Numbered from the stretch's first letter, positions 1 to 41,275 are shown. The stretch: DNA of 41,275 nucleotides from Chthoniobacterales bacterium (GCA_039936335.1 JBDTIQ010000116.1:1-41275), one strand, 5' to 3'. Notes: generated from the letters alone by a model not told the origin. Numbers and translations: made by a program.

Positions 1-324
1 CGAGCGCATAAAGGACTGCGGCTATCAGCGAGGCGAACCAGACCACCCACCCGACCGCAAAAGCGATGCGAACATTGAGCACCTTCTTCGCGAAGGTGTA
101 AGTGCCACCCGATTCCGGGAAGGCCGCCGCCATTTCCGAAAAGCTCAACGCGGTCAGCAGAGCGATGATTCCGTTCAGCGCGAAGGCCAGGACTGCACTG
201 GGACCTGTGGCCGAGAAAGCCGCACCCGCCAGAGCCAAAATACCGCCGCCGACAATCGCTCCGACGCCACACCCGTTGCGGCGGTCAGCCCCATTGTCCG
301 CTGAATTCCGCTCTCTCTTCCCAT
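1..324 (-). CDS. APC-superfamily amino-acid permease, N-terminal part (gene continues beyond window start); apparent frame disruption near 266-270
   Basis: The minus-strand frame is open from 349 to the window edge. It reads ...GVGAIVGGGILALAGAAFSATGPSAVLAFALNGIIALLTALSFSEMAAAFPESGGTYTFAKKVLNVRIAFAVGWVVWFASLIAAVLYAL, typical of TM1-TM2 of APC transporters. No ATG/GTG precedes TM1 in that frame. ATGs at 324 and 294 lie in the neighbouring frame (MGRESGIQRTMGLTAATGV...). The gene is absent from the ORF track because it runs off the window edge. Confidence 0.55.
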
Positions 325-456
325 GGCCGCGGCGATTATACGCTGGTCGTTACCCGTTCAAGGGACCTTTCGGCAGACTCAAGCAACATCCGTCAAGGAA
401 TGAGACTTCCAGATTCCTCCTTTCCTGATCGGGATTTCGGGTTCTCTTGAGTCGGC

Positions 457-2667
457 ATGGCTTTTGAAGACAACGAGTTGCTTTTCGGCGCCGACCCGGC
501 CCCGCGGATCGTTGCGGTCGAGCTGGGCGAGACGGGGACGGTCAAAGTCTATCGGCGGGAGAAGGATGGCGCGACCGCCTGCGAGATCGAGGAGTTCCAT
601 CCCTTCGTCTGGGCTGATAGCGACATTGCCGATCTCGGCCTGGCGAACGCGGAAAAGCTAAGCGGCGACCTGAAATACGGCTGGCTGGTGACGACAGATA
701 GCTGGAAAGAACTCATCGCGCTCCGCAACGGGTTGAAGAAAGCAGGTCGCAACTTTTTCGCGCTAAGTGACCCGGTCCAACACTACCTGACCCATACGGG
801 ACGGACGCTTTTCAAGAAGCTACCCTTCGACGAGCTGAAACGGATTCAGCTTGAAGTGTTGTCTTTCGCTGGCGGCGACCTCGAAGCCTCCACCGAAGAC
901 CATATTACCAGTATCGCGGTTTCCGATAACTCCGGTTGGGAGGAGCTGATCGAGGTAAACCCAGACGCGATCGAAGAGTCCGAGCATGCTGCGATCAAAC
1001 GTCTGACCGGTCTCATTAAGGAACGCGATCCAGACGTGATCGAAGGTCATAACCTCTTCAAGTTTGACCTGCCATTTCTGGTCGCCCGTGCCCGGAGGGC
1101 AAAGACGAAACTCGACTGGGGTCGAAGTGGCGGTTTCCTCCGCTCGCGTCCGTCGCGCCTCCAGATCGCGGAGAAGACGATCGATTACCCCAAGTTCACG
1201 ATCGACGGCCGCCATTTCGTCGACACGTTCCTGCTCGCCCAGTTCTACGACGTGGGCATGCGCACGCTGAGTGGTTTCGAGCGCAGCGATGTTGCCCAGC
1301 ATTTCGACCTAACGAACATAGCGTCTGTCTCACAGCTATCCGGCAAAGAGTTACAGCGGGCGTGGCTGGACGATCCGGAGCGCTATCGCGAGCGTGCGCT
1401 CTGCGCGGTGCGGGAAACGCGGGCCGTCGCCGACTTGCTTAGCCCCAGCTATTTCATCCAGGCGCGGATTTTCCCTTACAATTATCAGGACGTGATCGTG
1501 CGTGGAAACGCGACCAGGATTAACGCGCTTTTTCTTCGCGAATATTTCCGCCAACGCCAAAGCATTCCGGAGATGCCGATGGCGCGCGGGTTCGAAGGCG
1601 GCTACACCGACATCTTTTTCACCGGCGTGGCGCGGAACGTGTGGCATTGCGACGTCGCTTCGCTCTACCCATCGATCATGTTGCAGTTCGATTGCCTGCC
1701 GCTGAACGATCAGCTCCAGATCTTTCGACACTTACTGACTGACCTGCGGTCTTTTCGTCTGGAGGCGAAGGCGGACATGCGCGAAGCGAGGGACGAAGCC
1801 ACGCGGCGCTATTACCACGCGCTGCAAAATACCTTCAAAATCCTGATCAACAGCTTCTACGGCTATCTCGGTTTCGCGCAGGGAAGCTTTGCTGATTTCG
1901 AAGCCGCCGCGCGAGTCACTCAGATCGGGCGCGATCTCCTCAAACAGATGATCGCATGGCTGCAGGCACAGGGGGCACAAGTGATCGAAGTCGACACGGA
2001 CGGGATCTACTTTGTTCCACCTAACGACGCCAGCGTCGAAAACTTGCGGGATGGGCTGGCGAAAGAGTTGCCAGCAGGGATCGAAGTGGAATTCGACGAA
2101 CAATTCGAAGCCATGTTCAGCTATAAGGCGAAGAACTATGCCCTGCTCGACCAGGAAGGTGAAGTGACTCTCAAAGGCGGCGCCCTGAAGTCGCGCGGAT
2201 TAGAGAAGTTCCAGCGGGTTTTTCTCGAGGAAATGATCAAGCTGCTCATGCAGGAGAAGCCAGACGCGATCCAGGATTTACGCGATGACTTCGAGCGAAA
2301 GATCCGCGAGCGAGCCTGGCCAATCGAGATGCTGATGAAAACCGATACCCTGCAGGATTCGCTGGAGAAATATCGTCAGAAAATAGCAGGTTCAGCGCGG
2401 AATCGCGCCGCTGCCTATGAGTTGGCGCTAGCCAGTGGTCGCAACTATCGGCCGGGGGACCAGGTAAGCTACTACATCACGGGCACGACGAAGAAAGTGG
2501 CCGCTTACGAAAACGCCAAGCTGGTGCCGGATTTCAATCCGAGCGTGCGCGATGAGAATGTCGATTATTACGCGGCTAAGTTGGATGACTTGATGAAGAA
2601 ATTCGCCGACTTCACCAAAACGAAAGCAGCCGCGACAGATCCCGCGCAGGGAGACCTTCTTCTCTAA
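457..2667 (+). CDS. polB: Family B DNA polymerase (Pol II-like)
   Basis: 736-aa ORF. Exo motifs GDLEA and NLFKFDLPFL. Polymerase motif A DVASLYPSIM, motif B KILINSFYGYLG, motif C VIEVDTDGIYF. Confidence 0.9.
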   Translation: MAFEDNELLFGADPAPRIVAVELGETGTVKVYRREKDGATACEIEEFHPFVWADSDIADLGLANAEKLSGDLKYGWLVTTDSWKELIALRNGLKKAGRNFFALSDPVQHYLTHTGRTLFKKLPFDELKRIQLEVLSFAGGDLEASTEDHITSIAVSDNSGWEELIEVNPDAIEESEHAAIKRLTGLIKERDPDVIEGHNLFKFDLPFLVARARRAKTKLDWGRSGGFLRSRPSRLQIAEKTIDYPKFTIDGRHFVDTFLLAQFYDVGMRTLSGFERSDVAQHFDLTNIASVSQLSGKELQRAWLDDPERYRERALCAVRETRAVADLLSPSYFIQARIFPYNYQDVIVRGNATRINALFLREYFRQRQSIPEMPMARGFEGGYTDIFFTGVARNVWHCDVASLYPSIMLQFDCLPLNDQLQIFRHLLTDLRSFRLEAKADMREARDEATRRYYHALQNTFKILINSFYGYLGFAQGSFADFEAAARVTQIGRDLLKQMIAWLQAQGAQVIEVDTDGIYFVPPNDASVENLRDGLAKELPAGIEVEFDEQFEAMFSYKAKNYALLDQEGEVTLKGGALKSRGLEKFQRVFLEEMIKLLMQEKPDAIQDLRDDFERKIRERAWPIEMLMKTDTLQDSLEKYRQKIAGSARNRAAAYELALASGRNYRPGDQVSYYITGTTKKVAAYENAKLVPDFNPSVRDENVDYYAAKLDDLMKKFADFTKTKAAATDPAQGDLLL

Positions 2668-2779
2668 CCTGCGATGCTGGTGCGGCACGAGTAGCCGTTG
2701 GTTTCCTGCTTCTCATCGGACCGCCGCAGAAGGCGGAATGATCCACGACCGGCGCAATGGCCGTTCGATCAGTTATCGC

Positions 2780-3235
2780 TCATTTCTGCTTTTCCGAGTG
2801 CGCGACCTTTAAGAGTTTCACGTCTCTTGTCAGCAGTGGGGTCCCATCGATATCCAAGCCGGCGGTGCTGTCGGTCGCATCCCCGAAGTAGCGAAAAATC
2901 CGATCCGGCTTCTGCTTGCTCACGTAAAGGCCACCCGCGACCGCTTTGTTCTGACTGAAGAAGCTATGCAACCCATTCGTCGCCTGAAAATAATACCCGC
3001 GAGCATCCTCGCTCACGGGAATGAATTGTCCGGGCAAGATCCAGAACTCTCCATTCTCACTCCGGGTCAGGAAGGGATGATTCACGTGGATCGTGCGCAG
3101 CAGGACAAACTCTTCGATGTTTCTGCCCTTGAGGATGGCTGGGCCGTGGAGAGGCACGCGCGCCCGATCAGCGGAACTTCCGTAAGCCATAAGCAGACTG
3201 CAAAGTGCCGCTAATATCAGACGTCCTCGCCGCAT
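2780..3235 (-). CDS. Hypothetical secreted protein
   Basis: ORF 2780..3316. The likely start is ATG at 3235, giving the signal-peptide-like N-terminus MRRGRLILAALCSLLMAYGSSA. I recognise no family. Confidence 0.45.
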   Translation of the reverse strand: MRRGRLILAALCSLLMAYGSSADRARVPLHGPAILKGRNIEEFVLLRTIHVNHPFLTRSENGEFWILPGQFIPVSEDARGYYFQATNGLHSFFSQNKAVAGGLYVSKQKPDRIFRYFGDATDSTAGLDIDGTPLLTRDVKLLKVAHSEKQK

Positions 3236-3394
3236 TCGCAGCTGGGAAGAGTTTTGATGCATAAGCTCCATTCGTCGGAAGAGAATATCCTGCTTGACCG
3301 GCTGCCTGCAAATCATTCGTACTTCACCCCCAGACTAATCCCCGGCGGCGAGTAGCTTCTATACTCGTTGGGCTTTGTATCTCCTGATGATAGC

Positions 3395-5182
3395 TCACGT
3401 GCCGTTCTTGTTCTTCGCACGCGCGAGAAGGCTGCGAGCCTGGGTCACGAGCTTCACTTCCTCTGGAAGAAGCTTCGCGTTGGCCGAGGCGTCGAGGAAC
3501 TTCGTCGCTTCAAGGTTATGTCCAGCCGCCGCGAGAAAGATCCCGTAATAGGCCGCGACGGAGGGATCTTTCAGCTGCTCCGGTGTGAGGCTTTGCATGA
3601 TGTGGAGCGCGCCTTGGACGTCGCCGTTTTGATAAAGCCCGAAAGCGTAAGTGGACGCAAAGGCGGCGTTTTTCGGTTGCTCGCGATGCACGTAGGCCGC
3701 GAGGGCGCGCGCGCGAAATGGATCGGCGTGCAGCAGGAGCGAGATCTGCGCGAAGTTGTTTTTCACCAGCGGGTCGTCCGGCAGCACGTCGATGAGCCGC
3801 GTGAGGACACGGAACAGTCCCGCGGTATCGCGCTCGCCTGCGAAGTAGTTATAGAGGGCTTGGAGCGCCGCCGTTTGCGACTCGGGGATTTCCGCGAGCA
3901 ACCACAGGACGTCGACGCCTTTCGCCGGCCAGTGCCATTGGAAGGCGAGCTTCTGCAAAACGTTCAGCCGCTCGCTGTTGTTCTGGGCTCGGGAGACGGC
4001 TTCGGCCCACAATTTTTCAAAGCCATCGGGATCGCCGGTTTCCTTCGCGACCTTCGCCTGGAGCGCGAGCCGGAATGACTCGACGCCTTCCCACGAGCCG
4101 CGCTGCAGCATTGCCTTCAGCGCCGCCCAATCGCGCAGCGCTATGTAGGCGTCGGCCAGCGCAAACCGAAGCGAAACGCTGCCGAACATTTCCGGCGGGA
4201 GACGTTTGCTCCAGTCGATCGCGAGGAGCGCGAGGCCGTGGCTCGTCATCCAACTGATGAGTCGCGCCGCCTGCTCCGCGGACGTGGCCGATTTCGCTTC
4301 GGACCGGGTGAGCGCGTCGGTGAAAGCGGGATCGTTGAACTGGCGCAGAATCCCGAGCGCGAGGAGGCGGTCGGCCGCGGGCGCATCGGGGAGCGCGTCG
4401 AGCTCCTTCGCGAGTGCGAGCGCTTCGGAATCGTAACGGCGAGCGAGCGCGTCGTTCAGCAAAATGTGGATCGCATCGAGCTGCACCTTCTTGTTGCTCT
4501 TCAGGCGGGTGGCGGTGGCGCGGCCGGTGGCTCGCTCGACGGAATCGGCGGAGCGGAGCTGAAATTCCGCCAGCTCGAGCTCGTGTTTGGGATCGTTAGG
4601 CGCGAAGCGGACGGCGGCGCGCAGATGTTCGCCGGCGGCGGCGAGGTCATTTTTTGTGAGGGCCACGCGCGCGGCTGCGGCTTGGTATTCGGCATTGTTC
4701 CGTTGGGCGCTCGCGACCTGCGCGAGCGTCTCGGCGGCTATTTCTGGCTGGGAAAAACGGAGCGCCGTGTTTGCGAGCGACATGCGATCGGGAAACGAAG
4801 TCGGATCGATTGCGAGCGCGCGCCGCCGCCATTCGATCGCCTGGACGCTGTTCTGTTTCTCCGCGATATCGGCGAGAGTGCGGCAGGCGTCGATGCTCTT
4901 GTCGTCGAGGCTGTAGGCGCGTTGCGCAGCCATCGCGGCCCAGCGCAGATCGAGTTTATCGTAGGCGACGTGGGCCTGGTGCATGAGCTTGCGCTCCTGC
5001 CAGTGCACGTAAAGACGACGGCCACCCCAGCAAACGGCCACGAGCAGGACGAGCCCCAGAATGATGCCTAACGACAGGCGGATATAGACCCGCTCGGTCT
5101 TTTGCAGCGTGATTTCGCGTTCGTCAGTTGGGAGCGCCATGTCGAGTCTGCCGGGTCCGCGCCGGGTGGCGTCGCGGCGCAC
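3395..5182 (-). CDS. TPR-repeat protein with one N-terminal transmembrane helix
   Basis: 595-aa ORF with TM segment LSLGIILGLVLLVAVCW, followed by repeated Ala/Leu-rich TPR-like helices. An alternative start ATG lies at 5140 (MALPTDERE). It is divergent from the exosortase gene. Confidence 0.7.
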   Translation of the reverse strand: MRRDATRRGPGRLDMALPTDEREITLQKTERVYIRLSLGIILGLVLLVAVCWGGRRLYVHWQERKLMHQAHVAYDKLDLRWAAMAAQRAYSLDDKSIDACRTLADIAEKQNSVQAIEWRRRALAIDPTSFPDRMSLANTALRFSQPEIAAETLAQVASAQRNNAEYQAAAARVALTKNDLAAAGEHLRAAVRFAPNDPKHELELAEFQLRSADSVERATGRATATRLKSNKKVQLDAIHILLNDALARRYDSEALALAKELDALPDAPAADRLLALGILRQFNDPAFTDALTRSEAKSATSAEQAARLISWMTSHGLALLAIDWSKRLPPEMFGSVSLRFALADAYIALRDWAALKAMLQRGSWEGVESFRLALQAKVAKETGDPDGFEKLWAEAVSRAQNNSERLNVLQKLAFQWHWPAKGVDVLWLLAEIPESQTAALQALYNYFAGERDTAGLFRVLTRLIDVLPDDPLVKNNFAQISLLLHADPFRARALAAYVHREQPKNAAFASTYAFGLYQNGDVQGALHIMQSLTPEQLKDPSVAAYYGIFLAAAGHNLEATKFLDASANAKLLPEEVKLVTQARSLLARAKNKNGT

Positions 5183-5201
5183 AAGCTGCTAGAAAACTAG
5201 C

Positions 5202-6764
5202 ATGTCCCATTCCACCGCGGAAGCTCGCGCGCTCCCGTCGCCTGCGCTCGCCGGAGTGGGGTCGCTCGGGATTTGCGGGCTCGCTTTTGGGTTTCTTTGG
5301 CTGGAGATCATCCACCAGCTCGGGAGCGAGTGGTCGCTCAATCCGCAATACGGCTATGGTTGGACGGTGCCGTTTTTGGCCGCGTTTCTTCTCTGGCAAC
5401 GCTGGTCGGCGCGACCGGACAGCAGTGCGCCGGATTTTCCTGGCCTAACGATTTGCCTGACGGTTATCGCCGCGCTGATTTTATTTCCGGCGCGCCTCGT
5501 TGCGGTCGCAAATCCCGACTGGCGTTTGCTCGATTGGATCATGGCGCTGGCGGTCGTCGCGATCTCGTTAGGCGGAATCTACCTTACCGGCGGCGTGGGC
5601 TGGCTCCGGCATTTTGCTTTCCCGATTTTGTTCTTCCTCGTCGCGGTGCCGTGGCCGGTGCAGCTCGAGCAACTTGTCGTGCAACACCTGATGCGTGCCG
5701 ACGCCGCGATCACGATCGGCCTGCTTAACTTTATCGGCACGCTCGCGCTCCAGCACGGCAACGTGATCGAACTCAGCACCGGCCAGGTCGGGATCGACGA
5801 CGCCTGCACCGGTGTGCGTTCTCTCCAGGCGACGTTCATGGTCGCGCTGTTTCTTGGCGCCTTTTATCGCATGACGCCGCGGCGACGCGTGCTCCTTGTC
5901 GTGGCCGGCGCGTGTCTCGCGTTTGTCTGCAATATCGGGCGCACGTTTTTGCTTTGCGAGGTCGCGGCGAACGACGGGATCGCGGCGATCCAGCGTTGGC
6001 ACGATCCGGCCGGGTTCACGATTCTCGGGATCTGTCTTTTCGTGCTCTGGGGGATGAGCCTCTGGTTGCAGCCAAAGGCGGCGCCATCCCGCCGGAGAAT
6101 TGCGGCGCCATTTCACCTGCGCAGCTTCGGCTGGCCGCTCGCCTTGCTCGTTTGGCTTTGCCTGACGGAAAGCGTTGTCGCGTTTTGGTATGCGCCCAAA
6201 TCCGCGGAAACTTCCCAGCCGTGGTCGGTGAGCTGGCCGACGAGCGAACCCGGTTATCAAACGCAACCCATCGCGGCCGCGGCCGAGGAATTGTTGCGCT
6301 ACAACGAAGGCGGCGCGGCGACCTGGCGCTCGGCCGATGATCGGCCTTGGTTGATGTATTCCTTCCACTGGCTGCCGGGGCGAACCGCGGCGCTCTTCGT
6401 GAAAAATCATCGGCCGGACATCTGTCTGCCGGCGAGCGGCCTAACGATGCAGAAAGAGAGCGGTGTCCATCTCGTGCGGGCGAATGGCGTTAGTCTGCCG
6501 ATTCGCGCCTATCGCTTCGACGACAACGGCCGGCCGCTCCACATTTTCTACTGCTACTGGGATGGTCGCTCCAGTTACGAGAATGACGCCGCGGCCGCGG
6601 CCGAAGACTGGACGGCGCGCGGTCGTTTACGCTCCGCTTGGGAAGGCAAACGCGAACGCGACGCACGGATGTTTGAGCTCGCGGTTTGGGGTCACGAAAA
6701 TGACGCGGAAGCGAACGCTGCGCTGCAACGCGAGCTGGAGAAAATCGTCACACCGTCATCCTGA
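5202..6764 (+). CDS. Exosortase fused to a C-terminal EpsI-family domain
   Basis: Polytopic N-terminal half with exosortase-type catalytic motifs DDACTGVRSL (Cys), NIGRTFLL (Arg) and WHDPAGF (His). The soluble C-terminal ~200 aa resembles EpsI. The stop TGA at 6762-6764 lies inside a palindromic element arm. Confidence 0.8.
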   Translation: MSHSTAEARALPSPALAGVGSLGICGLAFGFLWLEIIHQLGSEWSLNPQYGYGWTVPFLAAFLLWQRWSARPDSSAPDFPGLTICLTVIAALILFPARLVAVANPDWRLLDWIMALAVVAISLGGIYLTGGVGWLRHFAFPILFFLVAVPWPVQLEQLVVQHLMRADAAITIGLLNFIGTLALQHGNVIELSTGQVGIDDACTGVRSLQATFMVALFLGAFYRMTPRRRVLLVVAGACLAFVCNIGRTFLLCEVAANDGIAAIQRWHDPAGFTILGICLFVLWGMSLWLQPKAAPSRRRIAAPFHLRSFGWPLALLVWLCLTESVVAFWYAPKSAETSQPWSVSWPTSEPGYQTQPIAAAAEELLRYNEGGAATWRSADDRPWLMYSFHWLPGRTAALFVKNHRPDICLPASGLTMQKESGVHLVRANGVSLPIRAYRFDDNGRPLHIFYCYWDGRSSYENDAAAAAEDWTARGRLRSAWEGKRERDARMFELAVWGHENDAEANAALQRELEKIVTPSS

Positions 6765-6883
6765 GCGAAGCGCAGCGTAGTCGAAGGATCCCGCGGACTT
6801 TTCCTGAAGCACCGGCAGTAAATCGCCGCTTCTCAGTCGCACCACGAGATCGCTCGACTCCGCTGCGCTTCGCTCGGGATGAC
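6755..6883. repeat. Family-1 palindromic (MITE/REP-like) element, copy 1
   Basis: Left arm GTCATCCTGAGCGAAGCGCAGCGTAGTCGAAGGATC pairs with right arm GATCGCTCGACTCCGCTGCGCTTCGCTCGGGATGAC. It lies between the exosortase and uvrA genes. Confidence 0.9.
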
Positions 6884-6904
6884 ACTGTTTTTCGGTCGTT
6901 TGTA

Positions 6905-9900
6905 ATGCGGAGAGTTTGCGCTTTTCGCGCGAGGAAACGATTGTCGTCGGTGGCTTCCACCAACGGCAAGAAACCCTGCGAGACCGCGCCTCCGGACCCG
7001 CCTCAGGCGGGTTGCATCGCCATCCGCGGGGCGCGGCAGAACAATCTCAAGGGCTTCGATCTCGATCTCCCGCTGGGCGAATTAACCGTCGTCACTGGCC
7101 CGAGTGGGAGCGGTAAATCGTCGCTCGCCTTCGACACGATCTACGCGGAAGGCCAGCGCCGCTACGTCGAGACGTTTTCGCCTTACACACGGCAATTTCT
7201 CGACCGGATGGACAAGCCGCGGGTCGATGAAATTCGCGGTATCCCGCCCGCGATCGCGATCGCGCAATCGAACCCGGTGAAAAGCTCGCGCTCAACCGTC
7301 GGCACGATGACGGAGATCAACGACTACCTGAAACTGCTCATGCCGCGGGTGGCGCACGCCTTTTGTCCCAGCTGCGGCCGGGAGATTCGGCCGGAAAGCG
7401 CAAAGTCGATCGCGGATGAAATCTTCGCGAAATTCGGAACGCCTAACGCCATTTGTCATCCTGAGCGGAGTGGAGCGGAGCGGAACGGAGTCGAAGGACC
7501 TCACAAGCTTTCTGAGGACGTCGATAACCAAAGCGACGTCGAGCAACGCTTGCGGGGTCCTTCGACTGCGCTGCGCTCCGCTCGGGATGACAAGGAAAAG
7601 AGCGCTCCTCCTCAAACTGGCCTGATCACCTTTTGGATCACCGTCCCGCCGAAGACCGATCCCGCGGACTTCTTCGCCTTCCTCCAACAGCAAGGTTATC
7701 TGCGCATCTGGCTCGATGGCGAAGTCATCCGTGCCGACACCGACCTCAAAAACATCCGGCTCGGCGCGCGTGTCCAGGTCATCCAGGATCGCCTGACGAT
7801 CAACGAAGGATCGCGCGCGCGGCTCGTCGAATCGCTCGAGACTGCGCTCCGTTTCGGAAAAGATCGGATCAACTTCATCGACCTCGAAACGAAGGAGGCG
7901 CATCCATTTTCGACCGGCTGGCATTGCGCGCATTGCGATCTCGATATTCGCCCGCCGACGCCAGGTTTGTTCAGCTTTAACAATCCGTTAGGCGCGTGTC
8001 CGGAATGTCGCGGCTTCGGACGCACCATCGGCGTCGATTACAACCGCGCCATCCCGGATCGCTCCTACTCGATCGCTCAAGGCGCGGTCCGAGTTTTCCG
8101 CGGGCAGGAGATGGGCGAATCGCAAAAGGACCTGCTCCGCGCCTGCACCCGTGAGGAGATCGACGTCAATACGCCCTTCGAGGAATTGCCGCAGTGCGAT
8201 CAGGATTTCATCATCAATGGTGAGAAGGGCGTGGGCGAATACAGCGAGGAAGATTACGAAACCGATCGCTGGTATGGCGTGCGCGGATTCTTCAAATGGC
8301 TCGAGAGTAAGTCCTACAAAATGCACGTGCGCGTGCTCCTCAGCCGCTACCGCGCCTACACGAACTGCCCAAGCTGTCGCGGCGGACGTTTCCAGCCGGA
8401 GACGTTGAATTTTCGATTCGTCACTTCCTCTTCCAGGATGCCTGGAGAGCTGAGTTCCCGCGAAGCCGCGCCGGATGCTATTGCCTTCACGCTCCCGGAA
8501 TTTGCCGCGCTTCCGATTTCGGAAGCGCGCGATTTCCTAACTAACCTGACGCTTCCGCCTAACGATTCTGCTGCAGCCATGTTGTGCGCTGAGATCGTGA
8601 CGCGGCTCAATTATCTCTGCGAAGTCGGCGTCGGCTACCTCACGCTCGATCGCTCCACCCGCACCTTGAGCGGCGGCGAAGTGCAACGCGTTAACCTCAC
8701 CACTTGCCTCGGCGCCTCGCTCGTGAACACGCTTTTCGTGATGGACGAACCGAGCGTCGGCCTCCATCCGCGCGATGTCGGGAGACTCGTTAGGGTGATG
8801 CATAACCTGCGCGACAAAGGCAATACGTTGCTCGTCGTCGAGCACGAGGAAGCGATCATCCGCGCGGCGGATCATCTGCTCGATATTGGCCCCGGCCGCG
8901 GCGAGCAGGGGGGCGAGCTTGTCTTCCAAGGAACGCTGAACGAGATGCTGGGTAGCGCGCCCGTCCCGGGTGCTGGCGAAGGCGTCCCGCCTTCGCGAAC
9001 TTCCGAAAACACGAACGGTTCTCGCCGATCGAAACCGGATCGAAAAAGTTCGTTGCCGCGAGACGCGTCAACCAGCACGCGAGACGCGCGCGCTACCCCG
9101 GCATTCTCGCTCACCGCCGAATATCTATCCGGCCGTAAGAGCATCCCGATTCCGAAGGCACGCCGCGAATTCAAGCACACGCTCAAGATCAAAGGCGGAA
9201 GCGAACACAACCTCCAGAACCTCGACGTCGAGATTCCGTTAGGCATTTTCACTTGCGTGACCGGCGTTTCCGGTTCCGGAAAATCGACCCTCGTGCACGA
9301 CGTTCTCTACAAGAACCTCCTCCGAGAACGCGGCGAGCAGGGCGAGGAAGCCGGCGCCTGCAAGAGCGTGACCGGCGCGCATCGCGTCGGGCAGATTGTG
9401 ATGGTCGATCAATCGTCGCTCTCCCGCACCCCGCGCTCGACGCCGATTCTCTATCTCGGCGTTTACGACCGGGTGCGCGAGCTCTTCGCCGCGCTCCCGG
9501 AAGCGATGGCGCAGGGCCTGACGGCGAGCGCGTTTTCCTTCAACTCCGGGAGCGGCCGTTGCGAGCGTTGCGGCGGGACCGGCTTCGAAAAAGTAGAGAT
9601 GCAATTCCTGAGCGACCTCTACGTGCGCTGCGCCGAATGCGAGGGCAAACGCTTTCAGCCGCACGTGCTCCGGGTGAAGCTCGAAGGCCGCTCGATTCAC
9701 GACCTGCTCGAGCTGACGGTGAGCGAGGCGGTGGAATTTTTCGCGTCGTTAGGCGAAGCGGAGAAGCTGGCGCAACCTCTGGCGATCCTCGAGGAGGTCG
9801 GGCTCGGCTACGTGCGGCTCGGGCAGCCGCTGAACACGCTTTCCGGCGGCGAATCACAGCGGCTTAAGCTCGTTAGGCACCTGGCCGAGAGCGGTGCCGA

Positions 9901-12900
9901 CCGGACGCACCGCGGCGATCTTTTCATCTTCGACGAACCGACGACCGGATTGCATTTCGACGACGTCGCGCTGCTCGTTAGGCTCTTCCAGCGGCTCGTG
10001 GAAGCAGGAAACTCGATCGTCGTGATCGAGCACAATCTCGAGGTGATGAAATGCGCCGACTGGATCATCGATCTCGGGCCGGAAGGCGGAGAAGAAGGCG
10101 GGAAGCTGGTCGCCGCGGGCACGCCGGAGGATGTGGCGGAGGTCGAAGACTCGTTCACTGGCCGCTATCTGCGCAAGCTGCTGCTGCCGGGGAGCAGAGG
10201 CCGCTGGCCTGTCGTTCGCGGCGGCTCGCCGCGAACCGAGAACGGGCACTACGAAGATTTCGACGACGAACCCGCCTTGCGCGCCGCCGAAGAATCGCCC
10301 GGCCAGCGGCCTGCGCTCCGCGGAAAGAACTCTCACGCCATCTCAATCCACGGCGCGCGCGAGCACAACCTCAAAAACATCAGCCTAACGATCCCGCGCG
10401 ACCAGATGGTCGTCATCACCGGCCTGAGCGGCTCCGGGAAATCCACCGTCGCGTTCGATCTCCTCTTCGCGGAAGGCCAGCGTCGTTTTCTCGATAGCAT
10501 GTCGCCCTACGCGCGGCAGTTCGTCGATCAGCTCGAGAAGCCGGACGTCGACCTGATCGAGGGTCTCCCGCCGAGCGTCGCGATCGAGCAGCGGGTCACG
10601 CGCGGCGGCGGCAAATCGACGGTCGCCACTGTCACGGAAGTTTATCATTTTCTCCGGCTCCTCTTCGCGAAAACCGGCACGCAGTTTTGCCCGGATTGCG
10701 ATCTGCCGGTGGAAAAGCAGACGCTCGGCGCGATCGTTAGACAGGTAGAAGCGGCGGCGCGGCGTGGCCCGCTCAAGGTCCTCGCCCCGCTCGTGAAAGC
10801 GAGAAAAGGTTTCCACACCGAAGTCGCGCGCTGGGCCGAACGGCAGGGTTTTGACACGCTCTATGTCGATCGCCAGCTCATCCCACTGAAGCAGTTTCAA
10901 AAGCTTGAGCGTTTCAAGGAACACACGATCGATGCGGTGGTGGGCGCGATCGATGCAAAGCGGATCCTGAAAGCGCGCAACCTCGTGCAGCGCGCGCTCC
11001 AGATCGGCCGCGGAACGGCGCATCTGCTCGACGCGAAAAACCGACTCACGGTCATGAGCACGGAGATGAGTTGCTCGGGTTGCGGCCGCGCTTTCGAGGA
11101 GCTCGATCCGCGACTGTTTTCGTTTAACTCGCCGCACGGCTGGTGTGAGACCTGCAACGGCTTCGGTGAAATCTGGAACGAAAAAGTCCAGCGCGGCGAA
11201 GAAGAGACGGGCGACTCCGCGCTCGAAAACGAGCTCGCGGCAGAGCGGCAATTTGAGTCGATCGGTGAAGGTGAGGCGCAGCCGTGCCCCGATTGCCATG
11301 GCTCACGCCTGAACGCGGTCGCGCGCCACGTGCGGCTCCAAGGGAAAACGATCGACGAATTCAGCGCGCGCTCGGCTGCGGAAGCGCTCGCGCTCATCGG
11401 CAAATTGCGTTTCCGCGGCACGCCCAAGGTCATCGCCGCCGACCTTGTGCCGGAGATCGAACAGCGGCTCCGCTTCATGGAAAATGTTGGGCTCGGTTAT
11501 CTCGCGCTCGGGCGTTCCGCGAAGACGTTGAGCGGTGGCGAATCGCAGCGCATTCGCCTCGCGGCGCAGCTCGGCTCGAATCTGCGCGGCGTGCTTTACG
11601 TGCTCGATGAGCCGACGATCGGATTGCACGCGCGTGACAACGTGCGCCTCCTCGAAACGCTTGCGGCCTTACGCGAAAAAGGGAACTCGCTCGTGATCGT
11701 CGAGCACGACGAGGAGACGATGCGGCGCGCCGATCACATCATCGATCTTGGCCCCGGCGCGGGCGTGCATGGCGGCGAAGTCGTCGCGCAGGGAACGCTC
11801 CGCGACATCAAGGAGATCAGTGAATCGCAGACCGGTCGCTGCCTGCGCGAGCCGCTTTGTCATCCGGTGCGGAAAACGCGACGATCGTTAGGCGAAGTGG
11901 AGCAGTGGCTCGAAGTCGAGGACGCGCACGCGAATAATCTAAAGCACATCGACGCGAAGTTTCCGATCGGCCGACTCTCGGTCATCACGGGAATCTCCGG
12001 ATCGGGGAAGTCAACGTTGATGCGCTCGGTCCTGCTGCCGTCGGTGAAGGAAGCGCTGGGTAGCGCGCGCGTCTCGTCCGGCAGCTGCCGGAGCGAAGGC
12101 GTCTCGCCTTCGCGAACTTCCACCAGCGGCAAAAGTTCGTTGCCGCGAGACGCGTCAACCAGCACGCGAGACGCGCGCGCTACCCAGATCAAAGGAGCGG
12201 AGTTTCTGGAAGCGATCTACGAAGTCGATCAATCGCCGATAGGCAAAACCTCGCGCTCGACCCCGGCGACTTACATCAAGGTCTTCGACGAGATTCGGAA
12301 TTTGTTCGCGCAGTTGCCGGTCTCACGCGTCCGCGGTTACAGCGCGAGCCGGTTTTCGTTCAACACCGAAGGCGGCCGCTGCGAAACCTGCAGTGGCCAG
12401 GGCGTGCTCAAGCTCGAGATGAGCTTCCTCCCAAGCAGCTACATGCCTTGCGAAGATTGCGGCGGGAAACGCTACAACGCGCAGACCCTCGAAGTGCTCT
12501 ACCACGACAAAAGCATCGGCGACGTGATGGAAATGACGATCGCGCAGGCCGCGGAATTTTTCGCCGCGAACCAGAAGATCGCGCGCCCGCTCGGACTGCT
12601 CGTCGACACGGGTTTGGGTTACCTAAAACTCGGGCAGCCGAGCCCGACCTTGAGCGGCGGCGAAGCGCAACGGCTCAAGCTCGCGACCAAACTAACGCGC
12701 GGAGTCAGTCGCGCGACGAACGAGCGGATTCGCAAAATGCGGAAGCCGAAGTCGACGCTCTACCTTTTGGAAGAACCAACGATCGGGCTGCACATGGCCG
12801 ACGTGGAGTTGTTGCTGAACGTCCTCCATCGCCTCGTCGACGATGGAAACACGGTGATCGTGATCGAGCACAACCTGAGCGTGATTGCGGAAGCTGATTA

Positions 12901-13114
12901 CGTTGTCGATATCGGGCCGGAAGCGGGTTCGTTAGGCGGCGAAATCGTGGCCGCGGGCACGCCGGAGGAAGTCGCGAAAAGCCGAATGAGCCGGACCGCG
13001 CCGTTCCTGCGCGAAGTCCTCGCGCAAGGCCGCGAAGTGACCGGCACGACAGAAGCACCTGCCACAAAACCGCGCCGCAAGAAAGCGCGAGCCAAAGCCG
13101 TGTTGTCATCCTGA
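6905..13114 (+). CDS. uvrA: Tandem-duplicated UvrA-like ABC ATPase (two complete UvrA units in one 2069-aa ORF)
   Basis: Four Walker A motifs ([36 protein letters not shown]) and four LSGGE signatures. Cys4 zinc modules are present (CPSCG, CPECRG, CERCGG, CPDCD, CETCNG, CPDCHG, CETCSG). The second unit begins near 10320 ([15 protein letters not shown]). The ORF contains three in-frame palindromic-element insertions (see repeats). Confidence 0.9.
7455..7591. repeat. Family-1 palindromic element, copy 2, in frame inside uvrA-like ORF
   Basis: GTCATCCTGAGCGGAGTGGAGCGGAGCGGAACGGAGTCGAAGGACCTCACAAGC ... GCTTGCGGGGTCCTTCGACTGCGCTGCGCTCCGCTCGGGATGAC. It is translated as [20 protein letters not shown]...[13 protein letters not shown]. 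The paralogous second UvrA unit has no counterpart. Confidence 0.9.
8948..9098. repeat. Family-2 palindromic element, copy 1, in frame inside uvrA-like ORF
   Basis: Termini CTGGGTAGCGCGCCCGTCCCGG ... CGAGACGCGCGCGCTACCC. Internal hairpins are GCGAAGGCG/CGCCTTCGC. It is translated as [19 protein letters not shown]...[17 protein letters not shown]. Confidence 0.85.
12056..12187. repeat. Family-2 palindromic element, copy 2, in frame inside uvrA-like ORF
   Basis: Perfect 21-bp terminal inverted repeats CTGGGTAGCGCGCGCGTCTCG / CGAGACGCGCGCGCTACCCAG. Its 3' 55 nt (12131-12185) are identical to 9044-9098. It is translated as [43 protein letters not shown]. Confidence 0.9.
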
Positions 13115-13229
13115 GCGAAGCGCAGCGGAGTCGAAGGACCTCACAAGCGTCTGGCGACGTCGTTAGGCAAAACGGGCTCCGCACGACGCTTGCGAGATCC
13201 CGCACCGCGCTGCGCCGGTTCGGGATGAC
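13105..13229. repeat. Family-1 palindromic element, copy 3
   Basis: Same termini (GTCATCCTGAGCGAAGCGCAGCGGAGTCGAAGGACCTCACAAGC ... CGGGATGAC). Contains the uvrA stop codon at 13112-13114. Confidence 0.85.
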
Positions 13230-13310
13230 AACAGGTGAGGAGGGAAGTCATGGGAAAACCCAAAGCAGGACAGGCGAAGCCGCGCGCAACTAAAAGGCGG
13301 AGCAACCAGT

Positions 13311-13448
13311 GTCATCCTGAGCGAAGCGCAGCGAAGTCGAAGGATCCCGTTGGGCTGCCGTGAAGACCTAGCGCAATTTTCCCGCAGCGGAGCTTCACGA
13401 TCGCTCCACGGGATCCCTCGGCTGCGCTAACGCTCCGCTCGGGATGAC
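13311..13448. repeat. Family-1 palindromic element, copy 4
   Basis: GTCATCCTGAGCGAAGCGCAGCGAAGTCGAAGGATCC ... GGGATCCCTCGGCTGCGCTAACGCTCCGCTCGGGATGAC. It lies upstream of lgt. Confidence 0.9.
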
Positions 13449-13489
13449 GGCTTGCTGCGTTTCGCAAAATCGCGGAAGCTCGCGCCCCG

Positions 13490-14449
13490 ATGCTCGCTTA
13501 TTTCCTCGACGATTTCGATCCGTTCATCTTCCACCTCTGGGGCAACATCGGACCGCGCTGGTATGGTTTCGCCTACGTTATGGCGTTCGCGTTGGGCTTT
13601 CTGCTCCTGCGCCAGCTCGCGCAAAAAGGTTATACCGAGCTGCGCGTCGACCAGGTCGGCGACTTCATCACCTGGGCCGCGCTCTTCGGCGTCATGCTCG
13701 GTGGGCGCGTCGGCTACGTGCTGTTTTACCGACCGGAAATGTTGCGCGATCCGCTCTCGATCTTTCGCGTCTGGGAAGGCGGGATGTCGAGTCACGGCGG
13801 CATGCTCGGCGTGCTCATCTTCACGTTTTACTACGCGTGGCGGCACAAAATCTCGTGGACGAATCTCGGCGACAACCTCGTGGTCGTGGCGCCGATCGGA
13901 CTCTTCTGCGGGCGCTGCGCGAACTTCATCAATGGCGAGCTTTACGGCCGGCCGACGACCGTGCCGTGGGCGATGCTTTTCCCGAAGGAAATCCTCGATC
14001 CGGCAAATGGCGCGGTCGCCGATCGCGCGCTCCTCGCCGCGCAAACGGTCGCACCCAGCCTAACGACCCCGGAAGCAATCGTGAGCGGCTTGCAGACCCA
14101 TCCACTCCTGCGCGAGAAGTTGCATTTCATCCTCACGCCGCGCCATCCGTCGCAGCTTTATGAGGCGCTCCTCGAAGGCGTCGCGCTCTTCACCATCCTC
14201 TGGCTCGTGCGCACGCGGACGCGTCAACCCAATGGCGTGCTCACCGGTTTGTTCTTCGTCTGCTACGCGATCTTCCGGATCGTGGTGGAATATTTTCGCG
14301 AACCGGACGCGTCGCTTATCGCGGGTTTTACGCGAGGGCAGTTCTTCTCCTTCTTCCTCATCGCGATCGGGCTCGCCTTCATCATCGTCGGCAAGATTCG
14401 CAACGAGCAATCGGCGCCGCGCTTCCGCGCGCAAAAGCTGGAGGGATGA
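13490..14449 (+). CDS. lgt: Prolipoprotein diacylglyceryl transferase
   Basis: Motifs LGGRVGYVLFY, VWEGGMSSHGGMLGV and GRCANFINGELYGRPT. Confidence 0.9.
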   Translation: MLAYFLDDFDPFIFHLWGNIGPRWYGFAYVMAFALGFLLLRQLAQKGYTELRVDQVGDFITWAALFGVMLGGRVGYVLFYRPEMLRDPLSIFRVWEGGMSSHGGMLGVLIFTFYYAWRHKISWTNLGDNLVVVAPIGLFCGRCANFINGELYGRPTTVPWAMLFPKEILDPANGAVADRALLAAQTVAPSLTTPEAIVSGLQTHPLLREKLHFILTPRHPSQLYEALLEGVALFTILWLVRTRTRQPNGVLTGLFFVCYAIFRIVVEYFREPDASLIAGFTRGQFFSFFLIAIGLAFIIVGKIRNEQSAPRFRAQKLEG

Positions 14450-14613
14450 GCTCTGCGAATCCGCGTGCGTAGCTCCTGTGCGCCCTCCGCAATAGACGTC
14501 TCTCCCCCGGCTTCGTAGGAACCCAGACCTCCAGACTTGTCGAGTTGTTCGTCGCCCCCGGAGACATCTCCGGCTTTCGCATCACGCGACTTCCGCTATA
14601 AAGTGGAGCCCGC

Positions 14614-15378
14614 ATGACGGAACTTTTTTCTCCCGGGTTTCTTGCGGCCGGCGGGCTCGTTTTCTCGTTCGAGCATGCCACCGTCGCCGGCAAAGTGGTG
14701 CTCGGATTTCTCTGCATCGGCTCGGTTTTTAGCTGGTCGGTAATGGTGACGAAAATGCGCGTGATCCAGTTCGCGAGGAAACAAAGCGGGCGTTTCCTCG
14801 CGGCCTTCCGGCAGGATCGGCAGCCGCTGCGGTTGTTTGAATCGAGTGTGCGCTTTCCGGGTTCGCCGATCTTTAGCGTTTATCGCGCGGGCTGCGAGGA
14901 GCTGACTTTCCATCTGCTCGGCTCGTCCGAGATGGACGAGACTTTTCGCGCGCGGCTCGAGATCGCCGACAAAATTACGCCCGCGCAAATGCACGCGGTC
15001 AATGCCGCAATGGAGCGTGCGGTGGGCGAGAACGCGCTCAAGCTCGAGTCGCAAATGATCCTGCTCGCGACTGCGGTGAGCGGCGCGCCGTTTCTGGGAT
15101 TGTTAGGCACGGTCTGGGGCGTGATGGATACTTTCACCGGCGTGGCGGAAGCGGGGAGCGCAAATCTGGCGGCGATGGCGCCGGGTGTTTCCGGCGCGCT
15201 GATTACGACGGTGACGGCGCTCTGCGTCGCGATTCCGGCGATGTTTGGCTACAATTTTCTCGTCACCAGCATCCGCGGGATGGTGGTGGAGATGGATAAC
15301 TTCGCCGCGGAACTCGCCTCGGAGTTCGAGCACAAATACGTCGAGCACGGCAGTCGCGTATCGGATTTCCGGAGATGA
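14614..15378 (+). CDS. tolQ: MotA/TolQ/ExbB-family proton channel
   Basis: 254 aa with three TM segments and a conserved C-terminal region (GLLGTVWGVMDTF...APGVSGALITT). It heads a tolQ-R-A-B-like cluster. Confidence 0.8.
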   Translation: MTELFSPGFLAAGGLVFSFEHATVAGKVVLGFLCIGSVFSWSVMVTKMRVIQFARKQSGRFLAAFRQDRQPLRLFESSVRFPGSPIFSVYRAGCEELTFHLLGSSEMDETFRARLEIADKITPAQMHAVNAAMERAVGENALKLESQMILLATAVSGAPFLGLLGTVWGVMDTFTGVAEAGSANLAAMAPGVSGALITTVTALCVAIPAMFGYNFLVTSIRGMVVEMDNFAAELASEFEHKYVEHGSRVSDFRR

Positions 15379-15390
15379 AAGACAATACTT

Positions 15391-15468
15391 TCCATCGTGA
15401 GCGTAGCGAAGGACCTCACGAGCGTCGGTCGTGGTTTGTGAGGTCCTTCGCTATGCTCAGCATGACAA
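15391..15468. repeat. Short family-1-related hairpin element in the tolQ-tolR spacer
   Basis: CATCGTGAGCGTAGCGAAGGACCTCAC / GTGAGGTCCTTCGCTATGCTCAGCATG inverted arms of about 27 bp. Confidence 0.8.
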
Positions 15469-15496
15469 CTGAGAAAGCGACAGCCGGAGCCTAACG

Positions 15497-15919
15497 ATGC
15501 GCCGCTATTCCAGCCGCACCGGCCTCACGACGCTCTCGGAGATTAATATCACTCCGCTGCTCGATCTCGCGTTCGTTCTCCTGATCATTTTCATGATCAC
15601 GACGCCGCTGATGGAGAACAGCAAGTCGCTCATCATTCCCTCGAGCGGGACGACGAACGCGCCGATCAATCCGGCCGCGGTGCAGATCCTCTCGATGGAT
15701 CGCAATGAGGTCGTTAGGCTGAATGAAGAGGTGATTGACGCGGCGTTGCTCCCGGCGCGGCTCGCGAGCTTGAAACAGGCCGATCCAAATGTCGCGGTGG
15801 TGATTCGGCCGGACCGCGAGCTGCCGGTGCAGAAACTGGTCAATCTCATGGACGCCCTGCAGCGCGCCGAGATCACGAAAGTCGGCATCGCGACGCAGGA
15901 AGAACAGCCGGGCAAATGA
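15497..15919 (+). CDS. tolR: ExbD/TolR-family protein
   Basis: 140 aa with INITPLLDLAFVLLIIFMITTP, the characteristic TM segment with Asp. The stop overlaps the next gene by 4 bp. Confidence 0.85.
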   Translation: MRRYSSRTGLTTLSEINITPLLDLAFVLLIIFMITTPLMENSKSLIIPSSGTTNAPINPAAVQILSMDRNEVVRLNEEVIDAALLPARLASLKQADPNVAVVIRPDRELPVQKLVNLMDALQRAEITKVGIATQEEQPGK

Positions 15920-16917
15920 CCCGCGACGCGCGTTTCTGGCGCAACGTCACGATCGTTGGGCTGGTTCACGTCGTGGTTCTGCTCGGGCTGCTCTGGTGGA
16001 GCCGATCGGCGAAGCCGGAGCCGAAGAACATCGTCTGGATGGAAGGCGGTGCGGGCGGAAGCCAGGCCGCAGCCGCGACCGAAAGCGCCGCGGAAACTCC
16101 CGAGCCGCCGCCCGAAGAAACGCCGGTCGCCACGCCTAACGAACCAGCCGAAGAAGCGACGCCGGAAGTTCTCCCGACCGCGAAGAGCGAGATAGAAATT
16201 CCAGTTAGCCCAACGGCCACCGCGACGCCTACGCCAACTCCGACGCCAACAGAAACTCCAACGCCGAAGCCGACAGAAACTCCGACGCCTACGCCCAAGC
16301 GAACTCCGAAACCCACGCCTAAGCCAACGCCGAAACACACTCCGAGAGAGAAGCCTTCACCGACTCCAAGAAAGAAGGCAACGCCGAAGAAAAAGAAGGC
16401 GACCCCGAAACCAAAACCGACGCCTGACGAGGAAGAAGAAAAGGAAACCGCCAAGAAAAAAGCGATCGCCAAAGCCGCGCTCGAAAAGAAGAAGGCGAGC
16501 GAGAGCGACGAGGATTCTTCCCGTGAAAAATCAGCGAAGAAAGCGACCGCCGCGGGGGACAGCGACACCGGCGACACGAAAGGCGAAGGCGGCTCCGGCG
16601 GTCACGGTAAAGGCTCCGGCGGCGCGTCGGAATTCGGCTGGTATGGCGGGATGTTGCACGACCGGTTCTACAGCGAATGGGTCCAGCCGACTTCCGTCGT
16701 GCAGAGCGCAAAGCTTTCAGTTCTCCTGCGCATCCGGATTCAAAAAGACGGGCGCATTTCCGACTACTCGATTGCGAAATCCTCCGGCAATCCGGTGGTC
16801 GACGACTCCGTCAAAGCCGCCGCGGCACGCGTGAAACAGGTCGATCCGTTGCCGGCGGGGTTGGGCGACGAATATTATGACGTGAACATCAACTTCGAAT
16901 TAAGTTCCGGACAATGA
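15916..16917 (+). CDS. TolA/TonB-like energy-transducer protein
   Basis: N-terminal TM, a long Pro/Thr/Lys/Glu-rich linker, and a C-terminal TonB_C-like domain (WYGGMLHDRFYSEW...VNINFEL). ATGA overlaps occur at both ends (15916-15919 and 16914-16917). Confidence 0.75.
   Translation: MTRDARFWRNVTIVGLVHVVVLLGLLWWSRSAKPEPKNIVWMEGGAGGSQAAAATESAAETPEPPPEETPVATPNEPAEEATPEVLPTAKSEIEIPVSPTATATPTPTPTPTETPTPKPTETPTPTPKRTPKPTPKPTPKHTPREKPSPTPRKKATPKKKKATPKPKPTPDEEEEKETAKKKAIAKAALEKKKASESDEDSSREKSAKKATAAGDSDTGDTKGEGGSGGHGKGSGGASEFGWYGGMLHDRFYSEWVQPTSVVQSAKLSVLLRIRIQKDGRISDYSIAKSSGNPVVDDSVKAAAARVKQVDPLPAGLGDEYYDVNINFELSSGQ
16213..16344 (+). repeat. Coding low-complexity Thr-Pro(-Lys/Glu) tandem repeats in the TolA/TonB-like linker
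   Basis: Translates as TATATPTPTPTPTETPTPKPTETPTPTPKRTPKPTPKPTPKHTP. Confidence 0.8.
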
Positions 16918-18071
16918 GACAATTTTTACGAGTAACGGTGGCGGCGATCTTGTGCCTAACGACATCGCAACTAGCGCGCGCGGCGGAAGACGTGCCGACG
17001 ATCACGGTGAGCAAAGGCGATCGGTTAAACGTGAGCGTCGCCGGCCTCACCGGAGCCGATGGCGCGGCCGCGACGGCGGTCGTGCAGAAGGACCTGACGA
17101 TCTCCGGCCTTTTCAGTCTCGGCAGCGCCAACGCTTCCTACGCCGTGAGCGGTCGCGCGGGCGGCGGGAGTCTGGAGGGCACGGTGGTCGATCACAGCGG
17201 CGGGACGGTGCTTTCGAAAACCTACAACGGCGAAAACCGCGCAAACGCGCATCAGTTTGCGAACGACATCATCGAGACGCTGACCGGCCACAAGGGACTC
17301 GCCGGCAGCAAAATCGTATTCATCGCGACCCGGAGCGGGCACAAGGAAGTTTACGTCGCCGACTACGACGGCACGAACGTGCGGCAGATCACGCACGACA
17401 ACACTATCAGCGTGCATCCGTCGATCAGCGCCGATGGCCGGCGGGTCGCCTACACCGGTTACCAGAGCGGTTACGCCGATGCGTATGTGATCGATCTCGC
17501 GAGCGGCGCGCGGAATAAGATCGCGAACTACCCGGGCACGAACAGCGGCGTCGCCTTTTCGCCTAACGGCAGTCGGATCGCCCTAACGATCAGCAAAGAT
17601 GGTAATCCCGAGCTCTACACGGTGAGCGCGAATGGCGGCGGAGCGGAGCGTTTGACCCACACCCGTGGGGTGGAATCCAGCCCGACCTGGTCGCCCGATG
17701 GATCGGAGATTATCTACTCGTTCAGTGGCTCCGGCGGGCCGCAACTTTATCGCATCTCGGCGAGCGGAGGTTCGGGAAGTCCGATCTCGACCGGCTACGG
17801 CTACTGCACCGAGCCAAGCTGGTCGCCTGATGGGAAAAAGATCGCGTTCAACGTGCGTTCCGGGGGTGAATTTCAGGTCGTGGTGATGGATTTGAACGGC
17901 GGGAATAAACGCATCGTTGGAACCGGCGAAGATCCGGCGTGGGGACCGGATTCGCGGCACCTGATTTACAGCGACGGCGGCACTCTCTACATGGTCGACA
18001 CGGTAAACAGCCAAAAGACGAAAGTCCTCGGTGGTCTCGGCAAAATCACGGAGCCGAGCTGGTCTCGTTAG
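16914..18071 (+). CDS. tolB: TolB-like periplasmic beta-propeller protein
   Basis: Signal peptide plus repeated PDG/SPDG blades (SADGRRVAY, FSPNGSRIAL, TWSPDGSEIIY, SWSPDGKKIAF, AWGPDSRHLIY). Confidence 0.8.
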   Translation: MRQFLRVTVAAILCLTTSQLARAAEDVPTITVSKGDRLNVSVAGLTGADGAAATAVVQKDLTISGLFSLGSANASYAVSGRAGGGSLEGTVVDHSGGTVLSKTYNGENRANAHQFANDIIETLTGHKGLAGSKIVFIATRSGHKEVYVADYDGTNVRQITHDNTISVHPSISADGRRVAYTGYQSGYADAYVIDLASGARNKIANYPGTNSGVAFSPNGSRIALTISKDGNPELYTVSANGGGAERLTHTRGVESSPTWSPDGSEIIYSFSGSGGPQLYRISASGGSGSPISTGYGYCTEPSWSPDGKKIAFNVRSGGEFQVVVMDLNGGNKRIVGTGEDPAWGPDSRHLIYSDGGTLYMVDTVNSQKTKVLGGLGKITEPSWSR

Positions 18072-18090
18072 GCGCGAGACAAACAGCCAG

Positions 18091-18117
18091 CATCCCGAGC
18101 GCTCCGCTCAGGATGAC
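18091..18117. repeat. Collapsed family-1 remnant (only the terminal arms)
   Basis: CATCCCGAGCG-CTC-CGCTCAGGATGAC directly after tolB. Confidence 0.55.
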
Positions 18118-18154
18118 GGGAGCGCCGGGAATCGCGCTGCGCCCTGGGCTACAC

Positions 18155-18643
18155 TTAGCTTCCGGCCGCGCGCCGCGCGCCTGCGTAATGTCGCGCGAAA
18201 AGTGCGATCGTTAGGCCGACGAAGAAGATGTGCGAGCCGAGGTCGCTCCAGGTCGAGAGCGAGGTGTGTTTGAATTTCGGCGCGCGCGAAAGCGGGAGGA
18301 CGACGAGATTCATGAAGAAATAAATCGCGACGCCATAGGCCGGCCCACAGAGCGCCGCCCAGCGGATGAGGAGCGGAAAGAGGCGGCTCGCTCCGTTGTA
18401 AAAAGCCGCCAAACAGAACGCGATCAGGAAGTGCAGTGCGACGCCGAGCGACGCTGTCGTTAGGCCGCCTTGGAACGCGTCGCGTCCGAGCAGGCCGCTC
18501 GCGATTGCCTGCGGAACCCGGATGAAAGGGACGCCGCGCCAGTGGTTGAAGAGCAGCGCAAAGCTGAGGTCGAGCACGCCGGCGACCAAACCTCCCCAGA
18601 GAATGGCGGCCGGAATCTGCGAGCGATCTCGTTTGTCCGTCAT
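18155..18643 (-). CDS. Hypothetical integral membrane protein (about 4 TM)
   Basis: ORF 18155..18739. The likely start is ATG at 18643 (MTDKRDRSQIPAAILWGG...), immediately downstream of the ligase stop. Hydrophobic segments run throughout. Confidence 0.55.
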   Translation of the reverse strand: MTDKRDRSQIPAAILWGGLVAGVLDLSFALLFNHWRGVPFIRVPQAIASGLLGRDAFQGGLTTASLGVALHFLIAFCLAAFYNGASRLFPLLIRWAALCGPAYGVAIYFFMNLVVLPLSRAPKFKHTSLSTWSDLGSHIFFVGLTIALFARHYAGARRAAGS

Positions 18644-18675
18644 GGCGCGGATGGTTTCCGATTCCGCGAGCCAGT

Positions 18676-19707
18676 TCAAGGAGAAGCGAGGAGCGCGAGC
18701 GATTTGCCTTCGCGATGCTCCACCTGGTCGAGCGTGCATTGCCGCGGCGCTTTGTCTTTGCGCCAGCGGACGATCTTCGTCCCATGCCGAAAACGGCCAC
18801 CGGTGAAATGATCGTAGGTGACCTCAACAACCACCGTCGGATCGACCGGCTCCCATTCGCCGCTCCGCTCCGTGCTCCAGCGGCTCGGGCCACCCGGCGC
18901 GTTGCCGGTAAAGCCGGGCGGCTTCTTCAGCGCCTCGAACTTTTTCGTTAGGGCGGCTTTCTCGCTCGCCTTGAACGCCGACGTAAAGCCGACGTGATTA
19001 AGCAACCCTTCGTCATCGTAGAGCCCGAGCAAAAGCGAACCGATTACGCGCCCGCTGCTCGCATAACGGAATCCGCCGACGACGCAATCGACGGTGCGGA
19101 TCTGCTTGATCTTCACCATCGCGGTTCGCTCTCCGGAGGCGTAGGCGGCATCAGTGCGTTTCGCGATGATGCCGTCGAGATTCCCGCCGACTTTCTCAAA
19201 CCATTTCTGCGCCTGCCGGAGATCAGTCGTGGCGGGCGAGAGGCGGATTTGCTTTTCGTTAGGGAAAAATTTCCCAGCGAACTTCTCGAGCAAGGCGCGG
19301 CGTTTCTCCAGCGGACTCTCCACAAGCGACTTGCCGTCGGTGCCGGCAAGCAGATCGAAGACGATAAACATCGCCGGATGCGCGGCGGCCAGTTTTTGCA
19401 CGCGACTGGCGGCGGGATGGAGCCGGAGTTCCAGCTCATCGAACGAAAGCGCACCGCCGATCGAGATGACGAGTTCGCCATCGAGGACGAACTGCTTCGC
19501 TTTCAGCTCGCACAACGCCCTAACGATATCCGGAAAATAGCGCGCGAGCGGCTGGCCGGCTTTGGATTGCAGGTAAATCTCGTCGCCGTCGCGAAAGGCG
19601 AGGCAACGGAAGCCGTCCCATTTCGGCTCGTATTGCCAGCCATCGCCGCTCGGAATCTCGTCGGCCGAGCGCGCTTCCATCGGCGGGAGGGGAGGTTTAA
19701 CAGGCAT
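18676..19707 (-). CDS. ATP-dependent DNA ligase (stand-alone ligase domain plus OB fold)
   Basis: Adenylation motif I EPKWDGFR, plus FVLDGELV, MFIVFDLL, LDGIIAKR and MVKIK. The likely start is ATG at 19707 (MPVKPPLPPMEA), because the longer ORF extension runs into a repeat element. Confidence 0.85.
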   Translation of the reverse strand: MPVKPPLPPMEARSADEIPSGDGWQYEPKWDGFRCLAFRDGDEIYLQSKAGQPLARYFPDIVRALCELKAKQFVLDGELVISIGGALSFDELELRLHPAASRVQKLAAAHPAMFIVFDLLAGTDGKSLVESPLEKRRALLEKFAGKFFPNEKQIRLSPATTDLRQAQKWFEKVGGNLDGIIAKRTDAAYASGERTAMVKIKQIRTVDCVVGGFRYASSGRVIGSLLLGLYDDEGLLNHVGFTSAFKASEKAALTKKFEALKKPPGFTGNAPGGPSRWSTERSGEWEPVDPTVVVEVTYDHFTGGRFRHGTKIVRWRKDKAPRQCTLDQVEHREGKSLALLASP

Positions 19708-19714
19708 CGGCGAA

Positions 19715-19818
19715 CGTAGCACAGCCGTCTCGGCTGCGGGGCGACCCCGCATCTTGCCCGGTCATTGAAACAGCGGGCGAGACGCCCGCTGGCCCACAGG
19801 CAAGATGCCTGTGCTACG
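19715..19818. repeat. Family-3 palindromic element, copy A
   Basis: CGTAGCACAG...GCATCTTGCCCGG ... CCCACAGGCAAGATGCCTGTGCTACG. It lies between the ligase start and the stop of the upstream gene. Confidence 0.8.
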
Positions 19819-20425
19819 GCGCATAGCGGCGCGGCTCCAGTTTCGGTGGTCGTTTACCCTTTCGCGTCGCGCCAGCTACGGGGATGTAACTAAGTTCGCT
19901 ACGATCGACCGCGCAGCGCAGGAGTAACCCACCGCGGCTCATGTCGCCGCGCCCGACGAAGTCCGCCGGGAAACGCAACCGCTCCTGCAGGATCTTGAGC
20001 ATCACGCCGACATACTTGCCGGTCGCGATGCTGCCGAGCAGCACCACGTCGCACGTCGGCGATAGTTGCCTAACGAGCCTGTGCAGGTCCCGTTCGAGCG
20101 GTTTACGATAACGCGGTTCGTCGTCCGCGATGTCGACTTCGGCAAACTCGCGCAGGTCCGCCAGCGTGACAGTGGTCGTCGCCGGCACGAGGCCGCGGGT
20201 CGGCGTGATCACGAGCACCCGTTCGAAATCGGTCGCGAACGTATTCGCGTAAGCCAGTTTTCCGCGAAAATAGAGACCGCTGAGAAAGGTAAAAACTTCG
20301 CCTAACGACACCGCCTCGCCCGTGCGCAGACGCTGCGCGAGCGCGAACTGCGCGCGATCATTCAGGAGCATCTGCGCGCGGCGGCCGCCGGCGTAGGCGG
20401 GCGAGAGGAGAAAGGTCCGCGGCAT
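19814..20425 (-). CDS. Conserved-looking hypothetical protein, immediately upstream of the ligase
   Basis: ORF 19814..20494. The likely start is ATG at 20425 (MPRTFLLSPAYAGG). I recognise no family motifs. Its TAG stop lies in the terminus of a palindromic element. Confidence 0.5.
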   Translation of the reverse strand: MPRTFLLSPAYAGGRRAQMLLNDRAQFALAQRLRTGEAVSLGEVFTFLSGLYFRGKLAYANTFATDFERVLVITPTRGLVPATTTVTLADLREFAEVDIADDEPRYRKPLERDLHRLVRQLSPTCDVVLLGSIATGKYVGVMLKILQERLRFPADFVGRGDMSRGGLLLRCAVDRSELSYIPVAGATRKGKRPPKLEPRRYAP

Positions 20426-20496
20426 CAGAGAAGGTAGCGCGAGCACCCAGCTTGCGAGGATTGTAGAAGCACGTAAGCGGAAAGCTCGCGCCACTC

Positions 20497-21687
20497 ATGA
20501 AATCCGGTTTTCTCGAAAAATTGATCGAACGCCTCGGCCGCGTCGGGCCGGAGGAAGTGCAGAGTTACCTGCTGCGCCTCGCGCAGGAGAAAGGGTTTCT
20601 CGAGACGATTTTCAATTCCATTCAGGAAGGAATCATCGTCACCGACGCGACGGGCCGGATCACTTATTTGAACGACGCCGCCTGCGAGATGTTCGGGCTC
20701 GACGGCGACAAATCGATCGGCAAACCGCTCGAGGAACGGGTGCGGGGACTCGATTGGAAGGCGCTCTCGCAATCCGACGCGGTCTTGAGCCGGGACATGG
20801 AGATTTTTTATCCCGCAAACCGGTTCATCAATTTCTACGTCGTGCCGCTTATGATTGAACGGCGGACCGACAGCGCCCCGCCTAACGAATCCGTGGCCGA
20901 GCGCGTCGGCCACGCCATGATCCTGCGCGACATCACGGAAAGCCGGCGCACGACCGAGCAGACGATCGAGTCAGAGCGGTTTTCCGCGCTCACTTTGCTC
21001 GCCGCGGGCGTGGCGCATGAGATCGGGAATCCGCTAAACTCGCTCCACATCCACCTGCAATTAATGGAGCGCAAAGTGCGCAAGCTCAGTGCCGTCGAAG
21101 ACAAGCGCGAGCTGCAAAACTCGATCGACATCGCGCGAGCGGAAATCAACCGGCTCGACTCGATCGTGACGCAATTTCTGCGCGCTATCCGGCCGTCGAA
21201 GCCGCAGCTCCAGCCGGAAAACGTGAACGCGCTCCTCGAGGAGACGCTGCGCTTTTTCGAGCCGGAGATTCACGATCGCGACATCGTGGTCGAGACGGAG
21301 CTGCGGGACGATCTGCCGCCGCTCCAGCTCGATCGCGACCAGATGAAGCAGGTCTTTTACAACGCGATCAAGAACAGCTTCGAGGCAATGAAGCGCCGCG
21401 GGATTTTGCGCATCCGGACCGACCGGGACGACACGCATGTGAAAATCAGTTTCACGGACACCGGCGGCGGGATTTCACCGGAAGACCTGAGCCGGGTGTT
21501 CGAGCCGTATTTCACGACGAAGAGTGGCGGATCGGGGTTGGGTTTGTTGATCGTGAGGCGAATCGTGCGGGAGCACGGGGGAGAGCTGGCGATCGAGAGT
21601 GCGGAAGGCAAGGGGCTGACGTTGACGATTCGGCTCCCGTTTTTGGATCAGCGGGTGCGGATGCTGCCGGATAAGGCAGAGGCATGA
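20497..21687 (+). CDS. PAS-domain sensor histidine kinase
   Basis: PAS-like IFNSIQEGIIVTDATGRITYLNDAACEMFG, H-box AHEIGNPLNSL, and ATPase motifs DTGGGI and GSGLGL. Confidence 0.85.
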   Translation: MKSGFLEKLIERLGRVGPEEVQSYLLRLAQEKGFLETIFNSIQEGIIVTDATGRITYLNDAACEMFGLDGDKSIGKPLEERVRGLDWKALSQSDAVLSRDMEIFYPANRFINFYVVPLMIERRTDSAPPNESVAERVGHAMILRDITESRRTTEQTIESERFSALTLLAAGVAHEIGNPLNSLHIHLQLMERKVRKLSAVEDKRELQNSIDIARAEINRLDSIVTQFLRAIRPSKPQLQPENVNALLEETLRFFEPEIHDRDIVVETELRDDLPPLQLDRDQMKQVFYNAIKNSFEAMKRRGILRIRTDRDDTHVKISFTDTGGGISPEDLSRVFEPYFTTKSGGSGLGLLIVRRIVREHGGELAIESAEGKGLTLTIRLPFLDQRVRMLPDKAEA

Positions 21688-21693
21688 TGTCTT

Positions 21694-21764
21694 ACAGAAG
21701 GTAACAAAGGAAACAAAGACGACTCGCCATCCATCCCTTCTTCGTTGTCTTCGTTTCCTTCTGT
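21694..21764. repeat. Imperfect purine/pyrimidine-rich hairpin between kinase and regulator genes
   Basis: ACAGAAGGTAACAAAGGAAACAAAGACGA ... CCCTTCTTCGTTGTCTTCGTTTCCTTCTGT. Confidence 0.5.
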
Positions 21765-21780
21765 TCCACTGTTTGCCTGA

Positions 21781-23202
21781 ATGGAACCGACCGTTCTGAT
21801 TGTCGACGACGAGAAGCACACCCGCGATGGGTTGCGGACATTGTTAGGCGACAACTACGACACCTACGTCGCCGCCGATGTCGCGAGCGCCCTCGAGGTG
21901 CTGACGCGCGATGAGATCGACGTGCTCATTACCGATCTCCGGCTCGGCGGCGAGGACGGAATGACGCTGATCGAGCGCGCGCTGAAACTCCCGCACCCGC
22001 CGGTTTGCATCATGATGACGGCCTACGGTTCCGTCGATACCGCGGTCGAGGCGATGAAACGCGGCGCCTACGATTTCGTGACGAAGCCGCTCAACCTCGA
22101 CAAGGTGGAAATGCTCGTGGCCCGCGCGCTCGGCAGCCGCCGCCTCGAACAGGAAAATCGGCAGCTCCGCCAGCAAGTGGATGAACGTTTCGCGCTCGAA
22201 AATATTCTCGGTGAATCCGAAACGTTGCGCGAAGTACTCGACACGATTCGGCAGGTGGCGCCGTCGTCGGCCAACGTCCTGATCGAAGGCGAGAGCGGGA
22301 CCGGCAAGGAGCTTGCAGCCCAGGCGGTCCATAATCTGAGCCGGCGGCACAAGGGCAAATTCGTTACGGTGCATTGCGCGGCGCTCTCGCCGCAGTTGCT
22401 CGAGAGCGAACTCTTCGGACACGAGCGCGGCGCATTCACGGGCGCGCACGAGCGCCGGATCGGGCGGTTCGAGCAGGCGAACGGCGGCACGGTTTTCCTC
22501 GACGAAATCGGCGAGATCGACGCGAGCACACAGGTGAAATTGCTCCGCGTGATCAGCGAAGAGCGTGCCTTCGAGCGCGTCGGCGGATCGCAAATGCTGC
22601 GCGCCGATGTGCGCCTGATCGCGGCGACGAACAGAAATCTCGAGCAGCTGGTGAGCGAAGGAAAATTTCGCGACGATCTCTATTTTCGCCTCAATGTCGT
22701 GAAGATCACGATGCCGCCGTTGCGCACGCGGAAGGAAGATATTCCACTTCTCGTTAGGTCGTTTTTGCGGCATTTCTCGAAGGTGAACGAACGGCCGGTG
22801 CTCGAGATCACCGCTGACGCAATGAACACGCTGCTCACTTACGATTGGCCGGGAAACGTGCGGGAGTTGCGCACGGCGATCGAGCACGGCGTGGTCATGG
22901 CGACCGGGACGAAGGTGACTTTGCGCGACTTGCCGGCAGCGGTCCGCGCGGCCAGTGGCGCGCCGCTCCCAGCCGGGATCACGCGCACGAAGGCCTTCGA
23001 TGAAAAGGCCAGCCCGCTCGATTTGGCCGCGTCTGAGAAACGCCTGATCATGCAGGCGCTCGCTGCGACGAACGGCAACATCACGGCCGCGGCGAAGAAG
23101 CTGGGCATCAGCCGGCGCACGTTGCATCGTAAGATCAACGAAATGGATGAGGACAAATCCGAAGCTCGAAATCCGAAATCCGAAACAAATTCGAATGACT
23201 GA
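21781..23202 (+). CDS. Sigma-54-dependent response regulator (NtrC family)
   Basis: REC domain (LIVDDEK...DVLITDLRL), AAA+ domain (GESGTGKE, GAFTGA, ESELFGHE), and a C-terminal Fis-type HTH (NITAAAKKLGISRRTLHRKI). The last ~15 codons and the TGA stop lie in a palindromic element. Confidence 0.9.
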   Translation: MEPTVLIVDDEKHTRDGLRTLLGDNYDTYVAADVASALEVLTRDEIDVLITDLRLGGEDGMTLIERALKLPHPPVCIMMTAYGSVDTAVEAMKRGAYDFVTKPLNLDKVEMLVARALGSRRLEQENRQLRQQVDERFALENILGESETLREVLDTIRQVAPSSANVLIEGESGTGKELAAQAVHNLSRRHKGKFVTVHCAALSPQLLESELFGHERGAFTGAHERRIGRFEQANGGTVFLDEIGEIDASTQVKLLRVISEERAFERVGGSQMLRADVRLIAATNRNLEQLVSEGKFRDDLYFRLNVVKITMPPLRTRKEDIPLLVRSFLRHFSKVNERPVLEITADAMNTLLTYDWPGNVRELRTAIEHGVVMATGTKVTLRDLPAAVRAASGAPLPAGITRTKAFDEKASPLDLAASEKRLIMQALAATNGNITAAAKKLGISRRTLHRKINEMDEDKSEARNPKSETNSND

Positions 23203-23314
23203 AATTCAAAATTCGAAACTGCCGTGCGCCGGCCATACCCTAGTGTCGAGTTTCGATATTCCAATTTCGAGCTTCGGATTTGTTTCGGATTTCGATATTC
23301 GGATTTCGGATTTT
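23155..23314. repeat. Family-4 long imperfect palindrome built from AATCCGAAA / TTTCGGATT modules
   Basis: Left half AAATCCGAAGCTCGAAATCCGAAATCCGAAACAAATTCGAA... mirrors right half ...TTCGAGCTTCGGATTTGTTTCGGATTTCGATATTCGGATTTCGGATTTT. Confidence 0.8.
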
Positions 23315-23321
23315 CTCCCCG

Positions 23322-25061
23322 ATGCCCGGTAGCGCCGATCTCATTCAAAACGCGATCCACGCCCTCGAAGCAGGTGACGCGGCGGCCTGGGTGAAACGCA
23401 CGCTCGTCGCGCTCGCCCTCATCGGCCTCTCGCTCTTTTATTTGCTCCACGAGTTCAACGGTCTGGCCACTTCGCAGGCGATGGATCAGGCGCAGATCGG
23501 GCGTGAAATCATGCGGGGCCACGGCTGGGCGACGAAGTTCGCGCGACCGCTCGCCGCCGGGCAACTGCAGCGTCACGGGAAGGATGTCGCGCTGAGAATC
23601 TGGACCGATACATATAACGCGCCGCTCCCACCGCTGCTCGATGCGCTCGCGCTCCTGCCGGTAAAAAATAGCCTCAAGATGAGGCCGCGCGATATCGTGT
23701 ACGCTGGCGACAGAGCGATCGCGGCGCTTTCGATCCTGTTCTTCATCGCGTCGGTCGCGGTTTTATTTTTGATCGCGCGCCGGCTCTTCGACTCGCAACT
23801 CGCGCTGCTCAGTTGCGGTCTCGTTCTGGTCTGCGACACGATCTGGCAGTACTCGCTCTCCGGTTTGCCGCAGATGCTGCTCCTGCTGCTTTTCAACCTG
23901 ACGATCTACCTGCTGGTGCGCGCAATCGAAGCGCAGACCGAGGGACGCCCGCTCGCTCTCTGGCTCGCGCTCGCCGGCGTGGGCTTCGGTTTGCTGGCGT
24001 TGACCCACGCCCTAACGATCTGGATTTTTATCGCCGCGCTGATCTTCTGCGCGATTTATTTTCGGCCGCGCGTCTGGGCGGCGATCCTCGTGCTCGCGCC
24101 CTTCGTCCTGCTGTACGCGCCGTGGCTGATTCGAAATTATCTCGTCTGCGGCAATCCGGGCGGCGTCGCGATTTACTCGTTTTTCGATCACATCGGGATG
24201 AGCGAAGCCGCGCATATGCGGCATCTCGCGATCGATTATCATGGGTTTTCGATTGGATTCTGGCGGAACAAAATCGCGGGCAATCTCGTCGACCAGATCG
24301 GCCGGATTTTTCATTACTTCGGCTGGAACGTGGTCGCGCTCTTCTTTTTCGCGGGGCTGCTGCATCCGTTCCGCCGCACCGAAACGGCGGCGCGCTGGCT
24401 TGTCCTCGTGCTGTGGTTTGGCGCCGTCGTAGGGATGGCTGTTTACGGCCTCAACGACGAGCTGGGATTCGCCGCGAATCAATTGCACCTTCTTTTCATG
24501 CCGATCATGACCTGCTTCGGGTTGGCCTTTCTCCTCGTGCAATGGAGCCGCTCCGGAATCGAATCCCGGCTCGCCCGCAGCGGGTTTCTCGTGCTGCTGT
24601 TCCTCCTCTGCGGAGTGCCGATGCTGGTGACGACGGTTTTTTCTTCATCGAAAGGGAGCATCCGCTGGCCACCGTATGTGCCGCCTTACATCGCGGTAAT
24701 CGGCGATTGGATGCAGCCTAACGAAATCACCGCAACCGACATGCCCTGGGCTGTGGCCTGGTATGCGGATCGCAAGGCGGTCTGGCTGCCGGATACGATT
24801 CGCGCCTACACGGAAGACAACGACTACAACCTCTTCGGCGGGCCGATCAACGCGATCTACCTCACGCCGATCAGCGGCAGCCAGAACACGCTCCGCGACA
24901 TCCTGAAAGGCGGCTATCGCGACTGGGCGCCGGTGATTTTGCGCAGCGTGGATTTGCAAAAGTTCCCGTTGAAATGGGCGACGCTCCTCGGGCTGGAGAA
25001 CGAATGTGTTTTTTTCAGCGATCACGATCGGCAGAAGATCAACACCAGCACCGGACCATGA
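23322..25061 (+). CDS. Polytopic membrane glycosyltransferase, GT39/ArnT-PMT-like
   Basis: About 580 aa with more than 10 hydrophobic segments and overall ArnT/PMT-like architecture. The likely start is ATG at 23322 (MPGSADL), just past the repeat. The stop overlaps the glmM start (ATGA at 25058-25061). Confidence 0.6.
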   Translation: MPGSADLIQNAIHALEAGDAAAWVKRTLVALALIGLSLFYLLHEFNGLATSQAMDQAQIGREIMRGHGWATKFARPLAAGQLQRHGKDVALRIWTDTYNAPLPPLLDALALLPVKNSLKMRPRDIVYAGDRAIAALSILFFIASVAVLFLIARRLFDSQLALLSCGLVLVCDTIWQYSLSGLPQMLLLLLFNLTIYLLVRAIEAQTEGRPLALWLALAGVGFGLLALTHALTIWIFIAALIFCAIYFRPRVWAAILVLAPFVLLYAPWLIRNYLVCGNPGGVAIYSFFDHIGMSEAAHMRHLAIDYHGFSIGFWRNKIAGNLVDQIGRIFHYFGWNVVALFFFAGLLHPFRRTETAARWLVLVLWFGAVVGMAVYGLNDELGFAANQLHLLFMPIMTCFGLAFLLVQWSRSGIESRLARSGFLVLLFLLCGVPMLVTTVFSSSKGSIRWPPYVPPYIAVIGDWMQPNEITATDMPWAVAWYADRKAVWLPDTIRAYTEDNDYNLFGGPINAIYLTPISGSQNTLRDILKGGYRDWAPVILRSVDLQKFPLKWATLLGLENECVFFSDHDRQKINTSTGP

Positions 25062-26449
25062 GCGCATCGACGAAGAGAAAGATTTTCGGGACCGACGGGG
25101 TCCGCGGCGTGGCCAATGTCGAGCCGGTTACGGCCGAAACCGCGCTCAAACTGGGGCGCGCCGCCGCGCATGTTTTCACGCAGCTGAACCCGCGCGAACA
25201 TCCCGCCGGGCTGCGCCCGAAGGTCGTGATCGGGAAAGACACGCGCCTTTCCGGTTACATGCTGGAGAACGCGCTCGTCGCTGGGATCACTTCGTTAGGC
25301 GTGGATGTGCTCGTGATCGGGCCGTTGCCGAGCCCGGGCGTCGCTTACATCACGCGTTCGCTTCGCGCCGACGCCGGCATTGTGCTCTCCGCGTCGCACA
25401 ATTCCTACGAGGACAACGGCATCAAATTTTTCCGGCACGACGGCTACAAGCTCGATGACGCGGTCGAGCGACAGATCGAGCAGCTCGTCTTCACCGGGGA
25501 GATCGATTCGGTCCGGCCGACTGCCGGAAAAATCGGGCGCGCCACCCGCATCGACGACGCGCTCGGGCGTTACGTGGAGTTCGCGAAAGCCAGTTTCCCG
25601 AGAAGACTTTCGCTCGAGAAAATGCGGATCGCGGTCGATGTCGCGAACGGCGCCGGCTACAAGTCGACGCCGTGCATTTTGCGCGAGCTCGGCGCCGATC
25701 TGACCGTTGCGCATAACGAACCGAACGGCACCAACATCAACGCCCAATGCGGCAGCACCTATCCCGAGGAAATTCAGCGGCTCGTTAGGCAAAGCGGCGC
25801 ACAAGTCGGGATCGCGAATGACGGCGACGCCGATCGCGTCCTGCTCTGCGACGAGAATGGCGCAGTGGTCTATGGTGACGAAATTCTCGCGATCGCTTCG
25901 GTCGACCTACTGAGCCGCGGGCAGCTCGCCGAGGAGACGCTCGTGGCCACGATCATGAGTAACTTCGGGCTGGACGAAGCGCTCGCCGCGCACGGCGGGA
26001 AAGTGGTGCGCACGAAAGTCGGCGATCGTTACGTGATCGAGGAAATGGTGCGCCGGAACCTGAATCTCGGCGGCGAGCAGAGCGGCCACATGATTTTTCG
26101 GGATTTCACCACGACCGGCGACGGCATCATCAGCGCGCTCCAGATTTTGCGGATCATGCAGGAGACGGGGAAATCGTTAGGCGAATTGAAAAAGTGCCTG
26201 ACGAAATATCCGCAGGCGCAGCGCAATCTGCGGGTGAAAGCAAAGCCGCCGCTCGAAGAGTTGCCGACGGTGATGAAGCTGGTGAATGCGGCCGAGAAAG
26301 AACTCAGCGGCAAGGGCCGTGTGCTACTGCGTTACTCCGGCACGGAACCGAAAATTCGCCTCCTGATCGAAGGCCGCGACCACGCGCAAATTGATCGTCA
26401 GGCTGATCAAATTGCCGAGGAAATTCAACGCGCGCTTGGCCTGCCTTAA
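25058..26449 (+). CDS. glmM: Phosphoglucosamine mutase
   Basis: MSASTKRKIFGTDGVRGVAN N-terminus, phosphoserine loop LSASHNSYEDNGIKFF, and GDADR metal loop (ANDGDADRVL). Confidence 0.92.
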   Translation: MSASTKRKIFGTDGVRGVANVEPVTAETALKLGRAAAHVFTQLNPREHPAGLRPKVVIGKDTRLSGYMLENALVAGITSLGVDVLVIGPLPSPGVAYITRSLRADAGIVLSASHNSYEDNGIKFFRHDGYKLDDAVERQIEQLVFTGEIDSVRPTAGKIGRATRIDDALGRYVEFAKASFPRRLSLEKMRIAVDVANGAGYKSTPCILRELGADLTVAHNEPNGTNINAQCGSTYPEEIQRLVRQSGAQVGIANDGDADRVLLCDENGAVVYGDEILAIASVDLLSRGQLAEETLVATIMSNFGLDEALAAHGGKVVRTKVGDRYVIEEMVRRNLNLGGEQSGHMIFRDFTTTGDGIISALQILRIMQETGKSLGELKKCLTKYPQAQRNLRVKAKPPLEELPTVMKLVNAAEKELSGKGRVLLRYSGTEPKIRLLIEGRDHAQIDRQADQIAEEIQRALGLP

Positions 26450-26468
26450 CGAATGAGCCGCTCTCCTT

Positions 26469-26580
26469 GTCATCCTGAGCCGCCGCAGGACGGCGAAGGA
26501 CCTCACAATCGTTTTTGTGCTCTTTTTGCGCAGGACGAGCCGAAAGGCGCTTGCGAGGTCCTTCGCTTCGCTCAGGATGA
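26469..26580. repeat. Family-1 palindromic element, copy 7
   Basis: GTCATCCTGAGCCGCCGCAGGACGGCGAAGGACCTCACAATCG ... CTTGCGAGGTCCTTCGCTTCGCTCAGGATGAC. It lies between glmM and scpB. Confidence 0.9.
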
Positions 26581-26621
26581 CAACTGTGATGGGCCCTCGT
26601 TTTTGGGCCAATGATATACGC

Positions 26622-27287
26622 ATGAACCTCTCGCAAGTCGTCGAAGCGCTTCTTTTCAGCGCGCAAAAACCGCTCACTCCGCGCGAAATCGCGAGCGCGC
26701 TCAAAGGCGCCGGCGCGGAAGACGAGCTCGTGCCTAACGAATTCGCGAAGACGGACGAGGCCGAAGTAGCGGCCGCGCTCGAGCAATTGAAAATCGGCTG
26801 CATCGAACAGCAGCGCGCGTTTCAGCTCGTCGAAAAAGCGGAAGGCTGGCAGTTCGCGAGCGATCCGCAGTATGCAAACTGGGTGCGGCAACTTTTCCCG
26901 GCCGTAAAACCGGCGCGCCTCACGCCACCGTCGCTCGAGACGCTGGCCATCATCGCCTATCGTCAGCCGATCACGCGCGCCGATGTCGAGGCCGTCCGCG
27001 GCGTCGCGATCGAGAGTGTGCTCCAGACTTTGATGGAGCGCGGTCTCGTGAAGATCGCCGGCCGCGCCGAGGTCCCGGGCCGGCCGTTGCTTTACGAGAC
27101 GACGCAGTTTTTTCTCGAACACTTCGGGCTGCGCGACCTCGATGAGCTCCCAAATTCCGATGAGCTGAAACGCCGCGAGCTGCCCACGGCGCCGCTCCCA
27201 GTCGAGTCTCAACCTGCGCCCGAACTGGTGATCGCTCCCGTGCCTAACGAAACCGAAACTCCATCCAATCATGTCGAATCCAACTGA
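26622..27287 (+). CDS. scpB: Segregation and condensation protein B
   Basis: VEALLFSAQKPLTPREI...SLETLAIIAYRQPITRADVEAVRGV...GRPLLYETTQFFLEHFGL. The start ATG at 26622 lies downstream of a repeat element. Confidence 0.85.
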   Translation: MNLSQVVEALLFSAQKPLTPREIASALKGAGAEDELVPNEFAKTDEAEVAAALEQLKIGCIEQQRAFQLVEKAEGWQFASDPQYANWVRQLFPAVKPARLTPPSLETLAIIAYRQPITRADVEAVRGVAIESVLQTLMERGLVKIAGRAEVPGRPLLYETTQFFLEHFGLRDLDELPNSDELKRRELPTAPLPVESQPAPELVIAPVPNETETPSNHVESN

Positions 27288-28278
27288 TCCCGCTGCACCC
27301 AACCCGCGCCGTCTGTTCGAGCTGGCCTGGGGTTACGCTCCGCCCATTATCATCAGCGCCGCGATCGAGCATCGCGTCTGCGATCTGCTCGCGAGCGGGC
27401 CAAAAACGGTCGAGGAAGTGAGCGCGCAAAATGGCGCGTCGAGGCGCGGTTTGCGCATCCTGATGAATGCGCTCGTCGCGCTGGAGTTGCTGCGAAAAGA
27501 CGCGGAGGGACGTTATGCGCTCACGCCCGAAAGCGAGACTTTCCTGGTTCGCGGCAAGCCGGGTTATCTTGGCGGCTTCGCGCAGCACGGCGACAAGCTG
27601 ATTCCAAAATGGGTGCAGCTAAAAGAGATCGTGCGCACCGGGAAGCCGGCCGTCACGGTCGATCAGGAAGGCGATGGGACGGAATTTTTCGAGGCGTTCG
27701 TCGAGGATCTTTTTCCGGTTGGTTATCCTGCGGCGCAGGCGCTGGCCGCTGCGCTCCCAGGAAAAAAACGCATTCTCGATCTCGCCGCAGGTTCCGGAGT
27801 CTGGAGCATTCCGTTCGCTCAACTGGCGCCCGACGTGCACGTGACCGCAGTTGATTGGCCGGGCGTGTTGCGGACGACTCGGAAAGTGACGGAGCGCTGC
27901 GGGGTGGCGTCGCAATACGAATTTCGGCCCGGCGATTTGCGCGAAGCCGGTTTTGGCAGCGGTTACGACGTCGCCGCGCTCGGTCAGATTTTGCACAGTG
28001 AAGGAGCGGAACGGAGCCGCGCATTGTTAGGCAAAACGTTCCGCGCGCTCGCGCCGGGAGGGACGATCGCGATCGCGGAGTTCCTCGCAAACGAAGATCG
28101 GAGCGGGCCACCAATGGCGATGCTCTTCGCGGTCAACATGTTGGTGAACACCGAGGAAGGCGACTCCTTCACGATGGCAGAAATTTCCGGCTGGCTGACT
28201 GAAGCGGGCTTTGTGGAACCGCGCGCTCTCGAGGTGCCGGCGCCATCGCCGCTGATTCTCGCGACCAAGCCGAAATAG
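27271..28278 (+). CDS. Class I SAM-dependent O-methyltransferase with N-terminal winged-helix dimerisation domain
   Basis: SAM motif ILDLAAGSGVWS. The N-terminal domain resembles the Methyltransf_2/COMT family. It overlaps the scpB end by 17 bp. Confidence 0.75.
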   Translation: MSNPTDPAAPNPRRLFELAWGYAPPIIISAAIEHRVCDLLASGPKTVEEVSAQNGASRRGLRILMNALVALELLRKDAEGRYALTPESETFLVRGKPGYLGGFAQHGDKLIPKWVQLKEIVRTGKPAVTVDQEGDGTEFFEAFVEDLFPVGYPAAQALAAALPGKKRILDLAAGSGVWSIPFAQLAPDVHVTAVDWPGVLRTTRKVTERCGVASQYEFRPGDLREAGFGSGYDVAALGQILHSEGAERSRALLGKTFRALAPGGTIAIAEFLANEDRSGPPMAMLFAVNMLVNTEEGDSFTMAEISGWLTEAGFVEPRALEVPAPSPLILATKPK

Positions 28279-28304
28279 CCTGGTCGCGAGCAGCGGTTGC
28301 GCGT

Positions 28305-28961
28305 TTAGCGTGGGCTGACGCTCGGAGAGGGGCTGGCCGTCGCGGTCGGCGAGGTCCCGTAGGTCGATTCCGTCATGGGCGTCGTGCTCGGACTGGGCGA
28401 GGCGCTGCTGTTCCCGCCCTCCTGACCGCTGCGGGAGTTGACCTCTTCGGATGTGAGTGTGTCCGGGAACCAGATGATGTCGTAGTAAGTGAAGATCGGC
28501 TCTTCCATCGTTCGGTTGGAAAGATTGGAGAGATCGTTCGGATTAAACTTCGGCGCGTTTGCCAATTTTTGTTTCGAGCTGTTCAGCACGAAATGCGGCG
28601 CCTGGCCATTGGTGGCGTGCGGTGCCGGATTGAGCGCGTTCCACGGGACTGTCACCTTCTTGCTGCCCGTACTCAGGACCGCATAGCGGATGTGTCCGGT
28701 GTTCGTGTTGACGACGATGTTGCTGATCGTGCCGAGGTCTTCACCCTGCTGGCTTTTCACATGGCAGCCCATGATTTTCGAGCCGAGGACGAACTGACTT
28801 TCGCCGTTGGCCATGTCATTCATGCTGCTGCTGGCGGCGGGGCTCATGCCAGGGCTGCTTTCAGGTGTGCTTTGCGCAGAGGCCGTCGCGCTTGCGCAGA
28901 AGAGGGCGGCGCAGACGCACGCGCTGGAGACGAGAAGTTGAGGTTTGAGTCGTTTTTTCAT
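28305..28961 (-). CDS. Secreted PRC-barrel domain protein
   Basis: Signal peptide MKKRLKPQLLVSSACVCAALFCASATASA. PRC-barrel-like core GSKIMGCHVKSQQGEDLGTISNIVVNTNTGHIRYAVLSTG...VPWNAL. Ser/Pro/Thr-rich C-terminus. Confidence 0.7.
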   Translation of the reverse strand: MKKRLKPQLLVSSACVCAALFCASATASAQSTPESSPGMSPAASSSMNDMANGESQFVLGSKIMGCHVKSQQGEDLGTISNIVVNTNTGHIRYAVLSTGSKKVTVPWNALNPAPHATNGQAPHFVLNSSKQKLANAPKFNPNDLSNLSNRTMEEPIFTYYDIIWFPDTLTSEEVNSRSGQEGGNSSASPSPSTTPMTESTYGTSPTATASPSPSVSPR

Positions 28962-29311
28962 AATTTGTTTTTTCTTGGTTGCTGTCCCGCTCCGGGCTCG
29001 ACAGGAGCACCGCGCGGACTTGGCTACACGACTAATTCGCGCTCGCGTCGAGGACTGTTTGTCGATATCCGCCCCATGCTTCCCCTCGGGGAATCTCCTA
29101 GGTCGGATCGCTCTCGTTTTGGAAAAGGGCGAGCGGCAGTCGCCGCTTCGCCTAACTACAAAGCGAGAGATGTGCGATTGACTTCCGCGATATTTCCTGA
29201 ACGCTCAGAATGTTAAAAAAAGATTGCGGCCTTTCGCCTTGCAGGAGAGAACAGGAATGGAAACGACCATGCAGGCCGGGTGAGGATGAGCGCGAAAAAA
29301 GACAACTGATC

Positions 29312-30016
29312 ATGAAAAAATTTGCCTTCGGCTGCGGTGGAATCCTGCTCGTGGTTGCGTTCATCGCGGTGATCATCGCGATCGCGGTCGCCGGTAAATA
29401 CAACGCGCTCGTAAAACTCGATCAAAGCGTGAACCAATCCTGGGCGCAGGTGCAGAACGTTTACCAGCGGCGCGCCGACCTCATCCCGAATCTCGTGCAG
29501 ACGGTTTCGGGCGCGGCGAACTTTGAGAAGTCGACCTTAATCGCGGTGACGGACGCACGCGCCAGTGTCGGTCGCGTGCAGCTCGATCCGAACAAAGCGC
29601 CGACCGATGCCGCACAGCTCCAGAAATTCCAGGCGGCGCAAGGACAACTGAGCAACGCGCTCTCGCGCCTGCTCGTGGTGACCGAAAATTATCCCGACTT
29701 GAAGGCAAACCAGAACTTCCTCGCCCTCCAGGCGCAGCTCGAAGGCACGGAAAACCGGATCTCGGTCGAGCGCGGAAATTTCAACACTACGGTGCAGGCC
29801 TACAACACGGCGGTGAAGACTTTCCCGACGAATATTTTTGCCGGCATGCTCGGCTTCCCCGTGCGGCCGTTCTTCAATGCGCAGCCCGGTGCGGAGACCG
29901 CCCCGGCGGTGAAGTTTGATTTCAATAACGGCGCGCCTGCGACGGGGCCGGCCGCTGCGACGCCGCTCCCGGTGGCACCCGCCGCCCCGGCGGCGAGCGC
30001 GGTGCCCACACCCTAA
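29312..30016 (+). CDS. lemA: LemA-family protein
   Basis: N-terminal TM followed by KYNALVKLDQSVNQSWAQVQNVYQRRADLIPNLV and ENYPDLKANQNFLALQAQLEGTENRI. The TAA stop lies inside the nonamer motif. Confidence 0.85.
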   Translation: MKKFAFGCGGILLVVAFIAVIIAIAVAGKYNALVKLDQSVNQSWAQVQNVYQRRADLIPNLVQTVSGAANFEKSTLIAVTDARASVGRVQLDPNKAPTDAAQLQKFQAAQGQLSNALSRLLVVTENYPDLKANQNFLALQAQLEGTENRISVERGNFNTTVQAYNTAVKTFPTNIFAGMLGFPVRPFFNAQPGAETAPAVKFDFNNGAPATGPAAATPLPVAPAAPAASAVPTP

Positions 30017-30036
30017 CGAATCGGTCCGCACGACCT

Positions 30037-30170
30037 GTCATCCTGAGTGGAGTGAAGCGAAGCGCAACGCAGTCGAAGGATCCGGTGGAAAAACGGGGAC
30101 GCTTCTGCGCGAGCGCTGTAGGACGACTCTACGGGAACCCTCGGCTCCGCTTCGCTCCCCTCGGGATGAC
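30037..30170. repeat. Family-1 palindromic element, copy 8
   Basis: GTCATCCTGAGTGGAGTGAAGCGAAGCGCAACGCAGTCGAAGGATCC ... CCCTCGGCTCCGCTTCGCTCCCCTCGGGATGAC. It lies between lemA and the TPM gene. Confidence 0.9.
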
Positions 30171-30924
30171 GGCGTGGCTGGCCGCGTTCTTCTTCCTCTG
30201 TAGCGGATTTAGCTCGCTCATGGCGGAGAAGATTCCGCCTAAGCCTGCCGGTTATTTCAACGACTACGCCAATGTGGTAGACCATCAGACAGCTCTGGGA
30301 TTCAACGAGCAGCTCGCCCAGTTTGAGCGACAAACTTCCACGCAAATCCTGGTCGCGATCTACCAGACGATGGAGAGCGAATCGTCGGTCGCCGATTACA
30401 CCCAACGCGTCGCGCAGACCTGGGGCGTCGGGCAGAAAGGGCACAGCAACGGCGCGGTCCTGTTCGTTTTTGTCGAGAACCATCAGATGTTCATCCAGAC
30501 CGGCTATGGACTGGAGGGCGCGCTGCCGGACGCGACCTGTTTCGACATCACGCACAACGTCATCGCGCCGCTTTTCAAGCAGGGCGACTACGCGGCCGGC
30601 CTGAAGGCTGGGATCACGGCGATGATGCAGGCGGTGCGCGGAGAATACAAAGGCACCGGCAAGACCGATCTCGAAAAGTCCAAGGGTGGCGCGAGTGGAT
30701 TCCCGATCGGAATGATTATTTTTGTTCTCATTCTGATTTTCATCATTTACTCACGCTTCTCGCGCACCGGTCGGCGCGGCTACGGCTACAGCGGCTGGGG
30801 CGGCCCGTTCATCGGCGGGTTCGGGGGCGGCGGCGGTGGGTCGTCGGGGGGTGGCGGCGGATTTAGCGGATTCAGCGGCGGCGGCGGCAGCTTCGGCGGC
30901 GGCGGCGCCGGCTCAGGCTGGTAA
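30166..30924 (+). CDS. TPM-domain protein (YgcG-like) with C-terminal TM and Gly-rich tail
   Basis: YFNDYANVVDHQTALGFNEQLAQFERQTSTQILVAIY, then a TM segment and a GGGGSSGGGGGFSGFSGGGGSFGGGG tail. The proposed ATG at 30166 lies inside the right arm (GGGATGAC) of a palindromic element. Confidence 0.75.
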   Translation: MTAWLAAFFFLCSGFSSLMAEKIPPKPAGYFNDYANVVDHQTALGFNEQLAQFERQTSTQILVAIYQTMESESSVADYTQRVAQTWGVGQKGHSNGAVLFVFVENHQMFIQTGYGLEGALPDATCFDITHNVIAPLFKQGDYAAGLKAGITAMMQAVRGEYKGTGKTDLEKSKGGASGFPIGMIIFVLILIFIIYSRFSRTGRRGYGYSGWGGPFIGGFGGGGGGSSGGGGGFSGFSGGGGSFGGGGAGSGW

Positions 30925-30930
30925 AATCGG

Positions 30931-31365
30931 ATGCGCACGAAACATTTTCTCGGGCAACTGGATCACGCGCGGATCGTCAAGGCGATCGGCGATGCGGAGC
31001 AAGCGACCTCCGGTGAGGTCCGCGTCTTTGTGCAGCGTGGCGAGGTCGAAGATCCGGTCGCGGCCGCGCGCACGCAGTTTGAAAAACTCGGCATGACAGC
31101 GACGCGCCAGCGCAACGGCGTGCTCATTTTCGTCGCGCCGCGCTCGCAGAAATTTGCCGTGATTGGCGACGAAGGAATCCACCAGCGTTGCGGCGACGGC
31201 TTCTGGCAGCATCTGGTCGATGCGATGGCGCTGCATTTTCGCGCGGAGAATTTCACCGATGCGGTCGTGCACGCGATCGAGCGGATTGGCGAGTTGCTCT
31301 CCGAGCATTTCCCACGTTTGCCGGACGACAAGAACGAACTCCCCGACGCCGTCGAGGAAGGCTGA
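30931..31365 (+). CDS. TPM-domain protein (cytoplasmic type)
   Basis: 144 aa with SGEVRVFVQRG...RNGVLIFVAPRSQKFAVIGDEGI, typical of the second TPM gene in LemA-TPM-TPM clusters. Confidence 0.7.
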   Translation: MRTKHFLGQLDHARIVKAIGDAEQATSGEVRVFVQRGEVEDPVAAARTQFEKLGMTATRQRNGVLIFVAPRSQKFAVIGDEGIHQRCGDGFWQHLVDAMALHFRAENFTDAVVHAIERIGELLSEHFPRLPDDKNELPDAVEEG

Positions 31366-31383
31366 GCGCACCAGTCCGCTCCT

Positions 31384-31455
31384 TGCACCTACACTTTAAC
31401 TTTCACTACACTCCCAGGGCGCAGACGTGCAGGTGAAAGTTAAGGTGTAAGTGCA
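31384..31455. repeat. Family-5 hairpin (23-nt arms, 26-nt loop)
   Basis: TGCACCTACACTTTAACTTTCAC ... GTGAAAGTTAAGGTGTAAGTGCA, with two mismatches, directly after the second TPM gene. No T-tract follows, so I do not call it an intrinsic terminator. Confidence 0.7.
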
Positions 31456-31600
31456 GGTCCGCCGCAGAGTGACTTGCAAACTCTGCATGATCGTGTTCAT
31501 TCCCCGTCCCGCTGCGAGTTTTTAAATCGTTGCGCCGTTGGTCCCTGGGTTTCCGTCGCTTGACTCGAAACCGCGCTCGCCAGGGGGAACCCGGTGCTTT

Positions 31601-31638
31601 AGGAGTTTCGGATTTCGGTCTTCGAGTTTCGGATTTTT
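31601..31638. repeat. Solo half-copy of the family-4 module
   Basis: AGGAGTTTCGGATTTCGGTCTTCGAGTTTCGGATTTTT in the rpoA leader. Confidence 0.55.
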
Positions 31639-31680
31639 CAACCATCCGCCGCTTCGTCTCCGTGGTCCGTATTTTAAGTT

Positions 31681-32721
31681 ATGCCAGTTCGTTACGGTCG
31701 TTTTGAAATGCCCAAGACCCTCACCAAAGATGAGGCGTCATCCACAGATACCTACGGCAAGTTTGTCGCCGAGCCCTTCGAGGCCGGCTACGGTCACACC
31801 GTAGGAAATTCCCTCCGCCGCGTCCTGCTTTCCTCACTGGAAGGCGCCGCCATCACCGCCGTGAAAATCACCGGCGCGCAGCATGAATTCGGCACGCTTC
31901 CGGGCGTCGTCGAGGATGTCACCGACATCGTGCTCAACCTCAAGCGCATCAAATTTAAATCCGCCGACCACGAAGCGCGCCAGCTCCAGCTGAACGTGAA
32001 CAAAGAAGGCGAAGTCACCGCCGGCGACATCTCGCTCGTCCAGGGCTACGAAGTTTTGAATCCGAAGCAGGTCATCTGCACACTCGATAAGAAGCACAAA
32101 TTCGAAGCCGAGTTCGACGTGCGCGTCGGCCGCGGTTTCGCGACGGGCGACGAGAACAAACGCCCCGACCAGCCGATCGGCCTCATCCCGATCGACTCAA
32201 TCTTTTCGCCGGTCACCCGCGTGAAATACGCGGTCGAAAACACCCGCGTCGGTCAGCGGACCGATTACGACAAGCTCATCCTTGAGGTCTGGACCGACGG
32301 TCGCCTCGCGCCTGACGAAGCCTTGCTCCAAGCTTCCGCGATCATGCGGCATCACCTCGATGTATTCGTGAACTTCAACGAAGACGTGATCGAGTTCGAC
32401 GAGACGCCAGCTGGTGTTTCCGAGGAAAACGTGAAGCTGAAGAAGCTTCTGAACATGAGCGTGAACGAGATCGAGCTCAGCGTGCGCGCGGCAAATTGCC
32501 TGAACAACGCCAACATCACCACCGTCGGCCAGCTCGCGCAGAAGTCGGAAGCCGAGATGTTGAAGTATCGCAACTTCGGCAAGAAATCGCTCAACGAAAT
32601 CAAAGACAAACTCCAGCAGCTCGGCCTCGGTCTCGGTCAGAAATTCGATCCGGGTCTGGTCGAGATCCCGATCAGCGTCGAGGGCGCAGATGGGGCAGAT
32701 GGGGCGAACGAAGAGAAGTAG
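31681..32721 (+). CDS. rpoA: DNA-directed RNA polymerase subunit alpha
   Basis: GYGHTVGNSLRRVLLSSLEGAAITAVKI N-terminal domain and C-terminal domain ELSVRAANCLNNANITTVGQLAQKSEAEMLKYRNFGKKSLNEIK. Confidence 0.95.
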   Translation: MPVRYGRFEMPKTLTKDEASSTDTYGKFVAEPFEAGYGHTVGNSLRRVLLSSLEGAAITAVKITGAQHEFGTLPGVVEDVTDIVLNLKRIKFKSADHEARQLQLNVNKEGEVTAGDISLVQGYEVLNPKQVICTLDKKHKFEAEFDVRVGRGFATGDENKRPDQPIGLIPIDSIFSPVTRVKYAVENTRVGQRTDYDKLILEVWTDGRLAPDEALLQASAIMRHHLDVFVNFNEDVIEFDETPAGVSEENVKLKKLLNMSVNEIELSVRAANCLNNANITTVGQLAQKSEAEMLKYRNFGKKSLNEIKDKLQQLGLGLGQKFDPGLVEIPISVEGADGADGANEEK

Positions 32722-32751
32722 TCGTTAGGCATTTTAGTCGGAGAAGCAGCT

Positions 32752-33297
32752 ATGAGGCACCAAAAGAAAACCGTTAAACTGGGAGTGACCGCCGCGCATC
32801 GCAAGTCGTTGCTCGCGAATCAGGTCTGCAGCCTGATCGAGCATCAACGGATCAAAACCACGCTGGCAAAAGCGAAAGCCGTGCGGCCGCTTGCGGAAAA
32901 AATGGTGACGCTCGGTAAAAACGGTTCGCTCCACGCGCGCCGGACAGCTCTTGCAGTGCTTCGGCAAAAGGACGCGGTGAAGAAGTTGTTCGACGACATC
33001 GCGCCGCGTAGCGCCGATCGCAAAGGCGGCTACACCCGCATTATCAAGCTCGGCCAACGCAAGAGCGACGCTGCCGCGGTCGCCTTCATCGAATGGGTGG
33101 ATGCGCCGCAGGTAGTGGAAGAAGAGGCAAAACCCGAGGCGAAAGGCAAGAAGCGCGCGAGCAAATCTCCGAAGGCCGCAGCGAGCAGCGAAGCCGGTTC
33201 CAAACCGGTGAAGAAGGCGAAGAAACCGCCGCGGCGAAAGAGAAAAAAGAAGACGCCGAGAAGTAGCCTAACGAGTCCGAGTCAGACTCCAGGTTAA
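32752..33297 (+). CDS. rplQ: 50S ribosomal protein L17 with Lys-rich C-terminal extension
   Basis: MRHQKKTVKLGVTAAHRKSLLANQVCSLIEHQRIKTTLAKAKAVRPLAEKMVTLGK. The 3' end overlaps the convergent phosphoesterase gene by 30 bp. Confidence 0.9.
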   Translation: MRHQKKTVKLGVTAAHRKSLLANQVCSLIEHQRIKTTLAKAKAVRPLAEKMVTLGKNGSLHARRTALAVLRQKDAVKKLFDDIAPRSADRKGGYTRIIKLGQRKSDAAAVAFIEWVDAPQVVEEEAKPEAKGKKRASKSPKAAASSEAGSKPVKKAKKPPRRKRKKKTPRSSLTSPSQTPG

Positions 33298-33729
33298 CTT
33301 CCCATCGGCTGCGATTTTGAGGGTTGCGACGCTCGCGGGCGCGCCGCGATTTGGTCGGGTCACGCAGCCGGGATTAAGAAATCGCACGCCGCCGATGCGC
33401 TCATCGCGCGGAACGTGTGTGTGACCGTGCAAGAGCACGTCGGCCTCGCCTTCCGGCGGCCGCGATGGCGGGATGTGGACGAGACGGAACCGCACGCCAT
33501 GGCGCTTCAAATCGACCACGAGCGGCCAATCATAATTCGCGTCGCAGTTCCCGCGCACGATCGTGACCGGCAGCCCGAGGCTTTCGATCTCGAGAAGTAA
33601 ATGCGGCGCGCAGACATCGCCGAGATGCCAAATCTCATCCGCGCCTTCCGCGAGCGTCTCAAGATTCGGCGGCAAGTGATTGTGGGTATCGGCGATCACC
33701 AGAACGCGCAATGATTTTGGCTCGGCCAT
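33268..33729 (-). CDS. YfcE/MJ0936-family metallophosphoesterase
   Basis: Motifs VIADTHN, HLGDV, RGNCD, LLHGHTH. The likely start is ATG at 33729 (MAEPKS), since upstream ATGs lie in a repeat arm. The TAG stop is the complement of 33268-33270, inside the nonamer motif. Confidence 0.8.
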   Translation of the reverse strand: MAEPKSLRVLVIADTHNHLPPNLETLAEGADEIWHLGDVCAPHLLLEIESLGLPVTIVRGNCDANYDWPLVVDLKRHGVRFRLVHIPPSRPPEGEADVLLHGHTHVPRDERIGGVRFLNPGCVTRPNRGAPASVATLKIAADGKLTWSLTRTR

Positions 33730-33736
33730 TCGTTTT

Positions 33737-33770
33737 GTCATCCTGACCAAAGGGAAGGACCTCGCAAGCG
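33737..33770. repeat. Truncated family-1 left arm
   Basis: GTCATCCTGACCAAAGGGAAGGACCTCGCAAGCG with no matching right arm. It sits adjacent to a complete copy. Confidence 0.6.
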
Positions 33771-33822
33771 AGAACAGACGCGACGGAAGCGAAACGCGTC
33801 ACGCTAAGGGACGCAACTGCCT

Positions 33823-33947
33823 GTCATCCCGAGCGGAGCCGAAGGCGCAGTCGAGGGATCCCGCTGGTCTTCCTCAAAGCCCGCGCTCCGAGTTTGCCAG
33901 CTCTTCCACGGGATCCTTCGACTTCGTTCCGCTGCGCTCAGGATGGC
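33823..33947. repeat. Family-1 palindromic element, copy 10
   Basis: GTCATCCCGAGCGGAGCCGAAGGCGCAGTCGAGGGATCC ... GGGATCCTTCGACTTCGTTCCGCTGCGCTCAGGATGGC. Confidence 0.85.
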
Positions 33948-34013
33948 AAAATTGCCTAACGAAACCTCCGTCCGCCGTTGCTTCTGCGCCTAACCGATCT
34001 ACTGTGGAGACCT

Positions 34014-35231
34014 GTGTCTTTCAACAACTTCGGGCTTTCCCAGGAAGTCGTGCGGGGAACCCAGGCGATGGGCTTTACGGAGCCTACGCCAATCCAGCTC
34101 CGCGCTTTTCCCATCGTTCTCGGCGGCAGAGATCTCATCGGGACCGCGCAAACCGGCACCGGTAAAACCGCCGCCTTCGCGCTGCCGATTCTCACCCTGC
34201 TGGCGCAGCACGGCGCGTTTCGTTGTTTAATCCTTGAGCCGACGCGCGAGCTCGCGGCGCAAGTCGAGACGGCTTTTCGCGATTACGGGCGCTACACGGA
34301 TCTGCGCGTCTCGGTCGTGCACGGTGGCGTCGGCTACGGCAAGCAAAAGGAAGAAGCCGCCGCGGGAACAGACATTGTCTGCGCGACGCCCGGGCGCTTG
34401 CTCGATCTGCTCGAGCAAGGTGCGATGAACTTTCGGAACGTGAACATTCTCGTGCTCGATGAAGTCGATCGGATGCTCGACATGGGATTCCTCCCCGACG
34501 TGCGCCGGATCGTCGAGCAGATTTCGACCGATCGGCAAACGCTCCTCTTCTCGGCCACTTTACCGCCGGAGATTGAGCGGCTCGCGGCATGGGTTTTACG
34601 CGATCCGGAAGTGGTGGAAATCGGAGCGCAACGTTCGCCGGCTGAAACGGTGACTCACGCCGTTTATCCCGTAGCTGCCGAGCAGAAATTCGACCTGCTC
34701 ATGGCGCTCCTCGAGCGCACCAACTACGACAGCGCGCTGATTTTCTCCCGCACGAAACACGGCGCCGATCGAATCGCGTCCCAGCTCAAGCAAGGCAAAC
34801 ACGCCGTCGCGGTTCTGCATTCCAATCGCACCCAGCGCGAGCGCGTCGAAGCGCTCGAAGGTTTCAAGAGCGGCAAATACGAAGTCATGGTCGCGACCGA
34901 TATCGCCGCGCGCGGGATCGACATTGCGGGGGTCACGCACGTCATCAACTACGACGTTCCGGAGCATCCGGAAGATTACGTGCACCGCATCGGTCGGACC
35001 GGCCGCGCGCAGAAGGTCGGCGACGCTTTCACTCTCATGAACGGCGAAGAGCTGCCGTCTCTCCAGGCGATCGAGCGCTTCATCGGGCAGAAAATTCCAC
35101 GGCTGAAACTCGATAATTTCCCCTACATCTACACCGTCCTCTTCGAGCCGGAATCGGCCAGCGGCGGCAAGCGCGCGATCGGCGGTGGCCGCACGCATCG
35201 GGGCTATTCCTTCGGCCGGCGGCGTCGTTAG
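34014..35231 (+). CDS. rhlE: DEAD-box ATP-dependent RNA helicase (RhlE-like)
   Basis: Q motif FTEPTPIQ, AQTGTGKT, PTRELA, DEVD (DEAD variant), SAT, HRIGRTGRA. I chose the GTG start at 34014, preceded by GGAGA at 34005-34009; the longest ORF starts at TTG 33978. Confidence 0.85.
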   Translation: MSFNNFGLSQEVVRGTQAMGFTEPTPIQLRAFPIVLGGRDLIGTAQTGTGKTAAFALPILTLLAQHGAFRCLILEPTRELAAQVETAFRDYGRYTDLRVSVVHGGVGYGKQKEEAAAGTDIVCATPGRLLDLLEQGAMNFRNVNILVLDEVDRMLDMGFLPDVRRIVEQISTDRQTLLFSATLPPEIERLAAWVLRDPEVVEIGAQRSPAETVTHAVYPVAAEQKFDLLMALLERTNYDSALIFSRTKHGADRIASQLKQGKHAVAVLHSNRTQRERVEALEGFKSGKYEVMVATDIAARGIDIAGVTHVINYDVPEHPEDYVHRIGRTGRAQKVGDAFTLMNGEELPSLQAIERFIGQKIPRLKLDNFPYIYTVLFEPESASGGKRAIGGGRTHRGYSFGRRRR

Positions 35232-35241
35232 GCCCTAACGA
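35225..35241. repeat. Perfect inverted pair of the abundant motif (TCGTTAGG-C-CCTAACGA) at the helicase stop codon
   Basis: 17-bp palindrome. The helicase TAG stop (35229-35231) lies inside its left half. Confidence 0.9.
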
Positions 35242-35260
35242 CACTACTGCGCCGCGCACT

Positions 35261-35381
35261 CGTAGCACGGGCATCCGACCTGTGGGGCCTGCGGGCGTCT
35301 CGCCCGGTGCCTCTGCCGCGACTACTCTGGTCGACCGGGCAAGATGCCCGGTTGCCCCACAGGCAGGATGCCTGTGCTACG
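35261..35381. repeat. Family-3 palindromic element, copy B
   Basis: CGTAGCACGGGCATCCGACCTGTGGGGC ... GCCCCACAGGCAGGATGCCTGTGCTACG (about 28-bp inverted termini). It lies between the convergent helicase and peptidase genes. Confidence 0.85.
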
Positions 35382-37452
35382 GCTTCGTCCAACGATCGAC
35401 CCAGTCGTTCACGGTTTTATACCAGAGCTCGCTGTTCTGCGGCTTCAGAACCCAGTGGCCTTCATCGGGAAAATAGAGCATCTCCGACGGCACGCCGAGG
35501 CGCTGGAGAGTCGTGAAGAGATCGAACCCCTGCGAAACATCGAGCCGGTAATCGAGCTGCCCGTGCACGACTAGCGTCGGCGTTTTAAAATTCTCCGCCG
35601 AGAGCGCGGGTGACCACTTGCGATACATCTCCCGGTTTTTCCAAGGCGGCCCGCCGAATTCCTTCTCTGGAAACCAGAGTTCTTCCGTCGTGCCGTAAGC
35701 GGATTCGGTGTTGAAAATGCCGTCGTGCGTCACGAGACATTTGAAGCGGTCGGTGTGCCCGAGAATCCAATCGATCATGTAACCGCCGTAGCTCGCGCCG
35801 AGCGCGGCTTCGCGATTTTTGTCGATGAACGGGAAGGCCTTCTCTGCGTAATCGAGCCCTTGCATGAGATCGTGAAACGGCGTGCCGCCCCATTGGTTGA
35901 TCACGCCTTCGGTAAACTTCTGGCCATAACCGGTCGAGCCGCGCGGATTCACCATCACCACGACGTAGCCGTTCGCGGCAAAGAGTTCCGGGTTCCAGCG
36001 GAACGACCAATCATCGCCCCACGCGCCCTCCGGCCCGCCGTGGATAAGGAATTTCACGGGATACTTTTTGCTCGCGTCGAAATCGGGCGGCTTTACGAGA
36101 AAGCCCTGAATCTCCACGCCGTCGGAAGCCTTGAACTGGAACGGCTCGAGTGGCTGCAGCGCCACTTGCGCGAGCGTTGCGTCATTCACGCGCGTGACGG
36201 CGACGGGCTCGCTCTTTGCTGACACGTCGAGGCGCCAGATTTCGTTAGGCGCCTTGATCGAGTTGCGGCTGAAGTAGAGAAACTTCCCAGCCGGTCCGAA
36301 GACGAGGTCGTCCGCGTGCAGGCGCGTGAGTTCGTTAGGCTGCTTTGCGTTCAGAGGCAGCTGATAGATCGGCGCCTCGCCGTGATCTTCCGCGCTGAAG
36401 TAGATCGACTGCGAATCGTTCGCCCAAACAAAGCTGCCGACCCAGCGATCGAAATCCTGCGTTGCGATCCGAATCTTTCCCGAGCTCCGATCGTAGATCG
36501 CGAGGGTAAAGCGATCGCTTTCGTAACCGGCTCGCGCCTGCGAGAGCCACGCGATCGACTTGCTATCCGGAGAGTAGCGTGGCGTCGAGTCGCTGCCGGG
36601 ACTGGTCGAAATTTTCTTCGGCGCACTGCCAGCGAGCGGGACGAGAAAGATGTCGTTGTTCGTGCTCGTCGCGCCGACTTTGTCGGTGTTGCAGGTGTAG
36701 GCGAGTTGCTGGCCGTCGGGTGAAATGGCATACATGTCCGAGCCGCCTAACGAGAAAGGCGGAACATCGTGATCGCCCGGGGTGAGGTCGCGCGGTGTTG
36801 CGGGCGACACGCCGGCCTCTACGCCGACGACAAAGAGATGGCTGCGCTTGAAATCCGTGTACTCCGTCCAATGCCGGAAAAGCAGGTGCTTGAAGATCTT
36901 CGCCTTCACCTTGCTCTTCTTCAGTTCCTCGTCGCGCTGCTGGTTGCAGGCGTCGTCTTTGCAGTCAGGATAAACGCGCGAGATGAAGACGATATTCTTC
37001 CCATCGGGCGACCAGATCGCGCCGTCCGCGCCGGTTGAGAGCGAGGTCACTTGGTGCGCCGTCCCATTTAATTTCCCGGCGGCCGGATCGAAGTCGACCA
37101 TCCAGACCTGAGTGGGATCAGTCGCTTTCGAAGTGAAGATCAATCGCTGGCCGTCAGGTGAAAATCGTGGGCGTTCCTCCTCGTTAGGCGAATCGTTCAG
37201 GCGGCGCGCCTCGCCACCTTCGGCCGGGACGATCCAGAGATGTGATTTCCGCGTGTTTTCCGCCAGCCTTACCTCCGTCGCCGAGAAGACGACCCATTTG
37301 CCGTCAGGCGACGGGATTGGTTCGCCGAGACGTTTCAGTTTCATCATCGTCTCGAAGTCGAACGGCTTTTTGCCGGCGCCTTGTTCGTTAGGCGCAGCGG
37401 AGAGTGGCAACGCGGAAGCGATGAGCGCGAGGGTCATAAGGAGTTTTTTCAT
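35377..37452 (-). CDS. S9-family serine peptidase (beta-propeller plus prolyl-oligopeptidase/DPP-type alpha/beta hydrolase domain)
   Basis: Signal peptide, PDG-type propeller blades, and nucleophile elbow LGASYGGYM. The catalytic region ends ...YFPDEGHWV. The TAG stop lies in the terminus of a palindromic element. Confidence 0.85.
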   Translation of the reverse strand: MKKLLMTLALIASALPLSAAPNEQGAGKKPFDFETMMKLKRLGEPIPSPDGKWVVFSATEVRLAENTRKSHLWIVPAEGGEARRLNDSPNEEERPRFSPDGQRLIFTSKATDPTQVWMVDFDPAAGKLNGTAHQVTSLSTGADGAIWSPDGKNIVFISRVYPDCKDDACNQQRDEELKKSKVKAKIFKHLLFRHWTEYTDFKRSHLFVVGVEAGVSPATPRDLTPGDHDVPPFSLGGSDMYAISPDGQQLAYTCNTDKVGATSTNNDIFLVPLAGSAPKKISTSPGSDSTPRYSPDSKSIAWLSQARAGYESDRFTLAIYDRSSGKIRIATQDFDRWVGSFVWANDSQSIYFSAEDHGEAPIYQLPLNAKQPNELTRLHADDLVFGPAGKFLYFSRNSIKAPNEIWRLDVSAKSEPVAVTRVNDATLAQVALQPLEPFQFKASDGVEIQGFLVKPPDFDASKKYPVKFLIHGGPEGAWGDDWSFRWNPELFAANGYVVVMVNPRGSTGYGQKFTEGVINQWGGTPFHDLMQGLDYAEKAFPFIDKNREAALGASYGGYMIDWILGHTDRFKCLVTHDGIFNTESAYGTTEELWFPEKEFGGPPWKNREMYRKWSPALSAENFKTPTLVVHGQLDYRLDVSQGFDLFTTLQRLGVPSEMLYFPDEGHWVLKPQNSELWYKTVNDWVDRWTKP

Positions 37453-37468
37453 AGATGCTTCGATTTCA

Positions 37469-39295
37469 CTAATCAGCGAATAGCTCGACCGCGTCGATTA
37501 ATGAATCCGCGATCGATTCCTTCGAGATCCAGCGCTGGATTCCGGCCGCCGGATCGTCTTTCGGCCCGGGCGCAACAAGGAAAACCTCCGTGCCGTTCAG
37601 CCGCAGTTTGGCCAGAATCTCGAAGACGGAGGTGTCGCCGCTGATTACTGCATAATTCTCTGAAAGGATCTCCGCCAACGTCGTCTCGGCCCGCGGCCGA
37701 TGGATCGCCTGCAAGGCCATGCTCATCGTGATGACACCCGTGATTTTGTTCTCCTCCATCACCGCGAAACAAGCGTCCGTCGGATACGACGGCAGCGTGA
37801 TCGCGAGCTCCGGCAGTGTCATCGCGGCCGGTAGCCTAACGACTCCCGCATGCGTCAACTCGCGCGCCGGTTTCATGTATTGAATGTTGGCCTGCATCGC
37901 GTTCGGCATCCGATGTCCGCGGCGCGCGAGCTTGAGCGTGTAGATGCTCTCGTTCGAAAGCATCTTCCGCACGCCATAGGCGATCGCGACCGTGATCGTC
38001 ATCGGCACGACCACGCCGTAATCGAGCGTCATCTCAAAAATCATGACGATCGCGGTAATGGCGGCGCCGGTTGTGCCGCCGACGGTGCCGGCCATTCCGA
38101 CAACCGCGAAGGCCGCTGGGCTGATTTCCATCCCCGGAAAAATCGCCTGAAGCAGAATGCCATAGGCGCTGCCTAACGTGGCCCCGAGGAAGAGTGCCGG
38201 CGAAAAGACGCCGCCCGAAGCGCCCGAGCCAAGCGTGAGCGAGGTCGCGAAAAGTTTGAGCGCGAAAAGCAAGAGCAGGAACCAAAAGGAGTGCATCGTT
38301 CCGGAGAGAACCTGTTGAATGGTCGCATAACCGACACCCTCAATGTGATACGCACCCGTCTCGCGCATCAGCAGGTAGATCACAATCCCGAGAAGCAACA
38401 TGCCGCTCGTGTGGCGCAGGTAGGGATTACGAATCCGCGCCTCGAAAAAGTCCTCGAAAGCGTAGATCGAGCGAATGTAGAGCACCGAGACGAGACCGAT
38501 GAGCAGACCCAGTCCGACATACGCGAGGAGCAGAAGCGGATGGGTGAGGTGGAAATAATCCATCCTTAAATCTGGGATGGCGAAGGCCGGGTTCGGCCCA
38601 AAAAAGTAGCGCCCGACATAGCTCGCGCTCGCCGTCGAGATCACGACTGGGACGAGCGTCCAGACGCTGATCTCGTGCAGCAAAAGCTCCGCGGCGAAAA
38701 GCACGCCACCGATCGGCGTATTGAAGGTCGCGGCGATGCCCGCACCGGCGCCGGCGGCGATCAAGGTGGTGCGTTGCCAAGCCGGGATGCGCAGCCATTG
38801 ACCCACGCTCGAGCCAAAGGCCGCGCCGATCTGAATGATCGGTCCTTCGCGCCCAACCGAGCCGCCGCTGCCGATCGAGAGCGCGGACGCGAGCGACTTA
38901 ATAACCGCCACAACCGGCCGAATCACGCTCTTGTTGTAATAGATCGCGTCCATCACTTCCGGCACGCCGTGCCCGCGCGCTTCCGGCGCGAAAGTCTGGA
39001 CCAGCCAGGTCACGCCGATCGCGCCGAGCACCGGGACGAAGATGATGAGCGCGCCCCACGGACTCGGCGGGGTGTGGACATTCGACGCGTAAAAGAACGA
39101 AAATTTTCCGAGAAAAAAGAAGTTGTGGAAACCAGCGATCATCCCGCGGAAGACGACCGCGCCGAGACCGCCGACGAGGCCGATCACGACTGCAAGCAAC
39201 CAGAACAGGAGCGGCTTGAGCGGAACTTTTTTGCGCACGCGCGAACCGGTCGGTCCGCGGCCGGTGGGCGAAATTTCCGCCGCCTGCTCAACCAC
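37469..39295 (-). CDS. ClC-family voltage-gated chloride channel/antiporter with C-terminal CBS pair
   Basis: Selectivity motifs GSGGSVGREGP, GVLFAAE and GGVFSPALF, with a C-terminal CBS-like region. Only 16 bp separate it from the downstream S9 peptidase gene. Confidence 0.85.
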   Translation of the reverse strand: MVEQAAEISPTGRGPTGSRVRKKVPLKPLLFWLLAVVIGLVGGLGAVVFRGMIAGFHNFFFLGKFSFFYASNVHTPPSPWGALIIFVPVLGAIGVTWLVQTFAPEARGHGVPEVMDAIYYNKSVIRPVVAVIKSLASALSIGSGGSVGREGPIIQIGAAFGSSVGQWLRIPAWQRTTLIAAGAGAGIAATFNTPIGGVLFAAELLLHEISVWTLVPVVISTASASYVGRYFFGPNPAFAIPDLRMDYFHLTHPLLLLAYVGLGLLIGLVSVLYIRSIYAFEDFFEARIRNPYLRHTSGMLLLGIVIYLLMRETGAYHIEGVGYATIQQVLSGTMHSFWFLLLLFALKLFATSLTLGSGASGGVFSPALFLGATLGSAYGILLQAIFPGMEISPAAFAVVGMAGTVGGTTGAAITAIVMIFEMTLDYGVVVPMTITVAIAYGVRKMLSNESIYTLKLARRGHRMPNAMQANIQYMKPARELTHAGVVRLPAAMTLPELAITLPSYPTDACFAVMEENKITGVITMSMALQAIHRPRAETTLAEILSENYAVISGDTSVFEILAKLRLNGTEVFLVAPGPKDDPAAGIQRWISKESIADSLIDAVELFAD

Positions 39296-39375
39296 GGCGG
39301 GAAATTTCCATCGCCGAAAATCGGCCGCTGCGGGAGAAGCGCAACCGAATCGGTGGATTGACTCCAGAGCGCGCG

Positions 39376-40482
39376 ATGCACGAGACTCGCACGATGGAAT
39401 GCCCGATGAACTCCGAGCGCGTGGCGCAATACTACCCCGATTATCTCGGGCTCAAGGGACTGCTCGAATTGCAAAAACCCCTCAGCTTGCGCGAGGGGAA
39501 GCTGATCGCGCACGATGAGATGCTCTTCATCATCATCCACCAGGCCTACGAGCTTTGGTTCAAGCAAATCCTGCACGAGGTCACCGCCTGCAAGGAAGTC
39601 ATGAGCAAACCGGAAGCCGATGACAACGGAGCCGATATGAACCTTGTGGTGCATCGGCTCGATCGCGTCGTCGAAATCTGGAAGCTGCTCAACCACCAGG
39701 TCGACGTTCTCGAGACCATGACGCCGCTCGATTTTCTTGAGTTCCGCGAGCTGCTCCACGGCGCCTCGGGTTTTCAGAGCCGGCAATTCCGCCAGATCGA
39801 GGCGTCGTTAGGCTTGAAGGTCGAGAGCCGGTTTCGGCCCGACTATTACAAGCACACGCGCTTCGGCGGCTTCAACGAAGCGGACATGGCGGAGATCACC
39901 GCGTTTGAAGAACAGGAGACGCTCCTCGGGTTGGTCGAGAAATGGCTCGAACGGATGCCGTTTTTCGGTGCGGAGTTCTGGCGCGATTGGGAGGAAGCGC
40001 CGGCCGATGCCAGCCAAAGTGAATACGCGCCTTTCTGGACTCGCTACCGTGGCCTTTACGAGCGGAGCCTCTCCGAGCGCGACGAGAAAGCCGTTCTGCT
40101 CGACCAGTTCGACGACATCTTCTTCCGCACCGGCTGGGGCGCGTTCCGGCCCGGCGCCCTGCGCGCCGCGCTCTTCATCATGCTCTATCGCGACGAGCCG
40201 ATCTTCCGTCTTCCGTTCGCGCTCCTGAACTCGCTCATCGAGATCGACGAACACCTGGGCAACTTCCGCTATCGGCACCTGCAAATGGTCCGGCGCATGA
40301 TCGGCTCACGCGTTGGCACCGGCGGCAGCAGCGGTCAGGAATACCTGCAGGGCGCGGTCAATAAGAATTATATCTTCAAAGAGCTGACCGGCATCACCAC
40401 TTACCTGATCGAGCGCTGCCATCTGCCCACGCTCCCGCCACGGCTCCGGCACGCTCTGCGCTTTAGCTTTTCTGGTCGTTAG
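39376..40482 (+). CDS. kynA: Tryptophan 2,3-dioxygenase
   Basis: YLGLKGLLELQKPLS...HDEMLFIIIHQAYELWFKQILHEV and the C-terminal GSRVGTGGSSGQEYL motif. Start choice is uncertain (TTG 39358; ATG 39376, 39394, 39406). Confidence 0.85.
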   Translation: MHETRTMECPMNSERVAQYYPDYLGLKGLLELQKPLSLREGKLIAHDEMLFIIIHQAYELWFKQILHEVTACKEVMSKPEADDNGADMNLVVHRLDRVVEIWKLLNHQVDVLETMTPLDFLEFRELLHGASGFQSRQFRQIEASLGLKVESRFRPDYYKHTRFGGFNEADMAEITAFEEQETLLGLVEKWLERMPFFGAEFWRDWEEAPADASQSEYAPFWTRYRGLYERSLSERDEKAVLLDQFDDIFFRTGWGAFRPGALRAALFIMLYRDEPIFRLPFALLNSLIEIDEHLGNFRYRHLQMVRRMIGSRVGTGGSSGQEYLQGAVNKNYIFKELTGITTYLIERCHLPTLPPRLRHALRFSFSGR

Positions 40483-40627
40483 GCCGCCATTCCTGATTGC
40501 CGAACCCCCGAAAGCGGTGGAACCAAAAAACATTGACTGTTTTCTTCGATTGTGAGCAATCTCGCTTTCGTCGCGGATTTAACATTAGGTAAAAATCTGA
40601 CGACACGAACCTCAAAGACCTCATAAA

Positions 40628-41275
40628 ATGAAAAATAAAAGAATCAGTTTGGGAATAGCGATCGTCGTTGCGGTCATCTCGACGATCTCCGCAAAAGCCA
40701 GTGTCCTTTACAGCACCCTCGGACCAAATGACGAATTTGATTCGACCAACGGTTACTTCGTCGACGGCTCGAACTTCAATAATCAGGTGATCGCCAGTCC
40801 CTTCACCGTCAGCTCCACGGCATCGCTTGCTGACGTGATGGTGGGATTGAATAACTTCGGGGGAAACAATAGCCCGATTAACCTGTTCATCGCCTCCAAT
40901 GCCAGCGGAATGCCGGGAAGCATCCTGGGCTCGCTCACACAGGCGGGGACGATTCCTCCATTCGGTAGCGAGACCCTAACCATGTTCACACCCGACAGCA
41001 GTCTGACCCTGTTGTCCGGCACGACCTATTGGCTGGTGGCGCAGGAGACCGATTCTGGCACCGAGCAAACTTGGGATTTCGCTTTTAACGACGCGGTCAA
41101 CGGTATCGCCTTTAATCAATTAGGTAGTACCACCGGACCATGGACCACCTTTACAGGGACCGACGTCGCCTTTCGGATCGACGGGCAAATGGGAGTCCCT
41201 GAAACCGGCAGCTCGTTCTTGCTTTTGGGAATCGGCGGTCTGGGATTGGCGGGGTTTGCCCGGCGGCGGTCTCGT
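40628..41275 (+). CDS. PEP-CTERM sorting-domain protein (stop lies just beyond window end)
   Basis: ATG at 40628 and signal peptide MKNKRISLGIAIVVAVISTISAKA. The C-terminus VPETGSSFLLLGIGGLGLAGFARRRSR is the PEP-CTERM motif plus TM plus Arg cluster. GC is visibly lower than in the rest of the window. It is in frame to the last base of the window. Confidence 0.8.
   Translation, partial: MKNKRISLGIAIVVAVISTISAKASVLYSTLGPNDEFDSTNGYFVDGSNFNNQVIASPFTVSSTASLADVMVGLNNFGGNNSPINLFIASNASGMPGSILGSLTQAGTIPPFGSETLTMFTPDSSLTLLSGTTYWLVAQETDSGTEQTWDFAFNDAVNGIAFNQLGSTTGPWTTFTGTDVAFRIDGQMGVPETGSSFLLLGIGGLGLAGFARRRSR

Follow-up and report, generated by a model that had tools for sequence, protein, structure and literature searches.

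A hyper-abundant CCTAACG-core word in Chthoniobacterales and Gemmatimonadaceae, possibly a DNA-uptake signal

Why should one short word recur about once per 700 bases in the DNA of a soil bacterium, mostly inside its genes? The stretch analysed here (the window) comprises 41,275 nucleotides of a soil Chthoniobacterales (Verrucomicrobiota) genome, with a GC content of 60.6 %, within the 60-65 % assumed in the initial annotation. The commonest 8-mer and 9-mer of the window are the word built on CCTAACG, with an observed/expected ratio above 100 and a density of about 1.4 copies/kb. The core (CCTAACG/CGTTAGG) is present 58 times, 29 times on each strand, against 2.3 expected from dinucleotide shuffles; our recount reproduced the initial number and all the positions. 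The extension to CCTAACGA is found in 53 cores, as counted before, and that to GCCTAACG in 47. The full nonamer GCCTAACGA occurs 42 times (expected 0.18), which corrects an earlier count of 46. None of 100 shuffles came close to the core or the nonamer count. Models from Markov-0 to Markov-3 expect 0.2-0.65 nonamers, and within the window the word is far over-represented against the Markov-3 background proposed for this comparison. Sites with at most one mismatch number 74 versus 8 expected, and the one-mismatch TGTTAGGC variants reported at 15101, 21842 and 28025 are present. CCTAACG is invariant, while positions 1 and 9 of GCCTAACGA are softer. No position in the flanks of the copies carries more than 0.2 bit; as the initial annotation held, they are unconserved and the word is not a piece of a longer repeat. 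The 58 copies are listed below (perfect copies read GCCTAACGA).

1307..1315, +, variant ACCTAACGA; CDS 457-2667(+), sense
2019..2027, +, variant ACCTAACGA; CDS 457-2667(+), sense
4593..4601, -, perfect; CDS 3395-5182(-), sense
5066..5074, +, perfect; CDS 3395-5182(-), antisense
5443..5451, +, perfect; CDS 5202-6764(+), sense
5565..5573, -, perfect; CDS 5202-6764(+), antisense
6439..6447, +, perfect; CDS 5202-6764(+), sense
7441..7449, +, variant GCCTAACGC; CDS 6905-13114(+), sense
7985..7993, -, variant GCCTAACGG; CDS 6905-13114(+), antisense; over conserved NPLGA
8557..8565, +, perfect; CDS 6905-13114(+), sense; P-N-D
8787..8795, -, variant CCCTAACGA; CDS 6905-13114(+), antisense
9236..9244, -, variant GCCTAACGG; CDS 6905-13114(+), antisense
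9746..9754, -, perfect; CDS 6905-13114(+), antisense; SLG, outgroups QIG
9870..9878, -, perfect; CDS 6905-13114(+), antisense
9975..9983, -, perfect; CDS 6905-13114(+), antisense
10383..10391, +, perfect; CDS 6905-13114(+), sense; SLT, elsewhere SLA/DVK
11885..11893, -, perfect; CDS 6905-13114(+), antisense; kept in 13/13 clade loci
12929..12937, -, perfect; CDS 6905-13114(+), antisense; GSLGG, outgroups GAEGG/GADGG
13160..13168, -, perfect; intergenic, 46 nt past the UvrA-like stop
14058..14066, +, perfect; CDS 13490-14449(+), sense
15489..15497, +, perfect; intergenic; final base is the A of ATG, CDS 15497-15919
15711..15719, -, perfect; CDS 15497-15919(+), antisense
16134..16142, +, perfect; CDS 15916-16917(+), sense
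16954..16962, +, perfect; CDS 16914-18071(+), sense
17561..17569, +, variant GCCTAACGG; CDS 16914-18071(+), sense
17581..17589, +, variant CCCTAACGA; CDS 16914-18071(+), sense
18065..18073, -, perfect; gives stop TAG to CDS 16914-18071(+)
18208..18216, -, perfect; CDS 18108-18680(-), sense
18457..18465, -, perfect; CDS 18108-18680(-), sense
18945..18953, -, variant CCCTAACGA; CDS 18676-19752(-), sense
19256..19264, -, variant CCCTAACGA; CDS 18676-19752(-), sense
19518..19526, +, variant CCCTAACGA; CDS 18676-19752(-), antisense
20068..20076, +, perfect; CDS 19814-20494(-), antisense
20300..20308, +, perfect; CDS 19814-20494(-), antisense
20880..20888, +, perfect; CDS 20497-21687(+), sense
22751..22759, -, variant ACCTAACGA; CDS 21781-23202(+), antisense
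24010..24018, +, variant CCCTAACGA; CDS 23280-25061(+), sense
24716..24724, +, perfect; CDS 23280-25061(+), sense
25292..25300, -, perfect; CDS 25064-26449(+), antisense
25782..25790, -, perfect; CDS 25064-26449(+), antisense
26174..26182, -, perfect; CDS 25064-26449(+), antisense
26732..26740, +, perfect; CDS 26517-27287(+), sense
27242..27250, +, perfect; CDS 26517-27287(+), sense
30011..30019, +, variant CCCTAACGA; gives stop TAA to CDS 29210-30016(+)
32722..32730, -, perfect; intergenic, begins directly past the rpoA stop
33266..33274, +, perfect; CDS 32752-33297(+), sense
33954..33962, +, perfect; intergenic
35225..35233, -, perfect; gives stop TAG to CDS 33978-35231(+); forms left arm of the sole tight inverted pair
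35233..35241, +, variant CCCTAACGA; intergenic; right arm of inverted pair 35225/35233
36242..36250, -, perfect; CDS 35377-37452(-), sense
36332..36340, -, perfect; CDS 35377-37452(-), sense
36745..36753, +, perfect; CDS 35377-37452(-), antisense
37181..37189, -, perfect; CDS 35377-37452(-), sense
37385..37393, -, perfect; CDS 35377-37452(-), sense
37834..37842, +, perfect; CDS 37469-39295(-), antisense
38171..38179, +, variant GCCTAACGT; CDS 37469-39295(-), antisense
39805..39813, -, perfect; CDS 39358-40482(+), antisense
40476..40484, -, perfect; gives stop TAG to CDS 39358-40482(+)

The arrangement of the copies shows a constraint on DNA rather than on protein, as was first proposed. Genes hold 84 % of the copies in the window, which fill all four stop-free reading frames (17, 10, 13 and 9), and four copies supply the stop codons of their CDS. 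Of the TTA, CTA and AGG codons, about 28 % come from the word, and the codon readings given for the UvrA-like ORF (P-N-D at 8558, S-L-T at 10384, S-L-G at 9746, L-V-R at 9870) are right. Regarding orientation, the cumulative GC skew climbs steadily along the window, which suggests that the window lies on one replichore, and the copies are split 29/29 there. Further copies in 24 independent contigs are split 60/65 between the strands, unrelated to GC skew, so the comparison of orientation with GC skew suggested initially revealed no strand skew. The spacing of copies is mildly more even than random (CV below 1 in 13 of 14 loci, which are not independent). The inverted pair described behind a gene exists once (35225/35233) and forms no pattern: tight pairs are rare, inverted pairs have no T-tails, and no palindromic pair with a 3-12 bp spacer was found in the window.

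Relatives were compared by loci. The word marks one monophyletic Chthoniobacterales subclade, with 0.6-2.5 copies/kb; the sister group has 0-0.54 copies/kb, and in the other relatives (about 60 sampled) the word is near zero despite the same genes and similar GC content. All nine bases of the word were conserved at 65-77 % of orthologous sites versus 17-25 % for 9-mers overall, three to four times better than ordinary 9-mers. More than 13 MAGs, each assembled independently, keep copies at orthologous positions, as do JGI, ENA and NCBI contigs that come from numerous studies. Some copies needed clade-specific amino-acid changes, e.g. GSLGG versus GAEGG; the orthologue alignment called for initially thus showed both that the word is preserved and that amino acids were replaced to fit it. 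Gains are ongoing in L024, where new copies overwrite conserved residues, and some new copies swap four to six of the nine bases together within conserved codons, with otherwise conserved surroundings. An edge dialect, GCCTAACGAGt, is seen in L006. The word is a DNA-level signature that the lineage actively generates and preserves throughout the chromosome.

The word extends to phages and to a second phylum. A temperate-type phage of the clade (L085/L422) carries 1.0-1.2 copies/kb, the density of its host, and a 72 %-identical relative (L423) carries 0.10 copies/kb. Temperate Pasteurellaceae phages show a host-matched pattern alike (PMC6776037). When 2.9 million viral contigs were searched with the word, two showed tandem arrays of the palindrome CGTTAGG-AWWWWT-CCTAACG, composed of two half-sites of the word. 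Both contigs are motif-poor outside the array, and the array of L159 sits about 500 bp upstream of a ParB-like gene. In Gemmatimonadaceae loci, which were retrieved through protein homology alone, GCCTAACG is the top over-represented 8-mer; the edge dialect of Gemmatimonadota has A or C at position 9. The core word is patchily distributed within Chthoniobacterales as well as within Gemmatimonadaceae. Its hyper-abundance in Gemmatimonadota is unexpected under simple species-specific self-recognition and gives more weight to the alternative raised initially, in which the word is HIP1-like or binds a protein and a transferable system imposes it.

We tentatively prefer, as a possible rather than a probable reading of the sequence data, a USS/DUS-like DNA-uptake signal whose determinant moved between phyla. 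The word would then be the counterpart of the Pasteurellaceae uptake signal sequences. A DNA receptor in the natural-transformation machinery would bind it, and fragments bearing it would enter the cell and recombine at a higher rate than word-less ones. Because of this preference, mutations making or improving a copy would spread by molecular drive, possibly with selection, and the genome would saturate near 1 copy/kb, wherever proteins tolerate copies. Since Gemmatimonadaceae are enriched in the same core, the specificity determinant would have had to move horizontally between phyla, or both groups would share a DNA-exchange pool. At the sequence level the word behaves as a DUS or USS would in every comparison we made (clade restriction with edge dialects, orthologous conservation, amino-acid replacements, a density of about 1/kb, a temperate-type phage). 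The second phylum forces on the uptake reading the extra assumption of a horizontally transferred receptor, and the replacements of four to six bases could hardly come about step by step unless partial matches already favoured uptake. The HIP1 word of cyanobacteria, which does not serve uptake specificity, scores equally well on abundance and conservation: it is hyper-abundant, over-conserved in all frames and non-randomly spaced (PMC5861425).

Somewhat doubtful in itself, but almost as likely as the uptake signal, is that a horizontally mobile gene for a sequence-specific protein imposes the word from within the cell, as HIP1 may be imposed. The protein could be a methyltransferase (orphan or type IIG/III-like) coupled to repair, a recombination/repair factor or a chromosome-maintenance protein, and recipient lineages would gain sites in all resident DNA, prophages included, via biased repair or selection. 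The patchy occurrence of one core in two phyla is typical of the spread of mobile sequence-specific enzymes, and the host-like density in clade-resident phage DNA, the clustered base changes amid conserved sequence and the slightly even spacing fit as well. However, the word is contiguous and asymmetric, unlike the palindromic HIP1, and its 8-9 bases are long for a methyltransferase site. Its soft edges drift between lineages, a better fit to a binding preference than to a fixed enzyme specificity, and neither the window nor the syntenic loci contain a gene for a DNA methyltransferase, a Vsr-like gene or a binding-protein candidate. Known repair-driven bias (VSP repair) gives modest enrichment only, not more than 100-fold.

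It is improbable that the word is a Chi-like self-marker, at which a RecBCD/AddAB-type or other end-processing nuclease halts and switches to repair, dense sites protecting self DNA and exposing foreign DNA. A short, asymmetric, lineage-specific word tolerated in coding DNA would suit this, its acquisition by a resident phage would be adaptive if it shields from the host nuclease, and the DNA-repair-rich neighbourhood in the window (UvrA-like protein, family B polymerase, ATP-dependent ligase) is circumstantial support. But known Chi sites follow the direction of replication and the word is strand-balanced; its enrichment and density are well above those of any known Chi, and overwriting of conserved amino acids is unexpected where sites are already dense. 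It is similarly improbable that the word serves as half-site for an abundant protein of nucleoid, partition or occlusion type (ParB/Noc-like or other) coating or organising the chromosome. The viral arrays, one near a ParB-like gene, and the mildly regular spacing in host loci would agree with it, but the arrays are likely a coincidence because they were found by a word search, in only two contigs that are motif-poor elsewhere. Host copies are single half-sites with rare palindromic pairs, and a genome has tens rather than thousands of the known ParB/Noc/SlmA/MatP sites. A functionless word (a REP/MITE-like mobile repeat fragment, a by-product of protein motifs or codon usage, an assembly or adapter artefact) has a practically negligible probability and nothing in its favour but the prior plausibility of repeats. 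It is refuted by the unconserved flanks, which also place the copies outside any longer mobile repeat, by the rare codons, by the location of most copies within ordinary housekeeping genes, on either strand and in four frames, by orthologous copies in independent MAGs and database contigs, and by the absence from most relatives.

If the uptake reading is true, the word would be an uptake-type signature shared across phyla. We found in the literature no report of natural transformation for these uncultured lineages and no earlier description of the word, in line with the initial statement that no described signal has this sequence. To our knowledge, DNA-uptake "self" tags come only from two proteobacterial families, and uptake sequences are lineage-specific, none being known to have an identical core in two unrelated phyla. 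The initial likeness to DUS and USS stands for the DNA-level constraint, the lack of strand skew and the sequence-level behaviour; that to Neisseria-style terminator pairs rests on a single case in the window. Terminators contain about half of the known DUES, whereas the word is mostly genic with few tight inverted pairs and no T-tails. The ratio of one-off variants to perfect copies and the position-graded constraint resemble the USS pattern. In density and length the word matches DUES, which are 9-10 nt long and can occupy as much as about 2 % of a genome (bioRxiv 10.1101/2025.10.24.684340).

The core CCTAACG/CGTTAGG occurs 58 times in the window, 29 times on each strand, and the total, the equal split and all positions listed in the initial annotation were reproduced exactly. 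Fifty-three of these cores extend to CCTAACGA and 47 to GCCTAACG, and the full nonamer GCCTAACGA is present in 42 copies, not in the 46 counted originally. The logo reads G(47/58)-CCTAACG-A(53/58), and the word is both the most frequent 8-mer and the most frequent 9-mer of the window, which has a GC content of 60.6 %. Dinucleotide-preserving shuffles (n = 100) gave an expectation of 2.3 cores and 0.18 nonamers, and none of the 100 came near the observed values. The excess holds at the scale of the window also against Markov models of orders 0 to 3, which predict 0.2-0.65 nonamers compared with the 42 observed; the enrichment is more than 100-fold. Sites with at most one mismatch number 74 against 8 expected, and the one-mismatch TGTTAGGC variants reported earlier are present as described. 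Variants one base off are rare at positions 3, 6 and 7 and commonest at positions 1, 9, 5 and 8. The positions flanking the word carry at most 0.2 bit each, so the word is not part of a longer repeat, in agreement with the initial annotation. A dispersed repeat of the REP or MITE type was rejected on the basis of these flanks and of the 84 % of copies located in coding sequence. Altogether, the 58 cores make up 1.26 % of the DNA in 41.3 kb, and a sample of loci from the clade contained 296 perfect 9-mers in 322 kb. For 13 of 14 loci, the coefficient of variation of the copy spacing lies below 1, but because these loci are orthologous and not independent, the regular spacing should be read as suggestive.

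The window is ordinary core chromosome. Its genes were mapped with a home-made, simple codon-bias method, and the map spans 87 % of the sequence.

Products encoded in the window
Family B DNA polymerase; 2069-aa double UvrA-like protein
Lgt; TolQ/TolR/TonB-like and TolB-like proteins
ATP-dependent DNA ligase; NtrB/NtrC-like pair; phosphoglucomutase
ScpB; RpoA; L17; DEAD-box helicase
S9 peptidase; ClC channel; tryptophan dioxygenase

Among the window genes there are no competence genes, no receptor of the ComP/ComN type and no DNA methyltransferase. Rfam and tRNA scans of the window returned no RNA genes, and neither these scans nor a tandem-repeat scan recovered anything connected with the word. 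Two proteins of the window, looked up by exact match, had no database record. Some individual features of the window are listed here.

Individual features of the window
6905-13114 (+): ORF of 2069 aa that looks like two fused UvrA-like ABC ATPase units; its length is conserved across at least 80 genomes of Chthoniobacterales and other Verrucomicrobiota
15489-15499: copy of the word at 15489 overlapping the start of the ExbD/TolR-like gene (GCCTAACGATG), its final A being the first base of the ATG
16223-16387: short tandem repeats with periods of 18-24 nt in the TonB-like gene, probably a linker region
23153-23312: repeats with periods of 14 and 33 nt, running from the last codons of the NtrC-like gene to the start of a glycosyltransferase-like gene (intergenic gap 23203-23279)

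Most of the cores, 49 of 58 (84 %), lie within genes; five are intergenic and four are used as a gene's own stop codon. The genic copies occupy all four frames that can be read without a stop, the two other frames reading TAA and TAG, and they are about equally divided between sense (27) and antisense (22).

Frames in which the genic copies are read
Sense, P-N-[D/E]: 17 copies
Sense, x-L-T: 10 copies
Antisense, S-L-G: 13 copies
Antisense, x-V-R: 9 copies

As a result, 13 of the 47 TTA codons of the window lie inside the word, together with 10 of the 36 CTA, 9 of the 32 AGG and 17 of the 80 CCT codons. The use of all stop-free frames and the imposed rare TTA, CTA and AGG codons argue that the constraint acts on DNA and not on protein, as had been proposed from inspection of the sequence; the codon readings then given for the long UvrA-like ORF are correct.

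Orientation was compared with GC skew, as the initial annotation had suggested. In the window, the 29/29 balance is kept while GC skew climbs steadily. As an independent sample, metagenomes were scanned for an inverted nonamer pair, which yielded 24 non-redundant motif-rich contigs totalling 139 kb. With the selecting pairs excluded, 60 copies in these contigs are forward and 65 reverse (0.9 per kb), and the direction of a copy shows no relation to local GC skew (r = -0.19). A polar word of the Chi or KOPS type does not fit the balanced orientation and the size of the enrichment. Tight inverted pairs are rare; the pair described behind a gene does exist, at 35225/35233, but it is the single case in 41 kb. 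A terminator role for inverted pairs was rejected: those of the metagenome contigs lack T-tails, and the window shows no excess of terminator-like sites over the shuffle expectation.

Using the UvrA-like protein, we retrieved 80 loci from species-representative genomes, all belonging to Chthoniobacterales or other Verrucomicrobiota and mostly from soil MAGs, with the best match being 85 % identical. Thirteen loci, with a UvrA identity of at least 77 %, carry the word densely (0.6-2.5 cores per kb); it is intermediate in a few others and nearly absent in the rest despite equal genes and similar GC content. On a neighbour-joining UvrA tree, a rough guide based on one protein, the dense loci form one clade, and the sister group displays 0-0.54 per kb. 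A de novo k-mer scan of every locus returned the word as the top hit in all dense loci and no comparable word in any non-dense locus. The comparisons within Chthoniobacterales cover one syntenic locus plus short metagenome contigs, and the taxonomy follows submitters' names and composition. Shared segments have 1.45 per kb versus 0.94 per kb in unshared ones, where 'unshared' stands mostly for locus boundaries and not for accessory DNA.

Several of the retrieved loci display patterns of their own. The sister-group genome L006 has 14 copies with the extended consensus GCCTAACGAGt, which may be a dialect at positions 10-11. Three loci of a sister clade (L013, L014 and L018) contain another word around GTCGATC (ATGTCGATCTT) at about 1.5 cores per kb, and L011 contains both this and the main word at intermediate density. 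We rejected GTCGATC ('word B') as an equivalent dialect, since it is weakly defined with weak flanks, has a strand bias of 61:39 and is about 10-fold enriched. In locus L033 (187-3734), GGGTAGGG is found in four inverted pairs about 100 bp apart; they are unrelated to the main word and look like a small element of the REP/MITE type.

Synteny between the window and its close relatives extends over about 20 kb, with a nucleotide identity of 75-83 %. In alignments of orthologues, a check also suggested earlier, 65-77 % of the nonamer sites are fully conserved in loci L001, L012, L032 and L024, compared with 17-25 % of all 9-mers in the identical alignments. The motif-poor outgroups L005, L006 and L011 have conserved 0-1 of 8-11 sites and use ordinary GC-rich synonymous codons there. 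Some copies in the UvrA-like gene fall on ancient conserved peptides (PLG, LVR) and were created by codon choice alone. At other copies the clade carries amino acid replacements, such as GSLGG versus GAEGG or GADGG in all outgroups, or SLG versus QIG.

The union of orthologous sites across the clade has a U-shaped frequency spectrum, with a conserved core and many lineage-specific sites. The densest genome, L024 (2.5 per kb), has private copies within well-aligned conserved contexts (a segment of 14 protein letters changed to -SL-, and QG-TLN-EM changed to QG-SLG-EM). Where a copy was gained, an average of 3.5 of 9 bases depart from the consensus of non-carriers, compared with 2.0 per 9 in the flanks. 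New copies might arise as single multi-base events, but in view of these values and the long branches a stepwise origin is also possible. Between the window and its nearest relative, L001, discordant sites differ by one or two bases, which looks like ordinary decay. The private gains and this decay indicate that the word is both created and lost, and the net push is strongly toward its creation.

The word was found also in phage DNA. The IMG/VR contig L085, a tailed-phage head module, encodes a terminase, a portal, a head protease and a major head protein. Its 12.1 kb include 12 cores, six on each strand, and its tetranucleotide usage correlates with that of the window at r = 0.98. The element is also found, as L422, in the bin of an NCBI Chthoniobacterales MAG. 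In this single phage pair, the density is 1.0-1.2 per kb in L085/L422 versus 0.10 per kb in L423 (GC 0.57), a phage with a 72 %-identical terminase. Where the L422 terminase gene has copies, L423 has unrelated sequence, e.g. KF-VR-PD vs KF-IL-PD. Temperate phages of Pasteurellaceae gain the USS of their hosts to host-like frequency, and lytic or recently arrived phages are without it (PMC6776037). Searched against viral sequences, the L085 terminase matched L085 alone, and the viral scans for paired copies recovered mostly chance matches, with L085 as the only truly motif-rich contig.

In the viral contigs L159 (1393-1500) and L102 (11094-11170), two half-sites of the word combine into the palindrome CGTTAGG-AWWWWT-CCTAACG, which is repeated 3-4 times in a tandem array. 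The L159 array is located about 500 bp upstream of a ParB-like gene (1999-2985) and resembles a centromere or operator. As such arrays occur in two viral contigs only, both otherwise motif-poor, they were not accepted as related to the word and are probably a coincidence.

The word of the window is common to a second phylum, Gemmatimonadota. The motif-rich metagenome contigs fall into three GC groups, of which the contigs with GC 0.55 cluster, by composition only, with Udaeobacter-like Chthoniobacterales. The high-GC contig L376 (GC 0.65) has 13 cores in 14 kb and encodes an Omp85 protein; every named homologue of this protein is from Gemmatimonadota, and one homologue belongs to a 90 % cluster that has Gemmatimonadetes bacterium SCN 70-22 and Gemmatimonadaceae MAGs among its members. 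Other high-GC contigs cluster with Gemmatimonadota references (tetranucleotide r = 0.92-0.96), again by composition only. When the metagenome contigs were compared with the reference loci by tblastx, no usable orthologues emerged. Four syntenic loci (L424, L427, L428 and L429) were fetched by protein homology alone, blind to the word.

Copies of the word in loci fetched blind to it (GCCTAACG observed and expected from shuffles)
L427: GC 0.64; 8 observed, 0.26 expected
L424: GC 0.71; 8 observed, 0.33 expected
L429 (Omp85 59 % identical): GC 0.69; 5 observed, 0.32 expected
L424, positions of copies: 348, 2113, 2355, 4708, 7985, 16287, 19385, 21374; gene at 10001-11728

In these three loci GCCTAACG tops, or ties for the top of, the over-represented 8-mers, and L428 is weakly enriched with 3 cores in 12 kb. 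The orientation in the Gemmatimonadaceae loci is balanced, several sites are common to different species, and position 9 is A or C. The CTAA/TTAG inside the word can act as a stop codon on either strand. In L424, the copy at 2113-2120 forms the TAG stop of a purine DNA glycosylase gene, and the copy at 19385-19392 forms the TAA of a tyrosyl-tRNA synthetase gene together with the opposite-strand TAG of a convergent aminotransferase gene.

A GH94 and glucoamylase-family gene pair was noticed at 6895-13996 of L361 (and with it L417 and L418), a contig whose composition is like that of Gemmatimonadota. The glucoamylase shares 84 % identity with a protein of a Ca. Udaeobacter MAG and 79 % with Rhizobium proteins, and the pair is a candidate for recent gene transfer across phyla, probably a horizontal one. 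Given these ambiguous identities, the glucoamylase was discarded as a means of placing the high-GC contigs taxonomically, and the placement was settled by the Omp85 protein.

Explanations based on a protein motif, codon usage, a mobile repeat or an artefact are excluded. The explanation that we tentatively place first, by a narrow margin, is that the word may be an uptake signal of the USS type, which biased uptake and recombination would spread. Such a signal fits the length and asymmetry of the word, a density that levels off near 1 per kb, a core that stays invariant while its edges drift, the behaviour in coding frames and the amino-acid cost, as well as the positional conservation and the phage pattern. 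The scarcity of terminator pairs speaks against it, and the main objection is that the core is identical in two phyla, for which an uptake signal would require horizontal transfer of the receptor. A patchy, cross-phylum distribution would follow naturally if a horizontally mobile intracellular system imposed the word in the manner of HIP1, and HIP1 passes the identical tests of abundance and conservation. Known methyltransferase sites, however, do not look like an uninterrupted, asymmetric 8-9-mer whose edges are soft, and neither the window nor the syntenic loci showed a candidate gene; we regard a system of this kind as only slightly less likely than an uptake signal. The Chi-like reading, at odds with the balanced orientation and the enrichment size, is very improbable, and we give a nucleoid-protein site a similarly low chance.

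It is conceivable, albeit doubtful, that soil bacteria share a transferable word-imposing system, in which one determinant, either an uptake receptor or an intracellular writer/reader, drove an 8-9-mer to 0.2-2.5 per kb in Verrucomicrobiota (Chthoniobacterales) and Gemmatimonadota, rewriting conserved proteins and resident phages. Rather than tagging self at the level of species, the word may mark a DNA-exchange community that spans phyla. For about 40 years, sequence-specific tags for DNA uptake have been known in two proteobacterial families only, and HIP1, with its function unresolved, is the sole other comparably hyper-abundant word that we know of. Located in abundant, uncultured soil Verrucomicrobia, this third and unrelated word would hint for the first time at selective natural transformation, or at other genome-wide self-marking, outside those groups. 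The core in Gemmatimonadota raises the question whether the determinant of a word can cross phyla and go on to reshape entire genomes. In practical terms, the word could serve as a lineage and host barcode for contig binning and for assigning phages to hosts, and could be built into DNA constructs for attempts at transforming these intractable bacteria. Our literature search found the word nowhere mentioned in a genomic sense, and nothing relevant on uptake sequences, competence or hyper-abundant words in Verrucomicrobia, Chthoniobacterales or Udaeobacter; recent surveys report uptake sequences in Neisseriaceae and Pasteurellaceae only (bioRxiv 10.1101/2025.10.24.684340; PMC13020248).

Regarding known systems, the word resembles Chi sites (RecBCD/AddAB) in being short, asymmetric, taxon-specific, over-represented and tolerated in genes. 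Chi sites are strand-skewed with replication and few-fold enriched, whereas the word is strand-balanced and enriched more than 100-fold. HIP1 of cyanobacteria (GCGATCGC) is likewise hyper-abundant (15- to 300-fold enriched, up to about one copy per gene), conserved above control words in all frames and non-randomly spaced, and it is explained neither by codon usage nor by protein motifs, its function being unresolved (PMC5861425). In contrast to the word, HIP1 is palindromic, tied to the methyltransferases DmtA and DmtC, and phylum-wide; the word is asymmetric (GCCTAACGA differs from its own reverse complement), restricted to a clade within the order, and cross-phylum.

The DUS of Neisseriaceae (GCCGTCTGAA and its dialects, with the receptor ComP) share with the word hyper-abundance, strand balance and an invariant core with variable edges, which form dialects. 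They are enriched in shared DNA; the higher density of the word in shared segments is no more than suggestive on this point, being confounded by locus boundaries. Many DUS are inverted-pair terminators, whereas the word has one tight pair in 41 kb and its pairs lack T-tails. About half of the DUS/USS copies, and more than 90 % of the inverted-repeat copies, lie in transcriptional terminators, compared with 49 of 58 copies of the word in coding sequence. The USS of Pasteurellaceae (Hin-USS AAGTGCGGT and Apl-USS) are, like the word, asymmetric, 9 bp long, strand-equal and present at about one copy per kb, mostly as single copies inside genes in tolerant frames. Their positions are kept between related species with amino acids altered to fit, one-off variants are enriched too, dialects vary between clades, and temperate phages accumulate them up to host level (PMC6776037; bioRxiv 10.1101/2025.10.24.684340). 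DUES in general are 9-10 nt long and take up to about 2 % of the genome (bioRxiv 10.1101/2025.10.24.684340). Unlike USS, the word has an unrelated sequence, belongs to another phylum, is without AT-rich flanking segments and recurs with an identical core in a second, unrelated phylum. The likeness to DUS and USS put forward in the initial annotation holds for density, asymmetry, strand balance and placement in coding DNA, but not for the terminator-pair pattern. To our knowledge, no DUES has its core enriched in a second phylum, and we know of no precedent for one core common to unrelated phyla. The word is of a known kind, the hyper-abundant genomic words, and what is new here is its sequence, its phylum and a core common to unrelated phyla.

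Follow-up and report, generated by a model that had tools for sequence, protein, structure and literature searches.

Palindromic repeats in frame within the tandem UvrA gene of Chthoniobacterales, and a RAYT whose coding ends form the arms of one repeat family

Intragenic GTAG REPs, often arranged as dimers, have been described in frame within ORFs (Di Nocera, De Gregorio & Rocco 2013, BMC Genomics 14:522, PMC3733652). They are enriched in genes for UvrABC, DnaE2, tRNA synthetases and other repair and replication proteins; the highest intragenic count was found in a verrucomicrobium, and in the verrucomicrobium Opitutus terrae the two uvrA genes both carry them (PMC3733652). The same study reported REP termini that act as stop codons and an association with RAYTs ('REPtrons'), and it proposed a location in loops or linkers. 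The idea that REP-decorated repair proteins produce mutator-like states has also been raised in the literature. As summarised in PMC3733652, the E. coli RAYT cleaves at GTAG on single-stranded DNA, and that paper also cites the palindromic repeats known as RPEs, which lie in frame in coding genes (Ogata et al. 2000). Classical REPINs, by comparison, are described as extragenic (Bertels & Rainey 2011, PMC3116915; Bertels et al. 2017, PMC5581495). The initial annotation of the DNA analysed here treated a uvrA gene with three internal palindromes as unusual. Because intragenic GTAG REPs, the O. terrae uvrA genes and REP-borne stop codons were all published in 2013, the kind is already known and the present gene is a further example of it. 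Our preferred reading, to which we assign a probability of roughly 0.85, is that selfish hairpin repeats landed in surface loops and linkers of a double UvrA and are read through as tolerated passengers.

The window is the whole stretch of 41,275 nucleotides from a Chthoniobacterales bacterium (GCA_039936335.1 JBDTIQ010000116.1:1-41275). Its tandem UvrA gene (6905..13114, + strand) appears in the ORF list as the uninterrupted ORF of 2069 codons that had been reported. Translation may in fact begin at a GTG, at 6950, since the gene is called at 2054 aa in the database and the orthologue consensus starts with ...ASTNGKK. Both halves of the protein match the UvrA equivalog models NF001503 and TIGR00630 (NCBIfam) at 952-1054 bits each, above the cut-off of TIGR00630 (729.8) and below that of NF001503 (1147), in agreement with a tandem UvrA-UvrA fusion. 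The annotated motifs were likewise recovered, with Walker A (G.SGSGKS) at aa 65, 787, 1173 and 1696 and four LSGGE signatures; four Walker B motifs were counted as well, each of these motif types being present twice per unit, and CxxC occurs twelve times overall. The two units are 31-39% identical (BLASTP). Such a gene would yield a single-chain 'pseudo-dimer' UvrA built from two diverged UvrA units, and this double form is the norm in Chthoniobacterales. A literature search on tandem or 'class III' UvrA gave no usable description and was dominated by UVRAG/autophagy papers.

Domains were named from Pfam and from alignment to PDB chains. Unit 1 (aa ~36-1093; 7010..10183, + strand), delimited by alignment to PDB 9gxk and by Pfam PF17760 and PF17755, has the complete class I architecture of two ABC ATPase modules, a UvrB-binding domain and an insertion/DNA-binding domain. 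It aligned to residues 25-960 of 9gxk, and inserts 1 and 2 are the only points at which this alignment is interrupted. The UvrB-binding domain PF17760 (UvrA_inter) was matched at aa 253-324 over profile positions 33-105 only, because insert 1 breaks up the N-terminal part of this domain, and PF17755, the insertion/DNA-binding domain, was matched at aa 378-464. Unit 2 (aa ~1139-2043; 10319..13033, + strand), delimited by alignment to 2R6F, Pfam and BLASTP against unit 1, contains PF17760 at aa 1272-1375 over the full profile. Its alignment to 2R6F covers residues 17-302, 421-689 and 690-960; residues ~303-420 were unmatched and PF17755 was absent in the Pfam search, so that unit 2 is without the insertion/DNA-binding domain of ~120 aa. 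Two claims of the initial annotation thus need correction. The UvrB-binding region, said to be missing from both units, is present in both, as PF17760 and as aligned sequence across the corresponding region of solved class I UvrA structures; of the two units described as complete, only unit 1 is.

All three palindromes reported within the gene were found, and each keeps the reading frame. Insert 1 (7453..7593, + strand; aa 184-229) is a family-1 palindromic element, detected as an inverted repeat, by nhmmer and by its hairpin, in the first loop of the UvrB-binding domain of unit 1. Insert 2 (8948..9098, + strand; aa 682-732), an inverted repeat, is a family-2 GTAG-headed REPIN-like element (CTGGGTAGCGCG...CGCGCTACCC) in the linker that leads from ATPase module I to module II of unit 1. 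Insert 3 (12056..12187, + strand; aa 1718-1761), recognised by inverted and direct repeats and by its hairpin, is a second family-2 element and occupies the loop that follows the Walker A helix in the second ATPase module of unit 2. Measured against dinucleotide shuffles, the hairpins are very stable, with -89.5 kcal/mol (z = -10.8) for insert 1 and minimum free energies of -82 kcal/mol (z = -6.4) and -89 kcal/mol (z = -10.1) for inserts 2 and 3, compared with z = -0.1 and +0.5 for control stretches from the same gene. The proposed location in loops and linkers agrees with the gaps in alignments to solved UvrA structures, which coincide with the inserts; at insert 2 the gap runs from chain residue 602 to 608, and insert 3 falls on the 689|690 junction of 2R6F. 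The insert peptides are probably disordered, since 87% of their residues are disorder-promoting and 10% hydrophobic, compared with 30% hydrophobic residues in the remainder of the protein. Placement by AlphaFold was a check that the initial annotation had suggested. AlphaFold2 was run on unit 1 with a low-diversity alignment of 28 sequences and rendered the inserts as coil (pLDDT 25-32), but the model was poor overall (mean pLDDT 48, pTM 0.37) and was not used for a fold search; the structural placement given here for that reason rests on sequence alignment.

We compared the gene with its orthologues, a set of 120 double-UvrA sequences including the query (query + 119; 1825-2069 aa) from Chthoniobacterales. 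They are orthologous by synteny, with the conserved order TPR - exosortase - uvrA - lgt - exbB - exbD. Their alignment has only three large length-variable regions, and these are exactly the three insert sites. Site 1 is occupied in 47/120 sequences, site 2 in 90/120 and site 3 in 56/120; the sites are correspondingly empty in 73/120 (site 1 then measuring ~8 aa), 30/120 and 64/120. All three are filled in 23 of the 120 and none in 14. Empty alleles retain short, clade-specific native loops, and because 14 orthologues are insert-free with such loops, the elements are insertions; the presence or absence in orthologues, by which the claim was to be judged, thus bears it out. Occupancy is patchy across the orthologue tree, and the same site is filled in different orthologues by several unrelated repeat sub-families. 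Gains and losses were reconstructed by parsimony on a simple NJ tree with crude length thresholds that miss many inserts of 42-44 aa, and the occupancy counts given above were recounted separately. The description of each element as an extra 45-50 aa holds in that they are true insertions, but not as plain addition at site 3, where a codon alignment with empty alleles shows that the family-2 element takes the place of a native loop of ~10 aa (DRKKKDEAK-type). Such replacement is not predicted by simple transposition. No target-site duplication, the criterion for a MITE, was present in the codon-level alignment of filled versus empty alleles, and no clean pair of empty and filled site was seen among the aligned alleles.

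The window and most of the orthologues come from metagenome-assembled contigs, and an assembly that collapsed repeats into genes, or a decaying pseudogene, could in principle mimic such a pattern. We give this explanation a probability close to nil. In-frame elements fill these sites in more than 100 orthologues that were assembled independently, some on megabase-scale contigs. Purifying selection on the remainder of the gene is strong, and the catalytic motifs are all intact. That the ORF is unbroken in over 100 independent assemblies also suggests that the protein is translated at full length. Inteins were considered as well and rejected, the uvrA inserts being far too small and free of splicing motifs.

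Family 2 is a GTAG-headed REP/REPIN-type element with its own lineage-specific RAYT. Its termini read CTGGGTAGCGCG... and ...CGCGCTACCCAG, the same head is present on the arms that flank the RAYTs, and the arms are 53-55 nt long and 75-76% complementary. The terminus was found at a minimum of 113 loci in the genome collection, and among the matches listed nearly all were from Chthoniobacterales, Udaeobacter and other Verrucomicrobia MAGs. Within 808 kb, 123 copies were counted. Among the matches listed, 80 of 85 classifiable copies (~94%) were non-coding and ~6% lay within genes. An Rfam gathering scan of the window returned no family, and the window itself holds no RAYT gene. The RAYT homologue has a Y1_Tnp match in Pfam and matches NF047646 with E = 1.2e-19 and 70.6 bits, short of the equivalog cut-off of 80 bits; its HUH and Tyr motifs are intact. 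It lies between inverted family-2 arms in 11/11 metagenome loci for which both flanks were available, as well as in loci L052 and L131-L134. The free-standing RAYT ORF has its start inside the left arm and its stop where the right arm ends, such that the arms encode the N- and C-terminal tails of the transposase. By analogy with the work on E. coli RAYT, family 2 may move by RAYT-mediated single-strand transposition.

The reading frames of 59 non-coding family-2 copies were compared with those of the copies within coding sequences. The length was divisible by three in 22% of the non-coding copies and in all of the coding ones. Frame a was open in 75-78% of the non-coding copies and frame c in 2-5%, the latter being closed by the TAG of GTAG, and about 12-17% were compatible with an ORF. 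That one frame is open for read-through follows from the arms being the coding tails of the RAYT itself. These figures bear on whether the inserts are translated at all. Ribosomes might instead bypass the hairpins, for which the mobile 'byp' elements of yeast mitochondria and T4 gene 60 provide precedents, or the RNA might be processed; very stable hairpins that draw the ends of each element together would suit such a mechanism. A filter on length and frame is expected only if ribosomes read through, however, and the contrast between coding copies that are all open and divisible by three and non-coding copies of which 22% are divisible and frame c is nearly always closed counts against bypass. 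No take-off/landing codon pairs were noted either, and we regard untranslated inserts as highly improbable.

Codon-level comparison of the query with a diverged orthologue (L003) was used to examine constraint on the inserts. Within the inserts, identity was 0.688 at codon positions 1+2 and 0.691 at position 3; in uvrA outside the inserts, the values were 0.927 and 0.664. The equality within the inserts indicates neutral drift, as expected of tolerated passengers in loops. It also argues against the proposal that the inserts are adaptive, with the peptides or the disruption they cause modulating UvrA, either toward mutator-like states or by offering new interaction surfaces. In favour of that proposal, genes for repair and replication are repeatedly hosts (uvrA, dnaE, dnaX and recG here, and likewise in PMC3733652), four uvrA loci were among the at least 113 randomly matched family-2 loci, and insert 1 sits within the UvrB-binding domain. 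The enrichment of uvrA is nevertheless biased, because the search pattern was derived from a copy resident in uvrA, and the codons show no constraint at the amino acid level. Given also the 14 insert-free orthologues, the patchiness across the tree and the unrelated sub-families at a single site, an adaptive role is very unlikely.

We rate a function at the level of nucleic acid somewhat higher, though still as unlikely. Hairpins in the mRNA or DNA would then regulate the gene, and be retained for it, through translation pausing for multi-domain folding, mRNA stability, or binding of gyrase or another protein. Folding energies between -82 and -90 kcal/mol, with z between -6 and -11, and the position of all three inserts at domain or module boundaries fit this idea. 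Despite ~31% nucleotide divergence, the orthologous inserts of L003 retain folding energies of -55 to -80 kcal/mol, and strong hairpins after such divergence could reflect selection on DNA or RNA structure instead of pure neutrality. Against it, the sites are empty in many orthologues, and hairpin strength is built into any palindrome inserted recently. A role of this kind would in addition be compatible with tolerated passengers and does not exclude them.

Under the preferred reading of the elements as tolerated passengers, selfish, mobile, hairpin-forming repeats would have entered surface loops and linkers of uvrA three times and be translated through. For family 2, the two ends of the RAYT gene would be joined as an element of ~130-150 nt, in which frame a is usually open and would specify a hydrophilic, probably disordered peptide. 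Insertion into a gene would be a minority outcome, at about 6% of family-2 copies, and selection would spare those with a length that is a multiple of three, without stops and in permissive loops. Such a filter would explain why the same three loops were filled repeatedly and by different sub-families. After fixation the insert codons would drift neutrally, as passengers rather than functional domains. The gene thus offers a well-controlled example of selfish palindromic DNA becoming part of a large repair protein and shows that loops of UvrA tolerate 45-50 extra residues, which evolve neutrally. The translatability of family-2 repeats has a simple reason, since these repeats coincide with the coding ends of the gene for their own transposase. 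In soil Verrucomicrobia, inserts of this kind lengthen annotated proteins and make the annotation confusing, and they mark permissive sites in UvrA, DnaE, DnaX, AlaRS, RecG and ThrRS.

Family 1 is a second palindromic repeat. Its termini are YGTCATCC...GGATGACR, and nhmmer found seven full copies in the window, six of them intergenic. One spans the 3' end of uvrA (13103..13232, + strand; sequence and nhmmer) and opens with TTG TCA TCC TGA, which are the last three codons and the stop of the gene (TGA 13112-13114), as the initial annotation had noted when it assigned the stop codon to a fourth copy. Another, in the gap between the exosortase gene and uvrA (6752..6886, + strand; repeat search and nhmmer), supplies the stop of the exosortase gene (TCA TCC TGA, 6756-6764) and ends 19 nt before the ATG at 6905. 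A further intergenic copy lies between uvrA and lgt (13309..13450, + strand; nhmmer). The label 'intergenic-type' given to the repeats is correct for family 1 within the window; for family 2 it is shown only by other genomes, because the only two copies in the window sit in uvrA. In the DNA gathered for family-2 loci, 14 of 15 family-1 copies were non-coding. CGTC-tagged REPs, a candidate class for family 1, are marked by a CGTC end and a short stem-loop unit of 8-9 bp. The family-1 unit has YGTCATCC ends and is a palindrome of 130-140 nt; of 14 ends, 4 read CGTC and 9 TGTC, with one degenerate. We found no family-1 arm pairs around any ORF, and hence no candidate transposase, in ~0.9 Mb of related DNA. 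A profile of the family-1 peptide searched against the protein database returned only spurious ORFs of 36-84 aa and missed the uvrA orthologues themselves, so it is uninformative on the number of real carrier proteins. A literal literature search with the family-1 terminus retrieved a single unrelated paper.

A separate observation concerns the RAYT gene. In alaS, recG, thrS and metH, complete arm-RAYT-arm cassettes form in-frame insertions of ~200 aa whose HUH and Tyr motifs are intact, and carB carries a more distant relative. Cassettes in frame within housekeeping genes were not found in the REPIN-RAYT papers that were searched, and the observation may be new. RAYT cassettes are not always in-frame fusions, an idea that was rejected, as the proteins labelled 'REP element-mobilizing transposase RayT' by database gene callers are mostly stand-alone and ~217 aa long. 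On long contigs, a cassette can lie between two T2SSE genes or divide metH into two genes. It is conceivable, at somewhat less than even odds, that this REP-RAYT system lives largely inside coding sequence, with the transposase made as a module of the host protein or from host mRNA, and that the uvrA inserts are internally deleted cassettes. If true, a bacterial transposase would here have a way of life not described before, residing in essential genes much as an intein does, though without splicing, and being shielded from loss by this residence. Intact RAYT genes nested in this manner would then also explain, in a way open to testing, how REPIN-RAYT systems persist by vertical descent over long periods.

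Compared with known systems, each unit shares the two-ATPase, zinc-module architecture of class I UvrA (B. stearothermophilus 2R6F), unit 2 differing in the loss of the insertion domain. The double length recalls the chlamydial double UvrA of ~1800 aa (NF001885), and Chlamydiae belong to the same PVC superphylum. The protein is not an NF001885 equivalog, as its score of 1115.7 bits is under the cut-off of 3054, and both the best stretch listed and the separate matches of the halves fall on profile positions ~575-937 of 1809, in the first half. The parallel with Rickettsia RPEs that had been drawn holds for the phenomenon, selfish palindromes that sit in frame and are kept as extra surface peptides, but probably not for descent: the elements do not appear to be relatives of RPEs, and family 2 is a REP/REPIN with a cognate RAYT. 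To our knowledge, no transposase has been identified for RPEs. Their hosts also differ, an obligate intracellular alphaproteobacterium in one case and a free-living soil verrucomicrobium in the other. Family 2 resembles REPIN-RAYT systems (PMC3116915, PMC5581495) in its two inverted arms, its long hairpin, its dispersed and mostly extragenic copies and an HUH/Tyr RAYT gene flanked by the same arms, and departs from them in that ~6% of the copies lie within genes and would be translated there, and in that the RAYT coding sequence extends into the arm on either side. Relative to the GTAG REPs of Opitutus terrae, those described here reside in the tandem double UvrA of a different order, Chthoniobacterales, and relative to the elements of PMC3733652 they are long (130-150 nt, 44-51 aa). 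Beyond that study, the present analysis adds recurrent insertion hotspots across 120 orthologues, the neutral drift of the inserted codons, and the identity of the repeat arms with the coding ends of the RAYT ORF.

The double uvrA gene occupies a single uninterrupted ORF of 2069 codons (6905..13114, + strand), as the initial annotation had stated. A motif scan of the encoded protein returned four Walker A motifs (aa 65, 787, 1173 and 1696), four LSGGE signatures, four Walker B motifs and 12 CxxC pairs. Each half alone scores above the cut-off of the equivalog model TIGR00630 and slightly below that of NF001503, and the two halves share 31-39% identity. Membership of the chlamydial double-UvrA equivalog was ruled out (1116 bits against a cut-off of 3054). 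The N-terminal half (unit 1) aligns with chain residues 25-960 of the solved class I UvrA 9gxk, interrupted only at the first two of three palindromic inserts, and the C-terminal half (unit 2) aligns with residues 17-302, 421-689 and 690-960 of 2R6F. Both halves had been thought to lack the UvrB-binding domain; this was incorrect, as Pfam detects PF17760 in each (aa 253-324 and aa 1272-1375). The insertion/DNA-binding domain PF17755 was found in unit 1 only (aa 378-464). Unit 2 (10319-13033) thus lacks the insertion domain while retaining the UvrB-binding domain, which makes the halves of this single-chain UvrA structurally asymmetric.

A repeat finder recovered all three palindromes that had been reported inside the ORF. 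Insert 1 (7453-7593, repeat family 1) has arms at 7473-7511 and 7545-7583 that are 85% complementary, and insert 2 (8948-9098, family 2) has arms at 8950-9002 and 9046-9098 that are 75% complementary; a further arm pair joins 8948-9002 in insert 2 to 12133-12187 in insert 3 (12056-12187, also family 2). In the two family-2 copies, the right arms are 100% identical over 55 nt (9044-9098 vs 12131-12185), whereas similarity drops to about 80% in the left arms and a 30-nt indel separates the centres. This pattern suggests gene conversion between the two copies within uvrA, or that both stem from one recent source. Single-strand folding of inserts 1, 2 and 3 gave −89.5, −81.7 and −89.3 kcal/mol, with hairpin z-scores of −10.8, −6.4 and −10.1 against dinucleotide shuffles, compared with −0.1 and +0.5 for two control stretches within uvrA.

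The first loop of the unit 1 UvrB-binding domain holds insert 1, and only positions 33-105 of the PF17760 profile are matched there. Chain residues 602 and 608 of 9gxk flank insert 2, which falls in the linker joining the ATPase modules of unit 1. Insert 3 follows the Walker A helix of the final ATPase module, in a loop at the 689|690 junction of 2R6F. The insert peptides consist to 87% of disorder-promoting residues and contain 10% hydrophobic residues, compared to 30% in the remaining protein. An AF2 model of unit 1 rendered the inserts as coil with pLDDT values of 25-32, to which we give little weight because 58% of this poor model (mean pLDDT 48) falls below 50.

All of the closest database relatives carry the label Chthoniobacterales or Verrucomicrobiota and are double UvrA proteins (1825-2069 aa, 73-85% identity). 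The three that were fetched with DNA all share the gene order TPR protein, exosortase, uvrA, lgt, exbB, exbD and are therefore orthologues. When the query was aligned with 119 orthologues in MAFFT, only three large length-variable regions emerged, which are exactly the sites of the three inserts. Using length thresholds placed above the lengths of empty alleles, site 1 was occupied in 47, site 2 in 90 and site 3 in 56 of the 120 sequences; 23 carry all three inserts and 14 carry none. The empty alleles have short native loops, conserved clade by clade (for example LDRK... or LKKERGKQRELFS... at site 3), in place of segments homologous to the elements. The ancestral state was therefore empty, and the elements are insertions, as had been proposed. 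At site 3, the codon alignment shows that the native loop was swapped for the element rather than extended, and no target-site duplication was visible in the codon alignment of filled and empty alleles. Repeat sub-families differ between orthologues at one and the same site, and at least two of them are themselves dispersed repeats in related genomes. With crude thresholds, presence and absence fit a simple gene tree poorly (23-34 changes vs 35-37 for shuffled states). Elements have landed or survived in the three loops recurrently; a single old event does not account for the pattern.

All three inserts are shared between the query and its closest orthologue, L003. Within them, codon positions 1+2 (0.688) and position 3 (0.691) are equally conserved, at a level close to that of position 3 in the remainder of uvrA (0.664), where identity at positions 1+2 is 0.927. 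The host protein is thus under strong purifying selection, whereas the inserts were inherited from a common ancestor and have drifted without constraint at the amino-acid level. The L003 inserts have retained part of their hairpin potential (−55 to −80 kcal/mol), and they may therefore act at the nucleic-acid level.

The window contains seven full copies of family 1 (termini YGTCATCC...); six are intergenic and mostly located directly past the 3' end of a gene. The initial annotation had a fourth copy providing the uvrA stop codon, and the gene indeed ends TTG TCA TCC TGA within the family-1 copy at 13103-13232. The upstream exosortase (EpsH-type) gene (5202..6764) ends in the same three codons, its last codons and stop (TCA TCC TGA, 6756-6764) being supplied by the intergenic family-1 copy at 6752-6886. 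A third palindromic family with a GTAG head (CGTAGCACAGCCGTCTCGGCTGC... / ...CAGGCAGGATGCCTGTGCTACG), probably another REP family, occupies intergenic spacers at 19715-19820 and 35333-35383, and a fourth repeat with GTTTCGGATTTCG-type units in inverted arrangement is present at 23152-23314 and 31605-31639. Tandem 12-18-nt repeats (ACNCCNACNCC-type, 16215-16389) probably encode a proline-rich spacer within ORF 15916..16917, which synteny with the three orthologous loci (L001-L003) identifies as the TonB-like gene.

Because family 2 is confined in the window to its two uvrA copies, its nature was tested in other genomes. Its terminus GGTAGCGCGCGCGTCTCGCG occurs at no fewer than 113 loci in a species-representative genome collection, and the loci among the matches listed are nearly all from Chthoniobacterales, Udaeobacter, 'Spartobacteria' or unclassified Verrucomicrobia MAGs. 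In 808 kb of these listed loci, nhmmer found 123 family-2 copies; to classify them, a frame model was trained on the codon usage of the syntenic genes, and the window served to validate it. Among the 85 classifiable copies, 80 are non-coding and five lie in frame within genes, namely uvrA, Pol III alpha (two loci, one with two inserts), DnaX and AlaS. The Pol III alpha (DnaE-type) inserts are oriented opposite to the host gene; one locus carries them at L110:7086-7218 and at a second site near the C-terminus, and the other at this same C-terminal site (L013:6230-6345). The DnaX insert (L046:1630-1739) sits in a variable linker. The same 808 kb holds 15 family-1 copies, 14 of them non-coding and the sole genic one at uvrA site 1.

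The alaS ORF (L052) links family 2 to a transposase. It contains a 166-aa segment, flanked by two family-2 half-elements, that matches positions 4-145 of the 146 in NF047646 (REP-associated tyrosine transposase, RAYT; E = 1.2e-19, 70.6 bits, cut-off 80). A metagenome scan with this RAYT yielded 14 loci (52-80% identity), and inverted family-2-type arms with a GTAG head bracket the RAYT in all 11 loci having both flanks. The protein database holds 184 relatives, mostly calls of about 217 aa named 'REP element-mobilizing transposase RayT'. On long contigs, the left arm contains the start of the free-standing RAYT ORF (M...GSARVSRVGDGVAPSRTS...), and the ORF's stop codon coincides with the end of the right arm (...RRDAETSTRDACAT*), which means that the transposase tails are encoded by the arms. 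The frame used in uvrA, DnaE, DnaX and AlaS is the RAYT's own tail frame, and a family-2 element is in effect the two coding ends of a RAYT gene, joined. No transposase could be linked to family 1.

Among 59 non-coding family-2 copies, frame a is open in 75-78%, frame b in 63-68% and frame c, nearly always closed by the TAG of GTAG, in 2-5%. Length is divisible by three in 22% of these copies, and about 12-17% would be ORF-compatible. The genic copies occur in both orientations and all have lengths divisible by three, as predicted by a filter of read-through plus selection. This restriction of frame and length argues against ribosomal bypass, in which the inserts would be skipped during translation.

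Whole RAYT cassettes also reside in housekeeping genes. At 13 of 15 RAYT loci, an arm-RAYT-arm cassette of about 200 aa forms one stop-free ORF with the host gene. The position is the same in three AlaS loci (L052:1142-1748, L118 and L122), in six RecG loci (L120, L121, L124, L125, L128 and L129) and in three ThrS loci (L126, L127 and L130), and one locus has the cassette in MetH (L123). All cassettes except the one in L052 retain intact HUH and Tyr motifs. Given the continuity of the ORFs, each cassette with its host is a candidate fusion protein. Elsewhere, the RAYT is a separate ORF of about 217 aa with overlapping stop and start codons, which lies between two tandem T2SSE ATPase genes (L131-L133:4001-4651) or divides metH into genes of 356 and 939 aa (L134:2934-7486). 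On complete chromosome OZ244652.1 (L026:1-2025, cut at the 5' end), the C-terminal part of a more distant RAYT-like protein is in frame, via a different linker sequence, with the C-terminal half of a protein assigned by eye from motifs to CarB, the carbamoyl-phosphate synthase large subunit. We found no description of nested RAYT cassettes in the RAYT/REPIN literature searched, and they are a more novel lead than the uvrA inserts.

The observation is genuine and far exceeds chance, and its initial interpretation was mostly right, the UvrB-binding claim aside. It is best explained by palindromic mobile DNA, REPIN-type and related, that survives in permissive loops. The proposed parallel with Rickettsia palindromic elements holds for behavior but probably not for family membership. 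In-gene REPs are already known in this phylum and gene family: Di Nocera, De Gregorio and Rocco (2013; PMC3733652) described the same phenomenon, with GTAG- and CGTC-tagged REPs within ORFs, double REP inserts interrupting both O. terrae uvrA genes, REP-decorated DnaE2, tRNA synthetases and other repair proteins, and stop codons supplied by REP termini. They proposed a loop or linker position for the inserts and reported the 'REPtron' association of REP and RAYT. To this our analysis adds the tandem-UvrA host, the hotspot pattern in 120 orthologues, the measurement of neutral drift, the frame statistics and the correspondence of the arms to RAYT coding ends.
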